From: a virus
Strand: one strand, 5' to 3'
Length of the DNA stretch: 64,000 nt
IMG/VR virus record: IMGVR_UViG_3300043470_000217
Span: 1-64,000 of that record
Shown here: piece after piece, positions 1-64,000 of the stretch
Numbering within the stretch: position 1 is the first letter of the stretch
Layout of the letters: the number at the start of each line of letters is the position of its first letter
Translations under genes and position numbers: made by a program
Notes under the pieces: generated by a model
Databases searched by the model: none
What the model saw: the letters and a program-made list of their open reading frames with translations, nothing else
What the model was told of the DNA's origin: nothing

Positions 1-101
1 TAGCTAATACAAACTACTACGTGAGAATTAAAACTAGTACTTCTGTATCTGTTGATTGTTGTACTTCTATTACATTAAACTTTAAAACATTAACTGCATG
101 A
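1..101 (+). CDS. 3' end of FN3-like structural protein (partial)
   Basis: Open frame from nt 3 reads ANTNYYVRIKTSTSVSVDCCTSITLNFKTLTA*, resembling an FN3 'T.Y.V.V' strand; its TGA overlaps the ATG of the next gene (ATGA at 98-101). Confidence 0.6.
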   Translation, partial: ANTNYYVRIKTSTSVSVDCCTSITLNFKTLTA

Positions 102-544
102 GCACTTTATTTATAACCTTTACACCTCCATTTCCAGTACCGGTACAATATAAAATCCGGTATAAGGAAAGTACTGCTATCAGTTTTACAGAGTTGATTG
201 TACCTACTACAGGACTATCACCTGAAGAATTTAGCATTACCGGTTTAACTAGCGGTGTTACATATGATGTAGAAGTACAATCTTACTGCGGTGATGGTGT
301 ATATGCAGCCGGTAATGAAGTACAGTCAGATGTTAATGATTGCCAAGAGTATACATTTACTAACTCTACAGGTAGTGCAAAAACATTAATCTACAGACTA
401 TGTAGTGATCCAACTAGTACAGTTACTATTAGTGTTCCTAATGGTGATACAGAAGGACCACTATGTTTAAGTAATGGCTTTGGTGGACCTTATACTAATA
501 CAGGTGGATTAACCGTAATTACAGGAACACTCTGTACCCCATAA
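98..544 (+). CDS. Fibronectin type III domain virion protein
   Basis: QYKIRYK...ITGLTSGVTYDVEVQSYC is an FN3 signature; Cys-containing beta-rich C-terminal domain. Confidence 0.7.
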   Translation: MSTLFITFTPPFPVPVQYKIRYKESTAISFTELIVPTTGLSPEEFSITGLTSGVTYDVEVQSYCGDGVYAAGNEVQSDVNDCQEYTFTNSTGSAKTLIYRLCSDPTSTVTISVPNGDTEGPLCLSNGFGGPYTNTGGLTVITGTLCTP

Positions 545-564
545 TAATTTAAAATAATAAAACG

Positions 565-867
565 ATGTTAACTAAAAGTTTTGAAGTTTGGACCAGATCC
601 CTCATTGAGAGATTATACAATGCAGTAAGACGTGGTAATGATATTACTCGCACAGCTACTTTAAGTGGTGCTCTTACACCATTAGTTTCTGAATCAGCAG
701 TATATGTAACTATCATTAATACTACTGGATCTAATGTAAATTTATCAGTAAATGGTGGTGCATCTATTATTATTCCAGATAAAGCTGGAATAACTGTAGA
801 TACAATTGATCCTGCAAGTATCTCTGTATCTGGTACAGGAACATTATCATACGTAGTAAGTAAGTAA
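565..867 (+). CDS. Small beta-rich putative structural protein
   Basis: A-rich leader, T/S/V-rich beta composition, TAATG coupling to the next gene. Confidence 0.6.
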   Translation: MLTKSFEVWTRSLIERLYNAVRRGNDITRTATLSGALTPLVSESAVYVTIINTTGSNVNLSVNGGASIIIPDKAGITVDTIDPASISVSGTGTLSYVVSK

Positions 868-1379
868 TGCGTTACTTTAAGTATTTTCAATTTGGTTCTG
901 CTGGTTCTGGTGGAGGAGTAACAAACTACTACGGTAGTTTTTATTCTAATATTACACAGAATACATTAGGAAGTACTGCGGAAGTAATGACATTTAATAA
1001 CACAGTTCTTTCTAGTGGTGTATCAGTTGTAACATCTGGTGGTAAAGCTTCTAGAATAACTGTAGCAAATTCCGGAATATATAATTTTCAATTCTCTGCA
1101 CAGGTTTGGAAAACGTCCGGGGGATCAAAACAAACATTATATATCTGGTTTAGAAAAAATGGTGTAGATATTCCTGATAGTAATACAGCAATTACATTAG
1201 CTAATAACAATGACCTTATTGTACCAGCTTGGAATTTTATGGAGTCAATGACTGCCGGTCAATACATGGAAATTGTATGGTATGCTACAGATCTTCATAT
1301 TGAATTACATCATAATGCAGCACCATTAGGATTACCAGGAATACCCTCTGTTATTTTAACAGTAGATAGAGTAGGATAA
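867..1379 (+). CDS. C1q/BclA-like trimeric fibre or decoration protein
   Basis: SGIYNFQFSAQ...YIWFRKNGVDIPDS...AGQYMEIVW pattern typical of phage TNF/C1q-like heads; Gly-rich N-terminal linker. Confidence 0.6.
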   Translation: MRYFKYFQFGSAGSGGGVTNYYGSFYSNITQNTLGSTAEVMTFNNTVLSSGVSVVTSGGKASRITVANSGIYNFQFSAQVWKTSGGSKQTLYIWFRKNGVDIPDSNTAITLANNNDLIVPAWNFMESMTAGQYMEIVWYATDLHIELHHNAAPLGLPGIPSVILTVDRVG

Positions 1380-1401
1380 TAAATAAAAATAAAAATAAAT
1401 C

Positions 1402-3021
1402 ATGGCTAGATACGCTAAATTTTTTTCTGTAGGTGCCGGAGGAGGAGGTACAAATAATTTACAGTTACCCGTAGGTACTATATTAGATACTACATTAAGA
1501 CAAGTACAGGATGGTACCGGTACAGGTTCTCCATTGTATTTGAGTACACGTAGAGTAGGTATTACCTCAGACTCTTCTGTAACTACACAGACCTCTTCTG
1601 TAATCCAAGCAACTACTACCAACGCTAATTTAGTAATTGCTCCTAATGGTACAGGTGGTTTAATTGCAAGTGTGCCTGATGGAACTGCAACGGGAGGAAA
1701 TGCTAGAGGGGCTTATAGTGTTGATTTGCAGACAAGTCGAAGTACCGCAGCAAATGTGGCAAGTGGCAACTTTTCAACAATAATTGGAGGGGGTGGATGT
1801 ACAGCAAGTGGACAATACTCTGTTGCTGGTGGATTAGGTTCTTCATCTTCTAATTACGGTGGAGTTACTTTTGGAAACTCTAATACAAATAATTCTTATG
1901 GGGGTGTAGTTTCTGGCGGTCAAAACAATACAGGTGGAAATGCAGATTATGTAACAATTTCTGGCGGACGTTTTAACAATACAACAGGTTCAACAAATGG
2001 TGTTATTGCTGGTGGAATATCTAATACAGCATCTTCAAATTTTAGCGTAGTATCAGGCGGTCAATCAAACGCAGCATCAACAGCAACTCACGCTACGGTT
2101 GTGGGTGGTCAGAGTAATACGAGTAGTGGCAATGGTAGTATAAGCGGTGGATTTACAAATACTGCAAGTGGTCAATATTCTGTTGCACTTGGTAATAATA
2201 ACATTGCAAGTGGTAATGGTTGTGTATCTTTAGGGTCTTCAAATACATCTCAATTTGGAACATCGGTATCTATAGGAAGTAGTAACGTAGGAAGCAACAA
2301 TAGAACTTATGCTTTTGGCACTAGTAACAATATCAGTGCAGGAGATAGTGTAGGTCTCGGTAATGCTAATACATTAAGCGGAGGTAATAATCTATATGCT
2401 TTTGGTAGTGGTAATGTAATGTCTGGCATTCAAAGTTATGCTATTGGATATCAAAATAGTGTAGGTACAAATAATGGTATGTCTTTAGGATTTTCTGGTA
2501 ATGTAAGTGCTCCTTATGCAACATCAATGGGGCTATGGTCTAGAGCTTATTTATATGGTCAAGTGAGTATGGCAAATGGTTTGTTAGGAGGTGCTCAAAA
2601 TGCTCAACAATCATTATTAACTGCATATAAATTAGACGCACTTGCTTCAAACGCAACAACAATTTTATCTTTAGATGGTACGGGTGTAACTAATTTAATT
2701 ATTCCTTTTGGTAGTAACAGACTATGGGCTGTTAAAGTAGTAGCTACAGCATTTGTCAGTGTTGCAGGTGGTACTTTAGTATTAGGAGATTCTTATATGG
2801 GAGAGTTTACTCTTCTATTTAAGCGAGTAGGAGGCACTAGTTCTGTAGTAGGAGTTAATGCTGGTAATATTATATATGATACAAACATGGCAACTGCTGC
2901 ATTTACATTTGCTGCGGGTGCATCACAAGACTTACAAATAACATTTAAAGCCCCAACTACAGCCAGTGCTACAACATTCCGTTGTGTAGCTAAAGTAGAA
3001 TTAGTGGAAGTGGCTTATTAA
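1402..3021 (+). CDS. Tail fibre/adhesin with YadA-head-like beta-roll repeats
   Basis: Tandem ~14-aa repeats (ASGxxSVAxG / GGxxNTAS); Gly/Ser/Asn-rich; paralogous to 3034-4557. Confidence 0.75.
   Translation: MARYAKFFSVGAGGGGTNNLQLPVGTILDTTLRQVQDGTGTGSPLYLSTRRVGITSDSSVTTQTSSVIQATTTNANLVIAPNGTGGLIASVPDGTATGGNARGAYSVDLQTSRSTAANVASGNFSTIIGGGGCTASGQYSVAGGLGSSSSNYGGVTFGNSNTNNSYGGVVSGGQNNTGGNADYVTISGGRFNNTTGSTNGVIAGGISNTASSNFSVVSGGQSNAASTATHATVVGGQSNTSSGNGSISGGFTNTASGQYSVALGNNNIASGNGCVSLGSSNTSQFGTSVSIGSSNVGSNNRTYAFGTSNNISAGDSVGLGNANTLSGGNNLYAFGSGNVMSGIQSYAIGYQNSVGTNNGMSLGFSGNVSAPYATSMGLWSRAYLYGQVSMANGLLGGAQNAQQSLLTAYKLDALASNATTILSLDGTGVTNLIIPFGSNRLWAVKVVATAFVSVAGGTLVLGDSYMGEFTLLFKRVGGTSSVVGVNAGNIIYDTNMATAAFTFAAGASQDLQITFKAPTTASATTFRCVAKVELVEVAY
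2053..2096 (+). repeat. 44-nt exact direct repeat, copy 1 (copy 2 at 3304-3347, diverged copy at ~3688-3731)
   Basis: tcaggcggtcaatcaaacgcagcatcaacagcaactcacgctac occurs identically in both fibre genes. Confidence 0.9.
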
Positions 3022-3033
3022 TAAACTAAAGAT

Positions 3034-4557
3034 ATGGGAAATAAATTTATACTAGGACAAGAAGACGGTACAGTAGCCGGTGGTAATGCTAGAGGGATTA
3101 ACTCTGTAGATTTACAAACAAGTAGATCGGCTGCCACACAAGTAGCAGGAGGGGCCCATTCTGTTATCGCTGGAGGTCAAAATAATACTGCCTCTTCAGA
3201 TTATAGTGCAATAGCAGGAGGTTCAGCAAACACCAATACTTCTTATGGTGGATTTATTGGTGGTGGATTTAGTAATGCGGCAAGTAATAATTTTCAAACC
3301 ATTTCAGGCGGTCAATCAAACGCAGCATCAACAGCAACTCACGCTACCGTAGTAGGTGGGCAGGGTAATACGAGTAGTGGGGCTCATTCCGTTAGTGGGG
3401 GGCAAGGTAATACGGCAAGTGGTCAAAATTCAATTGCTTTAGGTAGTTCAAATACCGTAGCAGCACAATATTCGGGTATTTTTTCGGGACAATTAAATCT
3501 TGTAGGAACTGTAAATGATGCTAAATTCTCTGTTGTTTCTGGTGGTCAAAGTAATACAATACAAAGACCTTACTCTGTAATTGGCGGGGGTTTAAGTAAT
3601 CAGGTACGAAACGTATCAGGCAATGGAGACTATAGTGTTATAGGTGGTGGAAGTGATAATATTACCAGTCAATTATATTCAACCATTTCAGGCGGACAAT
3701 CAAACGTAGCATCAACCAACACTCATGCAACTGTAGTAGGTGGTCAGAGTAATGTTAGTAGTGGGCAACATAGTGTAAGCGGTGGTTTTGGAAATACAGC
3801 AAGTGGACTTTATGCCGTTGCTTTAGGATACAATAACCAAGCAACCAGTACTGGTAACATATCTTTGGGATTTAGTAATACCGTAAGTGGTAATACATCC
3901 ATGGCAGGACCTAGAAACTGCGTGGCTTCGTCAGAAGGTACGGTTGCTTTAGGGTTCGCTGCACAGGCGACAGGGGGGCGTTCTTACGCTATAGGTTCTG
4001 CCAATACTGCAAGTGGTGGTTATTCTGTATCTATAGGTGCTAATAATAACTCATATAATACAGGTATGATTACTACTTATATGGGTGATGCTTTTACAAC
4101 GCAAGGAGATTGTCAGCGTAGTATGGTAACACAACGTTATGTAGGAGATTTTTCTACAGGAGGTACTGGTACTTTAAACATTACTGCAGGTAGTAGTACT
4201 TCAGCTTTAATTCCAAGTGGTAATGATCGTGCTTGGAACGTTCAAGTGAATTGGGTTGCTGTCGTTACATCAATAACAGGAACGGCTACAGGTATTTCAG
4301 TAGGTGATGTTATTACCAGTGTTGACTTATTGGCGTTTAAGAAAATTGCAGGTGTTAGTTCTGCATCTACCCACACGTCAGCAGGTACTAAAACAATGGT
4401 AACTACACCCGCTGCTTACGTAGGTTGTCAAATTACATACGCTGCAAGTACAGGTCAAAGATTAGAACTTACTTTTACAGCCCCCGTTTTTGCAGGTGGT
4501 GGTACTGTAAACATGAGAGTGGTTGCTACTTTAGAATTAACAGAAGTTGCTTTTTAA
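3034..4557 (+). CDS. Tail fibre/adhesin paralog with YadA-head-like repeats
   Basis: Same repeat type; shares GGNARGxxSVDLQTSR and a C-terminal VAxxELxEVA[YF] with 1402-3021. Confidence 0.75.
   Translation: MGNKFILGQEDGTVAGGNARGINSVDLQTSRSAATQVAGGAHSVIAGGQNNTASSDYSAIAGGSANTNTSYGGFIGGGFSNAASNNFQTISGGQSNAASTATHATVVGGQGNTSSGAHSVSGGQGNTASGQNSIALGSSNTVAAQYSGIFSGQLNLVGTVNDAKFSVVSGGQSNTIQRPYSVIGGGLSNQVRNVSGNGDYSVIGGGSDNITSQLYSTISGGQSNVASTNTHATVVGGQSNVSSGQHSVSGGFGNTASGLYAVALGYNNQATSTGNISLGFSNTVSGNTSMAGPRNCVASSEGTVALGFAAQATGGRSYAIGSANTASGGYSVSIGANNNSYNTGMITTYMGDAFTTQGDCQRSMVTQRYVGDFSTGGTGTLNITAGSSTSALIPSGNDRAWNVQVNWVAVVTSITGTATGISVGDVITSVDLLAFKKIAGVSSASTHTSAGTKTMVTTPAAYVGCQITYAASTGQRLELTFTAPVFAGGGTVNMRVVATLELTEVAF
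3304..3347 (+). repeat. 44-nt exact direct repeat, copy 2
   Basis: Identical to 2053-2096. Confidence 0.9.
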
Positions 4558-4590
4558 TTCACTAAATTTAAAAATATAAAATATAAAATT

Positions 4591-4902
4591 ATGGCACTAT
4601 CAATAAACACACAGATTACAACCGATGAAGGATTTGAGGTATCAAATACCTTTGGTTATTTAAACATTTTCATTCTTGCTCCTCAGTCTAACTGGGTGAA
4701 CTTGTCTTACTTTAAATCTGAAGAAGATTGGGTAGCTGGAAAGTCTCCCTTAAATGTATCTTCTTTACCTAATCAAGTACAGACAGAGTTAACTTCAGAA
4801 GAGTTCTGGGGTTCTTCTTTGGCTACTACTATTCATGAGAAGTGTAAAGCTAAGATTGAAGAGGTTACAGGAGAAAATACTGTAGAAATTTTATCTGCAT
4901 AA
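4591..4902 (+). CDS. Small acidic protein, putative tail fibre assembly chaperone
   Basis: ~100-aa acidic ORF directly after the fibre genes, with an A-rich leader; function inferred from position. Confidence 0.5.
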   Translation: MALSINTQITTDEGFEVSNTFGYLNIFILAPQSNWVNLSYFKSEEDWVAGKSPLNVSSLPNQVQTELTSEEFWGSSLATTIHEKCKAKIEEVTGENTVEILSA

Positions 4903-4925
4903 CTTGTTTTATTAAACCATCTACA

Positions 4926-4941
4926 GTATATTAATATTGTA
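4926..4941 (+). promoter_or_regulatory. Candidate phage late-promoter motif GTATATTAATATTGTA
   Basis: Matches similar 16-mers at 6289, 41857, 50080 and, more weakly, 20174. Confidence 0.45.
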
Positions 4942-4981
4942 TAAGTACAAAGAGGGTTTGTTGGTTTCTCCCTCTGATTAG

Positions 4982-5012
4982 ACCCCGGTGTAAAAAGCCG
5001 GGGTTTATTTTA
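4982..5012 (+). terminator. Rho-independent terminator
   Basis: ACCCCGG/CCGGGGT stem followed by a TTATTTT tract. Confidence 0.75.
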
Positions 5013-5019
5013 TAATAAC

Positions 5020-5048
5020 TTGTATATAAATAATTTTCATTACATTTG
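5020..5048 (+). promoter_or_regulatory. Bacteroidota sigma70-type promoter
   Basis: TTG-N18-TACATTTG fits the -33 (T)TTG / -7 TAnnTTTG consensus; 16 nt upstream of the ATG at 5065. Confidence 0.65.
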
Positions 5049-5064
5049 ATAAAACAATTACCAC

Positions 5065-6273
5065 ATGTATTCGCAAGAATTAAAAGATAAGGTAGCTAAA
5101 AGCAGAGGCTGGAAGCTATCTAACGTTGAGTGTGCTAGGAGGTTAGGTATTACTTTAGATGAATATTTAAGTATTAAAAAGTCTTTAGGTTTTAGATCTA
5201 AAAAATTAAAACACACTAAAGATCCTTACGAGCAAAAAGTTAATTCTGAATCATATGATCTAGATAATGGTACCGGTACTATAGAAAAGTTAGTATCAGT
5301 TAATCCTAAAACACCGGAAGAAATTATAGAAGTACTAGGTATAGATACTAATGAGTGGAAGTTATCTCAGTATTGGAATAAAGAAAAGAGTGATAAGTGG
5401 TTAGTATCAGCTTTAGTAACTAGAATAGTAAAGACTAAAGAAGATCATCTAAAAGATATACTAGATAACTTTAAACCGGATTATCAACCCGTTACAGTAA
5501 AGAAGCAAAAGAGACACAAGTACGTAAGCTGTGTATTATCTATGCAAGACATGCATATTGGTAAGGATGGTAATGATGATATTATAGAACAGTACTTTGC
5601 ATCATTAGAACAACTTATAGAAAGCGTAAGTAATAATTACTTCCTGGATGATCTAGTATATGTAATAGGTGGTGACATATTAAACATGGATACATTTAGT
5701 GGTACTACTACATCTGGTACTCCTGTAGAGAACTCTGATAAAGCCTACAAAGTATATGCTGAAGCTTTTGATGCCCTATACCGGGGCATTCGTTTTTTAA
5801 AGGAGAGGTGTGAGACATTACATATTATGTATATACCTGGTAACCATGATAGATTATCTTCATACCATCTAGTACATGCATTATCTAAAGCTATTCAAGA
5901 AGAGAGTATTGTCTGGCATGCTGATTATGCAGAAAGAAAAGTGCTTACATTTAATAATAACTTCTTTGCATTTGAACATGGTGATGTAAATACTAAGAAC
6001 TCTTTACTAGTTTATGCTACAGAGTTTTCTGAAGACTGGGGTAATACTAAGTTTAGAACTTTATATACCGGGCATTATCATAAGAAGAAAACTATAGAGT
6101 ACATTACTGAAGATGAGATCACCGGCTTCTCTATTAAAATCATACCTAGCTTATCTAAAACAGATTACTGGCACTACCATAATAAGTTTATAGGTAGCAA
6201 GAGAGCCGCTATTATTGAAGTTCATGACTATGACAATGGTAAGATTGGAGAGTTTGTTTATAACTGTATTTAA
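5065..6273 (+). CDS. Calcineurin-like metallophosphoesterase with N-terminal HTH-like region
   Basis: DMHIG, GGDILN, PGNHD, EHGD and GHYH motifs in canonical order. Confidence 0.85.
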   Translation: MYSQELKDKVAKSRGWKLSNVECARRLGITLDEYLSIKKSLGFRSKKLKHTKDPYEQKVNSESYDLDNGTGTIEKLVSVNPKTPEEIIEVLGIDTNEWKLSQYWNKEKSDKWLVSALVTRIVKTKEDHLKDILDNFKPDYQPVTVKKQKRHKYVSCVLSMQDMHIGKDGNDDIIEQYFASLEQLIESVSNNYFLDDLVYVIGGDILNMDTFSGTTTSGTPVENSDKAYKVYAEAFDALYRGIRFLKERCETLHIMYIPGNHDRLSSYHLVHALSKAIQEESIVWHADYAERKVLTFNNNFFAFEHGDVNTKNSLLVYATEFSEDWGNTKFRTLYTGHYHKKKTIEYITEDEITGFSIKIIPSLSKTDYWHYHNKFIGSKRAAIIEVHDYDNGKIGEFVYNCI

Positions 6274-6288
6274 TCTGGATTAAATTTT

Positions 6289-6304
6289 GTATCTTATTAA
6301 TGTA
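6289..6304 (+). promoter_or_regulatory. Candidate phage late-promoter motif GTATCTTATTAATGTA
   Basis: Intergenic, just upstream of the tail module. Confidence 0.45.
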
Positions 6305-6312
6305 GTCAAGGT

Positions 6313-6894
6313 ATGAGAGGATATAAAGCACCTGATTTACATGCTTCAAGGCTGAGAATAAAACCTAAAAGAATCTTAACAAAAGATTTTATAGCGGAGT
6401 TCAAAGAGAAGCATCCTGAGTTCTCTACATTAGATGACAAAACTATTAAAAAAATAGTGATGAAGTTTAATGAAAATATTTGGAAAGAGGTAATTGAGTA
6501 TAGAGATGGAGTTGAGTTACCAGAAAGTCTGGGATACCTGTTTATAGGTACCTGTACATTTAACCGGGACACTAATGTAAATTATGGTCTATCAGTTAAA
6601 TACGGTAAAGAAATAAAGAACAGGAATCTAGAATCAGATTCTAAGTTAGCCAAAATATTCTATACAAATTATCAGACCAAATACAAGTTTGCAAACCGTG
6701 AGTTATGGGGTTTTCAATCTGTTAGACAATTCAAGAGATCAGTAGCTAAAGAGTATCCTGTATCTTGGCAGAAATACATTGTTGTAGATTCATATAAAAA
6801 AGTATCTGAGATGTTTTCAAAAGCCATGAGAAAAGAGGGTGGTAAAAAACAAGATGCAGAAACACTTAAGTTATATGATGAATTTGAATTTTAA
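6313..6894 (+). CDS. IHF/HU-like protein of the crAss-like tail module
   Basis: Basic protein with a GVELPESLGYLFI HU-like arm; precedes the ring and muzzle genes as in crAss-like phages. Confidence 0.6.
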   Translation: MRGYKAPDLHASRLRIKPKRILTKDFIAEFKEKHPEFSTLDDKTIKKIVMKFNENIWKEVIEYRDGVELPESLGYLFIGTCTFNRDTNVNYGLSVKYGKEIKNRNLESDSKLAKIFYTNYQTKYKFANRELWGFQSVRQFKRSVAKEYPVSWQKYIVVDSYKKVSEMFSKAMRKEGGKKQDAETLKLYDEFEF

Positions 6895-6899
6895 TAAAA

Positions 6900-7559
6900 A
6901 TGGTAACTATTGGCACCGTAATATCACGGGTAAAGAATCAGGTAAAAGGAGTAAGGCAAGATGCTTTCCTAACTGATAGGTATGTTTACAGTGTAGTTGT
7001 AAAGTACTCGCAACTTCTGATGAGGAGACAAGACTCACAGAATAAATTAATGAAGTTTAATTCTATTTGGAGAACTCTAGATTGTTTAGAGTTAATTGAA
7101 GTAGATAAGATAGAAGCATGTTGTGCAGGAATTAAATCCGGATGCACAATACGTAGAACTAAAGAGAAACTTCCTGTAATGCTAGAAGGATACTGGGGTC
7201 CCCTTATCCGTACAGTTAGTTCTATTGATGCATCAGAGGAGTTATATGCAACTACCCCTGGTCAGTTTACATCTATGACTAAGACAACTGGCTTTAAGTA
7301 TAACAAGTTTAAATACTTCTGGTATCTTAATGGATACTTGTACATGCCTAACTTAGATTGGGATGCTATTAAAGTAGAGGCTATTTTTACAGAGGATGCA
7401 ACTAATGATGCTAATGCTTGTACCAAAAAACAAGATTTGGGTATTAATGTACCTGAGTTCTTATTAGCAGAAATTGAATCAATGGTTATTAAAGATCTTG
7501 GTGGCAGATTATCTATTCCTACAGATCTCAGTGATGATAATATTAATCCTAATAGATAA
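6900..7559 (+). CDS. Tail ring/tubular protein
   Basis: Size, YFWYLNGYLY motif and position in the crAss-like tail module. Confidence 0.6.
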   Translation: MVTIGTVISRVKNQVKGVRQDAFLTDRYVYSVVVKYSQLLMRRQDSQNKLMKFNSIWRTLDCLELIEVDKIEACCAGIKSGCTIRRTKEKLPVMLEGYWGPLIRTVSSIDASEELYATTPGQFTSMTKTTGFKYNKFKYFWYLNGYLYMPNLDWDAIKVEAIFTEDATNDANACTKKQDLGINVPEFLLAEIESMVIKDLGGRLSIPTDLSDDNINPNR

Positions 7560-8422
7560 TGCTTACTGAATTAAAATATCGGACGTTTAATCAATTACTT
7601 GAAGATGTAAGTGTTGATTTTTCTATGTATGCTCTAGAGAACATGATAGAACCACAGCAACTTATTAAAGTTGTACAGCGGGTTAATTATGATCTAGGAC
7701 TTAGGGTTAATATGACTAAGGAAGTTGTATTAGATATAGTTAATAGGAAAGTAAGATTACCGGATGATTTCTATGTATTGAACTATGCAATGTTGTGTGG
7801 TTCTTATACAGTTACTCAGCCGGCTATGTCTGGTACACACAGAGAAGATGTAGTAGTACCATTTGTTCCAGGACCATTAGATCCCTGTACTCCAGAAAAT
7901 ACATGCTTAACTCAGTGTGGTGATTTACTACAAGTAATTCAGAAAACACAGTTTGAGACTAGGACATATGAGATCAGCACTGTTATCTCTTTAGATAATA
8001 ACTCTAAAACTATTTCATGTGATTGTCCTAATCTTACCTGGCAGTCTCCATACAAAGGTCAACTTAAGAACGGGTATATTTATCTAAACCTAGACAGCGG
8101 TAAACTGTATGTGAACTACCAAGGTACTATGGAAGATGAAGAGGGTAACTTGATGGTATTAGATAATCCATATGTAAATGAATACTATGAGTATGCTATT
8201 AAACAAAGACTACTTGAGAATCTTTACATGAATGGTGAAGATGTAGTACAGAAATTAAATCTTATAGAGCAGAGATTAAGAGCTGCCCGTAATAATGCAT
8301 TGTCTTTAGTTAACACTCCAAACTTTGCAGAGATGTATAAGATGTGGGAGATGAACCGTAAAGCACAATATAATAAGTATTACGATATGTTCAAGAGTTA
8401 CAACTTTAATAGCTGGAGATAA
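7559..8422 (+). CDS. Tail ring/tubular protein
   Basis: KVRLPDDF and NGYIYLN...YQG...DEEG..MVLD patterns; translationally coupled in the tail module. Confidence 0.6.
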   Translation: MLTELKYRTFNQLLEDVSVDFSMYALENMIEPQQLIKVVQRVNYDLGLRVNMTKEVVLDIVNRKVRLPDDFYVLNYAMLCGSYTVTQPAMSGTHREDVVVPFVPGPLDPCTPENTCLTQCGDLLQVIQKTQFETRTYEISTVISLDNNSKTISCDCPNLTWQSPYKGQLKNGYIYLNLDSGKLYVNYQGTMEDEEGNLMVLDNPYVNEYYEYAIKQRLLENLYMNGEDVVQKLNLIEQRLRAARNNALSLVNTPNFAEMYKMWEMNRKAQYNKYYDMFKSYNFNSWR

Positions 8423-11400
8423 TGGATGGTAAAACCAGTTTAATACACACCGAGATATACAACAAAGGTTTACTGAAAGATGTAAACGATACGTATGTAG
8501 GTGAGGGTTATTGGACACATGCAAGAAATGCTGTGAACAACTCTCCTTCTGGAGACATTGGTGTATTGGGTAATGAGCCAAGTAATGTATTTTGTGCAAG
8601 AGCACCATATACAATTATTGGTACTGTCTATATTACAAATGGTAAGTGGGCTGTATATTCCTCTAATAACTTTGCTTCTGAGATAGGATTGTTTAATGAG
8701 AATACTTGTAAGTATGATACTATTTACAATGACCCACAAAACAAGTGTTTTAATTTCTTTAAAGATTACCCGGTAATTGGAGTATCAAAGTATAACTCTG
8801 ATTGCTCATGGTCTTTATATTGGGATGATGCATACAATGTATCCCGGACCATGAATATTGGTAAGGAAGATATGTGGCCTTATCCTGTAAATAACTGGGA
8901 TGGTGTTCCATATGACTACCAACAAATAACTACTAATGGTTGTATCAATAGAGTAAAGTTAACAACTATTGATTGTGATAAATTAAGATTAGCAGCTTAT
9001 GCTAAGACTCCTTGTATTCAAGTAAAGAAAGGTAATGGTATTGGTACATTGTTAAATGGATCATATCAAGCTACAATTGCTTACTCTGTTAATGGTGTAA
9101 GAGTATCTGATTATCTTGCTATATCTAATGTACAAGCTCTTTGGACACATGACAATGTAAATGGTTCACTGGAGATTTTTATTAATGGCTTAGATACAGA
9201 GTATGATGAATTTGAGTTAGTTGTTATTGGTTTTGTTAACCAGCAAGCAGTGGCCAGAAAGATTGGTTACTACTCTACACAAACAACCACTATATCATTA
9301 GACGCTATTGATCCTACATTAGTAACTGTACCTATAGAGCAAATACCTTTACGTAGCCCAGCTTATGAGAAGTCAGAGGGTATGTATAATGTAAATGAAT
9401 ACCTTATACGTATTGCTCCTACTACTTATGAAGATTTTAATTACCAGCCCACAGCTAATAATATTAAAACTAGCTGGGTTGGTGTAGAATATCCCGCAGA
9501 TTATTATTACAAAGGCGGAAACAAACCAACATTTTTAAGAGATGAAGTATATAGCTTTTTTATACGATGGATTTATGATACAGGTGCCAAGTCATCTAGC
9601 TACCATATACCAGGACGTGCACCAAAACCCGGAGAGCTTAGTAATAACTCTGGTCCTGATCACCTCGTAAACTTTGGACCAGAACAAAACTGGCAAGTAA
9701 ATAATACAGCTACAAAAGTCCCTGCTACAGGAACCACTGATGATGGTGGTGTAATTGTATTTAAAGGTGAGATGGGTTACTGGCAGTCTACAGAAAAGTA
9801 TCCAGATAATGATCCTTTAGTATGGGATACATTATGTGGTCAAAATATTAGACACCACAAAATGCCTGATGATATTGTTATCTCTAATTATAACAATACT
9901 AACAATACTCTTGTAACTCTTGGTGTAGAGTTTTCTAATATTGAATTTCCAAAAGATGCATCTGGAAACTATATCCGGAACATTATTGGTTATGAAATCT
10001 TAAGAGGTACTAGAGAAGCTAATAGATCTATCATTGCTAAAGGTCTTATCAATAATATGCGGGAATATGATATTCCTGATACTATTTCTAGTAAGACTGG
10101 TTTGTACGTAAACTATCCTTACAACTTTTTAGATCATGATCCATTCTTAGGAAGAGATAAGGATGCATTACCTAAGATACAACAAACTAAAGGTGGTGCT
10201 TATAAAGATAAAGATAAGTATGACAGCACTGGTTTAAGTGGTGTAGATGTACAATTGTTTGATGGTGTTAAGAGAGATGTATTCTCATTTCACTCACCAG
10301 AAACTACATTCCGGAATCCTTTCTTATCAGCTACTGAATTAAAAGTATATGGTGAAGTATGGGGTAATGTAGAAGGTAAATTTAGACCTGTAGATAATCA
10401 TCCTAAAGATAAGTTTATTACTGATGGTTCTGCTATTCTTGCAAATCTTGGTGGTATTGCAATTGGTGTAGCTGCTGCAAGAGCTGCTGTTCCTATTGTA
10501 GATATGGTTGTAGCTAGTGGTATTCAAATTGCAATTAATGGTGCATTTGGTACAGCTCTTACTGCTAATCCATTTAGTGGTGGAGCATTGGGTATAATTG
10601 CTGCGGTTGGTCAGTACGCTATTTTATTTGGTTATTATTGGATAGAATCTACTCAAAACTTAATTAATGGTATTGAAGCAATTGGTACAGCAAGACAGTT
10701 TGCTTATCAATATATATCACGTGGTTTCTATAATAACTTTATAGCATCTCCTGTTGGTAATAGAAGAAGAGAAATTACTAAGTCACTATATGTGGATCCT
10801 GTGATTCAAGACTATGATACTACTTATAGGATTAATAACTTATTCCGGGCCAATACTGTAACACTTACAACTGGTGCAACAATAGCTGATCCTTCTGTAA
10901 AAGACAATACATTATTTACTATTGGTCAAATTGCTAGAGGAGATAATGGTAGAACTGCAGATAATGATATCTGGAAAGAACCAACTAAATTACAGAACTC
11001 TGTTACATCTGCTCACTACGCTGCATTAAAAATTAAAAATGATAATCAGTATGGTCAGTTAGATGCTATTAGACAGATTCCTGTAGGGTGTATTAATTTG
11101 TGGACATTAAATTATACACAGTTAGCTTCTTCTGCTGTAATCTTTGGTGGTGACATGTATGTTAACCGCTATACTGAGAAGTCTACATTCTTCTATTTCT
11201 CTCAATGGATGCAGGACATGCCTGATAATACTGAGTGGGATTATAGATTGTATAATATGTTGCCATTCCCAAGATATTGGATGGATACAACTAAGTATAA
11301 CTCCACTGATTTATTGGGTGGTATATTTGGTGATGATAGTGCATTACCTAATGACTTCCATCATTTTGATAGAAGAATTGTTTCTGGGTTCTTTATGGTA

Positions 11401-13080
11401 AGGTTTGCTTACATGTATTTGTTTAACTCAGGTATCCGGGATTTCTATGTAGAGTCTGAGATTAACTTAGCATATAGAGATTACGGAGATGATCCAGGTA
11501 AGAGACACTATGACTTTAATACATACACTGACTATGAAGAAATGTTCCGTACTCCTTACATCAAGGATACAAACTATAACAAGTATGATTATGCATTAAG
11601 TATTAGTAAGCACTTTACAAACTTTGCATCATGGGGTAATCTACAATCCAGAATTTATGATCCTCTGAATACTGCTTGTTATGTTAAATATGATAAACGT
11701 GTAATCTATTCTTTACAGCAGCAGTTTGAATTATCTAAAGATAACTGGAGACAGTTCTTAGCTAATAACTATCATGACTTTGATTCTCAAGTAGTTAGCA
11801 TGCGTCCTGTAGGTAAAACTGGTGCTATTATTATGCTTAATAATAATTCTCCAGTATTGTTTCAGGGTGTAGAAACATTAGATCTTAACGGTGGTACTAA
11901 ATTATCTATCGGTGATGGTCAGTTGTTTAATGCTCAACCTTTACAGAATTTAGTAAATGCTGATCCAGAGTTTGAATATGGTAGCTGTCAGAATAAGTTC
12001 TCAGTGATTAACACACCAGCCGGCTTATTCTATATGAGTCAGAACCAAGGTAAAGTATTCTCTTATGGTCAAGGACTACAAGATATATCTAAGTCTGGTA
12101 TGAAGTGGTGGTTCTCACAGTATAGCCCATATGCATTACTTGAAGACTTTCCAAATATAGAGTCTAATATTTTGGACAATACTATTATTGGTGTTGGTTG
12201 TCAAACAACATATGATAATATCAACGAGATTGTATTCTTCTGTAAGCGTGACTTTAAACTTAAGCCAGCATTTAAAGGTAAAGTAACTTATCTATTTAGT
12301 AATAAATTTGGTCATGTAGATTTCCCAGGATATCAATTTGACCTAGGTGATCCTATGTACTTTGATGATGCTTCTTGGACTGTAAGTTATGACCCTAAAG
12401 CCAAAGCATTTATATCTTTCCATGACTGGCATCCTAACTTAGTAATGTCTAGTAAAACTTACTACATGACTGTAAAGGATAACGGTATCTGGAAACATAA
12501 CTTGGTATGTGATTCATTCTGTAACTACTATGGTGTTAACTATCCATTTGAAGTTGAGTATGTACAGAACCAAGGTCAAACAGTTACTACTACTAGATCT
12601 GTAGAATATATTCTTGAGTGCTATAGGTATTCACCTAATTGTCTAGATTATCATCATTTACTTGATCAGAATTTTGACAGAGCTATTGTATATAATACAG
12701 AACAGATATCCGGTGATCTTAGATTAAATCTAGCACCTAAAAATAATCCATACTTGGGTAATACATATCCTATAATTAATCCTAATAATATTGATATTCT
12801 CTTTTCTAAAGAAGAACAGAAATATAGGTTTAATCAATTCTGGGATATTACAAATGACCGTGGTGAATTTACTGGTACATTTACTCCTATGTGGGCTACT
12901 GAACCCAACGGATACATTAGGAATATTAACTCAACTTATGTAAATTATAATAAGGGGGCTACTCAAAGAAAGAAATTTAGACATTACATTAACAAGGTTG
13001 TACTTAAGAAACTTGTTTCTGGCTCATCTAAGTTCTTATTGAAGCTCAGTAATAACAAATTGTTAGCTTCATTTAGGTAA
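8422..13080 (+). CDS. Tail stabilization/muzzle protein (P22 gp10-like)
   Basis: 1552-aa beta-rich protein with FLRDEVYSFFI...SYHIPGR, IRHHKMP, IIGYEILRG and WTVSYDP...FISFHDWHP motifs typical of crAss-like muzzle proteins. Confidence 0.75.
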   Translation: MDGKTSLIHTEIYNKGLLKDVNDTYVGEGYWTHARNAVNNSPSGDIGVLGNEPSNVFCARAPYTIIGTVYITNGKWAVYSSNNFASEIGLFNENTCKYDTIYNDPQNKCFNFFKDYPVIGVSKYNSDCSWSLYWDDAYNVSRTMNIGKEDMWPYPVNNWDGVPYDYQQITTNGCINRVKLTTIDCDKLRLAAYAKTPCIQVKKGNGIGTLLNGSYQATIAYSVNGVRVSDYLAISNVQALWTHDNVNGSLEIFINGLDTEYDEFELVVIGFVNQQAVARKIGYYSTQTTTISLDAIDPTLVTVPIEQIPLRSPAYEKSEGMYNVNEYLIRIAPTTYEDFNYQPTANNIKTSWVGVEYPADYYYKGGNKPTFLRDEVYSFFIRWIYDTGAKSSSYHIPGRAPKPGELSNNSGPDHLVNFGPEQNWQVNNTATKVPATGTTDDGGVIVFKGEMGYWQSTEKYPDNDPLVWDTLCGQNIRHHKMPDDIVISNYNNTNNTLVTLGVEFSNIEFPKDASGNYIRNIIGYEILRGTREANRSIIAKGLINNMREYDIPDTISSKTGLYVNYPYNFLDHDPFLGRDKDALPKIQQTKGGAYKDKDKYDSTGLSGVDVQLFDGVKRDVFSFHSPETTFRNPFLSATELKVYGEVWGNVEGKFRPVDNHPKDKFITDGSAILANLGGIAIGVAAARAAVPIVDMVVASGIQIAINGAFGTALTANPFSGGALGIIAAVGQYAILFGYYWIESTQNLINGIEAIGTARQFAYQYISRGFYNNFIASPVGNRRREITKSLYVDPVIQDYDTTYRINNLFRANTVTLTTGATIADPSVKDNTLFTIGQIARGDNGRTADNDIWKEPTKLQNSVTSAHYAALKIKNDNQYGQLDAIRQIPVGCINLWTLNYTQLASSAVIFGGDMYVNRYTEKSTFFYFSQWMQDMPDNTEWDYRLYNMLPFPRYWMDTTKYNSTDLLGGIFGDDSALPNDFHHFDRRIVSGFFMVRFAYMYLFNSGIRDFYVESEINLAYRDYGDDPGKRHYDFNTYTDYEEMFRTPYIKDTNYNKYDYALSISKHFTNFASWGNLQSRIYDPLNTACYVKYDKRVIYSLQQQFELSKDNWRQFLANNYHDFDSQVVSMRPVGKTGAIIMLNNNSPVLFQGVETLDLNGGTKLSIGDGQLFNAQPLQNLVNADPEFEYGSCQNKFSVINTPAGLFYMSQNQGKVFSYGQGLQDISKSGMKWWFSQYSPYALLEDFPNIESNILDNTIIGVGCQTTYDNINEIVFFCKRDFKLKPAFKGKVTYLFSNKFGHVDFPGYQFDLGDPMYFDDASWTVSYDPKAKAFISFHDWHPNLVMSSKTYYMTVKDNGIWKHNLVCDSFCNYYGVNYPFEVEYVQNQGQTVTTTRSVEYILECYRYSPNCLDYHHLLDQNFDRAIVYNTEQISGDLRLNLAPKNNPYLGNTYPIINPNNIDILFSKEEQKYRFNQFWDITNDRGEFTGTFTPMWATEPNGYIRNINSTYVNYNKGATQRKKFRHYINKVVLKKLVSGSSKFLLKLSNNKLLASFR

Positions 13081-13101
13081 TGAATGAGCTAGATTAATAA
13101 A

Positions 13102-15210
13102 ATGGCTAGAAAAAAACCTGTCATATCTCCTTTTGGTCAATGGGCTTATCCCGGTGAGGTAACTATTATACCCTCTTCAGATATTACAATGAAGGGGGTT
13201 AACTATCCAGTACTTGGTATAGATAACTTAGGTAATCAACAAATGATGATGCCTGGTGGAGAATATACATTTCCCGGTGACTATGTAACTGAGATACCTC
13301 AGATGGGTAAAGGTGGTTTGAGACAGTGGTTTGCTGAAGAGTGGACAGATGTTAAAACCGGTAAACCTTGTGGTAGATCTGGTAAAGATAAAGATGGTAG
13401 ACCATATCCAGCATGCAGACCATCTAAGAGAGTAAATGAAACAACTCCTAAAACTACATCAGAAATGTCTTCTTCAGAAAAAGCTAAATTCAAAAGAGAG
13501 AAGACTTCTGGTAAGCGCATAGATTATAATCATAAGCGTAGAGAGTTTGGTGGTGAGAGCTGGTTAGATCAGTATCAAGATGGTAGTGAAGTTCCTTCTA
13601 ATATAGAAAGAATGGATCCTGCAGTTATTAAAAGGGATCGTTCATGGTTAGATAAGTTAAAAGGATATATACATAGGGGAGAAAAAGCAATAGGTTTAGA
13701 TCCTTATAATGAAAGACCTGATGACTTTATGGAGCAGTGGGCTAGAAGAATTAATACTGCTACTGGAGGTAGAGATTGGTATAAACAACCAAATGATGCA
13801 TCTGGTCCCGGTGGTATAGGTACTGCTATGATGGAAACTGTAATGGCTCCATTTAGTGCACCACAGTTAGCTTCTGTATATGGAGCAACTGGTAAAGTAC
13901 AGATGCCATCTGAAGCAATGAATATTCAGAATCCTGTAGGTTCTTTCTTAGCTGATGCTGTACTTGATCCTACTAATTTAGTAGGTGCAGGTATAGCTAA
14001 AAATTTAGGTAAGGGATCTTTACAAAATATGGTTAGATCTAGAATGCGGGGAGCAAGACCAAATCTACAAAGATCTGTAGATAATATTTCTAATGAATTA
14101 CCAGCGCCTCCTTCAGAACTTAGATTGAATGAAAGCACTGGACAACTGGATCCTTATTATGATACAGAACGTCCATACTTTGATCAATGGATGAGAGAAT
14201 TAAATGCTACATCAAATCCTCAAGATGTTGCAGATTTATTTGCAAATCCTAGTGGATCTATAGATTTAAGAAAACTTAAAAAGAATGTTAAAAATAAATC
14301 AGGGTTAACAAAAGAAGAGATATTAAAGAATGCATCTCCTAAGGATAAAGAAGCTTTAAGTAAAATGTCTGAATCCGAATTTGAAGAAACTGTTTTAAAA
14401 CCTACAGGTGAAATTGCTCTTTATGAACCTGCTATAAATTTAGGTTTAGGTTTTGATACTAATACAAGAAATCTAACTTTATCAGATTCTATACCTATGG
14501 GTATGGAGGAGTATACTAATGTTTTTAATTCTAAATTGGATAGACTTAATCAGATTATTTCTAGAAATAATAAATCAGGACTAGACTATTCTGTTAAAGG
14601 ATTATCACCATCTGGTGCATTAACATTTAATACTCCAGCTCAAATTGAAAAACTTCCTCCAAATACTAAGGTACTTAATGAATTAAAAAATCGTGGCCTT
14701 ATAGATAGTGAAGGTAATATGAGTCCTATTGCTCAAGAATATGTTGATCGTTGGGCAATTGCAGGCAATAGAAATATTCCACAAGGAGAATCTACTTGGA
14801 TGTTAGATATAAATCCTGGTCAATGGCGTGGTGAAGTAGAAGATATTGCAAATGCGGAATACTTTAAAGCTATTCCTGGATTAAACATGAGAAATACAAC
14901 AGCAAGTGTATTTTCTGATGCACTTCCTAGACGAGGTACTGGTACATATAATAGTATAAATGAATATCTTAAAGAGCTAGGTCTTGGTAGAGTAAAACCC
15001 GGTTTTAATTCACAGAGTCAATCATCTAGTGGTCTTTGGGAAGATGCAATTAAAAAAGGAAAAGCGTTTGGATATTTTAATAATCCAGGAACTGTATATG
15101 GTTCTATGAGAACTGTTGCTCCATTAGCAGCAGGAACAGCTGCCGCATCTCAGTTACAAGAACAAAAAAAAGGTGGTCAAACTAATTGGCTAAACAAATA
15201 CAATAACTAA
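13102..15210 (+). CDS. Modular virion cargo protein with GG-delimited modules
   Basis: N-terminal IPSSDITMKGVNYPVLG...MMPGGEYTFPG module, a DUF5872-like half module, a variable central region and a C-terminal KKGG..WLNKY. Confidence 0.65.
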   Translation: MARKKPVISPFGQWAYPGEVTIIPSSDITMKGVNYPVLGIDNLGNQQMMMPGGEYTFPGDYVTEIPQMGKGGLRQWFAEEWTDVKTGKPCGRSGKDKDGRPYPACRPSKRVNETTPKTTSEMSSSEKAKFKREKTSGKRIDYNHKRREFGGESWLDQYQDGSEVPSNIERMDPAVIKRDRSWLDKLKGYIHRGEKAIGLDPYNERPDDFMEQWARRINTATGGRDWYKQPNDASGPGGIGTAMMETVMAPFSAPQLASVYGATGKVQMPSEAMNIQNPVGSFLADAVLDPTNLVGAGIAKNLGKGSLQNMVRSRMRGARPNLQRSVDNISNELPAPPSELRLNESTGQLDPYYDTERPYFDQWMRELNATSNPQDVADLFANPSGSIDLRKLKKNVKNKSGLTKEEILKNASPKDKEALSKMSESEFEETVLKPTGEIALYEPAINLGLGFDTNTRNLTLSDSIPMGMEEYTNVFNSKLDRLNQIISRNNKSGLDYSVKGLSPSGALTFNTPAQIEKLPPNTKVLNELKNRGLIDSEGNMSPIAQEYVDRWAIAGNRNIPQGESTWMLDINPGQWRGEVEDIANAEYFKAIPGLNMRNTTASVFSDALPRRGTGTYNSINEYLKELGLGRVKPGFNSQSQSSSGLWEDAIKKGKAFGYFNNPGTVYGSMRTVAPLAAGTAAASQLQEQKKGGQTNWLNKYNN

Positions 15211-15211
15211 A

Positions 15212-16837
15212 ATGAAAGATAAATTTTTAAAAATGGCTGGTGTTAAATCTGAGAAGGAGTTCTATAAGATGTTCCCTACAGAAGAAGCATTTTTTAAAGC
15301 CTATCCACAAGCTGTAGAAATGAAAAAGGGTGGTAATGTTCCTACTAATCCTGAGTTATATTCTAGAGTTAAATCAGAAGCTAAATCTAAGTTTGATAGA
15401 TGGCCTTCAGCTTATGGTTCAGCGTGGTTAGTTAAGACTTACAAGAGTCGTGGTGGTGGATATAGAAAAGCACAAACTGGTGGTGGATTACAAGACCAGC
15501 AAATTTTCCAATATCCTAACTATGGTGATAACATGGCAGCTTACTATCAAAAGATGAATGAAGATAGAGCTAATAATCCTATGGGTGCTATTGGTGATTT
15601 TATGCTTAATGGTGCTATGGCTGCTGGACAAGCTGCAGATAATGGTGAAGATACTGGTAACAAAATGCAAATGGCTAAGTTAGCTATGAATGTTATGGGT
15701 ATGCCGGCTATGCAAATGGGCGGTGTAGGTAGTATGATGCGTGATAATTATTATGATGAGGGTGGTGAAATGGCAATGGGTCAAGTAATGGCAATGAATG
15801 ATAAGATTGCTAGATTACAAAACTTTATTAATGGTGAGAGTGAAATAGAACCTTGGGTTGCTAGCAAGCTTACATTAGCTGATGACTATCTTACTAGTGT
15901 ATCTGATTACTTACAATTTAATGAAGGTGATGAAGGAGAAGAGGAAGAAGAAGATATGGATTTAACTATGGGTGAATTAGAGGAGATGAAGAATGGTGGT
16001 ATTCCTGAAAGATATAGAAGCCGTGGTTTCACTAAAGTAGGTGCTAAGAAACAGTCTAACCGTCCTGGTAAAAAGTGGATGGTATTAGCTAAGAAAGGTG
16101 ATAAGTATAAAATTGTACATGGCGGTTATAAAGGAATGAAAGACTTTAGCCAGCATGGTTCAGAAAAGCGTAAGAAGAATTTCTGGAATAGAATGGGTGG
16201 TAAAGATTCTAGTAAGGCTACAGATCCATTCTCACCATTGTACTGGCACAAACGTTTTGGTACTTGGGCAGAAGGTGGTGAACCTAATAATGCCGGATTC
16301 CAAGCTTTACCTGATTATGTACAAAATAAAATCATGAGTAATATGGCTTATGGTGGATACATGCCAGAGATGGGTGTTGGTGGTAAGATGCCAGCTGAAA
16401 TTGCCCGTGCACGTTTTGCAGCAGCTGGTAACTTAGATAAGTTAGATGAATATGGTTATGCATATGGTGGAGATATTTATGGTGGAGAAATGGATATGGA
16501 TGCTATGTACCAAATGATGAAAGGTGGTCAACCATGCTATGAGTGTGGTGGTAAAGTGTATAAGCAAGGTGGTATCTACATTAATCCTGCTAATAAAGGA
16601 AAGTTTACTGAATCAGCTAATAGAGCAGGTATGGGTGTGCAAGAGTTTGCTAGACACGTACTTGCAAATAAAGAAGACTATAGCTCAACACAAGTAAAAA
16701 GAGCTACATTTGCTAAAAATTCTGCTAGTTGGAAAAAACAAATGGGTGGTATGGCAGAAGGACAGATGTTAGAATTACATGATGATGAGATTCAAAATCT
16801 TATTGATCAGGGTTATGGTATTGAGTATTTAGATTAA
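15212..16837 (+). CDS. Modular polyprotein-like virion protein with ~13 xxxGG motifs
   Basis: MKKGG, AQTGG, MQMGG, YDEGG, MKNGG, WAEGG, MAYGG, YAYGG, YECGG, YKQGG and KQMGG separate short basic or acidic modules. Confidence 0.7.
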   Translation: MKDKFLKMAGVKSEKEFYKMFPTEEAFFKAYPQAVEMKKGGNVPTNPELYSRVKSEAKSKFDRWPSAYGSAWLVKTYKSRGGGYRKAQTGGGLQDQQIFQYPNYGDNMAAYYQKMNEDRANNPMGAIGDFMLNGAMAAGQAADNGEDTGNKMQMAKLAMNVMGMPAMQMGGVGSMMRDNYYDEGGEMAMGQVMAMNDKIARLQNFINGESEIEPWVASKLTLADDYLTSVSDYLQFNEGDEGEEEEEDMDLTMGELEEMKNGGIPERYRSRGFTKVGAKKQSNRPGKKWMVLAKKGDKYKIVHGGYKGMKDFSQHGSEKRKKNFWNRMGGKDSSKATDPFSPLYWHKRFGTWAEGGEPNNAGFQALPDYVQNKIMSNMAYGGYMPEMGVGGKMPAEIARARFAAAGNLDKLDEYGYAYGGDIYGGEMDMDAMYQMMKGGQPCYECGGKVYKQGGIYINPANKGKFTESANRAGMGVQEFARHVLANKEDYSSTQVKRATFAKNSASWKKQMGGMAEGQMLELHDDEIQNLIDQGYGIEYLD

Positions 16838-16842
16838 TTAAC

Positions 16843-19800
16843 ATGAAAAGAAAAGTAAGGGTTAAGAGTTTACCAAAAGCTCAATTTGGATTTAATAATT
16901 TACCAGCACCTAATGTGCTTCGTCCTGATTATTTAGCTACTTGGCAAAAGAATAATCCTTATCCAGCTTTTGGTAATTCTTCTACAATTCCTGCAGATGT
17001 ATACTATGGTAATAATAATACCACAGGATCTTTCAATGTGGGAATGCCTGAGTTTAATCAGGAGGTATCATTTCCATCAAGTTTATATCCTACTAAAAAT
17101 AATCCTTTAAGTTTATATCCTAGAAATACTAAATTAGAGTCTGGTATTTTAAGTACTAATGAAGCTATTAGAAAATCTTATATAGATCAAATTCCTGAAG
17201 ATACTAGAAAGTTAATGGGCCTTGAACCATTTGGTGATCTTAAAACAAAAAAGATTAAGCAAGAAGGTAATCCTTATATAGGACCAATGCTATTAGCTGG
17301 TACAGATGTATTTAGTTCTGTTGCTAGGAAGATTCAAGATAGAAATGCAGAATCTGATTTTAAAAATCAGTTTTTATCTGATAACTTATATAATGTAAGA
17401 CCTGAAGATTACCAAGGTAATAGAGGAGATTATTTAACAAACACTGCCGGGTTAGGTCCTGACTTTAGACCTACTGATTATATATACGGTGACTATAATA
17501 AAATTGCCCAGATGGGTGGAGAAATGAAAAGAAAAGTAAGAATTACAAGTTTACCACAAGCTGCATACGGTGGTACTCAAAATGCTAAAGCGGTTAATCA
17601 ATTATACGGTAACTCAGCCTATATGATGAACATGTTTAATGGTGCCACTAAAGGTGAACCAGAAGAACAATATGGTCAAACATTGGGACCAGATCCTAGA
17701 TCTATGGCTGTATTAGAAGCAGAGAAAGGAGAGACATTAATACGTAAAGGTACTAATAGCACTATTCCTGAATTCTTTAAAATTGGTGGTAAACGCCACT
17801 CAGAAGGTGGTACACCATTGTCTGGAGAAAAAGCTACACCAGATAGTTTTATTTATTCAGATACTAAAGCTATGAAAATTAAAGATCCAGCTATCTTAGA
17901 ATCTTTTGGTTTTGCTGCTAAGAAAGGTGGCTACACTCCTGCTAAAATCTCTAAGAAGTTTGATCTTAACAATAAAGATTTGCGTGAAGGATTATATTCT
18001 GAGAGTGATCCATTGCGTAAGAAAACAGCTGTAATGATGGCTGATAATTATATTTCTAATTTAGGTAAGTTAGCATTAGTACAAGAATCACAGAAAGGAT
18101 TTCCTCAAGGTATTCCAGAAATTGCTATGCCCTATATGGATAAGATAGGATTAGATCCAGCTCAGTTTTTACCACCATCACCTGAACAAGGTATGGCAAT
18201 GGCTATGTATGGTGGTATGCCTAAAGCTCAAGTTGGAAGACAACAATCAAATGTTAAAGTTAATAGAACAACTCCATATACAGAAAATGATATTGAGTTT
18301 AAAAATGGTACTTGGCAAGTTAAACCCACTGCTAATATGCAAGCTGCACCATATAGTGTATCAGCAATTAACATGTCTCCTCAAAGATTTCAAGATTATA
18401 CGTTTAATGATCCTGAAGCCGCAATTGATTTAGTAATTAAATCTAGTGGTATTCCATCTTATTTAGAAAGAGTAAATAAAGGTAAACAGGAGTTTTTAAA
18501 CACTGTTAATAAACCTTTTGGTTCTACACAACAAGACACAGTTGTTCAAAAACCTAAGCCACAACCAGTTGTACAATCTAGAGCCACAGTTCAAACTCCA
18601 AAAGCTAAAGTAAATGTAACTAAACCTGCAGCTTCACAAACTACACCATTAAGTATTGATGATCTTCTTAATGAAAAAATTAATGACATGGTGAATAAAG
18701 AATATGGTGGGGAATTAGAAGAATATCAAACAGCCGGTCAAGTAACTGGTGAAAAAGAATTTGTAGAAGTTATTACTTTACCAGATGGTAGTAAAGGTAA
18801 AAGAATTACTAAAGGTAATGCTGTAAGTATTGTAGATGCATCGGGTACTGTTTTAGGATCTAAAACTATTGAACCAAACTATAGAACTATTAATCCTGAA
18901 AGACTTGCTGAACTAGAAAGCAGAGGTATTAAACTTAGTGTACCTAAAAGATATGAAGGTAAAGAATGGAGTATGACTCCAGGTCGTCAAGGTATTAGAG
19001 AAGGTGCTGGTAGTTTTGGTACTGAAGATTGGTATGCTGGAGAAAACAAAGAAGATTTTGCTAGAAGACAAGCTAGATTTTTAAAGTTCTATCCTAACTA
19101 TAATCCTAAGAATGAGCAAGATAATGAAATGTTTCAAAACTGGTATAATAGTGATATCTATGATCAATCTATTAAAGCTGGTTTAACAGAAGAAGAAGCT
19201 AAACAAAACGTTAATGAATTTGGATTTGTTGCTGGATCAAAAGATCCAAATGCTTTAGATAAAAAGTTTGGTCATTATACTTGGTCACGTCCTACAATTG
19301 ATATTAAAAGAAAACCACCAGAAACTCCTCCTGGAGGAAATATTCCTCCTGGAGAATTAATTCCACCTCCACCAAGTAAAAGAAGACCTATTGGTTTTTA
19401 TCCTCAAGATGTATTAAATACTGCGGCTGCTATTGGTGACTTAGCTAGTATTAATAAGTACAATCCCAGAATGCTTCAGTTTAGTGCAGAACCTATGGAG
19501 CCTACTTACTATGATCCTAATAGAGAGTTAGCAGCTAATGCTGAGATGGCTAATTTGGCTGCTCAGAATTTAGCACAATTTACTGGACCACAATCTTTTA
19601 ATGCTAGATTCTCAGATGTTCAGGGTAAAGGTTTAGCTAATGCAGCTAATATTGAAGCTAGATATAATAATCTAAATGTTGGTGTAGCTAATCAGTTTGA
19701 GCAAGCTAATAAGCAATTAATGAATGAAGCTAATTTTAAAAATGCTTTAGCTGCTAATGACTTCTATGATAAAAGTGTTGTTGCTAATCAGCAATATGAT

Positions 19801-20139
19801 AATGCTAGAAGACAGGGTAGAAGACAAGCTGTAGATTATACTAATGCTGCATTAGAGAATAGATTTATGACTGAGCAGATGAATAGCTTGTATCCTAATT
19901 ATTATGTTGAACCATCCAGATTAAAAACTTATTATACTCCAGGTAGGCAAATTACTCCTCAACAAAGAGGTAATGATATGATGAGTTATCTTAAGGCAAC
20001 CAATATTCCTTTTGATTTTACAGATCCTGCAGTTCAAGCAGCTTTATTAAAAGGTATTATGGGTGATGTAAATGTAGATGAGCGTGGTAACATTGCTGCT
20101 GCACAGGCTGCAACATCTGCAAGAAGGAAAGGTAAGTAA
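16843..20139 (+). CDS. Virion cargo/ejection protein
   Basis: EAEKGET...GKRHSEGGTPL...FIYSD module seen in crAss-like cargo; xxxGG motifs; N/Q/A-rich helical C-terminus; no Cys. Confidence 0.65.
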   Translation: MKRKVRVKSLPKAQFGFNNLPAPNVLRPDYLATWQKNNPYPAFGNSSTIPADVYYGNNNTTGSFNVGMPEFNQEVSFPSSLYPTKNNPLSLYPRNTKLESGILSTNEAIRKSYIDQIPEDTRKLMGLEPFGDLKTKKIKQEGNPYIGPMLLAGTDVFSSVARKIQDRNAESDFKNQFLSDNLYNVRPEDYQGNRGDYLTNTAGLGPDFRPTDYIYGDYNKIAQMGGEMKRKVRITSLPQAAYGGTQNAKAVNQLYGNSAYMMNMFNGATKGEPEEQYGQTLGPDPRSMAVLEAEKGETLIRKGTNSTIPEFFKIGGKRHSEGGTPLSGEKATPDSFIYSDTKAMKIKDPAILESFGFAAKKGGYTPAKISKKFDLNNKDLREGLYSESDPLRKKTAVMMADNYISNLGKLALVQESQKGFPQGIPEIAMPYMDKIGLDPAQFLPPSPEQGMAMAMYGGMPKAQVGRQQSNVKVNRTTPYTENDIEFKNGTWQVKPTANMQAAPYSVSAINMSPQRFQDYTFNDPEAAIDLVIKSSGIPSYLERVNKGKQEFLNTVNKPFGSTQQDTVVQKPKPQPVVQSRATVQTPKAKVNVTKPAASQTTPLSIDDLLNEKINDMVNKEYGGELEEYQTAGQVTGEKEFVEVITLPDGSKGKRITKGNAVSIVDASGTVLGSKTIEPNYRTINPERLAELESRGIKLSVPKRYEGKEWSMTPGRQGIREGAGSFGTEDWYAGENKEDFARRQARFLKFYPNYNPKNEQDNEMFQNWYNSDIYDQSIKAGLTEEEAKQNVNEFGFVAGSKDPNALDKKFGHYTWSRPTIDIKRKPPETPPGGNIPPGELIPPPPSKRRPIGFYPQDVLNTAAAIGDLASINKYNPRMLQFSAEPMEPTYYDPNRELAANAEMANLAAQNLAQFTGPQSFNARFSDVQGKGLANAANIEARYNNLNVGVANQFEQANKQLMNEANFKNALAANDFYDKSVVANQQYDNARRQGRRQAVDYTNAALENRFMTEQMNSLYPNYYVEPSRLKTYYTPGRQITPQQRGNDMMSYLKATNIPFDFTDPAVQAALLKGIMGDVNVDERGNIAAAQAATSARRKGK

Positions 20140-20193
20140 ATATTAGAGGTTTAATACTTTAACTTTATATTTGTTATATTTATAATATAGATA

Positions 20194-22761
20194 ATGGCTA
20201 CTTACATTCAAGGTTTAACTGATTATATACCAAAGGCCGAACCTTATAAACCTAATTTTGATTTTCTTAATACGGTTTTAGCAACAAGACAGGCTAGGTA
20301 TGACAGTGCACTTAATCAATTAAGTGGTGCATACGGTAGTATTGTATATGCTGATCTTACAAGAGATGATAATAAAATTGCTAGAGATAACTTTTTGAAA
20401 AACTCTGAAAAAGCAATACAACAGATTACATCTTTAGATCTTTCTGATCCAGCTAACGTACAAACAGCACAACAAGTATTTCAACCTTTTGTGGATGATA
20501 AGAAGATGCAGTATGATATCATATTTACTAAAGGTGTAAAGAATGGTGTTAATACTGCTGAAATGTTTAAAAATTCTTTAGATCCAGAAACCTCTAGTAA
20601 ATACTGGGATGTAGGAGTAAGAGGATTACAATATAGACAGTTGGAGTTTAAAAATGCATCACAGGATAAAGCATATAAAATGGCTGTTCCTAAATATGTT
20701 CCTTATGTAAATATTATGCAGAAGGCCCATGATTTAGTTGGTGATGATTTTAAAAATATATCTATTGAAGAATTAAAGGGTGGTTATAATATTACTACTA
20801 CAGGTGGACCAAAGTCTATTAATGTAATCAGTCAGTATTTAAGTATGGCATTAGGTAATGATCCTTCTGTTAGAGATTATGCTAAAGAACTATCTTATGT
20901 TAATTCAATGAATAACATTACTACTTTAGCTAATCAAAAATATAATGGAGATATAGAACAAGCTTCTGCTGAATATTATGTTACCAATTCTGAAGTAGCT
21001 TTAGAAAATGATAGATCTAGATTAGAAGATATTCAAGAAAATGTAAGTGAGACAGCTGGTAAAGTTAGTGTATATCAATCTAGAATTAACCGTGGAGATA
21101 AGTTATCACCAAAAGAAGAGGCACAGTATCAAGCTTTATTAAAAGAAAAAACTATTGGTAATAAATTAGTTAGTGATTTAACAGATAGAATTACTCAGAT
21201 TAGTACTGCTATTAATACATCAGATATTGATTTACTCAGTAGAGCAGTTCAAGCATCTTCAGCTACTAGTTATATTTCTGATGAGTTATCTAAAGCTTCA
21301 CAAGTAGAAGCTTATAAAAACTATAGTGTTAAGAGAGAAGCTGATCCATACAGACTTGAGCAATTTAAAAATGCATTAGAATTCTCTACCTGGACAAAGA
21401 AAGAAAAGATCAGACAAGATTTTGAAAGAGAGAAGATGGCAATTGAAGCTGGTGGACAAGATCAGTTTATGGCCGGTTCTACGAGTTATCAAGCTGGTGT
21501 TGCAGGTGATCCTATCAATGCAGATAGACAAGAGTTTAATACAAGTTGGAAGCAATATGCTAATAGTGTATCTGCATTAGCTCAGACTATGTATAACACT
21601 AATGATCCTAATTTACAAAGCGCAGTTGAATCAGCTGTTTCTGGTGCTGGTATTAATATGACAGCATTGAAGCAAGGTAAGGTTGGGTTAACTGGTCTTA
21701 AGAAAATTCAAGACAGGTTAGAAAATATGTTAGCAGCGGATCCAAATCTTAGTAAAAGAATGGCTCCATTATTAATTGCTGCAAATGATAAAATGCAAAT
21801 GGCCTTTACAAATTCTGCTGTTATTGCAAGCAATAATAAAAAGATTGTTAGTGGTATGATTGCTAGTAATGAATATAATCCTAATATTTTAGGTGCTATG
21901 TTCTCTACAGATGGTTCTTTGCGTGATGTTAATTCAGCATATAAAGCATTAGCTAAATCTGGTTATCCTATGTCATTTGGTACTTTTGCTGAAAACTATG
22001 CAGATGTCTCTGAAGAGTATAAAGCTAACTATGTAAACTTTGCACAAAACAAAACAGGTTATAGACCTGTAGGTACTGGAGGAGATGGTCAGTATATTTC
22101 TAATTATGTTACTGGTGTAGCAGATCCTAAGAAGTTTATGTCACCAACAACAATTGGATTTATTGGTGCAATGAATGATGTAAACAATCCTTCTGTTAAA
22201 GTAGGTATTGGTAATGCTGCAGATATTAATGCTCAAAGCGGAAATGTTTTTTCTGATATGGAATCTAGACCTGAGTTAAAAGCATATTTAAATAACTTAC
22301 GTTCTAAGATGGCAGTAGATAAAACAGCTGTGGCATATGATTATGCTGGTAGAGCATTAAGTAATAATAATTATCATTCATTAACTATTAGACCTTCAGC
22401 AAATGATGCAGAATTAAAAGCATTAAAAGAAGCTGGAATCATTAAAGAAGATGAATATAATACAATTGTAGCAAGAGGAATAACAGCTATTATACCTAGA
22501 GAGATTGTAACTAATCCTATTGCTTCAAGATTAGAGACATCTGATAGACAAATGATATTAACTAATACTGGTAAGTATCGTTACAAGAATCCGGTTAATA
22601 ATATTGATATTACATTTAGTCAGAATGATGATGGTAGTATATCTGCTTCAGGAACTGCTTTTAATTCAGCAACTGGTAGAACTGATCCATTTATCCAGAA
22701 CTCAATGAATTCAATATACTTTAATAACCTTCTTACAAGGTTTGATCAAATTAGTCAATAA
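20194..22761 (+). CDS. Virion cargo/ejection protein
   Basis: 855-aa helical, Cys-free protein in the cargo cluster upstream of the RNAP. Confidence 0.65.
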   Translation: MATYIQGLTDYIPKAEPYKPNFDFLNTVLATRQARYDSALNQLSGAYGSIVYADLTRDDNKIARDNFLKNSEKAIQQITSLDLSDPANVQTAQQVFQPFVDDKKMQYDIIFTKGVKNGVNTAEMFKNSLDPETSSKYWDVGVRGLQYRQLEFKNASQDKAYKMAVPKYVPYVNIMQKAHDLVGDDFKNISIEELKGGYNITTTGGPKSINVISQYLSMALGNDPSVRDYAKELSYVNSMNNITTLANQKYNGDIEQASAEYYVTNSEVALENDRSRLEDIQENVSETAGKVSVYQSRINRGDKLSPKEEAQYQALLKEKTIGNKLVSDLTDRITQISTAINTSDIDLLSRAVQASSATSYISDELSKASQVEAYKNYSVKREADPYRLEQFKNALEFSTWTKKEKIRQDFEREKMAIEAGGQDQFMAGSTSYQAGVAGDPINADRQEFNTSWKQYANSVSALAQTMYNTNDPNLQSAVESAVSGAGINMTALKQGKVGLTGLKKIQDRLENMLAADPNLSKRMAPLLIAANDKMQMAFTNSAVIASNNKKIVSGMIASNEYNPNILGAMFSTDGSLRDVNSAYKALAKSGYPMSFGTFAENYADVSEEYKANYVNFAQNKTGYRPVGTGGDGQYISNYVTGVADPKKFMSPTTIGFIGAMNDVNNPSVKVGIGNAADINAQSGNVFSDMESRPELKAYLNNLRSKMAVDKTAVAYDYAGRALSNNNYHSLTIRPSANDAELKALKEAGIIKEDEYNTIVARGITAIIPREIVTNPIASRLETSDRQMILTNTGKYRYKNPVNNIDITFSQNDDGSISASGTAFNSATGRTDPFIQNSMNSIYFNNLLTRFDQISQ

Positions 22762-22772
22762 GCAATTATTAA

Positions 22773-25700
22773 ATGGCAGACTTTGAAAACATTTTACCAC
22801 CGGTAGGTGTAGAGCAAGGAGTACCCAGTTCTTTTGCTGGATCAGATATGGTATTTACTGAAGGTGTAAATCCTTTACCATTAAATGTACCACTAGTTCC
22901 ATATATTGAGGATGTAAGTATACCTGCAGTTCCACAAGGTGGATTTTCAGTAAACTATGATCAGAATAATCCTTTTGATATAACTAAGCAGGTTTTAAAT
23001 TCTCCTATTACAGAATCTGATATTGTTTTTGAAAAGTCTAAAGTAAAACCATTTCAATCTGGATATCAGAAAACTAATTTTAATAGATACTATAACGATA
23101 CTGATAACTTCTATAAGTTAGGTTTTGATCCTTTATCAAATAATGATGAGATCTATAATCAGAATAGATCTTGGTATGAAGACTTAGGTAGGGGTTTATT
23201 AGGTGTTCCTGCTTTAGGATTATCCGTAGTTAAATCTAGTTACCGGGGAATGGGTGAAATGCTTACCGGTGATTTCTCTATGACAGATGAAATAGCTGCA
23301 GATGAGTTTGCTCAGATAATGGCTGAAAGAGGAAGTACCAAAGGTGGTCTTACTCAATTCTCATCTAATCTATTATTACAATCTGGTTTTGTTGCTGGTA
23401 TTTTTGCAGATTACTTAGCTACTGAAGCTGTAATTGCAGGTAGTGTAGCATTAACTGAAGGCGCAACTTTACCGGCTGCTCTTGCTGCTAGTTCAGCAAA
23501 GACAGCACAGGCTGCTAGAAGTATAGCCAGTATGCGTAACTTATTTACTGCAGCTGGTGCTAGAGATGCTTATACTGCTATTAGAGGTTTAAATGCTACA
23601 GCAGTTGGTAGAGGTATTAAAGCCGTGGGTGAAGCAGTAGTTCCAAGAACACTAAGTAATATTAAAAATACAATCAATGCTGGTGACTCTGTAATTAATT
23701 ATGCAAATGCTGCAAGAGGTATTGGTGATTTTATATTAGATCTTAAACAAGTTGGTTATACTGTTGCTGAAGCTTCTATGGAAGGTGGTGCGGTAAAGAA
23801 CGAGTTTATTGATGATAGAATTAATGAGTTCATTACTAATAATGGATACTATCCAGAACAAGAGGAAATGAACAGGATATATGAGTTGGGTTCTGATGCT
23901 GGTTTTACAACAAGTGCAATCAACACTCCTCTCATATATATTACAAATGCTATTACTTTTAATAATTTATTTAAAGGTAAATCAGCAATGTTGAATGCTC
24001 CAACAAATGATGTTATAGCTAGATCTTCTCTTACTGGAGAAAAGATTATTGCTGATACAACAGGTGCAAGAATCTTAACAGGTAAAGAGGCTGTTAAGAC
24101 ATTACTTAAACCAAAAGAATATTTAAGGTTTGGAGCTCAATACTTTAAGACAAATTTATCTGAAGGTCTTCAGGAAATCTCACAGGAGATTACAGCCGGA
24201 GCTTCTAAAGATTATTATGAGAGATTATATGAAACACCAGAAGCTGGTGGAATAAGTATTTACTTAGCTGATGCTTTTGAAAATACAAAGAAGCAAGCAT
24301 CTATGCAGGGTTTAGAAGTGTTTGCTTCTGGATTCTTAATGGGTGGTCTTACAGGTATTGCTGGTAACTTAAGTAATGTATCTAGAAGAGCTGGATCTAA
24401 TATCTATTATAACTATATAAAGAATGATCCTGAAAAGTATAATGAGTTATATAAAGCAGAACAAGATAGATTTAAACAGATTGTAGCAGAATTTGATGAT
24501 GCTATTAAAAACGGAAATAAGATTTTAACACTTGATGTAGAAAACTTATTACTACAAGCCAGACTTGGTACAGATATGGTAGATGCTAGAAAATCATTTG
24601 ATGAGAAAGCATTCCATGATCTAAAAGACATGTCTAGATTTAATGCTATTTATACAGCATTAGAGGCCGGTAAGTTTGATATCTTAGTACAGAAGTTACA
24701 AGATATGAAACAGATGACTGGTGATGAATTAAAACAGGCATTTGATTTAACAGATGATGTTACTGCTGATGAAGCAAAGCAAGTATTGGATGTAGCTATT
24801 GAAAGAGCTCAACAAATTAAAGAACAACATAAAGAGTTTGCTGATTATAGAAATCCTTTTAATCCTAATAGATTTAGAAGAACTAACCTAACTGATCCTG
24901 TAGTTAAAGAACAGTATGTAAAAGAAGTTATTAACTATAAGGCTTTTGAAGAAGCTAGAAAAATAGCTGTATTTAGTTTACATGGTAGACAGCAAGCTCA
25001 AAAGAGAATGGCTGATCTTACAGATAGACTTACTGAGATTAGTAGTTTTGGTAAACTAACTTTTTCAGATATTACTCCATTACTAAATATAAATAGTCTT
25101 CAACAAGAGTTAGATTTATTAGATAGTGAGATTAAATCTTTAACAGGCTCAACTGATAAAGAAGCTATAAAGATTCTTACTAGTAAAAAGAATAAGAAGA
25201 AAGCTTTAGAGTTATATCAAAAGAATCTTGAAAAAGCCGGAGATGTTTCAGATCCTCAAGTATTAAAAGATAAAAAGTTTTTAAGAGAAGCTTTTGTTAA
25301 ATACATTAACGCTCTTTCCCAGGAAGCTGGTATTAATTTTTCTAAGGGTCAAGCAGAAGAGGCTTATAGTATTTTAACTGATTACTATTCTTTAAATGCT
25401 GACGTTGTTCAGTTTACAGAGAACTTAAATACTTTATATGATCCTACTAGTTACTATGATTTAGTTAGTAGACTTGTAGAGCAGCAGAAGTATAGAAGAG
25501 ATAAGCAAACAGCTTATATGGAGAAATCCAGAAAAGCATTTATTAATGCTGTTAAGATTAGAGATTTTATTCAGTACTTAGCTGATGGTGGTTTTGGTAT
25601 AAAGTTATCTTCATTACCAAAAGATATAAGTAAAGACTATGATGAGTTTATTTCTACACTTGCAGATGATCTAGACATTGTATTTATTGACTTTAAATCA

Positions 25701-26753
25701 GATAGAGAATTTGATAAATCAGATGTTAGATATGTATTTGTATTAGATCTTATAAACAAGTTTAATAATATTGTAACTGAACCTGTAGCAGAAACAACTG
25801 AAGAAGTTACAGAAACAACCACTGAAGAAGAAGTAGTAGATCAACCTGCATTATCTGATGAGATAGAACAAGAGGAAGGTGTACCATTAATTCAATCAGT
25901 TAAACAGTTTAATGCTTTACCAGTTAAGTTACAAGGTCTTTTACAGGCTACATTAGCTCAACAGAATTCTAAAAGAGAAGCTGATGGTGAACCTGAGTTA
26001 CCATTAGATAGATTCTTGCGTACATCTACATCTAGAAATGCTATATCTAAATTCTTTAAAGATCCAGCTAACGCTGCAGATATTAAAGCATACAATGAGA
26101 AGAAGGGTGTACCTAAAGAAAAACCTAAAGAACCAGTTGTTGCTGAACCAGTTGTTATTGAAGAAGAAGTTATAATTACTGAACCGGTTACTGAGTTAAT
26201 TGATCCTATTGTAGAAAAGATTAAAAATGCTAACTCTATACAAGAACTTAATACCTTACAGGAAGAGTTTGAAGAGAGTGATCTTATTGAAGACCTAGAT
26301 AATATTAATGCTGTTAAAGATGCGGTAGCTTTACGTAAAGCTGAGTTAATAAAATCAATCAAGTATGAAAGTATTAAGGCCGGTGATGTATTAGTATTTG
26401 GAGATAATAAGTACGGTTTAGTTGAGAAAGTTACTACAAGTAAGTTAACAGTAGTACCTTTGTATGGTGAACGTTTGACTCCAGCAAAAGATGCTAATAA
26501 GCGTATCACTATTCTTAAAAAAGATTTTTCAAAGATGGTACAATCTGTATATGATACACAAGCCAATGTAGTAATTGGTACCAAAAATGTTCCTTCTCCT
26601 ACAGCAGAAGAGAATAAAATTATAGAGGCTAACTCTCAGAATATAGATGACTTCTTAGATAATGAAGAAGCTACTAAAAAACTTGAAGAGCAAACTCGTA
26701 ACAAATCCGATAAGGATGTAAATAATGATTTCTTTAATAATATAGGTTGTTAA
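22773..26753 (+). CDS. Large virion cargo protein with hydrophobic helices (possible membrane channel former)
   Basis: Ala/Gly-rich hydrophobic segments in the N-terminal half, SEGLQEISQ motif, coiled-coil C-terminal half; its only Cys is the last residue. Confidence 0.65.
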   Translation: MADFENILPPVGVEQGVPSSFAGSDMVFTEGVNPLPLNVPLVPYIEDVSIPAVPQGGFSVNYDQNNPFDITKQVLNSPITESDIVFEKSKVKPFQSGYQKTNFNRYYNDTDNFYKLGFDPLSNNDEIYNQNRSWYEDLGRGLLGVPALGLSVVKSSYRGMGEMLTGDFSMTDEIAADEFAQIMAERGSTKGGLTQFSSNLLLQSGFVAGIFADYLATEAVIAGSVALTEGATLPAALAASSAKTAQAARSIASMRNLFTAAGARDAYTAIRGLNATAVGRGIKAVGEAVVPRTLSNIKNTINAGDSVINYANAARGIGDFILDLKQVGYTVAEASMEGGAVKNEFIDDRINEFITNNGYYPEQEEMNRIYELGSDAGFTTSAINTPLIYITNAITFNNLFKGKSAMLNAPTNDVIARSSLTGEKIIADTTGARILTGKEAVKTLLKPKEYLRFGAQYFKTNLSEGLQEISQEITAGASKDYYERLYETPEAGGISIYLADAFENTKKQASMQGLEVFASGFLMGGLTGIAGNLSNVSRRAGSNIYYNYIKNDPEKYNELYKAEQDRFKQIVAEFDDAIKNGNKILTLDVENLLLQARLGTDMVDARKSFDEKAFHDLKDMSRFNAIYTALEAGKFDILVQKLQDMKQMTGDELKQAFDLTDDVTADEAKQVLDVAIERAQQIKEQHKEFADYRNPFNPNRFRRTNLTDPVVKEQYVKEVINYKAFEEARKIAVFSLHGRQQAQKRMADLTDRLTEISSFGKLTFSDITPLLNINSLQQELDLLDSEIKSLTGSTDKEAIKILTSKKNKKKALELYQKNLEKAGDVSDPQVLKDKKFLREAFVKYINALSQEAGINFSKGQAEEAYSILTDYYSLNADVVQFTENLNTLYDPTSYYDLVSRLVEQQKYRRDKQTAYMEKSRKAFINAVKIRDFIQYLADGGFGIKLSSLPKDISKDYDEFISTLADDLDIVFIDFKSDREFDKSDVRYVFVLDLINKFNNIVTEPVAETTEEVTETTTEEEVVDQPALSDEIEQEEGVPLIQSVKQFNALPVKLQGLLQATLAQQNSKREADGEPELPLDRFLRTSTSRNAISKFFKDPANAADIKAYNEKKGVPKEKPKEPVVAEPVVIEEEVIITEPVTELIDPIVEKIKNANSIQELNTLQEEFEESDLIEDLDNINAVKDAVALRKAELIKSIKYESIKAGDVLVFGDNKYGLVEKVTTSKLTVVPLYGERLTPAKDANKRITILKKDFSKMVQSVYDTQANVVIGTKNVPSPTAEENKIIEANSQNIDDFLDNEEATKKLEEQTRNKSDKDVNNDFFNNIGC

Positions 26754-26757
26754 TAAT

Positions 26758-29700
26758 ATGAATTGCTCACTATCTCTTCCACAGCAGCAACAGTTTTATG
26801 CTAAAGTATTTAAAGACTTATCTGTAATTACAGATAATAAAACTCCATATGATTTAAAGACTTATGTAAATGATTTTTATGAGCAAGTAGTTGCGGCAAG
26901 TAAGGATACTAGTTTAGGATTAACCTATGTACAGTTGTTACCTAGAATTATAGGAACAATTGTTAACAAGAATCCAAATATCCGTAAACACTTTAGAGAT
27001 AATAATATTAGCACTGATGATGTTTTAGATCTACGTGATAGCTTTGAAGATATCATTAATGTAGAAAAGTATATCCAGGTAAAAGAATTAACTCCTGATA
27101 AATTAGAACAGATTAGAAAGAAGGCTGGTATTGTTAGTTCTCAGTTAGAAAAAGCATCTCAAACAGATGAAGACTTAGATTTCCAAGCAAAACACTCATC
27201 TGGTTTAAATACAACTGGTCAAGAAGAAGAAGTAGACGCTGATGGTGAGTTCACCGGTGAAGCAGATCAAGATCCTGAAAAGCTTGTAACATTTGCTTTT
27301 ATCCGTTCTATTATAGATAGACTAGAGAAACAGAATCTTGAGAATGCTAATAGCATGACTATTGAAGCATCTAATGGTACTATTGTAAAAGGTATCTACA
27401 TGATACCTATAACCACCTATACAAAGACTGGTAGTGCTATTACACAATTAACTTTTGCTACATTAACCAAGGATGGTTATAAGAAGTTATTTGTAAATGA
27501 GAGAGGTAATATTACAAACGTTGAAGGAGAAGATCAAGCCGAGGGTTCTTTAAATCCAATTATAGATTTCATCACTCCTAATACAATTAATGGTAAAAGA
27601 GATTTTATATTTACCGGAACTGGTGAGACTAGTTTAGCTCCGGTTGATGAATTAGTAGAAAGAGTTATAAAGAATGCTGCTTTAAACAACTTAGAAATTC
27701 CTGATGCTACAGTATTAAAAAAACAGTTTGAAGAAAAAAGGGCTCAGGAAGTTAAGCTTGTAGACAAGTTTATCCGGACCTATATTTCTGATAAAACTCA
27801 AGTACTACCTTTAAGTATTATTGGTGGTAATTCTGGTTTTAGTTTAATGGCTGATCCAGGAACTAGATTAAGTGAAATAAAAATTCCAGGAACTTTAGAT
27901 ATAGAGTTTGGTAAAAATGGTCGTACATATATAAAGATTGGTAAGTATAGTAATAAGATTCAAGTCTTTCCTGAAAAGACATCACCAGAACTTGCACAAA
28001 ATGTTGCAAAGCTTTTAGCTGATACTAAAGTAAGTACAGCTATTAAGTTTGGTATCTTAGAAAAGATCTATAACATCAATGATGATAATTTTAATATTAC
28101 ATATGATAACACTAAAAAGAAACCAGTAATGGTTATCTACTCTGGAAAAGATGAAGTATATAACTCAGAGAATCCAGAGTTAACTGATGAAGGTTTTATT
28201 AAAGATGTTTTAGCTGGTGTTTATATAAATATCTCTAAAGAGAATATTGACGGTAGTATTCAGTTACCTGATTACACAAGTGGTAAATTAGTAAAGAGAA
28301 ATACTCCTTATAATACTTTCATTACTAGAAATAGTAAAGTCTTTGTTGCTTTACGTAATGATGGTAGTATTAAGTTCTTTAACCCTAGTTTACAGTATGA
28401 ATTCACAGTAGATGCATTAGAACAAATGTATCCAACTGAGAAGAAAGATGATAATATAGAGTTAGCTAAAGAGCTTTATAAAGAAATACTAGCTGGTAAA
28501 ATGGTTACAGAAATGACTGTAGCCCAACAAGCAATAGCTAATAAATATATTACTCCTGAGCTTAAAATAGAAGTTGAAGAAGAAATAGCTGAATCAAAAA
28601 AACCAGCTACTACTGTTAAACCAAAAGCTAAAGCTAAACCTAAGACTGTAGTTAAGAATCAGAATGTAAATACCGCACCTTCTGGTTTTAAAGGTAAGCT
28701 TGATATGGATCTTATTGATGAGATTAATAAGAGTTTAAAGAGGGCTGGATTTGAAACTGTAAATAGTACGCCAGAACAAATTGAAGAAATTAAGAACTGG
28801 TATTCTTCATTAGAAGTAATGGTTGATGGAGAGAAGGTAAAGCTATCTACTCTAATTCCTGTAAAGGAAGCCTTTGCTTTAACTAACTCAGATGTACTGG
28901 GTACATTTACATCTTCTGGTATTACGTTGTTTACAAAGGCCGGAAATAAAGATTACACCACGTTGTATCATGAAGCTTGGCACGCATTCTCTCAGTTACT
29001 ATTAACTCAAGAACAAAAGCAAGAACTATATAACTCAGTAAGAAAAGGTGTTAAGAGTTTAGCTAATGCAACTGATAAGCAAGTAGAAGAATATTTGGCT
29101 GAAGACTTTAGAGGTTATGTTTTATCTGAGGGTAAGAAAATTCTTGTTAAACCTAATGAGAATATCTTTGAAAAGTTATGGCGGATTATAAAAACATTTT
29201 TTACTGGTCAAACTGATATAGTAGATCCTACTGTTGTACCATTAGTAAAGGAGTTATATGATAATTTAAGATTGGGTAATCTATTTGAGTATCAGTACTC
29301 AGTAGATAACATGCAGTTCGGTAAACTCTATAGAGGTATTGATCCATTAAATGAAGAAGAGCCTGGTATTAGTTTAGCCTATAGTAATCTTATTAATGAA
29401 TCTATAGATGGTGCATTCTCAGAAATTATAGAAAGCTCCGGCTTAAATGTATCTGCAATCTATACAGATCCAAGAGCTTTAAATTTCTTATATAATAGTA
29501 CTAAAGATTATTTCCAGCAAGTTTTAGATGAAACTATTGCTAGAGTTGAAAATGATCCTGAAGGTACTGATACCGTAGATAGAAATAATATCCAGATACT
29601 TGAGTATGCAATCAATAATTTTGGTGACTTTAATGAAGTACTTAAAGGAACTGAAAAGAATGGTGTTATAGCATATCATAGACAAAAGTCTAAGTATCTA

Positions 29701-32700
29701 GCATTTGAAGCTAAAGTATTAGATGCTGAAGAAGATAAATCAAATCCAGTAGATTCATTTGAACGTACTGGTAATGACAAATCATTAAAGGAGTTAGCAT
29801 CTAAGCAAGCTTTGTATATGGTTAAGAGTTTATATCAAGTAAACTCAAAAGGAGAGCCTGTTAAGAATAGATTAGGTTTTAATAAGTTAGTTGATTTTAG
29901 TAAAGCATGGAGTACAGTATCTAAGACTTTAATTAATTCTACAAGCTTTGATGAAGTTTATACTAAGCTAATTGAATTAGAAGCTTCTTTTCCTGAAGCT
30001 GCACAATTAATAGTTAAGTTAGGTGATCCATCACAGTCTCAAAATAGTAATGCTAACTTTAAAAGATGGTTAGGATTTACTCAGACATTTAATAAAACTG
30101 TTGTACCAATTACAGAACAAAGGATATCTGTACAAGATGCTGTTGATGATGAGCCTCGTAAAGTATCAACTCTTATTCAAAGAGCCACAAGTGATACTAA
30201 TAAGATTGCTAATACATTCCGTTCTAAGTTTGTAGTTAACCGTGGTAAATATGTAATTAGAAAAAAAGGATCACTACCTATATTAAATATTAATAAAGTA
30301 TTAGAAGATTTTCCTTCAGTAAATAAATACAATGTATTTAAATTCTTGAAAGCAATTGGATTTTATTTAGATAATAATAAAACATTACTTGCTGCTTTAG
30401 AAAACTCAATACTAGACAGAAAAAGTAAAGATACTTTTATTCAGTATGACTATATTATTGAGGCTTTAGAAAAAGCTAAAGAAGATAAAATAATTATTTC
30501 AGATCCTATTAGATTCTTTAGAGATCCTAAATTAGGTAATCAGTCAGGAACCGTAAGTAAACTATTAACCTTGCAGGCAAGATATAGTGCTAGTGATTTT
30601 AATACTAGTATTATGAACCCTGAAGGCAATATGGAGTATGAGACACAGCAAAGAAACTCTTTAAGTCAGATAATAGATGGTTTTAATAAACTAACCAATA
30701 TTAATCAGATGATAGAGGATCCAGAGTTTGAACATCTTAGTGTTTATTATCCAAGTAATAATCCATATGCTAAAAATTCTTATATTATTAAGTCTTTATT
30801 TGATGAAGCTGGTAATAGAAGAAAAGATGTAATCTTAAGTTTAGAGAACTTAAGCGGTATACGTTCAGATTTAAACGGTATTACTGTTGAAGGTATTAAG
30901 ACTAATAAGCTTAACAAGTATGACAAATTCTTATTTGATGTGCATGCTATCATATTAGGTGCAACTCCTGAGTTACCTCGTCATGCTAGTAAAAGTTCTT
31001 CTTTTGGTATTTACATGAGTAAGTACTATACTGAGAATGGTGTAGATAATCTTATCTTATCTATTAAAGATACTGCTAGATATGGACATGATGCAGCTAT
31101 GCCAATGATTCTTAATTACTTATCTGCAGAGTTAGAAAGAATGTGGTATGTAAATAACATACCTTCTTTACAGAATGTAGATTCATTAAAGAAGAATGGA
31201 AATAAGATTGTTGCTTTTGATAGTGTTTTAACAAAGGCTACAAAAGATAAATTGTATAAACTAGTAGAAGATGCTGGTTCTATAGATGATATCACATACT
31301 CTGATGAATTAGAAAAAGATATCTTTAAAGACAGTCTTGCATATTTCTCAGGACAAGTTAAAAACAACTATAAGATCTGGACCAAGATATCAAATGTTAT
31401 GGGTTCTGTATTATTAAGTCCTGAAATTAGGAATAAGATTGCAGAAGAAACTAGAATTGCTAAAGGTTTAGATAAAGGTAATAAGTTTGCTAATGATTCT
31501 CAAGCTCAGTTAGAGTTAGTTAACCAGGTATTTACTTATAATAGTTGGTTTAATAACTATGAGACTCAGTTATTGTATGGTGATGCCTCACAGTTTCTTC
31601 ATGACAAAGAAGAGTTTCATAAGCGTAATGCATCAATTGCATCTACCGGTGAATTCTCAATACTTGACGATTATACAACTAACTATCTGAATGCCACAAG
31701 CAATAATACATATGCTGAATCTATAGGTTTAAACAAACCTATCTTTAAAAGTGATGTAAATACTACAGTGTTAGATGATGCTGAACCTAATTCTGTATAC
31801 TATGATCACTATAAAAAGATTTTATTAGATCAAGGTGTACCAGAAAGTAGAGTAGAAACTATCTTAAAACCTTATAAAGGTATTAAAGAAGGTGATGGTC
31901 AAGGTTGGATTACTTTTGATTTCTACCGTAACTTCTTAAGGTCATTAAACAAGTGGTCAGATGCTCAAGAAGAGTTATATAATCAGGTTATTAATGATCC
32001 TGAATCTGTAGATCCTAAGAAAGTATCTGAGTTCTTTCCAGTACTTAAGGCCAGTTATTATGGTCCATTAAAGACTGAGAAACTTAATGTATCTGGATTA
32101 CATAAGTTTTCATTGATGCCTTTGATTCCTAGTGTTATTAAAGGAACTAACTTAGAGCAATTCCATAAACAGTTAATAGAACAAAATATTGCATATGCAC
32201 TTTATAAGTCAGGCAGTAAGATTTCTACAATTACATTAGAGGATGGTACAATTCCAAAGATGTATACTGATTTGAATAACCGTGACTTGTATACAGGTCC
32301 ATATGCGGTTAATCCAATTAACTTAAACTTCTTTAAGAATCAGTTAGATATTGCACCATACTTTAAAAGCAAAGTAACGTTAGCTTCTCAGTTACGTACA
32401 ATTATTGAGACTAACCTTTATGAAAAAGGTGAACCAATAACTAAAGAAGCTGGTGTTGTTGTTAAGAGATATGAAAAGTCTATTGATAGTTATGTAAAAT
32501 ATTACAAACAAAAGTTATTTAAAGAAGTAGGTTTAGAGTTTAATGCTTCTGGTAAGTTGGTTAAAGGAGATCCTAAAGATCTTATTAAAGCTATTCAGAA
32601 AGAGTTAATTCGTTTAGAAGTTCCTGAACATCAAATGGATATTCTAGATGTTAATGAGGATGGTACTTTGAAGTATGACTTTGATAGTATCATTAACTCT

Positions 32701-35700
32701 AATGCTATTGAAAAACAGTTGGTTGCTATTATTGAAAGAAAGATTGTTAGACCAACAGTTAGAGGAGAACAATTAGTACAAGTATCTAGTTCCGGATTTG
32801 AAAAACCTAGGTTTACAAAACCAACTGATGAAGAGTTATTAAAGTATGGTACAAATGGTCTTGCCTTTTATGATATTGTAAATGGTAAAATTACAGCCAT
32901 GCAAGTTAAAATTGCATTACAAGGAGACTTCTTAAAACTTCTTGCATTAACTCATACAGATGGTAATAAAATACTTACTAGAGAAAGACTTAATGAAATG
33001 CTTAAGGACAATACATGGAAAGAACGCAACGGTGATGCTATCAAAATGATGGGTGTGCGTATTCCAGTACAAGGTCTTAACTCTATTGAATACATGGAGA
33101 TTGCAGAGTTCTTACCTGCAGAAGCTGGTAGTATTGTTATTGTTCCTACTGAATTAGTTGCTAAGTCAGGTGGTGACTTTGATATTGATAAGTTAAGTAT
33201 ACTAATGCCAAACATCAGTATTAGTACTAATGAATTACTTATATTAGAAGAAGAAACTGGTTTAGATCTTTCAGATACTATTAATTTTGAAGCTGGTGTA
33301 ACAGCTGATGATACCAATATAAGAAACATTGAGAATGAGATACTTAAGTCTATGATTGCAATTATGGAACTTAAGGAAAATTTCTTACAACTTATTACAC
33401 CTAACGAAACAGATATTGTTAAACCAATTGCAGATAAGTTAGCCCAGTTTAATAGAGAGTATGATGCTAGAAAAAAGACAGTTAACCAAGATGCATCATT
33501 TAAAACTATATCTCCTACAAGAATATTTGAAACAGAGTACAATCTTTATAAGCACGAGTCTAATAACATTGGTAAAATTACATTAGGTATTGGTGCTGTA
33601 TCAAACAAATACTCAGTTATCTTAAACCGTGTAGGAGCTTATTTAAATAAAACATATTCTTTCCTTGATAACAAAGGAAAGAAAAAGACTGCTAAGAACC
33701 GCATACTCCTTAAACATAATAAGTCTGATAAGCAGATTTCTTTATCTGATTTAAAATCAGAGGATGCTGCGCATTATATTTCAGATGTAATTTCTCAGCT
33801 TATGAATGGTTGGGTGGACATTGAAAAAGATGCATGGGTATTTGATATGAATGCCATCTATGAATTATCACCAGTATTGTTATATATGTTACAAGCCGGT
33901 GTTAATGTAGAGACTGCTGCTTATTTCTTATCTCAACCTATGATCCGGGATTATATTTCTACGTATAGAGTATTAAACGGAATGTATAGCAAGTCTTTAG
34001 ATACAACTGAAGATAGTGCTAAAGGTGCTGGATTCTTAAAGTATAAAGCAAAGAATTATATAATTAATAAGTATGGTATTTTTGATGCAGATCATAAAGC
34101 ACAACTTAAAAAATTAATAAAGGACCCTTTCTTACTTAAGCAATTGTATCAAGCAAACAGTGGAAAAAATCCATTAGGTGGTAGAAAATCTATAACTCCT
34201 GCTGTAGACATTATGGTTAAAGCATATAATGTATTTGCATTATCTGATAAGAACGTAAAAGACATAGTAGAAAATTATGATACTAAAAGTCCTCTAGCTA
34301 AATTATCATTCTTACATTTCTTAGAGATGGAAGATCAATCTAAAGTAATGAGAGAGATTTCTTCTTCTACTAACGTAGATACAAAGAAGTCAGGTAACTT
34401 ATTCCAAGCTAAGAGTAGAATTACTAAGTTAGAAGATTTAGAAGGTGGTGCTAGACTTCCAGAAGAAGTTGTAAAGAAAATACAAGAGCAATCATCTATT
34501 GCACCATTCTTTATTCAGGATTATATCTTAAATCTATTTAAAGATTATTTTCCGCTGAGAGCTAGTGATAAAATAAATGGTTACTTAACTGATCTTATTA
34601 ATACTAACTACAATGAAATCTATGAAACCTATGGTGATGTAGAAAAGTTTGTAGAGTTGTTTAGAAATGATCTGTTGCAGTTTATCATACAGAACAGTAT
34701 TGGTAGTGTAAATATTAACACTGTTAAAGATTACAAAGGATATAGTGTTAGCGATTCTATTGCAGTAGAAAAAGTAAGAGGTCTTAAAAGAAGTGCTGTT
34801 TACTTAGATGGTGTTATATACATTGATAGAGCCAAGCTACGTGATGAGTATAATAAGAAGACTTATTCTAAAGCATCATATGAAGAAACTGGTTTAGCTA
34901 AATTACCTGGAGATAGGCGCACTGATGTAATTCCTTTGTTTACTTCTGAAAAGCAATATGCTGCATTTGTACTTGAAAGAGAATATCTAAGAGGTACAAG
35001 AGAGCAAGGTGATTTAGCTGATGATCTATATGAAAGCTCTTTAGTTGATGATGCTTTAGCAAACATATACAATCTTAAGACTATGTTCTTTGGAAGTAAT
35101 AGTTTTCCAGATAAATATGAAGCTATAAAATCTATTGTAGGAGAAGATAAGTATTTGTTATTCAATTACTTAGTTTATGATTCACAAGCAATTAAGACTG
35201 CTGGTAAAAACACAGTTATTAAGAATTTACGTTTAACCGGTGATGTTAAAGATCCAGATTTCTTAGCATCTTTAAATGCAGAGTTTGAAGAGTTATCAGA
35301 TGTTACAGTAAATAAAGTTTCTGACCCAATGCTTAACAGAGAGATTTCAGAGTTCTTCCAAAAATTATCTGTATACGGATTTATGCAGTCTGGTATGAAT
35401 TCATCATACTTATCATTTGTACCTATTCTTTCTAGTAATAACTTTAAAGATATTATTAAAACTAATATTGAAGAGTTTACTAAAGTGATTGAAGGTGATA
35501 ATGGTAATACTGCATTGTATAGATATAACCAGGTATTTGAAAAGCAAAACTCTAGAAAGAATAATATCAAGTATAGATTTAAAAACTATGTTATAGATAG
35601 CGTTATTAGCAAGATGGGTGATCCTATTCCAAAACTTCCAGAAGGAACAGCTAGTACCATGACTCCTAGAATATATACATTTAAGTATAATAAGATGGGT

Positions 35701-36291
35701 ATTATTGGTTACATAAATAAATACCCCGGACTTATTGGTGTATACAATGGAGCTAAAGATGGTAGCGGTACTAATGTTATTGCTTCTGATACTTATATGG
35801 GTAATACAAATAAAGTAACTGGTACAACTATACCATTACCAATATTTGAATCTTATGTAGGTAAACCTCAGTATTTAAATTCTGCTAATGCTGCTGATAA
35901 CATTAAACTTGTACAAGATAGTATTGCACAACTTCTAGAAATGTATGAAGCTGGTAAGACATTATTGTTTAATCAAGATGGTTATGGTATTTTTAATGAT
36001 GATCCTAACATAGATCGTAATGCATACATGGAGTTATCTAAGGAATTATACTATAACTTTGGATATTTAAATCCTGTTTTTGCACAAGATCCTGACTTTA
36101 TGGAGTATATTTATTCTGTACAACCTATTAATCAAATCTTTGAAGAAGATTTAGAAATTGCTTCTGATCAAAATGATATCATTGTAGAAGAAACAGATGC
36201 TACTATAATTGATGAGAATGCAAAACCAGTTAATACGTATGCCCCTTTAGGATATCCAGAAGTTGAAGATAAAACAAATGATAGTTGCTAG
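26758..36291 (+). CDS. Virion-associated crAss-like DNA-dependent RNA polymerase with N-terminal zincin domain
   Basis: RIPVQGLNS...GGDFDIDK catalytic motif (nt 33175-33192), DGQGW, and HEAWH...EEYLAE zincin (nt 28969-28983), as in phi14:2 gp66-type RNAPs. Confidence 0.9.
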   Translation: MNCSLSLPQQQQFYAKVFKDLSVITDNKTPYDLKTYVNDFYEQVVAASKDTSLGLTYVQLLPRIIGTIVNKNPNIRKHFRDNNISTDDVLDLRDSFEDIINVEKYIQVKELTPDKLEQIRKKAGIVSSQLEKASQTDEDLDFQAKHSSGLNTTGQEEEVDADGEFTGEADQDPEKLVTFAFIRSIIDRLEKQNLENANSMTIEASNGTIVKGIYMIPITTYTKTGSAITQLTFATLTKDGYKKLFVNERGNITNVEGEDQAEGSLNPIIDFITPNTINGKRDFIFTGTGETSLAPVDELVERVIKNAALNNLEIPDATVLKKQFEEKRAQEVKLVDKFIRTYISDKTQVLPLSIIGGNSGFSLMADPGTRLSEIKIPGTLDIEFGKNGRTYIKIGKYSNKIQVFPEKTSPELAQNVAKLLADTKVSTAIKFGILEKIYNINDDNFNITYDNTKKKPVMVIYSGKDEVYNSENPELTDEGFIKDVLAGVYINISKENIDGSIQLPDYTSGKLVKRNTPYNTFITRNSKVFVALRNDGSIKFFNPSLQYEFTVDALEQMYPTEKKDDNIELAKELYKEILAGKMVTEMTVAQQAIANKYITPELKIEVEEEIAESKKPATTVKPKAKAKPKTVVKNQNVNTAPSGFKGKLDMDLIDEINKSLKRAGFETVNSTPEQIEEIKNWYSSLEVMVDGEKVKLSTLIPVKEAFALTNSDVLGTFTSSGITLFTKAGNKDYTTLYHEAWHAFSQLLLTQEQKQELYNSVRKGVKSLANATDKQVEEYLAEDFRGYVLSEGKKILVKPNENIFEKLWRIIKTFFTGQTDIVDPTVVPLVKELYDNLRLGNLFEYQYSVDNMQFGKLYRGIDPLNEEEPGISLAYSNLINESIDGAFSEIIESSGLNVSAIYTDPRALNFLYNSTKDYFQQVLDETIARVENDPEGTDTVDRNNIQILEYAINNFGDFNEVLKGTEKNGVIAYHRQKSKYLAFEAKVLDAEEDKSNPVDSFERTGNDKSLKELASKQALYMVKSLYQVNSKGEPVKNRLGFNKLVDFSKAWSTVSKTLINSTSFDEVYTKLIELEASFPEAAQLIVKLGDPSQSQNSNANFKRWLGFTQTFNKTVVPITEQRISVQDAVDDEPRKVSTLIQRATSDTNKIANTFRSKFVVNRGKYVIRKKGSLPILNINKVLEDFPSVNKYNVFKFLKAIGFYLDNNKTLLAALENSILDRKSKDTFIQYDYIIEALEKAKEDKIIISDPIRFFRDPKLGNQSGTVSKLLTLQARYSASDFNTSIMNPEGNMEYETQQRNSLSQIIDGFNKLTNINQMIEDPEFEHLSVYYPSNNPYAKNSYIIKSLFDEAGNRRKDVILSLENLSGIRSDLNGITVEGIKTNKLNKYDKFLFDVHAIILGATPELPRHASKSSSFGIYMSKYYTENGVDNLILSIKDTARYGHDAAMPMILNYLSAELERMWYVNNIPSLQNVDSLKKNGNKIVAFDSVLTKATKDKLYKLVEDAGSIDDITYSDELEKDIFKDSLAYFSGQVKNNYKIWTKISNVMGSVLLSPEIRNKIAEETRIAKGLDKGNKFANDSQAQLELVNQVFTYNSWFNNYETQLLYGDASQFLHDKEEFHKRNASIASTGEFSILDDYTTNYLNATSNNTYAESIGLNKPIFKSDVNTTVLDDAEPNSVYYDHYKKILLDQGVPESRVETILKPYKGIKEGDGQGWITFDFYRNFLRSLNKWSDAQEELYNQVINDPESVDPKKVSEFFPVLKASYYGPLKTEKLNVSGLHKFSLMPLIPSVIKGTNLEQFHKQLIEQNIAYALYKSGSKISTITLEDGTIPKMYTDLNNRDLYTGPYAVNPINLNFFKNQLDIAPYFKSKVTLASQLRTIIETNLYEKGEPITKEAGVVVKRYEKSIDSYVKYYKQKLFKEVGLEFNASGKLVKGDPKDLIKAIQKELIRLEVPEHQMDILDVNEDGTLKYDFDSIINSNAIEKQLVAIIERKIVRPTVRGEQLVQVSSSGFEKPRFTKPTDEELLKYGTNGLAFYDIVNGKITAMQVKIALQGDFLKLLALTHTDGNKILTRERLNEMLKDNTWKERNGDAIKMMGVRIPVQGLNSIEYMEIAEFLPAEAGSIVIVPTELVAKSGGDFDIDKLSILMPNISISTNELLILEEETGLDLSDTINFEAGVTADDTNIRNIENEILKSMIAIMELKENFLQLITPNETDIVKPIADKLAQFNREYDARKKTVNQDASFKTISPTRIFETEYNLYKHESNNIGKITLGIGAVSNKYSVILNRVGAYLNKTYSFLDNKGKKKTAKNRILLKHNKSDKQISLSDLKSEDAAHYISDVISQLMNGWVDIEKDAWVFDMNAIYELSPVLLYMLQAGVNVETAAYFLSQPMIRDYISTYRVLNGMYSKSLDTTEDSAKGAGFLKYKAKNYIINKYGIFDADHKAQLKKLIKDPFLLKQLYQANSGKNPLGGRKSITPAVDIMVKAYNVFALSDKNVKDIVENYDTKSPLAKLSFLHFLEMEDQSKVMREISSSTNVDTKKSGNLFQAKSRITKLEDLEGGARLPEEVVKKIQEQSSIAPFFIQDYILNLFKDYFPLRASDKINGYLTDLINTNYNEIYETYGDVEKFVELFRNDLLQFIIQNSIGSVNINTVKDYKGYSVSDSIAVEKVRGLKRSAVYLDGVIYIDRAKLRDEYNKKTYSKASYEETGLAKLPGDRRTDVIPLFTSEKQYAAFVLEREYLRGTREQGDLADDLYESSLVDDALANIYNLKTMFFGSNSFPDKYEAIKSIVGEDKYLLFNYLVYDSQAIKTAGKNTVIKNLRLTGDVKDPDFLASLNAEFEELSDVTVNKVSDPMLNREISEFFQKLSVYGFMQSGMNSSYLSFVPILSSNNFKDIIKTNIEEFTKVIEGDNGNTALYRYNQVFEKQNSRKNNIKYRFKNYVIDSVISKMGDPIPKLPEGTASTMTPRIYTFKYNKMGIIGYINKYPGLIGVYNGAKDGSGTNVIASDTYMGNTNKVTGTTIPLPIFESYVGKPQYLNSANAADNIKLVQDSIAQLLEMYEAGKTLLFNQDGYGIFNDDPNIDRNAYMELSKELYYNFGYLNPVFAQDPDFMEYIYSVQPINQIFEEDLEIASDQNDIIVEETDATIIDENAKPVNTYAPLGYPEVEDKTNDSC

Positions 36292-36293
36292 TT

Positions 36294-39200
36294 ATGAGTA
36301 AGTGTAGATTAGATATACAAAATGACGTATTAAAAACGTACAAGAAAGCATTAGCTAAAGAGGTTGGTCAATTTTTATCTCCAACTGATAGTTTAAGTAC
36401 ATTTTATGTAAATGCCGAAGGTAATACACAAGTAGGTTCTGCAGCTATTGCAAAAGCTGTATTAGAATTAAACCAATATTGGAGAACAAATATGGCTGAG
36501 TTTATTACTTGGGATGGTGACTCTAGAGTATTTGTTAATCCACCTAAGTATGTTGTAGATCATTATTGGGAAGTATATAAAAAGAATAATGATATAACTG
36601 AAGAAAGTCCGGAGTATTACCGTGTTGGTGATGAAGACTTTTTAAATAGCTTATTTCCTTCTGTAGAAATACAAGAAACAGCTAAAGCTCAAGAGATAGC
36701 AACTAAGTTTGCTAATAATCTAGCAGCTCAGACAGGTATCAATTATAAAATGATATCTCCTGAAAAAGCTTCTGAGCTTACAAAAGATACAACTGCTCCC
36801 TGGAATGGTGAACCAGCTTTCTATTATCAAGATACTGTATACTTTATTGAGAATGGATTTAAATTAAATCAAGTATTACATGAATATGCTCACCCAATTG
36901 TTAGAAGTTTATACTTAAACAATTATGATTTATTTAATAATCTATATAATCAGATTATCAGTACTGAAGAAGGTGCAGCAATTGTAAATACGGTTACTGA
37001 ATTATATCCTGAATATGCTATAACTGATCCAAACTTTGCCCAGGAAGTATTTGTAAGAGCTTTAGAACAAGCAGCTGTACAAAAAGCTAATAAGATATCT
37101 TCTAGCACCGGATTTAATTCTTTTATTTCTAATCTATTATTTGCAATTAAGCAGTTAATAAGAAAAGTATTTGGTAAAGGTGTTAAGGTTGAAAAGTTAT
37201 CTGTAGATACTACATTAGATCAATTAGCAGATATGTTAGTTGGTGAGAACTTTATTCTTACAACTGAAGTTATTACACCACAAGATCTAGTTTTATACTC
37301 AAAGAATAATAAAACTCTTTATGCTGATTTAGATAAAGTAAATACTGATGCCCTTGTACAAGTAGTCAATAGATTCTTTTCTAATTCTAAATCTCAATTA
37401 AGCAGAATTAGAACTAATAAAAACTATTCTGACTTTGTAGATACCATTACAACTGAGTCTGGACGTTCTATACTTAAAGATATTGTAGATAATTTACGTG
37501 TTGCTGAAACCACTACAGTAGATGACAAAGTAAAGAAATTTAAGGATGATATAGATAAGAGAGAAAAACAGATTGTTTCACTTGTAAGAAGCTCATTACA
37601 AACAGATGTATTATTAGATAGAATAGTTGATAAGCTTTCAGATATGCAAAGTATGTCTGATACAAAAGAGGTTATCAATCAGACTTTCTACTATGATATC
37701 TTATTACGTAACTGGAACAAGTTTATACAAGAGACTATTAATGGTTTAACAGATTCTGGATTACGTACAGATAGTTCTTTATTTGCATTGTTTTCTAGAA
37801 TGTCTAAGAAAGCAGAACAAGCCGATAGACTTATTAATAATATCTATAAGAAAGGTGTTGGTGGAATTTTAACAGAACAGATAGAACCACTAGCTAAAAA
37901 CGTAGATAAATACTTTACTGATAAACTTGATCTTCTTAAATCTAAGAATGCTCCTCAAAGAGAAATAGAGAAAGTAAAAGCAGAGTGGGAAAGATTAAAA
38001 CTAAACCGTGCTACAATTGATGATTACTTATCAGGTATGCGTGGTGATGTAAATGCTTTATCTGCATATGTAGAAAGTTTTGCCAGCTCACCAGATCCTA
38101 TCATATCAAGCTTCTCTGTATTTTTAGATAATGCATATACAGATGTAGAATTAAAAGCTAAGAAGAATAAGGATGATTTCTTGAATGATCTTTTACCTGC
38201 ATTAAAAGAAGCAGGATACTCTGATAAGAATATATCTGAGCTAATGCAAGAACTAACCTTTGAAGAAGAAGTAGTTATACGTGATAGAGATGGTAACGCT
38301 AAAACATTTAAGAAGTTAGTATTACTTAATCCATTTAAAGCTTTTGAAAAAGTTATTAGTCAGTTTCAATTTGATATTGAAGATGCTAAGAGACTTGGTG
38401 ATATAGAAAAAGCTAGATTACTTAATAAGCAGTTCAGACAATTCTCTCGTGACTATATGCATGATGAGTTTGTACCTGAGTTTTATACTAAAGAAAAGAT
38501 CTATGATTCTGAATTAGGTTCTGTTATCTATCAAAGAAAGCAAGACATCTTAGCTGATATTGCTGATATAGATCAGAGAGTATTTGAAGATCTTACAGAG
38601 GAAGATGCATTTGAAGAAAAGAAAATACTTTGGAAGAAGTATAGTCAGTTAGCTTCTCTGCGTGATGAAGCCGGTAAATTAAAAACTGGTGATGAGTTAG
38701 AGATGGCTAAGATTGAAAAGCAGTATAGAGATGAGTCTAGAAAGTTCTATGAATGGAAAGAGATAACCGGTTTATTTGAGTTTAAATTAAATCAGTTTAA
38801 ACAAGACTTATTAGATCAAGGTCTTACCGTAGACTCTGAAGAGTTTAAAGATAATGTCAATGACTGGATAGATGCTAATACAAGAGTTTCTATTAAGTCA
38901 GAGTTCTATGATAAGAAGCAAGCTATCTTAACAAAGATTAAAGCTATTACTGATACACTTCCTGCAAATGTTGCTAGTAAAGTTGAACAAGGAAAGTTAT
39001 GGGAAGAGTTAATTGATATTGTTATTGGTTTTAGAGATGATGATGGTCAACCTGTAGGATCAGAGATGTCTGAAGAAAGACTTAAACGGATTAAAGAACT
39101 TCAAGAAGAGATCTTAAAGATTAAGAATAACATGGCCACATTTAGTGGTTTAAGTAAATTGCAGTTTGAAAGATATCTAGAGCTTGCAAAACTAATCAAG

Positions 39201-41852
39201 AGCAAAAGAGCTAGTATAAAAGATAAAGAAGAGTTTAAAGAGTTAGATAACATCAAAGGTGAAAATGGTGTAGATGCACTTACACAAAAAGCTTTAAAGC
39301 GATTGTATAGTGAGTTAGCAGATATGCAATATAAATCTCCTACAGATGATTACTTTAGTGTTTTCAATACTAAGTTAGAGGCTATTGATCAAACTAAACT
39401 TGCAAACTTCTCTGTATCAGAAATCAACATAGATAACTATGATAACTTTTTAAAGCCTGGTTTCTTATCTAAGTATTTTAAAGCTAGTCCTGAGTTTAAA
39501 GAATGGTTTTTAGCAAACCACATTATGACTGAGAGGTATAACTATAAGACTAAGAAAGAAGAGAGAGTTTATGAAAGATTATATGTTTGGAGTGTAACTC
39601 AACCAGCTAATGAAGAAGATTACAATACTTATAAGTACAATGATGTAAATCCATCTACCGGTGAGATTACTGAAGTTACTTTAGATAAAATACCAAAGAT
39701 AGACTTCTACAGAAGAGCTGTTAAAAAACAATACAGAACCGGCTATAATAAAGCAACTGATAAAGTAGAGCGTCAAGTAGGTGTACATGTAGATAATAGA
39801 GGTAACTGGTTACCACGTACAATGGCACAAGGTGCTAAAGATGATTCCTATATTAACAAAGCTTACTTTGATCTTAAAAAGAATAGTCCGGCAAAGGCAA
39901 AAGTCCTTGATACAATTGTAAAGTATACATTGTTATTCCAGGAAGATAAAACTAAGTATGGAAAACTGTACTTAGATGTACCTAGATTCAGAAAGCTTAA
40001 GAGCGAATTAGTAGGTGGTAGTTTAAATAGAAGTGCTGCTAAAGTTAAAACCTTTATCAAACAAGTAAAAGATTCTGTTACTAAAACAGAGGATGATTTT
40101 GATCAAGGCTTTAACTATGAAGATTCATTTAACTTAGTAAGAGCAGACATGTTTGATGAAGAGATTTCTTCTATTCCAGTAAAAGGATTGTATAAGTTAG
40201 ATGTAGATCAGGTATCATTAAATGTACCATACTCTATGTTGCAGTACATGTTCTCATTAGAACACCAGAAAAAGCTTATTGAATTAAATCCAATAGCTCA
40301 AGCTTTACAGAAAGTTGTATCTAATCCTGAAAATACTATTAAAGATACTTCTAAGGTAAATGGATACAACTGGGCAACTAATAATATCAAATCTTATCTA
40401 CCTAAGAAAGGAAAGAATGTAAGAGCTGAAGCAATTAATACTTTAATTGAAAGAGAGTTTAAAGGTCAAACTAGAGTTGGTTGGTTATCAGAACCAACTA
40501 GCTTAAGTAAAGCTGTAGATATTTTACAATCACAGTCTACTTTTGCAATGTTTGCATTTAATGTTTTACCATCAGCATTTAAAAACTTTGGTGGTGCTGT
40601 TACACAGATGATCATTGAATCAGGTGGTGGTAAGTATCTTAACAAGCGTTCTTACTTACAAGGTCAGAGTAGAGCATTAAAAATAATGACTGATATCTCA
40701 GCTAATATTTATAATCCTGGTGAGAAAAGTATTGATTATCAATTAGTTGAGATCTTTGATCCTATTAAAGGTAGATTCCAAGAACGTTTTGGTGCTGAGT
40801 TTGGTAGATCAATTGGTACTGATTTAGCTGATAGTCTTATGCTAGGTGCTGGTAAGAGTAGATCTAATGGTGTATCTACTGCGCCTAGAAAGTGGTTAGA
40901 AAATGAAGGAACACTTTCTTTGTTTGCCGGTATGATGATCTTTAAAAAAGTACCACAGACTATTAATGGCCAAACTAATATGATCAATTACATAGATGCT
41001 TGGGAAAAAGATGGTCAGGGAATTATTAAATTAAAACCAGGTATTGATGAGACTTATGCTCCGGGTGGTGAAGAGTTTAAATTAATGCGTAATAGCATAC
41101 AGGAAACTAGTAACAACCTACAAGGTGCTTATTCATTAATGGATAAAGTAATGCTTGATAGATATGCAGTATGGCGGATGTTCTCAGGACTAAGACGTTT
41201 CTTTACAAGGATGTTTGTAAACAGATTTAGTCCTTTAAGATATTCTCAGCGTACTGGTAATATGACTGAAGGTTATTATAGATCATTTGCTATATTCTTA
41301 AAAGACTTTGTTTCTAGAGCTTCTTCTGGTAACATGTATATGACTGATAATGAAACCTATGCAACTAAGAAAGTATTAACTGAAGGTATAAGTATTACAT
41401 TACTAGCTCTTATGATTGCTTATCTATTTGGATATGATCCAGATGATGAAGATAGATTTGAAAAGATGCGTGAAAGAAGTGGTGATTTATTATCAGATGA
41501 CTTTAATGCCGGTGGTTGGTTAGTTAACCACGGTTTAGTTGTAGCACTTGGAACAAGACAGGAAACTATTACTTTCTTAAATCCTAGGGAATACGTTGGT
41601 TTAGTTTACTCAGGAGGCGCTCCAACATTGGGCCCTGTAGTAGATAAGTATAAAGACGTAGGTGTAAACTTAATGCACTTACTTACTAATGATAACCGTG
41701 CTTATTATACTAGAGATGTAGGACCTTATTCTTGGCAAAAAGAAAATGCACCTAAAATCTTCAATGATCTTGGATATTTATTTGGATTCACTGGTAATCA
41801 AGTTGATCCAGTTAAAGCTTTGAAAGGTGTAGAGTTCCAAACTAGAAGATAA
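36294..41852 (+). CDS. Large virion cargo protein with zincin HExxH domain
   Basis: HEYAH at 36879-36893; helical body; C-terminal hydrophobic helix. ATG 36294 (MSKC) preferred over TTG 36285. Confidence 0.7.
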   Translation: MSKCRLDIQNDVLKTYKKALAKEVGQFLSPTDSLSTFYVNAEGNTQVGSAAIAKAVLELNQYWRTNMAEFITWDGDSRVFVNPPKYVVDHYWEVYKKNNDITEESPEYYRVGDEDFLNSLFPSVEIQETAKAQEIATKFANNLAAQTGINYKMISPEKASELTKDTTAPWNGEPAFYYQDTVYFIENGFKLNQVLHEYAHPIVRSLYLNNYDLFNNLYNQIISTEEGAAIVNTVTELYPEYAITDPNFAQEVFVRALEQAAVQKANKISSSTGFNSFISNLLFAIKQLIRKVFGKGVKVEKLSVDTTLDQLADMLVGENFILTTEVITPQDLVLYSKNNKTLYADLDKVNTDALVQVVNRFFSNSKSQLSRIRTNKNYSDFVDTITTESGRSILKDIVDNLRVAETTTVDDKVKKFKDDIDKREKQIVSLVRSSLQTDVLLDRIVDKLSDMQSMSDTKEVINQTFYYDILLRNWNKFIQETINGLTDSGLRTDSSLFALFSRMSKKAEQADRLINNIYKKGVGGILTEQIEPLAKNVDKYFTDKLDLLKSKNAPQREIEKVKAEWERLKLNRATIDDYLSGMRGDVNALSAYVESFASSPDPIISSFSVFLDNAYTDVELKAKKNKDDFLNDLLPALKEAGYSDKNISELMQELTFEEEVVIRDRDGNAKTFKKLVLLNPFKAFEKVISQFQFDIEDAKRLGDIEKARLLNKQFRQFSRDYMHDEFVPEFYTKEKIYDSELGSVIYQRKQDILADIADIDQRVFEDLTEEDAFEEKKILWKKYSQLASLRDEAGKLKTGDELEMAKIEKQYRDESRKFYEWKEITGLFEFKLNQFKQDLLDQGLTVDSEEFKDNVNDWIDANTRVSIKSEFYDKKQAILTKIKAITDTLPANVASKVEQGKLWEELIDIVIGFRDDDGQPVGSEMSEERLKRIKELQEEILKIKNNMATFSGLSKLQFERYLELAKLIKSKRASIKDKEEFKELDNIKGENGVDALTQKALKRLYSELADMQYKSPTDDYFSVFNTKLEAIDQTKLANFSVSEINIDNYDNFLKPGFLSKYFKASPEFKEWFLANHIMTERYNYKTKKEERVYERLYVWSVTQPANEEDYNTYKYNDVNPSTGEITEVTLDKIPKIDFYRRAVKKQYRTGYNKATDKVERQVGVHVDNRGNWLPRTMAQGAKDDSYINKAYFDLKKNSPAKAKVLDTIVKYTLLFQEDKTKYGKLYLDVPRFRKLKSELVGGSLNRSAAKVKTFIKQVKDSVTKTEDDFDQGFNYEDSFNLVRADMFDEEISSIPVKGLYKLDVDQVSLNVPYSMLQYMFSLEHQKKLIELNPIAQALQKVVSNPENTIKDTSKVNGYNWATNNIKSYLPKKGKNVRAEAINTLIEREFKGQTRVGWLSEPTSLSKAVDILQSQSTFAMFAFNVLPSAFKNFGGAVTQMIIESGGGKYLNKRSYLQGQSRALKIMTDISANIYNPGEKSIDYQLVEIFDPIKGRFQERFGAEFGRSIGTDLADSLMLGAGKSRSNGVSTAPRKWLENEGTLSLFAGMMIFKKVPQTINGQTNMINYIDAWEKDGQGIIKLKPGIDETYAPGGEEFKLMRNSIQETSNNLQGAYSLMDKVMLDRYAVWRMFSGLRRFFTRMFVNRFSPLRYSQRTGNMTEGYYRSFAIFLKDFVSRASSGNMYMTDNETYATKKVLTEGISITLLALMIAYLFGYDPDDEDRFEKMRERSGDLLSDDFNAGGWLVNHGLVVALGTRQETITFLNPREYVGLVYSGGAPTLGPVVDKYKDVGVNLMHLLTNDNRAYYTRDVGPYSWQKENAPKIFNDLGYLFGFTGNQVDPVKALKGVEFQTRR

Positions 41853-41856
41853 TTTC

Positions 41857-41872
41857 GTATATTATATATGTA
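41857..41872 (+). promoter_or_regulatory. Candidate phage late-promoter motif GTATATTATATATGTA
   Basis: Intergenic, upstream of the lysis cassette; matches the motifs at 4926 and 6289. Confidence 0.5.
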
Positions 41873-41932
41873 GTACCTAAAAACCATCTAGGGCTGCATC
41901 CCGAATTAACTGCGGTAAAAAACAAATACCGT

Positions 41933-42181
41933 ATGAAACTATTAAACTTTATTGGCGGCCTATTCAAGGATGAAAAAGGCTCTGTTTCCATGAAACGCCT
42001 GTGTGGCTTAGTCTGCACTTTAACTCTATGCGCTACATTGTACGCTAACTCTTTTACTGAAGCACACTTTGCTCCCTCTGTTCCTTTGGTGGATGCAGTT
42101 GCATTGTTGGCTTTTGGTTGTCTTTCTTTGACAAGTGCAGAAAAAATTATGAAAAAGAAGGAAGGAGAGTCTGCTGAATAA
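41933..42181 (+). CDS. Putative holin (2 TM)
   Basis: Two hydrophobic helices, SMKR motif, charged C-terminal tail; upstream of the endolysin. Confidence 0.65.
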   Translation: MKLLNFIGGLFKDEKGSVSMKRLCGLVCTLTLCATLYANSFTEAHFAPSVPLVDAVALLAFGCLSLTSAEKIMKKKEGESAE

Positions 42182-42183
42182 AA

Positions 42184-42885
42184 ATGGCTTATGTCTACAG
42201 ACATATCAGGTTAGATAAAAATGTACCTTTCTATATTGGATTAGGTACAGATTCTAATTATTCTAGAGCACACCAAACTAAAAGTAGAAATCAACACTGG
42301 CATAATGTTGTAAAAAACTCTGGGTATAGAGTAGAAATTATGTTAGATGATTTGTCTTTTGAAGAAGCTTGTGCTAAAGAAATAGAACTGATAAGTATGT
42401 ATGGCAGAATAGATACTTGTGGAGGTACTCTTGTTAATTGGACTGATGGAGGTCAAGGTACTTTAGGTTGGAGACATGAAGTTGGATACTGGACAGGAAA
42501 ATCTTTACCAGAATCTATGCGTAAGAATCTATCTGAAGTAGCTAAATTAAGAGTGGGAAAAAAGAACCACTTTTATGGAAAGAATCATTCTGAGGAAACA
42601 AAAGAAAAACTTAGACAGAGTAGATTAGGTAGCACCCTTACAGAAGAAACTAAACTTAAGATAAAAGAGTCTTTAAAGAACTCTGAAGCTTTTAAGAATA
42701 GAAAACATTCAGTAAGACTTGGTGCAGATAATCCTAAGTCTAAACAAGTAATCAATACTGAAACAGGAGAGATTTATGAGAATCTCAGAATTGCTTCAGA
42801 GATTACTGAAATAAGTTACAACAAGTTAAGATCTTACTGCCAAGGAAAAGTTAAAAGCAAGACTAACTGGAATTATCTACTATAA
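42184..42885 (+). CDS. GIY-YIG-like homing endonuclease with NUMOD3 repeats
   Basis: YVYRH...FYIGLG...R...E...LVNWTDGGQG nuclease domain; NHFYGKNHSEETKEKLR NUMOD3; C-terminal NUMOD1-like HTH. Confidence 0.8.
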   Translation: MAYVYRHIRLDKNVPFYIGLGTDSNYSRAHQTKSRNQHWHNVVKNSGYRVEIMLDDLSFEEACAKEIELISMYGRIDTCGGTLVNWTDGGQGTLGWRHEVGYWTGKSLPESMRKNLSEVAKLRVGKKNHFYGKNHSEETKEKLRQSRLGSTLTEETKLKIKESLKNSEAFKNRKHSVRLGADNPKSKQVINTETGEIYENLRIASEITEISYNKLRSYCQGKVKSKTNWNYLL

Positions 42886-42901
42886 ACTATAAACTATAAA
42901 C
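42879..42901 (+). repeat. Tandem repeat (ACTATAA)x3
   Basis: actataa actataa actataa ac at the endonuclease/endolysin junction. Confidence 0.8.
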
Positions 42902-42905
42902 AATT

Positions 42906-43493
42906 ATGAGCTATACAAGAGAACAAATTGAAGCGGCTATGAAAGCCAAAGGTTACAAGTACTTTGAGAATGGAGAATTTAACGTAAACATTATTGGTGT
43001 ACGTAACTCTTCTACCGGTACTAAAGTAACTAATGTATTTGATGATCACTTAACTATTTCTTACAAAGAAGGTGGTGAGTGGAAATTTAAAATCTGGCCT
43101 GCTACTACAGATCCAGGAACTAAGGGTGTTAAAGAATTCCATAACGCTGCAGGTGTTGCACGTTTGGTACCTGGTCAATACTCAGGTTCACACCATGTAG
43201 GATTGCACCAAGGTAAGTATGAGGCCCTTAAGCAAAAGGCTAACGTTAAAGTTTACCGTGATGCTAACAAAGACATGAACTATGACGAGTCCAAGATACA
43301 AGAAGGCATCTTCGGTATTAATATTCATAAAGCTGGTGCAGACTCTACCTACGTTGAAAACTGGTCAGAAGGTTGCCAAGTGTTTAAGAAGTCTGCTGAC
43401 TTTGATGCATTCATGGTTATCTGTAAGAAGGCTGCGGCATTGGGTGGTAACTCTTTCACTTATACTCTTATTGAGTCTAAAGACATTAAATAA
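42906..43493 (+). CDS. Putative endolysin, YkuD/L,D-transpeptidase-like cysteine peptidase
   Basis: GINIH-x11-SEGCQV His/Cys motif; downstream of the holin. Confidence 0.65.
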   Translation: MSYTREQIEAAMKAKGYKYFENGEFNVNIIGVRNSSTGTKVTNVFDDHLTISYKEGGEWKFKIWPATTDPGTKGVKEFHNAAGVARLVPGQYSGSHHVGLHQGKYEALKQKANVKVYRDANKDMNYDESKIQEGIFGINIHKAGADSTYVENWSEGCQVFKKSADFDAFMVICKKAAALGGNSFTYTLIESKDIK

Positions 43494-43496
43494 ATT

Positions 43497-43946
43497 ATGA
43501 GGGGGTTATTAGTTAACCTCTTATTATTCTTAGCCGTCCCTTGTTTTGGTCAGATGAAAATTGACAAAGCAGGGGACGGTTGGGATTTAAAAGTTGATTC
43601 AGCAATTCAACTTATAAAGAGAGTAGACATAGCTAAGTATAAGCTGCTTGATACAAACTGTCATCAGGTATCTTTTATGATTAGTCCCTACTCTTCATGT
43701 TTATTAGAGAATGGTTTGGGACATATTTACATAGCTGTAGATGACATTAAACTAAACTCTATAAACAATATTGCTGTAGTGCTAATACATGAGAGTCTCC
43801 ACTTGTATATAGCCAAACTGGGTATAGCACTTATACCCGAAAAAGAAGAGACATTTTGCTATATGTATGAATTAAGCTTCATAAGTAAATTAGAAAATCC
43901 AGAGCCTTGGCTCACAGAACACGCTATAAATAACATAAAAAAATGA
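43497..43946 (+). CDS. Secreted HExxH metallopeptidase-like protein
   Basis: Signal peptide ending CFG|Q; LIHESLH followed by EETFCY. Confidence 0.55.
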   Translation: MRGLLVNLLLFLAVPCFGQMKIDKAGDGWDLKVDSAIQLIKRVDIAKYKLLDTNCHQVSFMISPYSSCLLENGLGHIYIAVDDIKLNSINNIAVVLIHESLHLYIAKLGIALIPEKEETFCYMYELSFISKLENPEPWLTEHAINNIKK

Positions 43947-45838
43947 AAAAATTATTCTCCTCATTAGTAACAACTTTGTTTGCAGTAGTAACCTATGCAC
44001 AAAGTGCTAGCACAAGTCCAGGCACAGGTCACTGGGTTGTGATTGATTCAGGTTATCAAGTTGCTACATCTTCTGCCGGACAGACTGTAGCTCCACTTTA
44101 CTTCTATAATACTTCTACATCCGAGAACATTACCGGTATGCAGTACAGAGTATTCTATGACAAAACTGCTTTCACTGCAGTAGTACCTAGTTTAAAAATC
44201 TCTTCTTCAGATCAGTATTTGCAATATGTAGATGACAACACTAATGGTCACTTAACAGTTACCGTAGCTTATACCGGATCTAGTTCTACATTTAACTACT
44301 CTAACGGAGCTACATTTGATCTTACGTTTACACATGCTGCAGAGTCTGTATGGAATACATTAGATTCTATCAAGACTCTTAAGATTTCAGGTGTACAATC
44401 TTTCTCAAACAAAGCTGCTACTAGCTGGGGTAATGATACTACCTTGGTAGTTTACTCTTATGGTGGTCGCTTCAATCAGAAGGTATTAAGATTTGCGGCT
44501 AAGTTTAAGAACGTTACAGGATCAGATGCTAAATTCCTTTGGGTATCTTTAGAGAAAAGAGCTAAAGGTTCTTCAAGCTGGTCTCAAATAGAAGCTAAAA
44601 CTACTAACTCTTTGGGACATGTAGTGTTTAAAAAATTCTTGGATACTACTTACTGGGATGTAAGAATGGTAGTTAAGGGTGATACAATGACTCCAGGTAA
44701 TGTATTCTCTACTGCAGATGCGCAGAAGATTAACCAAGCTATTTTAGCTCAGTATAGTCCTGCCGGTTTTGATTACTATACCATGGATGTAAACGGATCA
44801 GATGGTAATATTACTATTGCTGATGTATACTCTGTATACGGAAGACTTGCCGGAAGATTCACTGCTTGGCCTAACTCTAAGAAAGACATCTTATTCTTTA
44901 CTGTAGCTGAGTACAATGCTATTAACGGTTCAAGTACAAACTATACTGGTACTTATACTGGTGAGACTAACTTTATCTACTCTGTAGATGGTAAAGACTC
45001 TATCACTTACTATGTAGCTGTTAAAGGTGATGCTAACTCTACCGGATTTAAAATGGCCCGTTTAACACCCATCAAGATTGTTAACCCTGCTAATGCTAAG
45101 AAATATATCATAGATGAAACTGTTCAGTATGATTTCCCTGCAGAGACTATTGAGATCAACATGCCTAAAGTAACCGTAGATGAAGGTAACTTAGTTAATG
45201 TACCAGTTAAAGTTTTAACTGATGCTAAAAACTTAGGCGCATTGCAGTTAGACTTACGTTATGATACTGCTTACTTAGAGTTTAAGAAAGTAGAAAACAC
45301 CGAGAAGATCATGAAATGGACTTCTTACTTGAATCCTTCTAACGGTACTATCTCTTGGGGAGGTGCCGACTTAACTAATGAGAACATGCTTAATGACGGA
45401 GAGCAAGTATTCACTCTTCAGTTTATTGCTAAGAAGCCACAAGACTCTTGGGCTACTGCAGCTTTATGGACAGGTGCTAAGTATGTAGGAGATAAGAACT
45501 CTAAAGACATGAATATCACCCCGGCTATGGGAGTAATTGAAGTACGTAGAATTAACAAGGGAACTATTTCCCTGAATGATTTAAATTCTATTATAGTATT
45601 CCCTAACCCTACAGAAGGTGATGTACAGGTACAGTTTAGAATTAAAGAAGATGGATATGTAGATATGTCTATCTCTGATGAAGTAGGAAGACGCATTCAA
45701 ACATTGTTAAAAGAAAACATGCCAGCCGGCAAGTATAAATACATGGCCAAACTAGATAGTTTAGCTGATGGTATTTATGTACTATCTGTAACTACAGATA
45801 CAGAATCACTTCACTCTAAAATAATAGTACAAAAATGA
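43943..45838 (+). CDS. T9SS-sorted protein with two cohesin-like domains and a dockerin-like domain
   Basis: Signal peptide TYA|Q; cohesin-like ITGMQYRVFYD and LGALQLDLRYD; EF-hand-like DVNGSDGNITIAD; type A CTD VFPNP...GIYVL...KIIVQK. Confidence 0.8.
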   Translation: MKKLFSSLVTTLFAVVTYAQSASTSPGTGHWVVIDSGYQVATSSAGQTVAPLYFYNTSTSENITGMQYRVFYDKTAFTAVVPSLKISSSDQYLQYVDDNTNGHLTVTVAYTGSSSTFNYSNGATFDLTFTHAAESVWNTLDSIKTLKISGVQSFSNKAATSWGNDTTLVVYSYGGRFNQKVLRFAAKFKNVTGSDAKFLWVSLEKRAKGSSSWSQIEAKTTNSLGHVVFKKFLDTTYWDVRMVVKGDTMTPGNVFSTADAQKINQAILAQYSPAGFDYYTMDVNGSDGNITIADVYSVYGRLAGRFTAWPNSKKDILFFTVAEYNAINGSSTNYTGTYTGETNFIYSVDGKDSITYYVAVKGDANSTGFKMARLTPIKIVNPANAKKYIIDETVQYDFPAETIEINMPKVTVDEGNLVNVPVKVLTDAKNLGALQLDLRYDTAYLEFKKVENTEKIMKWTSYLNPSNGTISWGGADLTNENMLNDGEQVFTLQFIAKKPQDSWATAALWTGAKYVGDKNSKDMNITPAMGVIEVRRINKGTISLNDLNSIIVFPNPTEGDVQVQFRIKEDGYVDMSISDEVGRRIQTLLKENMPAGKYKYMAKLDSLADGIYVLSVTTDTESLHSKIIVQK

Positions 45839-46203
45839 ACATTAAAAAAGCACTTGGTCTTAACCAAGCAGAACCCGTAGCAGTAGATTCTAATAATAGA
45901 TTCTATTACATGCTACAACAAATGCAAGCCAACCGTTGGAAAATTACAGCCATTGTATTAGGTTTGTTCTTCTTTATCATCCTTGGTATTAACTCTGCTG
46001 TATTCTTTGGAGTAGAGATTGCAGAGTCTTGGAAAGAAATGTTACTTATTCTTTTTGGAGCATTTGTAGGTAACTTGAACAAAGTAGTTGACTACTGGTT
46101 TAACTCAGAAGACAGAGATAAAATGTTAATAGCTAAGGTGGATGAGGAAGATGATACTCCAGAAGTTTTAGCAGCTAAGTATAGTAAAAAAGAAGAAAAT
46201 TAA
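45835..46203 (+). CDS. Two-TM membrane protein
   Basis: Two hydrophobic helices; KEMLLILFGAFVGNLNKVVDYWF. Confidence 0.6.
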   Translation: MNIKKALGLNQAEPVAVDSNNRFYYMLQQMQANRWKITAIVLGLFFFIILGINSAVFFGVEIAESWKEMLLILFGAFVGNLNKVVDYWFNSEDRDKMLIAKVDEEDDTPEVLAAKYSKKEEN

Positions 46204-46214
46204 TAAATAATAAT

Positions 46215-46538
46215 ATGTCTGAAGAACAAGAAGAAAGCGTAATGTCAGCTACTAAGAAAGCTATCATTGGCGCAGTAACCACTGCTGTAACTGCAGGAGG
46301 TGCATGGTTTGCCACTCACTTTGGTGGCGGTGAAGAACCCAAAGAAGAAGCTAAAACAGAACAAGCACCCGCTGCTGCTCCTGTGATTAACTTGAATCTA
46401 GAGAACAACAACACTAATCAGCAGAAACAATCTGCAGGTGGTACTAACACAATTATTAAAGAGCGTGTTATTGAGAAGCCAGCTGCTACTCCTGCTCCTG
46501 CTGCTAAGCCTGAACCTAAAGAAGAAGATCCGTGGTAA
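46215..46538 (+). CDS. Single-anchor membrane protein with Pro/Ala/Glu-rich linker
   Basis: N-terminal hydrophobic helix; PAAAP and PAPAAKPEPKEEDPW tail. Confidence 0.6.
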   Translation: MSEEQEESVMSATKKAIIGAVTTAVTAGGAWFATHFGGGEEPKEEAKTEQAPAAAPVINLNLENNNTNQQKQSAGGTNTIIKERVIEKPAATPAPAAKPEPKEEDPW

Positions 46539-47230
46539 AAAAATGGTTTAATGGGTTCATGACTTTAGTGGTTATGACATTAGCTGGTTGTGGTAGTATG
46601 AAAACTACTACAGATGATGAGCCAGTAGAGGTAAAAAATATCTCTACTGTTTCCGGTTATACTGATTCTATTAAGAAAACAGTACAGGTGGTTAATGTAG
46701 ACATGACAAAAGTCCTAAGTTTATATCCTGGTTTACAAGAGAAGAACGTAGGTCTTGGGTTTGCTGAATCAGTTCTAGATTATTTAGATGAAACAAATAG
46801 ATTTATATTCACAGAAGAGAAGTCAGAGATTAAAGAAAGAATGGTTGCTCAATTCAAAGCTTCAAAGAAAGGTGTATTTGATGAACCAATTGATGGGAAA
46901 GGTAAGATTAAGCCTGCTCACTACTTTGTTTACGTTACTGTGGCTGATTTTGCTGTTGATGAAGACGAGCAAGTTGATGGCCTTAAGTCAAAGGTTGTTG
47001 TTACTACCTTCATACGTTTACAAGTTAGGTTTGTTGATGCTAAGACAGGGCAAATCTATATTGGATCTGGTGAAGGTGAGTCAACAAAAACTGGTGAATC
47101 ATTCTTAAAATCTTTAGATAACATCAAATTCTCTCAAAGCACTGTAGGTAAAGCTACTAGAAAGTCTCTTGAAACTGCTTGTACTAATGTGATTCAAAAT
47201 CTCATTAAGTCAGGTGTGTTTAAAAACTAA
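46532..47230 (+). CDS. CsgG/HfaB-like lipoprotein
   Basis: Lipobox LAGC; LDETNRFIFTEE and LQVRFVDAKTGQI..GSGEG match the CsgG-family pattern. Confidence 0.7.
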   Translation: MVKKWFNGFMTLVVMTLAGCGSMKTTTDDEPVEVKNISTVSGYTDSIKKTVQVVNVDMTKVLSLYPGLQEKNVGLGFAESVLDYLDETNRFIFTEEKSEIKERMVAQFKASKKGVFDEPIDGKGKIKPAHYFVYVTVADFAVDEDEQVDGLKSKVVVTTFIRLQVRFVDAKTGQIYIGSGEGESTKTGESFLKSLDNIKFSQSTVGKATRKSLETACTNVIQNLIKSGVFKN

Positions 47231-48665
47231 AATATTAATTCTATTCATGATGGCTCTGTCTCTCAAAGGACAGAGCTTTTTGTATTCGTTTAAGGACCCA
47301 TGCACACAGGAGTTAAAATTCATTAATGCAAACATGTCTAGTCCTATAGTAATTGCTTACTACGGACAAGTAAAAACTTTCTCCTATACAGAGTTACAAG
47401 ACGGAACTTTTGATAATTGGATAAATAGTGTATATTTGAAGTATAAAAATACATCACCCTGTCAAGGAGTTGCAGTAACAACTACTACAACTACTACAAC
47501 AAATACCACTTTAAACATTGTAAACAATGTCATGAATCTAAGTGCTATTTCAAATGTAGGTAGTGTTAATGTAGATGTTGGATCTAGCACCTCTTCAGGT
47601 ACAAACATAGGAACAATCAAAACCAATAATAAAAATGACAATGGATCAAGTAGTAGTAATCGGCCTGGTAGCACTAGTAGCAATAGTGATAATCCAGATT
47701 CTAAAACTCCGGAAGGAGGAGAACCAACTCAAGGAACAGGAAGCTCAGGAGATAATCCGAGCAGCCCAGGAAGTGATGGTGGAAGCAACAGCTCCAGTTC
47801 AGGCTCCAGTAGTGGAGGAAACTCCAGTGGTAGCTCCAGTGGTAGTGGAAGCAGTAGTGGAAGTAGTGGAAGCTCCCAAGGTGGAGGAGGAAGTGGTGGT
47901 AAAACCGAAGAAAAAACGGAAGTACAAACCGAGAAACCCACAGAACAAAAAATAGAAGATACTAAAACTGAGCAACAAAAGACTCAGTCTTCTAGTACAG
48001 CAAAGGCAGCCAGCAAAGCAAAAGCTGAGGTTGCTAAACCTGCTATTCTTGTTACCGGGGATATAGTAGGTATACAAAAAGCAGATGATGGTGCTCAAGA
48101 TGCAAGAGGTACTATGTCCTTTACAAGAGTAAAAGGGGATGGTACTTCTTCATTAGGTGGCTCTGTAGATTATATGCTAAATGCTAAGATAGCAAACATA
48201 TCTTTATTACGCTCTTGGATAGGAGCTAATAGCAAAGGTCACAAACATATCAATGTTATATCCAATGGACTTAGTGTAATGCCTAAGTCTATGTCAAACA
48301 CTCTTCTATTTGTAAGAGTTAATTCAGTTAAGAATTTTACTGCGCTCTATGGAGGTGCCGGTACATATGGTAAATTGTATGGTGAAGAAATGATATCTAC
48401 AATTGCTATAGCCGGTTTTATGTATAAGGGTAAACTTACCAAACACATAGACGCTACGGTTATTATGGCTGGTATCTACTCTCCATACTCTAAGTATTAC
48501 ACAGAGTCTTTATTTGAAGCTAAGCCTATTATGATTCCTTTCTTTAACTTTACCTACAAGATGACTAAGACTTTTGGCTTAGGTATTACAGGAGGCGGAA
48601 CATATATAGCCGGGCAAAACATTTTAAACTATCAAATGCTTCTAGGTGCTAAACTATTACTATGA
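47214..48665 (+). CDS. Secreted protein with Gly/Ser linker and probable C-terminal outer-membrane beta-barrel
   Basis: Signal peptide; Cys-pair N-domain; S/G-rich linker; C-terminal alternating amphipathic strands ending LGAKLLL. Confidence 0.6.
   Translation: MCLKTKILILFMMALSLKGQSFLYSFKDPCTQELKFINANMSSPIVIAYYGQVKTFSYTELQDGTFDNWINSVYLKYKNTSPCQGVAVTTTTTTTTNTTLNIVNNVMNLSAISNVGSVNVDVGSSTSSGTNIGTIKTNNKNDNGSSSSNRPGSTSSNSDNPDSKTPEGGEPTQGTGSSGDNPSSPGSDGGSNSSSSGSSSGGNSSGSSSGSGSSSGSSGSSQGGGGSGGKTEEKTEVQTEKPTEQKIEDTKTEQQKTQSSSTAKAASKAKAEVAKPAILVTGDIVGIQKADDGAQDARGTMSFTRVKGDGTSSLGGSVDYMLNAKIANISLLRSWIGANSKGHKHINVISNGLSVMPKSMSNTLLFVRVNSVKNFTALYGGAGTYGKLYGEEMISTIAIAGFMYKGKLTKHIDATVIMAGIYSPYSKYYTESLFEAKPIMIPFFNFTYKMTKTFGLGITGGGTYIAGQNILNYQMLLGAKLLL
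47635..47955 (+). CDS. Overprinted small membrane-anchored protein (N-terminal TM, basic C-tail)
   Basis: Nested in the +1 frame of 47214-48665; A-rich leader AATAATAAAA-ATG; clean TM helix, E/V/A/P stalk, KPKKKRKYKPR tail. Confidence 0.55.
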   Translation: MTMDQVVVIGLVALVAIVIIQILKLRKEENQLKEQEAQEIIRAAQEVMVEATAPVQAPVVEETPVVAPVVVEAVVEVVEAPKVEEEVVVKPKKKRKYKPRNPQNKK

Positions 48666-49648
48666 GATATTTGGTTCTTTTATTGTTTTTACTAGCGCAG
48701 AAACTCTCTGCTCAGTTTACATATTCCGGATATCTGTATAATGCTAATGGATCTGGAGCAAACAATGTTGCTATAAAACTATATAGAAGAACCAACTCAA
48801 CTATTACAGGCTTTACTAATCAGCAGAACTATAACGGACACTCTTATTACCGTTCTACAGGAACTGCTACATGGACTACTGCTAGATCTAACTGTGCAGC
48901 TATGGGCGGTTATCTAGTAACTATTACTACTGCAGCAGAACAAAGTTTTATATTTAATATATGGCCTTCAGGATGGATAGGATTAACAGATGAAGTAACT
49001 GAGGGTACTTGGAGATGGGTAACAGGAGAAACTTATTCTTATAAAAACTGGAACTCAGGAGAACCTAATAACGCAGGTAATGAAGACTATGTACAGTTTG
49101 TATCTAACGGTAAATGGAATGACTTACCTAACAATGTTTCATTACCTTACGTACTTGAGTTTAACTATGTAGTAACTACTTCTTCTTGGGCACTGTATAA
49201 GACTATATATACTAACTCTTCGGGTTACTATTCTATATCTGAAGCTTATGACCCGTCTAAAGAATACTACATAGAGATAAGTGCTCCTACTAGAGTACAA
49301 GCTTATACTACTTCTGATATACAAGCTGTATCTAATATAGTATTAGGAAAAACTACCAGGAATGGTTTATCTTTCCACATGTTTGATGTAAATGATGATG
49401 GGATAATCTCAGTAGCAGATAAGTACTACGTAGCTGCAAGGAAAGCTGGTAGGTTTTCTAGATGGAGAACAGCACCGGATGTAAGAATATTTACAACTGC
49501 ACAGTATAATGCTATCAAAGCAGCAACTAGTAATGTACGTGCTGCTTATCCCGGAGTATCTACACATACTACAACCACTTTAACTTCAGGAGGAACTTTA
49601 AATCTATATCTAATAGCTCCCGGTTATGCTGGAGCAGTAACTTATTAA
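48662..49648 (+). CDS. Secreted C-type lectin plus dockerin-like protein
   Basis: Signal peptide LSA|Q; C-type lectin motifs WTTARSNC...WIGL...WNSGEPNN...ED...WND; DVNDDGIISVAD dockerin-like loop. Confidence 0.8.
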   Translation: MRYLVLLLFLLAQKLSAQFTYSGYLYNANGSGANNVAIKLYRRTNSTITGFTNQQNYNGHSYYRSTGTATWTTARSNCAAMGGYLVTITTAAEQSFIFNIWPSGWIGLTDEVTEGTWRWVTGETYSYKNWNSGEPNNAGNEDYVQFVSNGKWNDLPNNVSLPYVLEFNYVVTTSSWALYKTIYTNSSGYYSISEAYDPSKEYYIEISAPTRVQAYTTSDIQAVSNIVLGKTTRNGLSFHMFDVNDDGIISVADKYYVAARKAGRFSRWRTAPDVRIFTTAQYNAIKAATSNVRAAYPGVSTHTTTTLTSGGTLNLYLIAPGYAGAVTY

Positions 49649-49650
49649 TC

Positions 49651-50094
49651 ATGAAAAAACTATTTATACTCTCGTTTCTAGTCACTATGGTGGCTTCTCT
49701 TAGTGCTCAATGTTACAAAGTTGACACTGTATCTAACACTGCTACTATAAAATTTCTATTAGACAGACCCGTAGAATTTGGAGCTAAGGCTACACTAGAA
49801 GAATTGATTGCAGATAAGTATTCTTTATGTGATAGTGGAAGTATTGTTACTGGAGAAATTGTATCTATTGCTATGCCAGAACAAATGATTAATATAATTG
49901 GCTTACAATTTTTACAGCGCAAATATATTATCACAACTAAAGTAACAATAAACGGTAAATCATATATGGGTGAGTCTACTAAGACAATGTATGTAAATGC
50001 TATGCTAGTAGAGGTATCAGCTATACCCCATAATAAGAAGGTTTTTTACAAGACTATGCAGCAATCCCTGAAAAATGCTGTAAATTATATATAA
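49651..50094 (+). CDS. Secreted protein, divergent paralog of the CsgG-like lipoprotein
   Basis: Signal peptide LSA|Q; shares GESTKT and a C-terminal K...SL..A helix with 46532-47230. Confidence 0.5.
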   Translation: MKKLFILSFLVTMVASLSAQCYKVDTVSNTATIKFLLDRPVEFGAKATLEELIADKYSLCDSGSIVTGEIVSIAMPEQMINIIGLQFLQRKYIITTKVTINGKSYMGESTKTMYVNAMLVEVSAIPHNKKVFYKTMQQSLKNAVNYI

Positions 50095-50095
50095 G
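50080..50095 (+). promoter_or_regulatory. Candidate late-promoter motif variant GTAAATTATATATAAG
   Basis: Just upstream of the fibre gene at 50106; overlaps the end of the previous gene. Confidence 0.35.
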
Positions 50096-50105
50096 GGATT
50101 AAGTA

Positions 50106-52469
50106 ATGTTAAAACTAGATGTATTATCTGCAGAATTAAACCTGTGGGCCAATGAAACTGAACAACAGTATCGGGCCACAAGAGAGATGCAATATAGAAG
50201 AAATGCAACTCATCTCCGGTATCTTGCTGCTACATTAAATCAATCTAGTATACTTGCCGGTGTAACTTCTTTTAACACAAGAACAGGCGATGTAACTTTA
50301 TTATCAGCTGATGTTGTTTCAGCATTAGGCTATACTCCGGTTACACAAGCAAGAACATTAACAATCAATGGTGTTACTCAAGATCTATCAGCAAATAGAT
50401 CCTGGACTATATCAACTGCTACCCCAACCCTAGCACAAGTAACCACAGCAGGGAACACTACTACTAATTCTATTACTGTAGGTTCATTTAATTTGGGAAG
50501 TAGTGTTGCTGTTAGTACATTTAGTGGGTTTGGATTAAATTATTTTAATGTGGTTGCATTAACAGCAGGGCAGGGTATAAGTGCAGGTTTTGGTCCATCT
50601 GGAACTCCTACAGGTTATGCTTATAATTTTCAATTTGGTAAGTCTTCAACTGTAAATAATAACTCATTATTGTTTATTGGTGGGGGAGCTTCGGCTGGTC
50701 CAGCAGCAAATAAACACCTAATAACTACAAGTACAGACGGGACTGCTACAGCACAACCACTTTCATTTGCCGTTGCAACAGGAAGTTGGGCTTCCGCAAC
50801 TGCTTTGATGACATTAACACCAACTCAAAACGTCCTCATAGGCACTACTACCGATGCAGGATATAAGTTAGATGTGGCAGGTTCAGTACGTTTTACACAA
50901 GGACTTACAGTAGATTATCTTGGAGTAAAAATTGGAGGAGTAACTTTATTATTAGATGCTCAAGGAGGGGGGACTATATCTAGTGCAAATAGTGTAGGGA
51001 ATCCAACTACATATATCACAATGCGTGGTCCTGTTCACTATAATCCGACAAGTGGAGTAGCAGGTACATTTGCTGTTACAGGACAATCTCTTATGTCTAG
51101 TGGAACAGCCACATTCAATACATTAACTGTATCCCCTACTATAAACAACTCAGGAACTTACTCGGGTATTTTTAGAGGATTATACTACAACCCAACTCTT
51201 ACCTCTCTTACAGGAACTACTCACAGAGCAATAGAGACAACTAGTGGTGATGTAATAATTAATACCCAATCGGCATCAGTAAATTCGGGGTATACCACAA
51301 TGGCAATAGGTGGCAGCAGTGGTGTATACTTTCAAATGTATGTAGGACCGAGTCCAACATCACAAAGTTTAAGAGGACAAATCTGGGCGGTAGGAAATAA
51401 CTTACTATTTAATAACCCTGGGGCTGGATACTTGGGATTATACACAACGTTGTACAGTGGTATTACTGTTTGGCCAACTACAGGTAATGTCTATGTGGGA
51501 GCAAGTCCATCAACTGATGCTGGTTATAAGTTAGATGTAGCAGGTAGCGCAAGAATACAAGGTGTAATTACAGGATCTGTTCCTGCGGGTGGTTCTCTAG
51601 TATTAGGTGCAAGTGCTTCAAACCAAAGAGCCATTTATGTAAACGGTTATTTTGTATCAACTGGTGCAATAGTAACAAATAACTATAATTCACGTTCTTA
51701 TAATACTACAATAGGAGGACAAGAAAATGGTCTTATACTTGAGTATAATGGTAATAATCAAGCAGTTTCAAACACTAACCGTTATTTTGTTGTAGCAGGA
51801 AGTATAAATATTACAGGAGGTACAGTTGACTTACAAGGTTATACCTTCATACCAACAATCGTAAGTGAAACAAATGCAACCATTAAAGCATTTACTAGTA
51901 CATTATCTGCTGCTTCAAATCGTTATAATTTATATTTATCTGGAGATGCCCAGAACTATATTGCAGGTAACCTGGGTATAGGAACAACAACACCAACAGA
52001 AAAATTAGAGGTTAGTGGTAATGTAAAAATATCAGGAAATCTTACTACATCACCTACATACACAAACTGCGGATTACTATCACCAATAGGTGTAGCAGAA
52101 AATACTACAGAAACTATTGGTTTTGCAGCAAAAATTGATCCTAATGGTTGGTGGAATCCAGGTACTAAGAGATGGACTCCTACTGTCCCAGGTTTTTACT
52201 TTGTTACTTTACAAGTTAGATGGGATATAGGTACTTTAGGTAATCAGATTAATATTCAGATTCTTAAAAATTTAGCTACTGTGGGTATTGCACAAGACTT
52301 ATTACCTACTAATACAGGATTAACTCATACCACTAGTGCTATTATAGAAATGAATGGTTCTACAGATTATATAACCTTTACCGGATATACATCAAGTACT
52401 ACTGGAGAATTTATTCATGGTGAACCACAAGGTAATTGGACATTTTTTAACGCTTTTAAAATAAATTAA
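50106..52469 (+). CDS. Tail fibre protein with C1q-like C-terminal head
   Basis: VTSFNTRTGDVTL, ALGYTP, RTLTING..DLSANRSW and TLAQVTTAGNTT fibre motifs; repeated DAGYKLDVAGS; C-terminal WTPTVPGFYFV...MNGSTDYI. Confidence 0.8.
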   Translation: MLKLDVLSAELNLWANETEQQYRATREMQYRRNATHLRYLAATLNQSSILAGVTSFNTRTGDVTLLSADVVSALGYTPVTQARTLTINGVTQDLSANRSWTISTATPTLAQVTTAGNTTTNSITVGSFNLGSSVAVSTFSGFGLNYFNVVALTAGQGISAGFGPSGTPTGYAYNFQFGKSSTVNNNSLLFIGGGASAGPAANKHLITTSTDGTATAQPLSFAVATGSWASATALMTLTPTQNVLIGTTTDAGYKLDVAGSVRFTQGLTVDYLGVKIGGVTLLLDAQGGGTISSANSVGNPTTYITMRGPVHYNPTSGVAGTFAVTGQSLMSSGTATFNTLTVSPTINNSGTYSGIFRGLYYNPTLTSLTGTTHRAIETTSGDVIINTQSASVNSGYTTMAIGGSSGVYFQMYVGPSPTSQSLRGQIWAVGNNLLFNNPGAGYLGLYTTLYSGITVWPTTGNVYVGASPSTDAGYKLDVAGSARIQGVITGSVPAGGSLVLGASASNQRAIYVNGYFVSTGAIVTNNYNSRSYNTTIGGQENGLILEYNGNNQAVSNTNRYFVVAGSINITGGTVDLQGYTFIPTIVSETNATIKAFTSTLSAASNRYNLYLSGDAQNYIAGNLGIGTTTPTEKLEVSGNVKISGNLTTSPTYTNCGLLSPIGVAENTTETIGFAAKIDPNGWWNPGTKRWTPTVPGFYFVTLQVRWDIGTLGNQINIQILKNLATVGIAQDLLPTNTGLTHTTSAIIEMNGSTDYITFTGYTSSTTGEFIHGEPQGNWTFFNAFKIN

Positions 52470-52482
52470 TTATATTATATAT

Positions 52483-52755
52483 ATGACACCAATACAACCA
52501 GAAGTAATTCCAACTAAAGGTACCGGTAAGTATTTTAATTTGTTAGCTTTAAACTTCCCAATGAATCCTACATCTGTAACTTTTTATTGGCAGTTGTTTA
52601 CAGAAGTACAAAATGAAGAGGAACAGAATATTCCGGGTACTTGTATTTTAGATGGTAACTTAACTATGGACCAAGAAACATATGCTCAATGGGGAACTGA
52701 TGATGAATATCCAGTTAATTGGGCTCTTGATCAATTAGGATTTACAAAAGCATAA
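52483..52755 (+). CDS. Small tail fibre-associated protein or chaperone
   Basis: FYWQL...GNLTMD..Y.QWG.DD...NWA...LG pattern; directly after the fibre gene. Confidence 0.6.
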   Translation: MTPIQPEVIPTKGTGKYFNLLALNFPMNPTSVTFYWQLFTEVQNEEEQNIPGTCILDGNLTMDQETYAQWGTDDEYPVNWALDQLGFTKA

Positions 52756-52757
52756 TC

Positions 52758-52907
52758 ATGGCAGCACCAGCAAAATCAAAAAAAGCAAGTGTAGGTTCAG
52801 CTAAAACTTTAGCTCCTAAAAATACAAATAAGAAAAAAGGAAAAGCTCATAAGTCTGTAGGACCAAAAGCTACTCCTGAGTCAAAATATCGTGGACAAGG
52901 TAGATAA
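52758..52907 (+). CDS. Small basic protein (49 aa) ending KYRGQGR
   Basis: Below the ORF-track cutoff; MAAPAKSKKASVGSAKTLAPKNTNKKKGKAHKSVGPKATPESKYRGQGR fills the intergenic gap. Confidence 0.7.
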   Translation: MAAPAKSKKASVGSAKTLAPKNTNKKKGKAHKSVGPKATPESKYRGQGR

Positions 52908-52927
52908 TAATTGTTATCTTTGTCATT

Positions 52928-53461
52928 ATGGTATTAGCAGACTCTGAAATCTTATTGGAACACGAGAGAGGTATGATCATTATCTCTCCTTTTAAACGTG
53001 AGTATTTAAATCCAAACTCTGTAGATTTAACTTTAAATCCTAAGTGTAAAGTCTATGTTGCAGAAACATTAGACTGTAGAAAACCTAACCCGGTAGAAGA
53101 ATTTATTATTCCTGAAGAGGGTTATGTTCTACAACCAGGTGAATTATATCTTTACGCCTGTAATGAAACAGTTGGTGTAAAGGAAGATATCTGCGCTACA
53201 GTTATGGGTAAATCTAGTTTAGGTAGATTGGGTTTAGATATACATATCTGTGCGGGATTTATTGATTCCGGATTTGTGGGCTCATTAGTATTAGAGATGC
53301 GTGTGGTTAAACCATTACGTATTTATCCCAATATGAAAATATGCCAAATCAAATTTGAGCGTGTAGCAGGTAAAATACTTCAGACTTATGACAAAAAACC
53401 AGGAAGCAAATACCACGGACAATCAGGAGTGCAAGAATCTCTCATGCATAAAAACTTCTGA
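52928..53461 (+). CDS. dcd: dCTP deaminase
   Basis: NPNSVDLTL, GKSSLGRLGL, AGFIDSGFVGSLVLE, KICQI and KYHGQ motifs; TATCTTTG -7 box at 52915-52922. Confidence 0.92.
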   Translation: MVLADSEILLEHERGMIIISPFKREYLNPNSVDLTLNPKCKVYVAETLDCRKPNPVEEFIIPEEGYVLQPGELYLYACNETVGVKEDICATVMGKSSLGRLGLDIHICAGFIDSGFVGSLVLEMRVVKPLRIYPNMKICQIKFERVAGKILQTYDKKPGSKYHGQSGVQESLMHKNF

Positions 53462-53573
53462 TAATTGTGTATTTTGTAATAGTAGGGTAGAATATATTTT
53501 TGTACATGGTCATTATCAATGCCCAGTATGTAAACAAAATGCTATACCTTGCTGCAACGGAGAACAAGCATGA
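53388..53573 (+). CDS. Small zinc-ribbon protein
   Basis: CVFC...HGHYQCPVC...CC; ATGA coupling to phoH. Confidence 0.55.
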   Translation: MTKNQEANTTDNQECKNLSCIKTSDNCVFCNSRVEYIFVHGHYQCPVCKQNAIPCCNGEQA

Positions 53574-54256
53574 CATCAAACTCATATGACGATGAGGTTT
53601 TCAAAGCAAAAAGAAAACCCAAAAACCCCATTAAGTTTCAGATAACTTTAAATGAGGAACAGAAAAGAGCTAAATCTATAATACTAGATAATCCAATCAC
53701 AGTATTAAAAGGTATGGCCGGTAGTGGTAAGACTCTTGTAGCTTGTCAAGTTGCGCTTGATATGCTGTTTAACAAAGAGGTTGAGAAGATTGTTATTACT
53801 AGACCTACTGTATCTAAAGAAGATATAGGATTCTTACCCGGTGATATTAAAGAAAAAATGGATCCCTGGTTAGCACCTATCTATCATAATCTATATGCTC
53901 TTTATAGTAAAGAGAAAGTAGATAAAGAGATAGAGTTAGGAAACATAGAGATTGTACCATTTGCTTTTGTACGAGGAAGGACATTTGTAAATAACTTTAT
54001 CATTGTAGATGAGGCCCAGAATGTTACTCATTCACAGATGGAAGCCATACTGGGTAGACTTGGTAAAGAAAGTAAGATGGTAGTTTGTGGAGACATTGCA
54101 CAGATAGATCTTAAAGATAAAAAGACATCCGGCTTTAGTTTCTTAGCACGTATAGAAGAACATGTAGAAGGATTTAAAGTATTTGCTCTATTACAGAACC
54201 ATAGACATAAGATTGTTGCGCCTATACTAGAGGTATACAAAACATTTAGTGACTAA
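53570..54256 (+). CDS. phoH: PhoH-family ATPase
   Basis: GMAGSGKT Walker A, ITRP, IGFLPG, RGRTF, DEAQN, GDIAQID and HRH motifs; ATG 53570 preferred. Confidence 0.93.
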   Translation: MTSNSYDDEVFKAKRKPKNPIKFQITLNEEQKRAKSIILDNPITVLKGMAGSGKTLVACQVALDMLFNKEVEKIVITRPTVSKEDIGFLPGDIKEKMDPWLAPIYHNLYALYSKEKVDKEIELGNIEIVPFAFVRGRTFVNNFIIVDEAQNVTHSQMEAILGRLGKESKMVVCGDIAQIDLKDKKTSGFSFLARIEEHVEGFKVFALLQNHRHKIVAPILEVYKTFSD

Positions 54257-54284
54257 AAAGAAACCCTCCTTTTTAGGGGAGGGT
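54256..54284 (-). terminator. Terminator at the convergence of + and - transcription
   Basis: ACCCTCC/GGAGGGT stem (54263-54284) followed on the - strand by TTCTTTTT. Confidence 0.65.
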
Positions 54285-54324
54285 CAGTCAAGGGATACTA
54301 TCCCAAGAGGGGTTCAAGTTCTTT

Positions 54325-54615
54325 TTACCAGATGATGGCAACATCTTGCTCACCAACCATAATCTTAATACCTGCATCAGGCATTTCAATAATCTCTGCG
54401 TTTTGCAAGACAATGGTAGGAATATAAACTTTATCTCCAACTACTACTTCGGTGACATCTTCACCAACAGCAAATACTTCAAGATTAGTCCATTTTTTCA
54501 TTAAGTCAGCGTCAATCTCTGCTTGTTGTGCAGCAGTAAGTTCAATACCGCTTTTTTCTTTGTGGGGTTTGCTAAGAAGTATTCTTCTACCTCTTAATTT
54601 TTTAAAGTTGCTCAT
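54325..54615 (-). CDS. groES: GroES-like co-chaperonin
   Basis: LRGRRILL...SGIEL...VFAVGEDV..VVVGDKV...EQDVAII is a Cpn10 pattern. Confidence 0.75.
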   Translation of the reverse strand: MSNFKKLRGRRILLSKPHKEKSGIELTAAQQAEIDADLMKKWTNLEVFAVGEDVTEVVVGDKVYIPTIVLQNAEIIEMPDAGIKIMVGEQDVAIIW

Positions 54616-54640
54616 ATGCTTTGTTGTTTTTTTTGTTTAA

Positions 54641-54703
54641 TAAAAAAGCCACTCAAGTGTATCAGAAAACAGGTCAATCCTGATACACTTTTATGAGCAG
54701 CTT
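54641..54703 (-). terminator. Long bulged hairpin plus U-tract (terminator, attenuator or sRNA 3' end)
   Basis: On the - strand AAGCUGCUC/GAGUGGCUU (two G-U pairs) stacks on a perfect 11-bp AAGUGUAUCAG/CUGAUACACUU stem, followed by U residues. Confidence 0.7.
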
Positions 54704-54726
54704 ACTATGAAAATTCAGAAGACATA

Positions 54727-54756
54727 CAAATATAATTATTTTTTGATATCATCAAA
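54727..54756 (-). promoter_or_regulatory. Bacteroidota sigma70-type promoter
   Basis: - strand TTTG-N18-TATATTTG. Confidence 0.65.
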
Positions 54757-55230
54757 CATATTTTTTGCTTTATTATAAACATCTAATTCTGTCTTATAAT
54801 AAATTGGATTCTCAATCCAGTCTTCTACAACTCTTATAGCATGTATAATTGTTGCGTGGTGTTTACCACTTATGTGTTTACCAATGTACTGATATGTTTT
54901 ACCCTCTAATCTAAGAAGGTGACACATTACATACCTTGGTACTACATGATCTCTTTTACGGGATTTGCTTAGTATATCATTACCAGTAACTCCGGTAATT
55001 GAATTAAGCACATCACATAAAATATTTATTGTGTTATCTCCTCTTATTTTTTTAGGAGCAAGACTAATACGTAAGTGTAATAACTTACTACCATACTCTT
55101 TCTTTATCTTCTGTACTTCTAATGCATGCGCTTCTTTAAGCTTGTTTACTAGTTCAGTTTTTCTTTTAAGATTGAGCTGTAAGTTATGTACCTGTGTTTT
55201 TAGTTTTTCAACTTCACTCAGGGTTGACAT
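54736..55230 (-). CDS. Coiled-coil plus DnaA C-terminal (domain IV)-like HTH protein
   Basis: DILSKSRKRDHVVPRYVMCHLLR...YQYIG...KHHATIIHAIR matches the Bac_DnaA_C pattern. Confidence 0.75.
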   Translation of the reverse strand: MSTLSEVEKLKTQVHNLQLNLKRKTELVNKLKEAHALEVQKIKKEYGSKLLHLRISLAPKKIRGDNTINILCDVLNSITGVTGNDILSKSRKRDHVVPRYVMCHLLRLEGKTYQYIGKHISGKHHATIIHAIRVVEDWIENPIYYKTELDVYNKAKNMFDDIKK

Positions 55231-55468
55231 ACATCTTTTTCATTTTAGCATCTATCTCTGCCTCTAGTTTAGCACTATCAATAGGAATAAGATTCTGCCA
55301 AACAGTTGTAGTAGTTACAGACTGTTGGACATGATCTATTCTTAAAGTAGTAGTGAAAGGATAAGCTAGTAATTCTATCTCATCCTCCCACGATTCTTTA
55401 GTGATATAACTACCATTGTGAACAAACATTTCTGTCTTAAGTACGGGGCGCTTTTCAATATTAATCAT
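55214..55468 (-). CDS. Hypothetical protein
   Basis: ATG 55468 overlaps the polB stop (ATGA); fills the operon gap. Confidence 0.5.
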   Translation of the reverse strand: MINIEKRPVLKTEMFVHNGSYITKESWEDEIELLAYPFTTTLRIDHVQQSVTTTTVWQNLIPIDSAKLEAEIDAKMKKMYVNPE

Positions 55469-57447
55469 AAGTTTAGTTCTAGTTGTTGATATGCTATTTT
55501 TTCCGGGCAAACATTCATAATCTCACGGATTGCATTATTAATATAGTAATCATAATTAATATCATAAGCATCCCATTGCTTATTATCTAGTTTGTTTAGT
55601 GTAGTTTGTAACCATCTACCGGATTCTACTTGTATAATTCTACCATCTTTATGGCGCTTAAGTATCTTACAACCTTTGTTAGAAATGTAATATCTTACTA
55701 TCTTTTGTAAAGGTTCTGTGATAAGTACACCACGTATCATACAGTTACTTGTAAACTTCCAATCACCTTTAGCTTTAATACCACCACAGAAATCTACAAT
55801 ACTCTTAGACTCCATAATAGTTTTATCTACAGGCTGGTTGAATACAAAGTAATTATACAATGCTTTCCGGATGATTAAGAAAGATTTATTCTTGTGTAAT
55901 GCTAGGTTGTGAAACTCAAATCTACCTTTACATTTTACAGGAGAGTAACCAGTATCAGTATAGACATAATAGGGCTCATCTTTCTTTAGGTAATCTAAAG
56001 TTTCTTGATCAGCTTCTCTATGTGTATTTATACCAATATAGTTGTTTACATCACCTATAATCATCTTCTGGTACTGATCATGTTCTAATGATAACTGTGT
56101 AATTTGTTCCCACTCAGAACATATCTTGAGATATAGTTCTTTATGTTGTTCAGGTATCATCATCTCTAAACCATCTGTATTCTGCATGATAGGAATAGCA
56201 CCGGGAATACTCTCTGCTATCATCTCATACAACATACATAGACTCAGTTGACCATTAACAGTAATGCGCATAGTAAACTCAGGATCATACAGAAAGCTAT
56301 TCTTATCGTTGCTAAGGCCATAAGTACTGTTCAAGATGATCTTGTATACATAGTTCTTTGGATCTTTCTTAGGGATCTTCTTACGCTCTGTAAAGAACCA
56401 CTCATACTGTTCACAGAATTCTTCTTTAGGAAGATGTGCCGGGGCCCATTTATTCTTGATAGCAAGGTTAGGATAATAACTAACTACATCTGATGACATA
56501 ATTATCATACCGTTCTTTGCTTCAAAAATACCAGATCTGGCACCATGTAAACCACCTAGACCAAAGTCAGTCTGCATACCCTTATAAGTTATACTATGAG
56601 CAAACCCACCTTTTGTTTCTTTGGGGTCCAACTCAATAGTTCTAAACTTATCTAGTAGCGCTTGTAACTCCGGTGTTTTAAACTTCACATAGTCTAGTAT
56701 GATATCATTAATCTTAATAGATGTTCTGTTAGTACGTAGACCATTTAGCTCATAACTACTGATCCCGGTTGCTTTAGATAAGAAATACTTAAACAACTCT
56801 TTAGATATCCTTGGCTCACTAGCACTGTATAGATTAATACCATACTCTTTAGTAAGTGCACCACGTAGAGAGATTTGGGATTTACTATACTCCATAATCT
56901 TCTTAGTGAACTTAACATCATTCTTACAATAGCTTAGTACCATCTCTTGTTTCTCAACGGTATCTATGCTATCAGTGTGATGTATAGGCATCTCCTCTAC
57001 ATTGTGCCAATCAAGTGTATACTCTAACCATTTAAGACTAGAACTCTTGGCTGGATTATCCCAGTGATTAAGTTTAAATAAATCTATCTGCTTGACTTTC
57101 AATTGTTTATGACTGTATAAAGCAAACTCACCATTATTCTTTCTAAAGATAATGTCTTGCGCTACTTTATAAAGCCTGTCTGTTATTTCTTTAGAACTTA
57201 GAGTAAGTAATAGATCAGAGTAATCTATTATATACTGAATCACTTGAGCATCAAAGTCTAGACCGTTAAAGCTAATGTGCCACTCGTCACCCTTGATGTT
57301 CTCATTGATAAATTCTACAAGTTCTTTAATCTGATTCTTTTCAAAGGATACAGTAAACTCAATAACTTCTTCTTCTTTATAGTGCTCAAATACAGCACAG
57401 AAGAAATCTGTCATGGTTTCTATATCCATTACCCAATGTCTTTTCAT
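55465..57447 (-). CDS. polB: Family B DNA polymerase
   Basis: Exo motifs DIET, FNGLDFD and YCKNDV; polymerase motifs DVVSYYPN, KIILNSTYG and NTDG. Confidence 0.93.
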   Translation of the reverse strand: MKRHWVMDIETMTDFFCAVFEHYKEEEVIEFTVSFEKNQIKELVEFINENIKGDEWHISFNGLDFDAQVIQYIIDYSDLLLTLSSKEITDRLYKVAQDIIFRKNNGEFALYSHKQLKVKQIDLFKLNHWDNPAKSSSLKWLEYTLDWHNVEEMPIHHTDSIDTVEKQEMVLSYCKNDVKFTKKIMEYSKSQISLRGALTKEYGINLYSASEPRISKELFKYFLSKATGISSYELNGLRTNRTSIKINDIILDYVKFKTPELQALLDKFRTIELDPKETKGGFAHSITYKGMQTDFGLGGLHGARSGIFEAKNGMIIMSSDVVSYYPNLAIKNKWAPAHLPKEEFCEQYEWFFTERKKIPKKDPKNYVYKIILNSTYGLSNDKNSFLYDPEFTMRITVNGQLSLCMLYEMIAESIPGAIPIMQNTDGLEMMIPEQHKELYLKICSEWEQITQLSLEHDQYQKMIIGDVNNYIGINTHREADQETLDYLKKDEPYYVYTDTGYSPVKCKGRFEFHNLALHKNKSFLIIRKALYNYFVFNQPVDKTIMESKSIVDFCGGIKAKGDWKFTSNCMIRGVLITEPLQKIVRYYISNKGCKILKRHKDGRIIQVESGRWLQTTLNKLDNKQWDAYDINYDYYINNAIREIMNVCPEKIAYQQLELNL

Positions 57448-57457
57448 AATTTTAGAT

Positions 57458-57485
57458 AAAAAAGGGGGACTATTACATCCCCCTT
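57458..57485 (-). terminator. Terminator-like hairpin just upstream of polB
   Basis: AAGGGGGA/TCCCCCTT stem followed by a T tract on the - strand, ~10 nt before the polB ATG. Confidence 0.6.
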
Positions 57486-57517
57486 GATTGTTGGTTTATA
57501 TGGCAATCCTCAAGACC

Positions 57518-57916
57518 CTAAACTTGAGTTGGACCCGTGATTCCTACTGATTCTTTGTCTAGAATACTAAAATCAAAGCTATCAGCGTTCATTGCAAATT
57601 TAGCAATAATATCTCTGATTTCTTCTTTTTTGTGTACATAATATTCTTGGAACGACTCAACCAGCCTTCTCTCTTCCGCATAACTTTTTTCAGGATTCTT
57701 TCTATTCTTAACAAAAACTACATCACCTTTATCATCCATTCTAGGAATCATGTGGTAAGCATCTTTTATAATTTTAGATATGATCACAAGCATACTAGCT
57801 TCTGGATCATAAATCATTTCTACATAGGGGCAAGACTCCATTAAGGGGATAACCTTAAAGCTATCTTGACCGTTCCAAACGGAACTGATACATAACATAC
57901 TATCTTTCATAAACAC
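57518..57916 (-). CDS. Hypothetical protein in the replication module
   Basis: Tightly packed ORF with normal composition. Confidence 0.6.
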   Translation of the reverse strand: MFMKDSMLCISSVWNGQDSFKVIPLMESCPYVEMIYDPEASMLVIISKIIKDAYHMIPRMDDKGDVVFVKNRKNPEKSYAEERRLVESFQEYYVHKKEEIRDIIAKFAMNADSFDFSILDKESVGITGPTQV

Positions 57917-57919
57917 AAA

Positions 57920-58480
57920 TCAAATAATTAAATCTTTCATTTCCAAATCTTCTACGGGTATTTTAAGAGTTTCCTTCTCTTTATTGTAGGGAGCACATAA
58001 CTCTCCTACGCCTTTTAGTATATTTACATTTACTCCTAGCAGCTCTGCATAGATATCAAAATAGTCTTCCGGATATAAGTAACTCATAACATACTCATAA
58101 GTAGTAGAATCTTTACCATAGAACTTTTCAATCTCTCCTTTAGCTTTCTCTGATAACTCAGAGTACTTACCTTTTATAAAATTATCCCAATCAACAGATT
58201 GATCATCAAATGTAAATATGTAAATACCCTTGTTATCTAGAGTTTGCCTAAACTCACAAAACTTCTCATTACCGAATAACTTAACTCTCTCAAAGATCTG
58301 ATAGTCTTCATTATCCTGTATATCATAAACGCAAATTAGTTTTCTATCTGTTGGTGAAATTATTTCTTCCCATGCTATATAAGTTTGTATGGGTTTGATA
58401 TGACTTCCACGTCTAATATTTAATGCCGGGTATAAAAATATCCTGGACTTCTGTGTGTATTTATCATGTAATTTCTTCAT
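57920..58480 (-). CDS. Hypothetical protein in the replication module
   Basis: Tightly packed ORF; DWDNFIKGKYSELS motif. Confidence 0.6.
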   Translation of the reverse strand: MKKLHDKYTQKSRIFLYPALNIRRGSHIKPIQTYIAWEEIISPTDRKLICVYDIQDNEDYQIFERVKLFGNEKFCEFRQTLDNKGIYIFTFDDQSVDWDNFIKGKYSELSEKAKGEIEKFYGKDSTTYEYVMSYLYPEDYFDIYAELLGVNVNILKGVGELCAPYNKEKETLKIPVEDLEMKDLII

Positions 58481-59448
58481 AGTACAATTTTGCTCACAAT
58501 ATACTCATAAGGAAGTGAATAATCCCTATTGGTATAGTGATAGTGTGCTTCATTTAATGCTTTTCTAAATCTTTCATTCCAGTCATCCAGTGTTAATTGA
58601 GACACAGGGAAGCAATATATCTGCTCATACTTGTCTACCACAACAAAAGAATACTGATATGTATAATCTAGTTTACCAAAGCTGCACTTACAAAGTAATA
58701 CATACATGGCAGCCTGCATCCAATAGTTATAATACTCCACACTCTCTTTAAATTCAGGTATGGTTTTACTAGTGGTTTTAACATCTGCTATCTTGATTAC
58801 TTTATTTACATCATCTACTATTACACTGTCAAGAATACCCTTGATTCCAAATTGATAATCTACAAGATCACAAGAAGCCTCTATTTCTCTATGTACTTTA
58901 GCAGAATCAAACTCTGTAATTTCTAGACCCAAGTGTTCAATAACGTCAGGATGTGCTCTAAACTTAGTCACAATCCTATTACACTTATCAAATGTACTCT
59001 GATCAATTACAGATTTACCGGTACTATTAACTAAATCACTTAGATAGTCTATTGTAATTGGTGTAATTACTTTAGCTAATCTCTGTTCATCAGTTTTTAA
59101 TGTCTGGTAAAGATTCTTTTCTACTAAAATGTTTAAGATTTCTTCTTGAAAGTTAGACAAATCATCACAATTATGCTCTTTAAAGATTCTATCTACAATG
59201 TCCTTAAGATTATCTGAAGGAAGTTTACTCTTAGCTACATAAAATTGGTCCTCATATACCTCCGGTTGGAGTAGAAGGCAGTGAATTAACCTGCCCTCTA
59301 CTAAATGTGCACCAACGGACTCTTCTTTTTGTTGAAGAATGTAATGAGTATAGAACAACCTAGGGCTAAATCTAAGTTTACTTAACCCTGAGTAACTAAT
59401 GTAATACTTGCTTTTGTAAAACTGTTCTATTAACTCTTGATCTGTCAT
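58477..59448 (-). CDS. PD-(D/E)XK exonuclease (RecE/ExoVIII-like)
   Basis: SYSGLS...GRLIHCLLL...KGILD...IADVKTT...YWMQAAMY. Confidence 0.85.
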   Translation of the reverse strand: MTDQELIEQFYKSKYYISYSGLSKLRFSPRLFYTHYILQQKEESVGAHLVEGRLIHCLLLQPEVYEDQFYVAKSKLPSDNLKDIVDRIFKEHNCDDLSNFQEEILNILVEKNLYQTLKTDEQRLAKVITPITIDYLSDLVNSTGKSVIDQSTFDKCNRIVTKFRAHPDVIEHLGLEITEFDSAKVHREIEASCDLVDYQFGIKGILDSVIVDDVNKVIKIADVKTTSKTIPEFKESVEYYNYWMQAAMYVLLCKCSFGKLDYTYQYSFVVVDKYEQIYCFPVSQLTLDDWNERFRKALNEAHYHYTNRDYSLPYEYIVSKIVL

Positions 59449-60509
59449 TAGTCTATTATTAATTTTTTATAATCTTCATTCATATTAATTGAACCTACTG
59501 TAAAGATGTGATTGTCACCAAAGCGTTTAACATGCACAAGAATCTCATCTTTAAATTCTGTTAGATACTCTCTCTTAAGTTTATTAGTCTTAGCCAATAT
59601 TCTAATAATATCCATGATATCTCCACTATAACGACTAGGATCAATTTCCCAATAAGTAATCATGTAACTTCTAAATGATTTATAGTTTACATGATTAGTA
59701 CCAGGCATATTACCAAAGTTATGTTTAGAGATAAGCTTTAAGATATAAACCATTGACTGATCATAATCACAGTTACAGAGTAACTCCATAGCAATTTCCT
59801 GATTTTGATGAGTAGAAAACATACCATCAAGTCTTTTAAATGACTCTGAAGTTAATGGTTTAGAACCATTGCACTGCTTTAGTACATCCTGATCACTAAT
59901 TACTACTTTAGTACCGGCCAATAAATCATCAATAAGTTGCTTATGTATAGGATCTTTATAAACATAAATATACAAATGATTTGAGTTAATAGCATCAGTA
60001 TTAAATATATTATTATAATCCTCTTTAATATGATTATAAATAATATAATCCAGAATTATATTTTCATTTACATCAGCAACTTTTAGATTAGTTGTATCTA
60101 TACCTCTATAATCAAGTACTTCAATAAGATGTTTAACTGGGATAGTCATAGCACTTGCTCTATCAGTAATCTCATCTATAACTTGTTTTTTAGAGAAGAC
60201 TACTTTGTTTGCTTTAGCAAAACTTCTAACTATATCAAATCCAATTTCCTTACCAGTTTCCCGTATTTTATACCGGGGGATGGTTACCCCCGGCATTATA
60301 AATACTTTATCACCTGCAATTAAACTAGAAACACTAGTAGATATATTATCAAATGACTTTATATCTACAGTCTCTTTAATACTCACATCAAGTGAACTCA
60401 AAATTGCATGTACATTTACAGGCTGTGAACCACGGCCCCATCTATTATAATCATAACCAGTAATCTTGGCATATGACTGCATGTTAAAATCTAATTCTAA
60501 ATATTTCAT
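59448..60509 (-). CDS. Hypothetical protein, possible BRCT-like N-terminal domain
   Basis: Coupled to the MoxR gene; the KVFIMPGVTIPR.K...IVRS..KA..VV segment is weakly BRCT-like. Confidence 0.45.
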   Translation of the reverse strand: MKYLELDFNMQSYAKITGYDYNRWGRGSQPVNVHAILSSLDVSIKETVDIKSFDNISTSVSSLIAGDKVFIMPGVTIPRYKIRETGKEIGFDIVRSFAKANKVVFSKKQVIDEITDRASAMTIPVKHLIEVLDYRGIDTTNLKVADVNENIILDYIIYNHIKEDYNNIFNTDAINSNHLYIYVYKDPIHKQLIDDLLAGTKVVISDQDVLKQCNGSKPLTSESFKRLDGMFSTHQNQEIAMELLCNCDYDQSMVYILKLISKHNFGNMPGTNHVNYKSFRSYMITYWEIDPSRYSGDIMDIIRILAKTNKLKREYLTEFKDEILVHVKRFGDNHIFTVGSINMNEDYKKLIID

Positions 60510-61687
60510 CGGATTGTGTACTCCATAACTTTATCGTTCAACATAAGTTTCTGAAACTTTTGCTTGTTACCATTTATAAGATTTCTTACAATCATATACT
60601 TCAGGTCAATAGCAAATATTTCATCTACCACTAATTTCTCAAGACGCTTGATTACTTCAGCTTTCATAGGATTAGTCTTGAAGTGAGCCAGTGCAAAGTT
60701 TACAAGTCTAGTACTCATAATACTAGCAATATCTGCACGATACTCATCTTCTCTACCTATTGTAGACTTAAGTGCACCTACGATATAATCCTCATTATCA
60801 TGAAGAAGGATATCTTTTGGAGACATCAATTGATCCAACTTGTTATTGATAAACAAAGTAAACAAGCTAGTCATATCAGCACCAACAGAACCTTCACCAA
60901 TCATTTGGATCATAGGTAAGTTTTCTTCAAACTTCTCAAAGCTAGAAATAGCATTAAAGAATGTAGTGATTGCACGCGGGTTAGTAGCTTCAGTTACAAT
61001 CTCTGGATGCTTCAAGATGAAGTTAATACATCTACCATCCATGTGTGTTTCTTCTGCCCACTGTGCCCAACAATCTACATCAAACTTCAACTCACAAGAA
61101 ATAAAGCGAGTTGTTTGTGCTATATCCATGCTATTTACATGATAGTCACCACCATCTGGGTTAGTAGTCAAGATGATAGTCCAGTCTTTAGGTAACTTCC
61201 AAGAGATATACTCCTGAGTATTAATCAAGTCCATACAAGCCTGAATCATTCTTGGGTCAGCACGAGTATAGTCATCTAACAATAAGATACCAGACTCACC
61301 TTTACCAGAAATCCACTCAGGTGCACAATATGCAGTACGTCTTGCACCGGTCAATTTAAAACCAGCCTTAACAGCTAACTCAGCTTCCATCTCAGTTACC
61401 CACTTAGTCTTAAGACCATCAGGTGTATCTTTACCAATCTGGAATTCTTTAACTGGAAAACCTACTAGATCTGATAACTCTTCTATCATTGCTAAGTTGA
61501 TCTTAACAAACTGCATACCTTCTTCTTTTGCAAGATTAGATACTACAGTAGTTTTACCAAGACCTGCATTACCTACTACATTCAAAGCTGTTGGTACTTT
61601 ACCTTGCTCTTGAATGAATCTGTTGTTGTTAATTACGTGTTTGATGAAATCTTTTAATTCAGCGCTGTTTAATTTTACTTGTGCCAT
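60506..61687 (-). CDS. MoxR-like AAA+ ATPase
   Basis: GNAGLGKT Walker A, LLLDDYTRA Walker B, LTTNP sensor 1, MDIAQTTRF Arg finger. Confidence 0.85.
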   Translation of the reverse strand: MAQVKLNSAELKDFIKHVINNNRFIQEQGKVPTALNVVGNAGLGKTTVVSNLAKEEGMQFVKINLAMIEELSDLVGFPVKEFQIGKDTPDGLKTKWVTEMEAELAVKAGFKLTGARRTAYCAPEWISGKGESGILLLDDYTRADPRMIQACMDLINTQEYISWKLPKDWTIILTTNPDGGDYHVNSMDIAQTTRFISCELKFDVDCWAQWAEETHMDGRCINFILKHPEIVTEATNPRAITTFFNAISSFEKFEENLPMIQMIGEGSVGADMTSLFTLFINNKLDQLMSPKDILLHDNEDYIVGALKSTIGREDEYRADIASIMSTRLVNFALAHFKTNPMKAEVIKRLEKLVVDEIFAIDLKYMIVRNLINGNKQKFQKLMLNDKVMEYTIR

Positions 61688-61706
61688 AATGTTTAGGGTT
61701 TTTAAA

Positions 61707-62846
61707 TTAGTTTAATTGGATTTGGGGACCGGGTAATTGCTCATTGATGCGGGCTTTAGAAGAAATAACCCAAAGCATTCTACCTCTTGGTGTAATTGTT
61801 GTATAACATTCACCATCTGTTAAATAAACCAAGCATGTAAATCTTTTACTATTTTTATTATAGTAATCTATAACAGGATCAAACTCAGTACCACCCCTAC
61901 CTTGGACTCTTACATCTTTCTTAGGGTCATACTTCTCAATACTGTTAATTTGCGTATCACATTGTAATACTGTAATCTCTGTTCCGGTTTTGTGTATGTG
62001 TCTGATTTCATTAAAGAACTCTACAAGTTCATCATTACTTACACTACCAGAAGTATCTATTGCAACCAAGATATGTTTCTTGGGTTTAAATTTCATTCCG
62101 GGAGCATCCGGATATCTTTTGTTAAGTTTCTTTCTAGATAACTTAGTTTCTACTATATAAGAGTTACCAGCAAATCTTCTAAGATAGGCCCGCCAGTTAA
62201 ACTTACTAGGAGTAACTTCAGTGATGCGCTTATAAATATGTGCAATCTCTCCAGGTAATTGACCACGTGATTTCAAACACTCTTCGGCAGCTTCTTTCAG
62301 TTGATACTCAGCTTGAGACTTAAGTAGTTTCTTTTCAGATTCACTTAAGTTATCAAACTCTTTCCATGTATCATGCATATCATCAGCATCACCCATCATA
62401 TTTTGTACATCAGGATCATCTTGATTATCCAGTAACATATTATAGTAATAGTTAGTACCGGCTTTACGCTCAAGCTTTAAGTTAGGGAATGTACTTGGTA
62501 AGATAGCACCATTTGGAAGATAACTTGGAATAATGTACTGATTAAGTTCACAGTCAGCAGCAATATTAAACAACCGCTTGTCTGCAAACTCATCTCTTAA
62601 GTTAAGGTGATCAAATACAATGTGCAATAGCTCATGCCAAAGCAAGCCTTTCTTGTGATCAGAACTGAGACTACCCCAGAATTCTGTATTGATTACAAGC
62701 TTGTAATTGATATTGTGTTTACTAACACCAGCAGTTGGAATAGATTCATTCCATTCTTTGTTTAAACCTATTAAGAACATACCATAAAAGGGATGTTCAA
62801 GCATAAGTTCTTTCCCGGCCAAGGCCAGTTCTTCGTCTTTTCTCAT
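61707..62846 (-). CDS. DUF2201-type metallopeptidase plus vWA domain protein
   Basis: HELLH...NIAADCELNQ; DTSGS MIDAS; GRGGTEF; YLTDG. Confidence 0.88.
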   Translation of the reverse strand: MRKDEELALAGKELMLEHPFYGMFLIGLNKEWNESIPTAGVSKHNINYKLVINTEFWGSLSSDHKKGLLWHELLHIVFDHLNLRDEFADKRLFNIAADCELNQYIIPSYLPNGAILPSTFPNLKLERKAGTNYYYNMLLDNQDDPDVQNMMGDADDMHDTWKEFDNLSESEKKLLKSQAEYQLKEAAEECLKSRGQLPGEIAHIYKRITEVTPSKFNWRAYLRRFAGNSYIVETKLSRKKLNKRYPDAPGMKFKPKKHILVAIDTSGSVSNDELVEFFNEIRHIHKTGTEITVLQCDTQINSIEKYDPKKDVRVQGRGGTEFDPVIDYYNKNSKRFTCLVYLTDGECYTTITPRGRMLWVISSKARINEQLPGPQIQLN

Positions 62847-62857
62847 AGTTTTTAAGT

Positions 62858-63118
62858 TTAAAGTTTTGTAATTTTATCCAGTTCTTCTAAGAACTGAAAT
62901 GCTAACTCCTCTTCTTCATCTATAAATGATCCTGTGACTCTTCTCTTAGAAAAGTATTCATTTACAATTTTGATAAAGTGTGCGTTCTTAGCTTTTGCTT
63001 CATTTACAGATTTCTTAAGTTCTGGATTTACAAGCTCTCTAATAAACTGATACTGCACATTAAGTGCTTTGGCTAATATATAAGCCTTTCTAATTTCTTT
63101 TAGGTCTGATTCTTTCAC
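62858..63118 (-). CDS. Hypothetical protein
   Basis: Coupled ORF in the - strand operon. Confidence 0.55.
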   Translation of the reverse strand: MKESDLKEIRKAYILAKALNVQYQFIRELVNPELKKSVNEAKAKNAHFIKIVNEYFSKRRVTGSFIDEEEELAFQFLEELDKITKL

Positions 63119-63342
63119 ATTATTTGTGCTACTGGATCACTCCAACCATTTGCATCATTAACACCGCTAATGTATGCTTCTGCCTCTTTTTTTGTATCAA
63201 ACTCCTTGATACCATAATCATAATCTAATTGCATTGAGTTGTGTTCAGTCTTGAATAACTCTTCCCAACCATAGACATCTACAAATAAAGCAGCTGTCTG
63301 ACTAAATGCATACATTACTTTTACTTTCTTTTTTACTTCCAT
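63115..63342 (-). CDS. Hypothetical protein
   Basis: Coupled ORF; KEFDTKKEAEAYISG motif common in small phage proteins. Confidence 0.55.
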   Translation of the reverse strand: MEVKKKVKVMYAFSQTAALFVDVYGWEELFKTEHNSMQLDYDYGIKEFDTKKEAEAYISGVNDANGWSDPVAQIM

Positions 63343-63710
63343 TACTTTAGGATTTTAATTTCTACTTTTGGGTTTTTGTTGTCATATTCATAAGGTACAA
63401 ATACCGGGATTAACTCATCAGCATTATCATCATCTATCCAGTCAAACTTTACCATTGCATCTTGTACAGCTTGTGCTATGTTAATCATATCAAACTTGTG
63501 TCTGCTCTTTCTATAGAACTTAAACTCTATATACAATGGCTTAGGAAGACCTTTAGATTCTTTTCTGAATGCTTTGGCTTGTTCTTTCCAATACTCATCA
63601 GTAGCAAGCTTCCACTTTCTTGTTGCAGCGCTAGCTATGCTGTATTTTCCTGTCCAAATTCTACTGTTTTTACTAGAAGGTGTGTTACCGGGTATTGTAA
63701 ATATTTTCAT
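63342..63710 (-). CDS. RusA-like Holliday junction resolvase
   Basis: IPGNTPSSKN...FD..N....VQD.M....IDDDN...NPKVEI. Confidence 0.75.
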   Translation of the reverse strand: MKIFTIPGNTPSSKNSRIWTGKYSIASAATRKWKLATDEYWKEQAKAFRKESKGLPKPLYIEFKFYRKSRHKFDMINIAQAVQDAMVKFDWIDDDNADELIPVFVPYEYDNKNPKVEIKILK

Positions 63711-64000
63711 AACTGGATATCTAATATTGATTTTACTTCAGGATAACTATGATCCATTACTGAATCAGATATATCTTTTGATAACTGCAAATATAAAGGT
63801 TCTAGATATGAAAATTGATTAATGTACTTCAATGTAGCTCTATTACCGGCCTCATCATTGTCAAAAAGAATATAGCACTTCTCATAGTTTTTACTTACAT
63901 CATCCAAGTACTCTTTCTTGATCATAGTATTCTCAGAGTCTGGTGCCAGAAAATCTATTTCCGGATACATCTTCTTTAAACACATACCATCTTTAAGAGA
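63707..64000 (-). CDS. DNA primase, Toprim C-terminal part (partial; continues past the window)
   Basis: SLKDGMCL...APDSEN...LFDNDEAG...KDISD Toprim motifs. Confidence 0.8.
   Translation of the reverse strand, partial: SLKDGMCLKKMYPEIDFLAPDSENTMIKKEYLDDVSKNYEKCYILFDNDEAGNRATLKYINQFSYLEPLYLQLSKDISDSVMDHSYPEVKSILDIQL

Follow-up and report, generated by a model that had tools for sequence, protein, structure and literature searches.

Three consecutive giant proteins encoded by a crass-like phage contain only four Cys residues, and every one of these is located at an end that faces the neighboring protein of the trio. This pattern was found in a stretch of 64,000 nucleotides (positions 1 to 64,000 of the IMG/VR virus record IMGVR_UViG_3300043470_000217; the whole stretch is hereafter called the window). 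The middle protein has the identity of a virion RNA polymerase (RNAP), the facing Cys are conserved order-wide, and their presence is coupled to the breaks between the genes. By analogy with a disulfide described in cyanophage A4, these patterns point to end-to-end disulfide links that may join the three proteins, here termed P1, RNAP, and P3, into one thread. The features concerned are:

16843..20139, + strand: large protein of 1098 amino acids with 0 Cys, downstream of the muzzle/ring genes; probably a cargo protein outside the chain
20194..22761, + strand: large protein of 855 amino acids with 0 Cys and thus none terminal; probably likewise a cargo protein outside the chain
22773..26753, + strand: P1, putative first link, 1326 amino acids, with a single Cys as its last residue
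26589..26750, + strand: C-terminal tail of P1 (residues 1273–1326), ending in Cys1326 (codon TGT, 26748–26750)
26758..36291, + strand: virion RNAP, putative middle link, 3177 amino acids, with Cys at residues 3 and 3177 only
26761..27069, + strand: N-terminal head of RNAP (residues 2–104), containing Cys3 (codon TGC, 26764–26766)
28378..29214, + strand: conserved HExxH module, RNAP residues 541–819, with the motif at 738
33175..33189, + strand: DFDxD catalytic motif, RNAP residues 2140–2144 (alignment A1)
36211..36288, + strand: last 26 residues of RNAP, ending in Cys3177 (codon TGC, 36286–36288); remnant tail of a 583-amino-acid fourth link found in relatives
36294..41852, + strand: P3, putative last link, 1852 amino acids as counted from ATG (the mechanical ORF begins at TTG, 36285), with a single Cys at residue 4 (codon TGT, 36303–36305)

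Translation of the window ORFs of at least 150 amino acids gave 4 Cys among the 6355 residues of P1, RNAP, and P3. Among the remaining ORFs of the window (26 mechanical ORFs), there are 98 Cys in 10,871 residues (9.0 per 1000); at this rate, the trio should contain about 57 Cys and all five large proteins about 75. If four Cys were placed at random among 6355 residues, the probability of each falling at most four residues from a different facing end is approximately 4e-12. In the window translations, no Cys was found at the N-terminus of P1 or the C-terminus of P3. The original prediction, that the four Cys occupy the facing ends while the outer termini and the two upstream proteins (starting at 16843 and 20194) are Cys-free, was borne out in each of these respects. 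Counterparts of the 1098-amino-acid protein in relatives are mostly without Cys, and the counterpart of the 855-amino-acid protein in close relatives likewise has 0. The genes of the window trio abut within 2–4 bases, and their reading frames differ.

Homology and conserved residues also support the proposal that the middle protein is a virion RNAP. It matches phi14:2 gp66 in both tblastn (E 1e-18) and blastp (E 3e-23), matches other crassvirus RNAPs as well, and has tblastn matches in 77 crass-like records. Its identity to the homologs in cultured crassviruses is about 23–29% over part of the protein, and D2140, F2141, D2142, and D2144 are invariant in an alignment of the window RNAP, phi14:2 gp66, and crAss001 gp50 (alignment A1). 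The gene order in the window is as in phi14:2 and crAss001, with the trio following the ring, muzzle, and cargo genes; the Pfam families CrAss_Ring_2, CrAss_Ring_1, and crAss_MUZ match at 6900–13080. The trio would represent the RNAP module of a crass-like phage, packed in the capsid. P3, which has an HExxH motif at residue 196, is the counterpart of phi14:2 gp65 and crAss001 gp49, with a weak blastp match to the latter (E 4e-6). P1 is the counterpart of phi14:2 gp67 and crAss001 gp47 by position and Cys pattern; blastp gave no direct match to either, despite which the P1-like proteins across the family link up. Neither Pfam nor PHROG matched any of the five large proteins, and phmmer searches of P1, RNAP, and P3 against PDB sequences likewise yielded no match.

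The claim that Cys are enriched at the termini, with C-ends paired to N-ends in gene order, was examined by a census of homologs. The sample, confined to genomes of unaltered genetic code, comprised the window, phi14:2, and 80 IMG/VR loci. One locus lacking an RNAP ORF (L071) was dropped, and clustering of the resulting 81 loci at 90% core identity merged 13 near-duplicates, leaving 68 non-redundant loci. Contig ends, or the lack of a neighboring ORF in range, made 6 of the 68 loci not evaluable for the junction between RNAP and the next protein and 14 of the 68 not evaluable for the junction between P1 and RNAP. Both the enrichment and the pairing were found. The RNAP-next junction has a facing Cys pair in 62/62 evaluable loci, and at the P1-RNAP junction, 41 of the 54 evaluable loci have both Cys, 12 have neither, one has the RNAP Cys only, and none has the upstream Cys only. 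The P3-like proteins have a Cys at position 3–6 in all 62 evaluable loci, and the lone Cys of the P1-like proteins lies 1–9 residues from the end (once 19, in L086). Beyond the C-end Cys there are 0–8 residues (once 18), and before the N-end Cys there are 2–5.

Elsewhere in these proteins, Cys are rare. The 177 chain proteins have 27 interior Cys in 419,549 residues, compared with 268 Cys in 25,595 residues of other (mechanical) ORFs at the same loci. Apparent exceptions to the Cys-free outer ends, namely an N-end Cys in the first protein (3/53) or a C-end Cys in the last (1/55), all occur at contig-truncated loci. The pattern is retained at 22–30% identity and with both codons in use (178 TGT and 34 TGC), and nine loci keep the Cys pair with other genes placed between RNAP and P3.

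The loci that lack the Cys pair are informative about its association with gene breaks. Among the 12 loci with neither Cys at the P1-RNAP junction, 11 have P1 and RNAP fused in single ORFs of 3760–4798 amino acids; the N-terminal part matches P1 collinearly in 10 of these 11 ORFs, and the twelfth locus (L101) looks like a frameshifted fusion. Where the break would be, the fused proteins lack Cys entirely. In a tree of the RNAP core (one core shorter than 450 amino acids left out), the fused forms without Cys and the split forms with Cys are separated by four changes, at least three of which are forced by well-supported branches. These 11 fused "polyprotein" forms have the same domains in the same order as the split module and differ from the window in having a peptide bond as the link and no Cys pair. 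Such a distribution suggests that continuity itself is what is conserved across fused and split forms. For fused forms of the module, Drobysheva et al. (preprint, in the text available) suggested cleavage by a zincin-like protease.

The number of links also varies. Two loci (L023 and L067) have four-link chains, in which the extra link has Cys at both ends. The last 26 residues of the window RNAP are 77% identical to residues 556–581 of the 583-amino-acid protein in L007 and L023, and the remainder aligns to residues 1–3115 of the L001 RNAP. Judged from these alignments, a deletion gave rise to the window RNAP and cost the chain one link together with exactly one Cys pair: the C-end Cys of RNAP and the N-end Cys of the fourth link were taken, and the Cys facing P3 was kept. 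The presence of Cys at every evaluable break and their absence where there is no break support the view that the facing Cys behave as functional pairs. A shifted break between RNAP and P3 in L039 relative to L037 was also considered and was dropped, as blastp gave no support.

Cultured and gut crassviruses follow the facing-Cys rule as well, as seen in phi14:2, crAss001, cr111_1, cr118_1, and cr110_1 (the last four examined separately from the 68-locus census). Like the window, the phi14:2 gp67-gp66-gp65 and crAss001 gp47-gp50-gp49 modules have terminal-only Cys, an RNAP with DFDxD, and the same position. In crAss001, gp47 is encoded on one strand and gp50 and gp49 on the other, and the Cys pairing still holds, with gp47 Cys2339 facing gp50 Cys5 and gp50 Cys2404 facing gp49 Cys5. 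However, crAss001 differs from the window in the placement of the P1/RNAP break relative to the HExxH module. An HMM of this module matches within the RNAP ORF in 52 loci, whereas in crAss001 it matches residues 2012–2208 of gp47, upstream of that phage's break, such that the two breaks lie on different sides of a homologous module. Gut crassviruses are less strict. Seven Cys are present in cr110_1 gp40, the N-terminal one at residue 17, and interior Cys are found in cr118_1 gp14 (four), cr111_1 gp033 (three), and crAss001 gp50 (one). In cr118_1, HExxH and DFDxD are in one 4946-amino-acid ORF (gp14), and in cr110_1, RNAP and a P3-like part appear to be joined in gp40, judging from the length of this protein (4417 amino acids) and the position of its DFDxD motif. 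PhiCrAssBcn19 is a relative of crAss001 and added nothing new. At the sequence level, the terminal-Cys rule is order-wide in Crassvirales, and the Cys pair tracks the proteins rather than gene order, strand, or DNA.

The termini themselves are poorly conserved apart from the Cys. Among 41 aligned tails, the terminal Cys of P1 is the only near-invariant column (alignment A2), and among 41 aligned heads, C3 of RNAP is the only invariant one (alignment A3); the termini are otherwise about 15% identical. Modeling the terminal peptides together, as proposed for a check, predicted an interface. Applied to the P1-RNAP junction with own unpaired alignments, the complex model of the P1 tail and RNAP head gave an ipSAE of 0.65 (runs 0.69, 0.60, and 0.65), compared with 0.00 for the best control; among 80 solved complexes, 58 attain the 0.65 mark, as do 2 among 110 mismatched pairs. 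At least 69% of contacts are common to the runs, and the pLDDT of the partners does not fall below 65. The listed interface includes both Cys, the output giving membership and no Cys-Cys distance. The P1 tail is thus predicted to dock on the RNAP head. Gene breaks, strand independence, alignment columns, and predicted docking all support the idea that the facing terminal Cys work as pairs.

The original prediction stated that no description of such chaining was known. For Crassvirales this stands, as no paper on terminal-Cys chaining was found in the literature searched; a single link has, however, been published in the unrelated podophage A4 (Anabaena phage A-4L). According to the parts of that report available (PNAS 2025, PMC12002296), the pre-ejectosome of A4 has a disulfide between gp27 Cys1715 and gp26 Cys5 by cryo-EM, the C-terminal helix of gp27 inserts into gp26, and a "chain reaction" on ejection was proposed. 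In the A4 genome, gp27 (1717 amino acids) has its sole Cys at 1715 and gp26 (1114 amino acids) has its sole Cys at 5; Cys are also few in the remaining ejection proteins (none in gp29, 2 in gp28). A4 therefore resembles the window in having consecutive large ejection proteins with sole Cys at the facing ends. The differences are that A4, as far as that text describes it, has a single linked pair of proteins, within a T7-like core stack that lacks a polymerase, whereas the crass module has two to three successive links that follow a rule conserved throughout the order and coupled to the splitting and fusing of genes. Nor is the A4 link presented, in the same portions of the report, as a general rule of end-to-end chaining. 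When A4 gp26-gp29 were searched by phmmer against the 68 loci (RNAP together with its upstream and downstream proteins), no match was obtained at E 0.01; the A4 precedent is therefore one of analogy, not descent. By this analogy, we infer that the facing Cys pair of crass phages may be a disulfide.

Coliphage N4 provides a different comparison. Its gp52, gp51, and virion RNAP gp50 are like the crass proteins in that a giant capsid-borne polymerase and helpers from neighboring genes are ejected. The N4 polymerase is of a type unrelated to the crass RNAP, according to the discussion of the N4 paper. Unlike the crass proteins, gp52, gp51, and gp50 have 0 Cys in 150, 644, and 3500 residues, respectively, so no covalent link of this kind would be available.

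For the crass trio, the reading that we favor, and consider probable, is that docked tails and inter-protein disulfides produce a P1-S-S-RNAP-S-S-P3 thread in a capsid-packed module with reductive release. Every gene break of the module would be bridged post-translationally. The C-terminal tail of each protein would first dock onto the N-terminal head of the next, and the single Cys of each pair would then form an inter-protein disulfide when the particle meets oxidizing conditions; given a reducing host cytoplasm, formation of the bond would have to wait until the particle is assembled or released. Anoxic habitats speak against disulfide formation. The product would be an unbranched thread of about 6,350 residues, in which the join adds almost no side branch because the Cys are a few residues from the ends, and wrong cross-links would be avoided by the near-absence of other Cys. 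Partly unfolded, this thread may pass the narrow tail channel in single file, and the reducing cytoplasm would cut the links to free the polymerase. We infer both the threading order and the reductive release. Published virion data touch on several of these points. As described in the available text of the papers, the module proteins of phi14:2 and crAss001 were detected in virions by mass spectrometry and are reported to be ejected (Bayfield et al., 2023; Drobysheva et al., preprint). In the corresponding parts of Bayfield et al. (2023), disulfides do occur in crAss001 particles (within the tail and in the dimer of gp57), each protein is estimated at several copies per particle, the three crAss001 module proteins have masses of 262.5, 276.9, and 154.5 kDa (together about 690 kDa), and the order of ejection is described as "likely controlled" by how the proteins pack and interact with one another. 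The available text of the same study reports no end-to-end link from mass spectrometry of reduced and non-reduced virions, and the portions of text searched do not mention cysteines or disulfides for the phi14:2 or crAss001 module proteins.

The modeled docking requires no bond, and the termini might instead dock non-covalently, with the Cys reduced or sharing a metal ion, such that a metal bridge or plain interface replaces the disulfide. Assembly in a reducing cytoplasm, the many hosts that live without oxygen, and the HExxH motifs, which are metal sites that do occur in module proteins, are consistent with this explanation. However, each terminus has one conserved Cys and no other conserved ligand column nearby, and two thiols are too few for the usual tetrahedral site. 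The identical signature is a disulfide in the published A4 structure, and disulfides do form elsewhere in crAss001 particles, as described above. We therefore regard this alternative as unlikely.

The Cys counts by themselves fit a linear chain and other pairings alike. Disulfides of another topology, either a ring joining the N- and C-ends of RNAP plus a P1-P3 link or homodimers of like ends, would also be compatible with the several copies of each protein per particle estimated by Bayfield et al. This explanation appears quite unlikely: the model places the P1 tail on the RNAP head, and the tail that survived the deletion in the window is the one found ahead of P3 in relatives. Homodimers leave unexplained both the strict both-or-neither rule at breaks and the Cys-free outer ends (first N-end and last C-end), and a closed ring would presumably be unable to traverse the channel in single file.

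Alternatively, the terminal Cys may be sites of proteolytic maturation, enzymatic ligation, or attachment to another part of the virion, as the zincin-like cleavage suggested by Drobysheva et al. for fused forms and the presence of HExxH modules would allow. The fused proteins are without Cys at the place of the break, which argues against the Cys being part of a polyprotein cleavage site; the residues after the C-end Cys are too few for an intein-like or catalytic fold, and the outer ends never have Cys. We consider this explanation very unlikely. That the pattern is due to chance, or is a side effect of some nucleotide signal where genes meet, for example translational coupling (the closely abutting window genes would fit the latter), has a negligible probability given the chance of about 4e-12 calculated above, the retention at low identity, its persistence across opposite strands in crAss001 and across inserted genes, and the varying Cys positions (3–6 in heads, 1–9 from the end in tails) and codons.

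Further candidates were rejected. Split inteins or protein trans-splicing would call for an intein half of tens of residues past the junction Cys on either side, whereas there are 0–8 residues (once 18) after the C-end Cys and 2–5 before the N-end Cys. Lipobox and prenylation-type signals do not fit Cys located 3–6 residues from the start and 1–9 from the end. Readthrough of stop codons was rejected for genes that are in different frames and, in crAss001, on different strands.

The proposed disulfide-linked thread bears on the passage of megadaltons of folded protein through the narrow tail of a podophage, and on the order in which the proteins leave. If true, a covalent and redox-reversible chain would fix both the 1:1:1 stoichiometry and the order, the first protein would pull the next, and the cytoplasm would trigger release of the enzyme with which infection begins. 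For annotation, the "three subunits" and "polyprotein" forms would be one entity, and chained ejection proteins of uncultured phages could be recognized by the simple rule of a sole Cys at each facing end. More tentatively, with somewhat less than an even chance in our estimate, the module throughout Crassvirales may be a redox-cleavable polyprotein of 6,000–9,000 residues, with single end-to-end disulfides mending its gene breaks post-translationally, that is ejected as one string and cut by the reducing cytoplasm into functional pieces that include the RNAP. If this one-thread reading is true, gene fission and fusion would be neutral provided that a Cys pair marks each break, and strict Cys avoidance, seen in N4 and A4 too, would be a general design rule of ejected proteins.

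The + strand region at 6900-41852 is a crassvirus tail-and-cargo block, which contains the following genes:

6900-7559, + strand, CrAss_Ring_2 (Pfam)
7559-8422, + strand, CrAss_Ring_1 (Pfam)
8422-13080, + strand, muzzle protein (Pfam)
13102-15210 and 15212-16837, + strand, two adjacent DUF5872 proteins, 3' of the muzzle gene (domain match)
between the DUF5872 pair and the giants, + strand, two large proteins (1098 and 855 aa) without a family match
22773-26753, 26758-36291, and 36294-41852, + strand, giants P1, RNAP, and P3 (1326, 3177, and 1852 aa) at the 3' end of the block

The middle part of the 3177-aa protein matched 77 crass-like records (tblastn; phi14:2 gp66 at E 1e-18), and D2140, F2141, D2142, and D2144 are invariant when this protein is aligned with phi14:2 gp66 and crAss001 gp50. 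Judged from its sequence, it is the virion RNA polymerase. By position, P1, RNAP, and P3 correspond to gp67, gp66, and gp65 of phi14:2 and to gp47, gp50, and gp49 of crAss001. Directly 3' of P3 lies a gene for a NUMOD3 (homing-endonuclease type) protein (42184-42885, +), and a protein with a C-type lectin domain is encoded at 48662-49648 (+). Between them, a Cys-free 631-aa protein (43943-45838, +), which is kept in relatives, combines a cohesin domain with a C-terminal sorting domain for type IX secretion (Por_Secre_tail). Such a sorting tail in a phage gene suggests that the host is a member of the Bacteroidota and that the infected cell exports the protein. At about 54,000-55,000, the late + block gives way to a - strand block, which includes a PD-(D/E)XK nuclease gene, and the GC skew changes sign together with the coding strand.

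The terminal-only cysteines described in the original prediction were borne out by translation of the window. The single Cys of P1 is its final residue, RNAP has only Cys 3 and Cys 3177 (final residue), and P3, read from the ATG at 36294, has a single Cys at residue 4. These four Cys compare with about 57 expected from the background of 9.0 per 1000 residues in the 26 other window ORFs, and random placement of four Cys would put one at each facing end with a probability of about 4e-12. No Cys occurs in the 1098-aa or the 855-aa protein. The DUF5872 proteins have just two close-set Cys apiece (90 and 105; 442 and 445), and some relatives lack these Cys.

The pattern is retained in close IMG/VR relatives (66-94% identity), most of which encode an additional protein, about 583 aa long, between RNAP and P3. 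Its only Cys are one at residue 4 and another three residues from the end, and the RNAP that accompanies it has a Cys one residue from its C-end. The window RNAP corresponds to residues 1-3115 of the RNAP of L001, a relative's locus, followed by a 26-residue tail that is 77% identical to the C-terminus of the 583-aa protein; this fused remnant of a fourth link lies at 36211-36288 (compared with loci L001, L007, and L023). A deletion thus took both the C-end Cys native to the RNAP and the N-end Cys of the extra link, and spared the tail whose Cys faces P3. The window phage lost one link and exactly one Cys pair.

For an order-wide census, 80 further IMG/VR loci were retrieved by a profile of five RNAPs (22-74% identity). 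With the window and phi14:2, 81 loci had an RNAP ORF and formed 68 groups at 90% core identity. Cys within the first 8 or last 10 residues were counted as terminal.

Terminal Cys at the junctions between neighboring chain proteins (68 groups)
RNAP-next: 62 evaluable; both Cys 62, neither 0, RNAP only 0, upstream only 0
P1-RNAP: 54 evaluable; both Cys 41, neither 12, RNAP only 1, upstream only 0

The terminal pairing anticipated for orthologous cargo loci is therefore found at all evaluable RNAP-next junctions and at 41 of 54 P1-RNAP junctions. L086, the lone "RNAP only" locus, has its P1 Cys at position 19 counted from the C-terminus. Among the 12 loci scored "neither," 11 carry one ORF of 3760-4798 aa in which DFDxD lies about 3000-3700 residues in; in 10 of these, the first 900 residues are collinear with P1 proteins. 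These ORFs are P1-RNAP fusions, which lack Cys where the break would be. In the twelfth (L101:10380-10900), P1-like and RNAP ORFs overlap in different frames beside a six-T run, neither facing end has a Cys, and the RNAP frame is open for ~80 codons ahead of its first ATG. This locus is probably a frameshifted fusion: either the assembly carries an indel or a fused gene uses a programmed frameshift. Fused and split states require four changes on the RNAP-core tree, at least three of which are forced by well-supported branches, which means that the coupling of the Cys pair to the break had several origins.

Among complete chains, 12 loci have two links, 26 have three, and 3 have four. Across the loci, an N-end Cys is never found on the first link, nor a C-end Cys on the last. 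The apparent exceptions (3/53 and 1/55, respectively) all occur where the contig cuts off the neighbor. Interior Cys of chain proteins number 27 in 419,549 residues (0.064 per 1000), compared with 10.5 per 1000 in other ORFs of the same loci. The N-end Cys is at residue 3, 4, 5, or 6 and never 2; the C-end Cys is 1-9 residues from the end, and once 19. Many P3-like heads (L023-L102) also have a recurrent N-terminal Cys-Pro-Asn (19 of 62), with Glu-Trp some residues on.

Cys positions in chain proteins of named phages
phi14:2 (Steigviridae): P1-like gp67, single, final residue; RNAP gp66, 3 and 2179 of 2180; P3-like gp65, single, 3
crAss001 (Steigviridae): P1-like gp47, single, third from end; RNAP gp50, 5, 1334, and 2404 of 2412; P3-like gp49, single, 5
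cr111_1 (Steigviridae): P1-like gp032, single, third from end; RNAP gp033, 5 and third from end, plus three interior; P3-like gp034, single, 3
cr118_1 (Suoliviridae; locus L106): fused P1-like and RNAP gp14 (4946 aa), C-end plus four interior; P3-like gp15, single, 3
cr110_1 (Intestiviridae; locus L108): gp39, second from end, more interior; RNAP-bearing gp40 (4417 aa), seven, the first at 17, none at the C-end, more interior

The rule thus extends to at least three families and is looser among the sampled gut lineages; its strict form may be a property of environmental lineages.

The Cys pair could in principle reflect a DNA signal or a conserved domain. However, the terminal Cys codons are mixed (178 TGT and 34 TGC), and the pair is retained in nine loci where 0.5-1.8 kb of inserted sequence separates RNAP from P3, as well as in crAss001, where gp47 is on the strand opposite gp50 and gp49. 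The HExxH module (window RNAP 541-819) is within the RNAP ORF in 52 loci, and in crAss001 it is in gp47, 133 residues ahead of the C-end. The break therefore falls on different sides of homologous sequence, with Cys at the break each time. Two 41-sequence alignments, one covering the C-terminal 200 residues of P1 and the other the N-terminal 500 of RNAP, have a mean column identity of 15-16%, and in each only the terminal Cys column is near-invariant or invariant. On these comparisons, the Cys pair belongs to the chain ends and to neither a DNA signal nor a domain.

One complex prediction, which paired the C-terminal 140 residues of P1 with RNAP 1-500 (own alignment for each), supports binding of the P1 tail to the RNAP head. 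Modeled together, these terminal segments gave a docking score of 0.65 (runs 0.69, 0.60, and 0.65), compared with 0.00 for the best of three controls. Solved complexes reach this score mark in 58 of 80 cases and mismatched pairs in 2 of 110, a rough guide since own alignments were used. The runs have at least 69% of contacts in common, with a partner pLDDT of at least 65. The predicted interface, which takes in both Cys, joins P1 1273-1326 with RNAP 2-104; a Cys-Cys distance is not part of the output.

The original prediction knew of no description of such a chain, and none was found in the Crassvirales literature searched. For crAss001, Bayfield et al. describe disulfides in the tail and the portal vertex and regard the cargo as partly unfolded on exit; the text available does not mention the gp47, gp49, or gp50 termini. 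The available part of the phi14:2 preprint suggests cleavage of fused forms and lacks the words "cysteine" and "disulfide." However, one like bond is published for cyanopodophage A4 (Anabaena phage A-4L): as described in the text available, cryo-EM resolved a disulfide from gp27 Cys1715 to gp26 Cys5, and gp26 receives the C-terminal helix of gp27 (PNAS 2025, PMC12002296). In the A-4L genome, these are the sole Cys of gp27 (1717 aa) and gp26 (1114 aa), a signature identical to that of the crass chain, and sequence comparison detected no similarity between the A4 and crass proteins. The crass chain would thus extend a kind of link already known from one published case. In contrast, the ejected set of Escherichia phage N4 (NC_008720; gp52, gp51, and a 3500-aa virion RNAP) has no Cys in 4,294 residues, indicating that Cys avoidance occurs without links and may be general to ejected proteins.

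The facing Cys very probably work in pairs as functional parts of an assembly joined head to tail. The proposed disulfide chain agrees with the Cys pairs at breaks, their absence from fusions, and the predicted docking, whereas the bond itself is drawn by analogy with A4, a structural precedent that makes a disulfide the simplest chemistry for the pair. Overall, a linear disulfide-joined P1-RNAP-P3 thread is the favored reading, with fair confidence. It is reasonable to propose that such a chain would be threaded out in order and then freed by reduction in the cytoplasm.

Follow-up and report, generated by a model that had tools for sequence, protein, structure and literature searches.

A disordered linker in a gene for an outer-membrane-barrel-like protein of a 125.6-kb double-stranded DNA phage very probably encodes a second protein, read one base out of register. 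The window (the whole stretch analysed, i.e. the first 64,000 nucleotides of IMG/VR record IMGVR_UViG_3300043470_000217) contains on its plus strand an open reading frame (ORF) of 106 amino acids at 47635-47955, which starts with ATG and ends with the stop codon TAG at 47953-47955. The offset of 421 bases from the start of the host gene (47635-47214) places the ORF in the +1 frame relative to that gene. The ORF list gives it with the translation quoted in the sequence-only reading, namely hydrophobic, charged and V/E/A/P stretches with KPKKKRKYKPRNPQNKK at the end. With a probability of about 0.86, we consider this ORF to be a genuine gene that is under selection, codes for a protein and is overprinted on the linker, because evolution protects the ORF and another phage carries a free-standing copy of it. 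The true overprinted gene proposed in the sequence-only reading thus gains support from a suppression of synonymous change that is bounded by the ATG and clade-specific stops, and from a free-standing copy under purifying selection.

The host gene (47214-48665, plus strand in the ORF list) encodes a protein of 483 amino acids for which no Pfam or PHROG family was matched. Its N terminus resembles a signal peptide and leads into a small Cys-pair domain and a poly-Thr run, followed by a long disordered linker rich in Ser, Gly and Asn. A short helical stretch then precedes the C-terminal domain, which is beta-barrel-like with ~12 strands. An AlphaFold2 model from 41 sequences had a mean pLDDT of 49.8, with residues 69-265 below 50 and with only 60-76 in the barrel blocks, where the model places 12 strands at 265-469, and in the helices at 233-260. 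The top Foldseek matches of this model in the PDB were all outer-membrane barrels (the TamA barrel, NanC, KdgM and autotransporter beta domains), with a best E-value of 7.9e-4 and TM-scores of 0.2-0.5. The low-confidence segment corresponds to about 47454-48044, and the ORF takes up the central 321 of these about 591 bases, so that the earlier description of an ORF which begins and ends near the linker ends holds only roughly. The cassette with the barrel gene is common to freshwater Bacteroidota phages and one cultured Flavobacterium phage. Synonymous rates vary along the host gene, and a 63-nt synonymous-invariant block outside the ORF, which holds no ORF itself, is even more conserved than the ORF.

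Selection on the nested frame was examined in 98 distinct homologues. Suppression of synonymous change, the check suggested by the sequence-only reading, was found over the helix and the basic tail of the nested product in the window's clades. In clade B (20 sequences), the host-synonymous rate, with the flanking domains as reference, fell to 0.24 over the helix (p=4.6e-5) and to 0.32 over the tail (p=0.0036), and was near normal (0.87) over the spacer; these and all following p-values take the columns as independent, and the clades and boundaries were picked after the tree was seen. In clade A, the rate over the tail was 0.26x the reference, and between the window and L002 there were 0 events in 21 site-equivalents (p=3.6e-5). 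At fourfold sites of the helix, 2 changes were seen versus 27.0 expected in clade B (33 sequences) and 0 versus 11.6 in clade A (8 sequences); the corresponding values at twofold sites were 5 versus 17.1 and 0 versus 8.4. The first ten host codons of the tail lack any third-position change in the 33 clade B sequences. IQ-TREE site rates of the ORF versus the domains were 0.47x in clade B (first 30 columns), 0.63x in A, 0.73x in E and 0.76x in both F and C. Linker columns ahead of the ATG gave 0.96-1.24x in every clade and the helix-less clade gave 1.19x; clades without the helix show no synonymous suppression.

Judged by third-position changes, the suppression begins at the ATG and extends to the +1 stop of the respective clade, which lies at one of four positions. 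The 12 columns upstream and the 20 columns downstream of the ATG contain 28 versus 12 changes in clade B (p=3e-5) and 9 versus 0 in clade A (p=1.5e-4). Across the clade's own +1 stop, the 20 columns before and the 20 after contain 6 and 35 changes in clade E (p=2.4e-6), 3 and 13 in A, and 10 and 21 in F; the steps in B (16 and 27, p=0.063) and C (22 and 35, p=0.056) are not significant alone. Subclade D1, which has a fourth +1 stop position, shows 2 and 15. No boundary step was seen in the controls, i.e. clade D as a whole (65 and 53) and the basal clade (24 and 22), and foreign stop positions were mostly flat. Stops in the +1 frame of homologues, which according to the sequence-only reading would speak against the gene, do occur in some of them, but the shorter ORFs that remain are still constrained. 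In a scan of clades A and E with 20-column windows, no window outside the ORF was as conserved as the ORF's lowest, and outside windows as low as the ORF median made up 0.6% in A and none in E. The codon periodicity is reversed: variation peaks at the host first position, i.e. the wobble position of the +1 frame (16:10:6 in clade E), and a hand count over the three conserved segments of clade B gave 55:28:33. Further, the rare host codon CGG is conserved where it encodes a +1 Gly in the helix. After the helix, TCG, CCG or ACG is kept, encoding a +1 Arg as the host residue changes among S, P and T.

The free-standing gene (L147:11763-12050) encodes a protein of 95 amino acids that matches the nested protein in start, helix, central motif and tail. 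At this locus, the former host frame is interrupted by 12 stops, a stop in the gene's own frame lies 13 codons upstream of the ATG, and no barrel homologue was found at E<=1 in the 81.5-kb record. The existence of this copy indicates that the gene works without the barrel gene. DNA homology between the free-standing and nested forms is limited to the stretch from 8 nt before the ATG through the stop. Compared with the nested copy L023, 57 of 92 residues are identical and the differences at the first, second and third ORF codon positions number 23/15/36. Against seven nested copies, dN/dS is 0.31-0.52, which points to purifying selection on the +1-frame protein. The free-standing gene has A- or T-ending third positions as in ordinary genes (T in 28/96); in the nested copy, T occupies this position in 9 of 107 codons (stop included). 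A homologous protein search retrieved 19 proteins of 78-117 amino acids with the same KPKKKRKYK tail, all on short contigs (longest 2,662 bases), and P0019 closely resembles the free-standing protein. Scans of viral contigs revealed no further free-standing loci encoding P0021 and P0022, a scan of genome contigs gave only one further copy, which is nested, and the phage's own genome holds no second copy. Gene callers miss the nested gene and call it only on short contigs of this size.

Conservation singles out the second ATG in the window's ORF (47641-47643, plus strand) as the start codon, which would yield a product of 104 amino acids. This ATG is present in all eight A-type sequences, four of which lack the first ATG (47635), and the profile match in the phage's own genome also begins at 47641. 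Both start codons are preceded on the plus strand by an A-rich leader without a Shine-Dalgarno sequence at 47615-47634, seen in the sequence as had been noted earlier. Leaders of this type are usual for Bacteroidota. Host third positions vary freely in the leader, implying that it is itself not under constraint. The ATG at 47641 has A at -3, at -6 and at three of the five positions from -11 to -15, i.e. at the positions named in a rule for Bacteroidetes (PMC7366714). Ribosomes would initiate independently at 47641 (or 47635), on the A-rich leader that lacks a Shine-Dalgarno sequence, and would then read the linker DNA one base off register. Metatranscriptome contigs from three of four runs examined cover 47609-47825, as contigs without strand or ends. 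An internal promoter is a lead only, with a promoter-like block at 47409-47438: the window holds 3 matches to the pattern TTTG-N17-21-TAnnTTTG versus 2.39 expected, which is no enrichment, and the conserved host peptide GTFD gives rise to the TAnnTTTG motifs ahead of the ATG in clades C, D and E, which are thus probably by-products.

The product is predicted to be a single-pass inner-membrane protein of 104-106 amino acids with N-out/C-in topology and an invariant polybasic tail. All of its segments lie on the plus strand. The transmembrane helix (residues 6-23, 47650-47703) is indicated by Kyte-Doolittle analysis (19-residue maximum 2.91), AlphaFold2 and the synonymous constraint. AlphaFold2 predicts a helix at residues 3-52, with a pLDDT of 91-97 over the first 20 residues that falls from 88 to 68 up to residue 52; the membrane helix is thereby continued by a charged helix (residues 24-52, 47704-47790) with K/R at its beginning. 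The topology is predicted from the distribution of K/R, with none before the membrane helix and 2-5 in the 15 residues after it in 32/32 aligned proteins. Within the charged helix, the alignment shows no variation at V47, E50 and A51 and almost none at R26. The acidic, V/E/A/P-rich spacer (47791-47898) is of variable length, with an indel-rich alignment and a pLDDT below 50 for residues 52-88. The tail (47899-47952) contains the motif VKPKKKRKYK, which is invariant in the 32 aligned proteins and is present in all 43 clade A, B and L060-type sequences, each retaining an ORF of 93-118 amino acids, as well as in the free-standing copy. The N terminus of 2-4 residues would sit outside the cell membrane, one helix would cross it and extend as a charged cytoplasmic helix followed by the disordered spacer, and the polybasic tail would most likely bind an anionic partner on the cytoplasmic side of the inner membrane. 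The protein matched no Pfam family, and the protein Atlas gave no match at a threshold of at least 0.9.

As to function, an accessory role in the membrane, e.g. in lysis timing or the exclusion of other phages, is a guess. A holin-like or single-gene-lysis membrane protein in the manner of phiX174 E is unlikely. Both the layout and the birth route match those of E in D (PMC8227390), and an endolysin-like gene (42906-43493; phrog_33083, E=1.1e-13) lies ~4 kb upstream. Like phage holins, the protein is small, has one membrane helix and a charged C terminus, and is encoded in the late region; the window's protein weakly matches a holin profile (PHROG 6918, E=0.0058). However, this match is missing in all three other members compared, and none of these matched any lysis family. 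Further, the cassette already has two small membrane proteins (45835-46203 and 46215-46538), and the free-standing copy adjoins genes for DUF2589 proteins, not lysis genes.

The sequence-only reading had compared the arrangement to embedded spanin pairs and suggested that the protein could be an inner-membrane partner for the cassette. The +1 gene is indeed fully embedded within an envelope-protein cassette that lies downstream of the endolysin-like gene, and a lipoprotein gene with a lipobox-like LAGCGS is found directly upstream. Similarly, lambda Rz/Rz1 comprises a gene wholly inside another in the +1 frame, with two envelope proteins as products, in a phage of a Gram-negative host (PMC6139136). 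According to the same source, i-spanins have an N-terminal anchor and a periplasmic coiled-coil domain and pair with an outer-membrane lipoprotein. In spanins, the outer gene specifies the inner-membrane protein and the embedded gene the outer-membrane lipoprotein, an arrangement that is reversed in the present case. The N-out/C-in topology predicted for all 32 proteins is the opposite of that of an i-spanin, there is no lipobox in the nested product and no lipobox-based partner logic, and no spanin profile in Pfam or PHROGs was matched. The small gene also occurs without the outer gene, in a record with no detectable barrel gene. A partnership with the barrel protein thus finds no support and is regarded as distinctly improbable.

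A different concern is that the ORF is an untranslated by-product, i.e. the +1 shadow of a hydrophilic linker with T-ending codons in an AT-rich genome. When the host protein was re-coded synonymously 5000 times with genome codon usage kept, length, ATG and hydrophobicity were all reproduced: a +1 open stretch of at least 114 codons was obtained in 93%, a +1 ATG-ORF of at least 106 amino acids in 87%, a 19-residue hydrophobicity at least as high as observed in 46% and one of at least 1.6 in 98%. Genome-wide, T-ending codons account for 64-83% of the Ser, Asn, Gly and Asp codons. A +1 stop needs a host codon with T at the second position (F, L, I, M or V), and as the window's linker has none of these (clade A linkers 0, clade B linkers 0-1), its +1 frame cannot close. 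Other frames are open as well, and three minus-strand ORFs of 70-99 amino acids cross the same DNA. These results bear out the caveat in the sequence-only reading that richness in Val and Glu is expected from the host codons, and extend it to openness. As the ORF, the ATG and the hydrophobic stretch are expected from host composition, their presence in homologues carries no weight. The by-product reading also draws on the lack of constraint in clade D overall and the basal clade, on the cultured Immutovirus homologue, whose +1 ORF of 72 amino acids has no helix, and on a hand-calculated dNN/dNS ratio in the style of Wei and Zhang, which for the +1 frame is 0.67 inside the ORF versus 0.71 in the flanking domains and does not discriminate. 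However, it does not explain the freezing of host-synonymous sites between the ATG and the clade-specific stops, or why the free-standing copy has kept the ORF under purifying selection when its host frame decayed. We therefore hold a mere by-product to be quite improbable.

Constraint could also reflect a nucleic-acid element, such as a folded RNA or a site for regulation or recombination, and the ORF-less 63-nt invariant block shows that non-coding constraint exists in the same gene. No convincing structure emerged when the conserved blocks were folded as RNA (z of +0.47, -0.22, -2.0 and -1.9); the tail segment folds slightly better than shuffled sequences (z=-2.0), but the helix block does not (z=-0.22). 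Further, A-type and B-type nucleotides differ widely, yet the helix Gly, the post-helix Arg and the tail are all kept. Variation is periodic, with the +1 wobble position freest, and the free-standing copy differs mostly at ORF third positions, all of which makes such an element very improbable as the cause. A programmed +1 frameshift, producing an isoform that anchors the N-terminal domain in the inner membrane, would give a textbook type I topology (periplasmic N domain, helix and K/R-rich cytoplasmic tail) and could use the +1 frame, open for 8 codons before the ATG and with short A runs there, but it is hardly credible given that constraint starts at the ATG, that upstream codons including AAA vary freely and that the free-standing gene opens with this same ATG, 13 codons after an in-frame stop. 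The analysis also dismissed an antisense gene in the codon-complementary frame: none of the 41 clade A and B sequences has an ATG in it, its limits vary, and past the +1 stop the host periodicity is normal.

To our knowledge, fully nested genes are seldom recognised in large tailed phages, with the exception of spanins. A literature search on overlapping or nested genes and on crAss-like phages found no paper on this gene. With regard to its origin, the raw material for the overprinted gene would have come free, as the +1 frame of a linker without hydrophobic residues cannot close. T-ending Ser, Asn and Gly codons would give V, I and L in the +1 frame, A-rich Lys, Glu and Thr codons would give K, R and P, and selection would then have frozen the host synonymous sites. 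We tentatively propose, at somewhat less than even odds, that the gene was born de novo in the linker and later escaped, with the ORF and its 8-nt leader copied into another phage, where it became an ordinary gene. The direction from nested to free is suggested by a single shared derived motif: the free-standing protein has PQKP, a variant that some clade B members carry, and not HQKIKAG, the variant common to B and C.

A close parallel is phiX174 E in D, likewise a small +1 overprinted protein in which T-rich third positions become second positions and give a hydrophobic helix (PMC8227390). In the present phage, T-ending codons are common genome-wide and re-coding reproduces the helix. Unlike in phiX174, the host sequence here is the disordered linker of a barrel-like gene in a 125.6-kb phage with no obvious pressure on space, the tail is polybasic and invariant, and a free-standing copy exists. 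The 'TM-first' model for yeast similarly holds that thymine-rich sequence tends to encode membrane helices which selection then shapes, but it deals with DNA outside genes (PMC7005711). In the phage, it is a working gene that supplies the thymines, at its third positions, so that both frames remain under selection.

If the proposed origin is true, the family would display the full life cycle of an overprinted gene, from a forced proto-ORF through a selected nested gene to an independent gene, with clades that froze the ORF at differing lengths (31-118 amino acids) via single host Val or Ile codons. Any hydrophilic linker that uses T-ending codons has a +1 frame that is both open and hydrophobic, and the case points to this as a general and simple route to new membrane proteins. 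The ORF of differing length in each clade, together with one free gene, would constitute a natural experiment in which dual-coding constraint and release from it are directly measurable. For the phages themselves, the nested gene would mean that a surface-remodelling cassette includes an unannotated, predicted membrane protein whose polybasic tail is strictly conserved.

The 106-aa open reading frame (ORF) at 47635-47955 (+), in the +1 frame of the 483-aa gene at 47214-48665, is present with its A-rich leader, its translation being exactly as the sequence-only reading had described it, and it is considered a real overprinted gene with a probability of about 0.86. The existence of the ORF alone is ordinary. 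A +1 stop requires a Phe, Leu, Ile, Met or Val codon (T in second place) in the host gene, and the linkers of the window's clades contain none or one, so that the +1 frame stays open. In this genome T is the last base of 64-83% of the Ser, Asn, Gly and Asp codons. Of 5000 re-codings of the host protein that followed the genome's codon usage, 93% left the +1 frame open for 114 codons or more, 87% held an ATG-initiated +1 ORF of 106 aa or longer, and 46% had a hydrophobic window matching the real one's strength. The basic end of the ORF is due to the A-rich Lys, Glu and Thr codons of the host. The nested ORF is not beyond chance: frame, start, 'helix' and basic end are all expected by-products. 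Further, 97 of 98 homologues have an ATG-initiated +1 ORF of 30 aa or more at the same place and 91 have a hydrophobic stretch, and such mere presence is no evidence for a gene.

Viral contigs supplied homologues at 46 loci, and metagenome contigs supplied 138 relatives, of which 80 loci were retained. Full-length ORFs (109 of the 124 matching) and the window gave 110 sequences, or 98 distinct coding sequences, with truncated ones excluded. They were aligned by codon, the tree was built from the well-aligned domain columns, and clades were delimited by eye after the tree was seen: clade A with the window (8 sequences), B (33), the L060 type (2), C (17), D (18), E (9), F (5), a basal clade (5) and the single sequence L110. 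Every sequence of clades A and B and of the L060 type (43 in total) has an ORF of 93-118 aa with the same tail. In clades C, E and F the ATG and helix are present, but a host Val or Ile codon closes the ORF after 32-59 aa; clade D has a +1 ORF of 58-114 aa, the basal clade no helix and L110 no +1 ORF.

The proposal of a true overprinted gene is supported by constraint that runs from the ATG to clade-specific stops and by a free-standing copy. In the first data set of 20 clade B sequences, the host-synonymous rate relative to the flanking domains was 0.24 in the helix (p=4.6e-5), 0.32 in the tail (p=0.0036) and 0.87 in the spacer between them; between the window and its homologue L002, the helix had no host-synonymous events in 21 site-equivalents (p=3.6e-5). 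The larger set gave 2 changes for 27.0 expected at fourfold sites and 5 for 17.1 at twofold pyrimidine sites in clade B, and 0 for 11.6 and 0 for 8.4, respectively, in clade A. The few changes seen are mainly AGT/AGC and AAT/AAC, giving V/A and I/T in the +1 frame. Rare host codons are frozen, such as the CGG that supplies a Gly of the +1 helix, and the +1 Arg after the helix is supplied by TCG, CCG or ACG, the host residue there drifting among S, P and T. Empirical-Bayes site rates (IQ-TREE) agree, with two negative controls, the helix-less basal clade and the linker columns that directly precede the ATG. In clades A and E, the lowest 20-column window of the ORF is more conserved than any window in the rest of the gene; windows there as low as the ORF's median are absent in E and amount to 0.6% in A. 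Within the constrained parts the host first position, which is the +1 wobble, is the most variable (16:10:6 in clade E; 55:28:33, summed by hand, in three conserved clade B segments), and this is the reverse of a host-only prediction. The tests treat alignment columns as independent, clade D taken whole gives no constraint signal, and a Wei-Zhang type ratio calculated by hand for the +1 frame (0.67 in the ORF vs 0.71 in the flanks) does not separate the two. Synonymous rates are also uneven along the host gene, and outside the ORF 63 nt at 47415-47477 form a block of still stronger conservation.

The limits of the constraint coincide with those of the ORF. Third-position changes drop at the conserved ATG (47641, the second of the nested ORF), from 28 in the 12 columns upstream to 12 in the 20 downstream in clade B (p=3e-5) and from 9 to 0 in clade A (p=1.5e-4). 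They climb again past each clade's own +1 stop, and these stops lie at different alignment columns: changes before and after number 6/35 in E (p=2.4e-6), 3/13 in A (p=0.011), 10/21 in F (p=0.035), 22/35 in C (p=0.056), 16/27 in B (p=0.063) and 2/15 in subclade D1. There was little or no step at the own stops of the basal clade (24/22) and whole D (65/53), nor at foreign stops for E at the A/B column (31/29), C there (45/49) and B at the E column (27/28). Exceptions came from B, with 32/49 at the C/F column; from D, with 41/62 at the E and C/F columns; from F, with 22/12 at the A/B column; and from A, with 3/10 at the E column and 3/17 at the C/F column.

A profile search of 1.84 billion representatives returned 8 matches, some with residues (F, Y) scarcely possible in a nested copy. 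Searching viral contigs with a degenerate DNA pattern of the tail gave 17 contigs, of which 16 belonged to the first viral scan and carry nested copies and one, L147, was new. There, a free-standing 95-aa ORF (11763-12050, -) shares its start, helix, central motif and tail with the nested protein. It sits among other small genes with no larger ORF surrounding it and 12 stops in the would-be host frame, and no barrel homologue was found at E<=1 in this 81.5 kb, 69% complete record. DNA homology to the nested copies is limited to the stretch from 8 nt before the ATG through the stop; the third positions of the ORF differ most often (e.g. 23/15/36), and comparison with seven nested copies gives 34-57 identical of 87-92 aligned residues and dN/dS of 0.31-0.52. 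T-ending codons make up 28 of 96 in L147 vs 9 of 107 (stop included) in the nested copy: the former ends its codons in A or T, as do ordinary genes of such genomes, whereas the latter avoids T there. A by-product or an RNA element would not persist in this way. The L147 copy follows an 86-aa protein (membrane helix and coiled-coil-like stretch) and two DUF2589 proteins (12067-13416, -), and a P22-like portal gene lies about 5 kb beyond the latter.

Constraint from RNA structure would find marginal favour in the folding of the tail (z = -2.0), but the helix block is no more stably folded than its shuffled versions (z = -0.22), and the A and B types keep the protein features although their nucleotides differ. 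A frameshift fusion was rejected, as the constraint and the free copy begin at the same ATG, and none of 41 sequences has an ATG for an antisense gene in the codon-complementary frame.

In the AlphaFold2 model of the nested protein (32 sequences), a single helix spans residues 3-52, with pLDDT of 91-97 over the first 20 residues, disorder at 52-88 and a tail of modest confidence. All 32 of 32 proteins have no K/R in the 2-4 residues before the helix and 2-5 in the 15 residues after. Since the K/R-rich side of a membrane helix is cytoplasmic (the positive-inside rule), the C terminus is predicted to be cytoplasmic. The VKPKKKRKYK stretch, P102, K106, V47, E50, A51 and E79 are invariant. The clade B tail lacks even K-to-R changes, though these are host-synonymous, which suggests a putative specific ligand. 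A holin match of the window's protein was not repeated in other members tested. The further idea of an inner-membrane partner for the cassette fared less well: the free-standing copy speaks against the protein being an obligate partner of the barrel protein, and embedded spanins, as described in PMC6139136, have the architecture in common with the nested ORF but not the parts. The closest known case is phiX174 E in D, where the T-rich third codon positions of the older gene serve as second positions in E and so encode its membrane helix (PMC8227390). The yeast 'TM-first' model (PMC7005711) has the same compositional logic but for non-genic DNA.

The virus record (125,557 bases, G+C 34.6%, the window being its first 64 kb) is rated complete by CheckV. 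The host protein has no family in Pfam or PHROG. Its AlphaFold2 model (41 sequences) has a small N-terminal domain, two short helices and 12 long strands (pLDDT 60-76), with residues 69-265 a low-confidence segment, and Foldseek returned outer-membrane barrels exclusively, all weak matches (best E 7.9e-4) that include autotransporter beta domains. The order of parts appears autotransporter-like: signal peptide, small Cys-pair domain, poly-Thr run, long S/G-rich stalk, short helices and a barrel of about 12 strands. The host gene lies within a run of envelope-protein genes that includes a cohesin protein bearing a type IX secretion sorting domain (43943-45838), two small membrane proteins, a lipoprotein and a C-type lectin protein (48662-49648). 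Upstream of the run is an endolysin-like gene (42906-43493; phrog_33083, E=1.1e-13), and just upstream of that is a homing-endonuclease-like gene (42184-42885; NUMOD3 motif; phrog_314, E=1.4e-25). A second 106-aa ORF with a hydrophobic stretch (46788-47108, +) is read in the +1 frame of the lipoprotein gene that lies upstream (46532-47230); it is open too in relatives L006 (2575-2895) and L150 (2145-2465) and may be chance. Between the lipoprotein and barrel genes, the close relatives L006 (3082-3723), L044 and L102 carry a 213-aa ORF with a GIY-YIG-like motif and the look of a homing endonuclease; the signal-peptide region of the barrel protein differs in relatives with this insertion, and L002 and L025 show a variant N terminus.

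The 63-nt block lies in the N-domain coding region (47409-47477 with the motif ahead of it) and has no third-position change over 21 consecutive codons in the 33 sequences of clade B, against an expectation of about 2 per codon; it contains no open frame. TTTG-N18-TATATTTG, which precedes and partly overlaps the block, fits the Bacteroidetes -33/-7 promoter consensus, for which, as for the A-rich leader, we follow PMC7366714. The only two other matches in the window, also with N18, each precede a gene, one ahead of 53549 and the other ahead of the groES-like gene (54325-54615). It may thus mark a promoter inside the host gene, about 190 nt before the nested gene begins, but the motif is missing in three clade members.

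Immutovirus MW353176, a cultured Flavobacterium phage, has a 30%-identical homologue of the host protein with similar neighbours, including lectin and cohesin proteins. The nested gene is absent from its annotation, and the +1 ORF of its barrel gene is 72 aa without the helix. The cluster (L131; MW353176.1 11441-18865) comprises the lectin, the cohesin protein, small proteins and homologues of the lipoprotein and barrel genes, in an order unlike the window's, and suggests that the surface-protein cassette is mobile and the host Flavobacterium-like.
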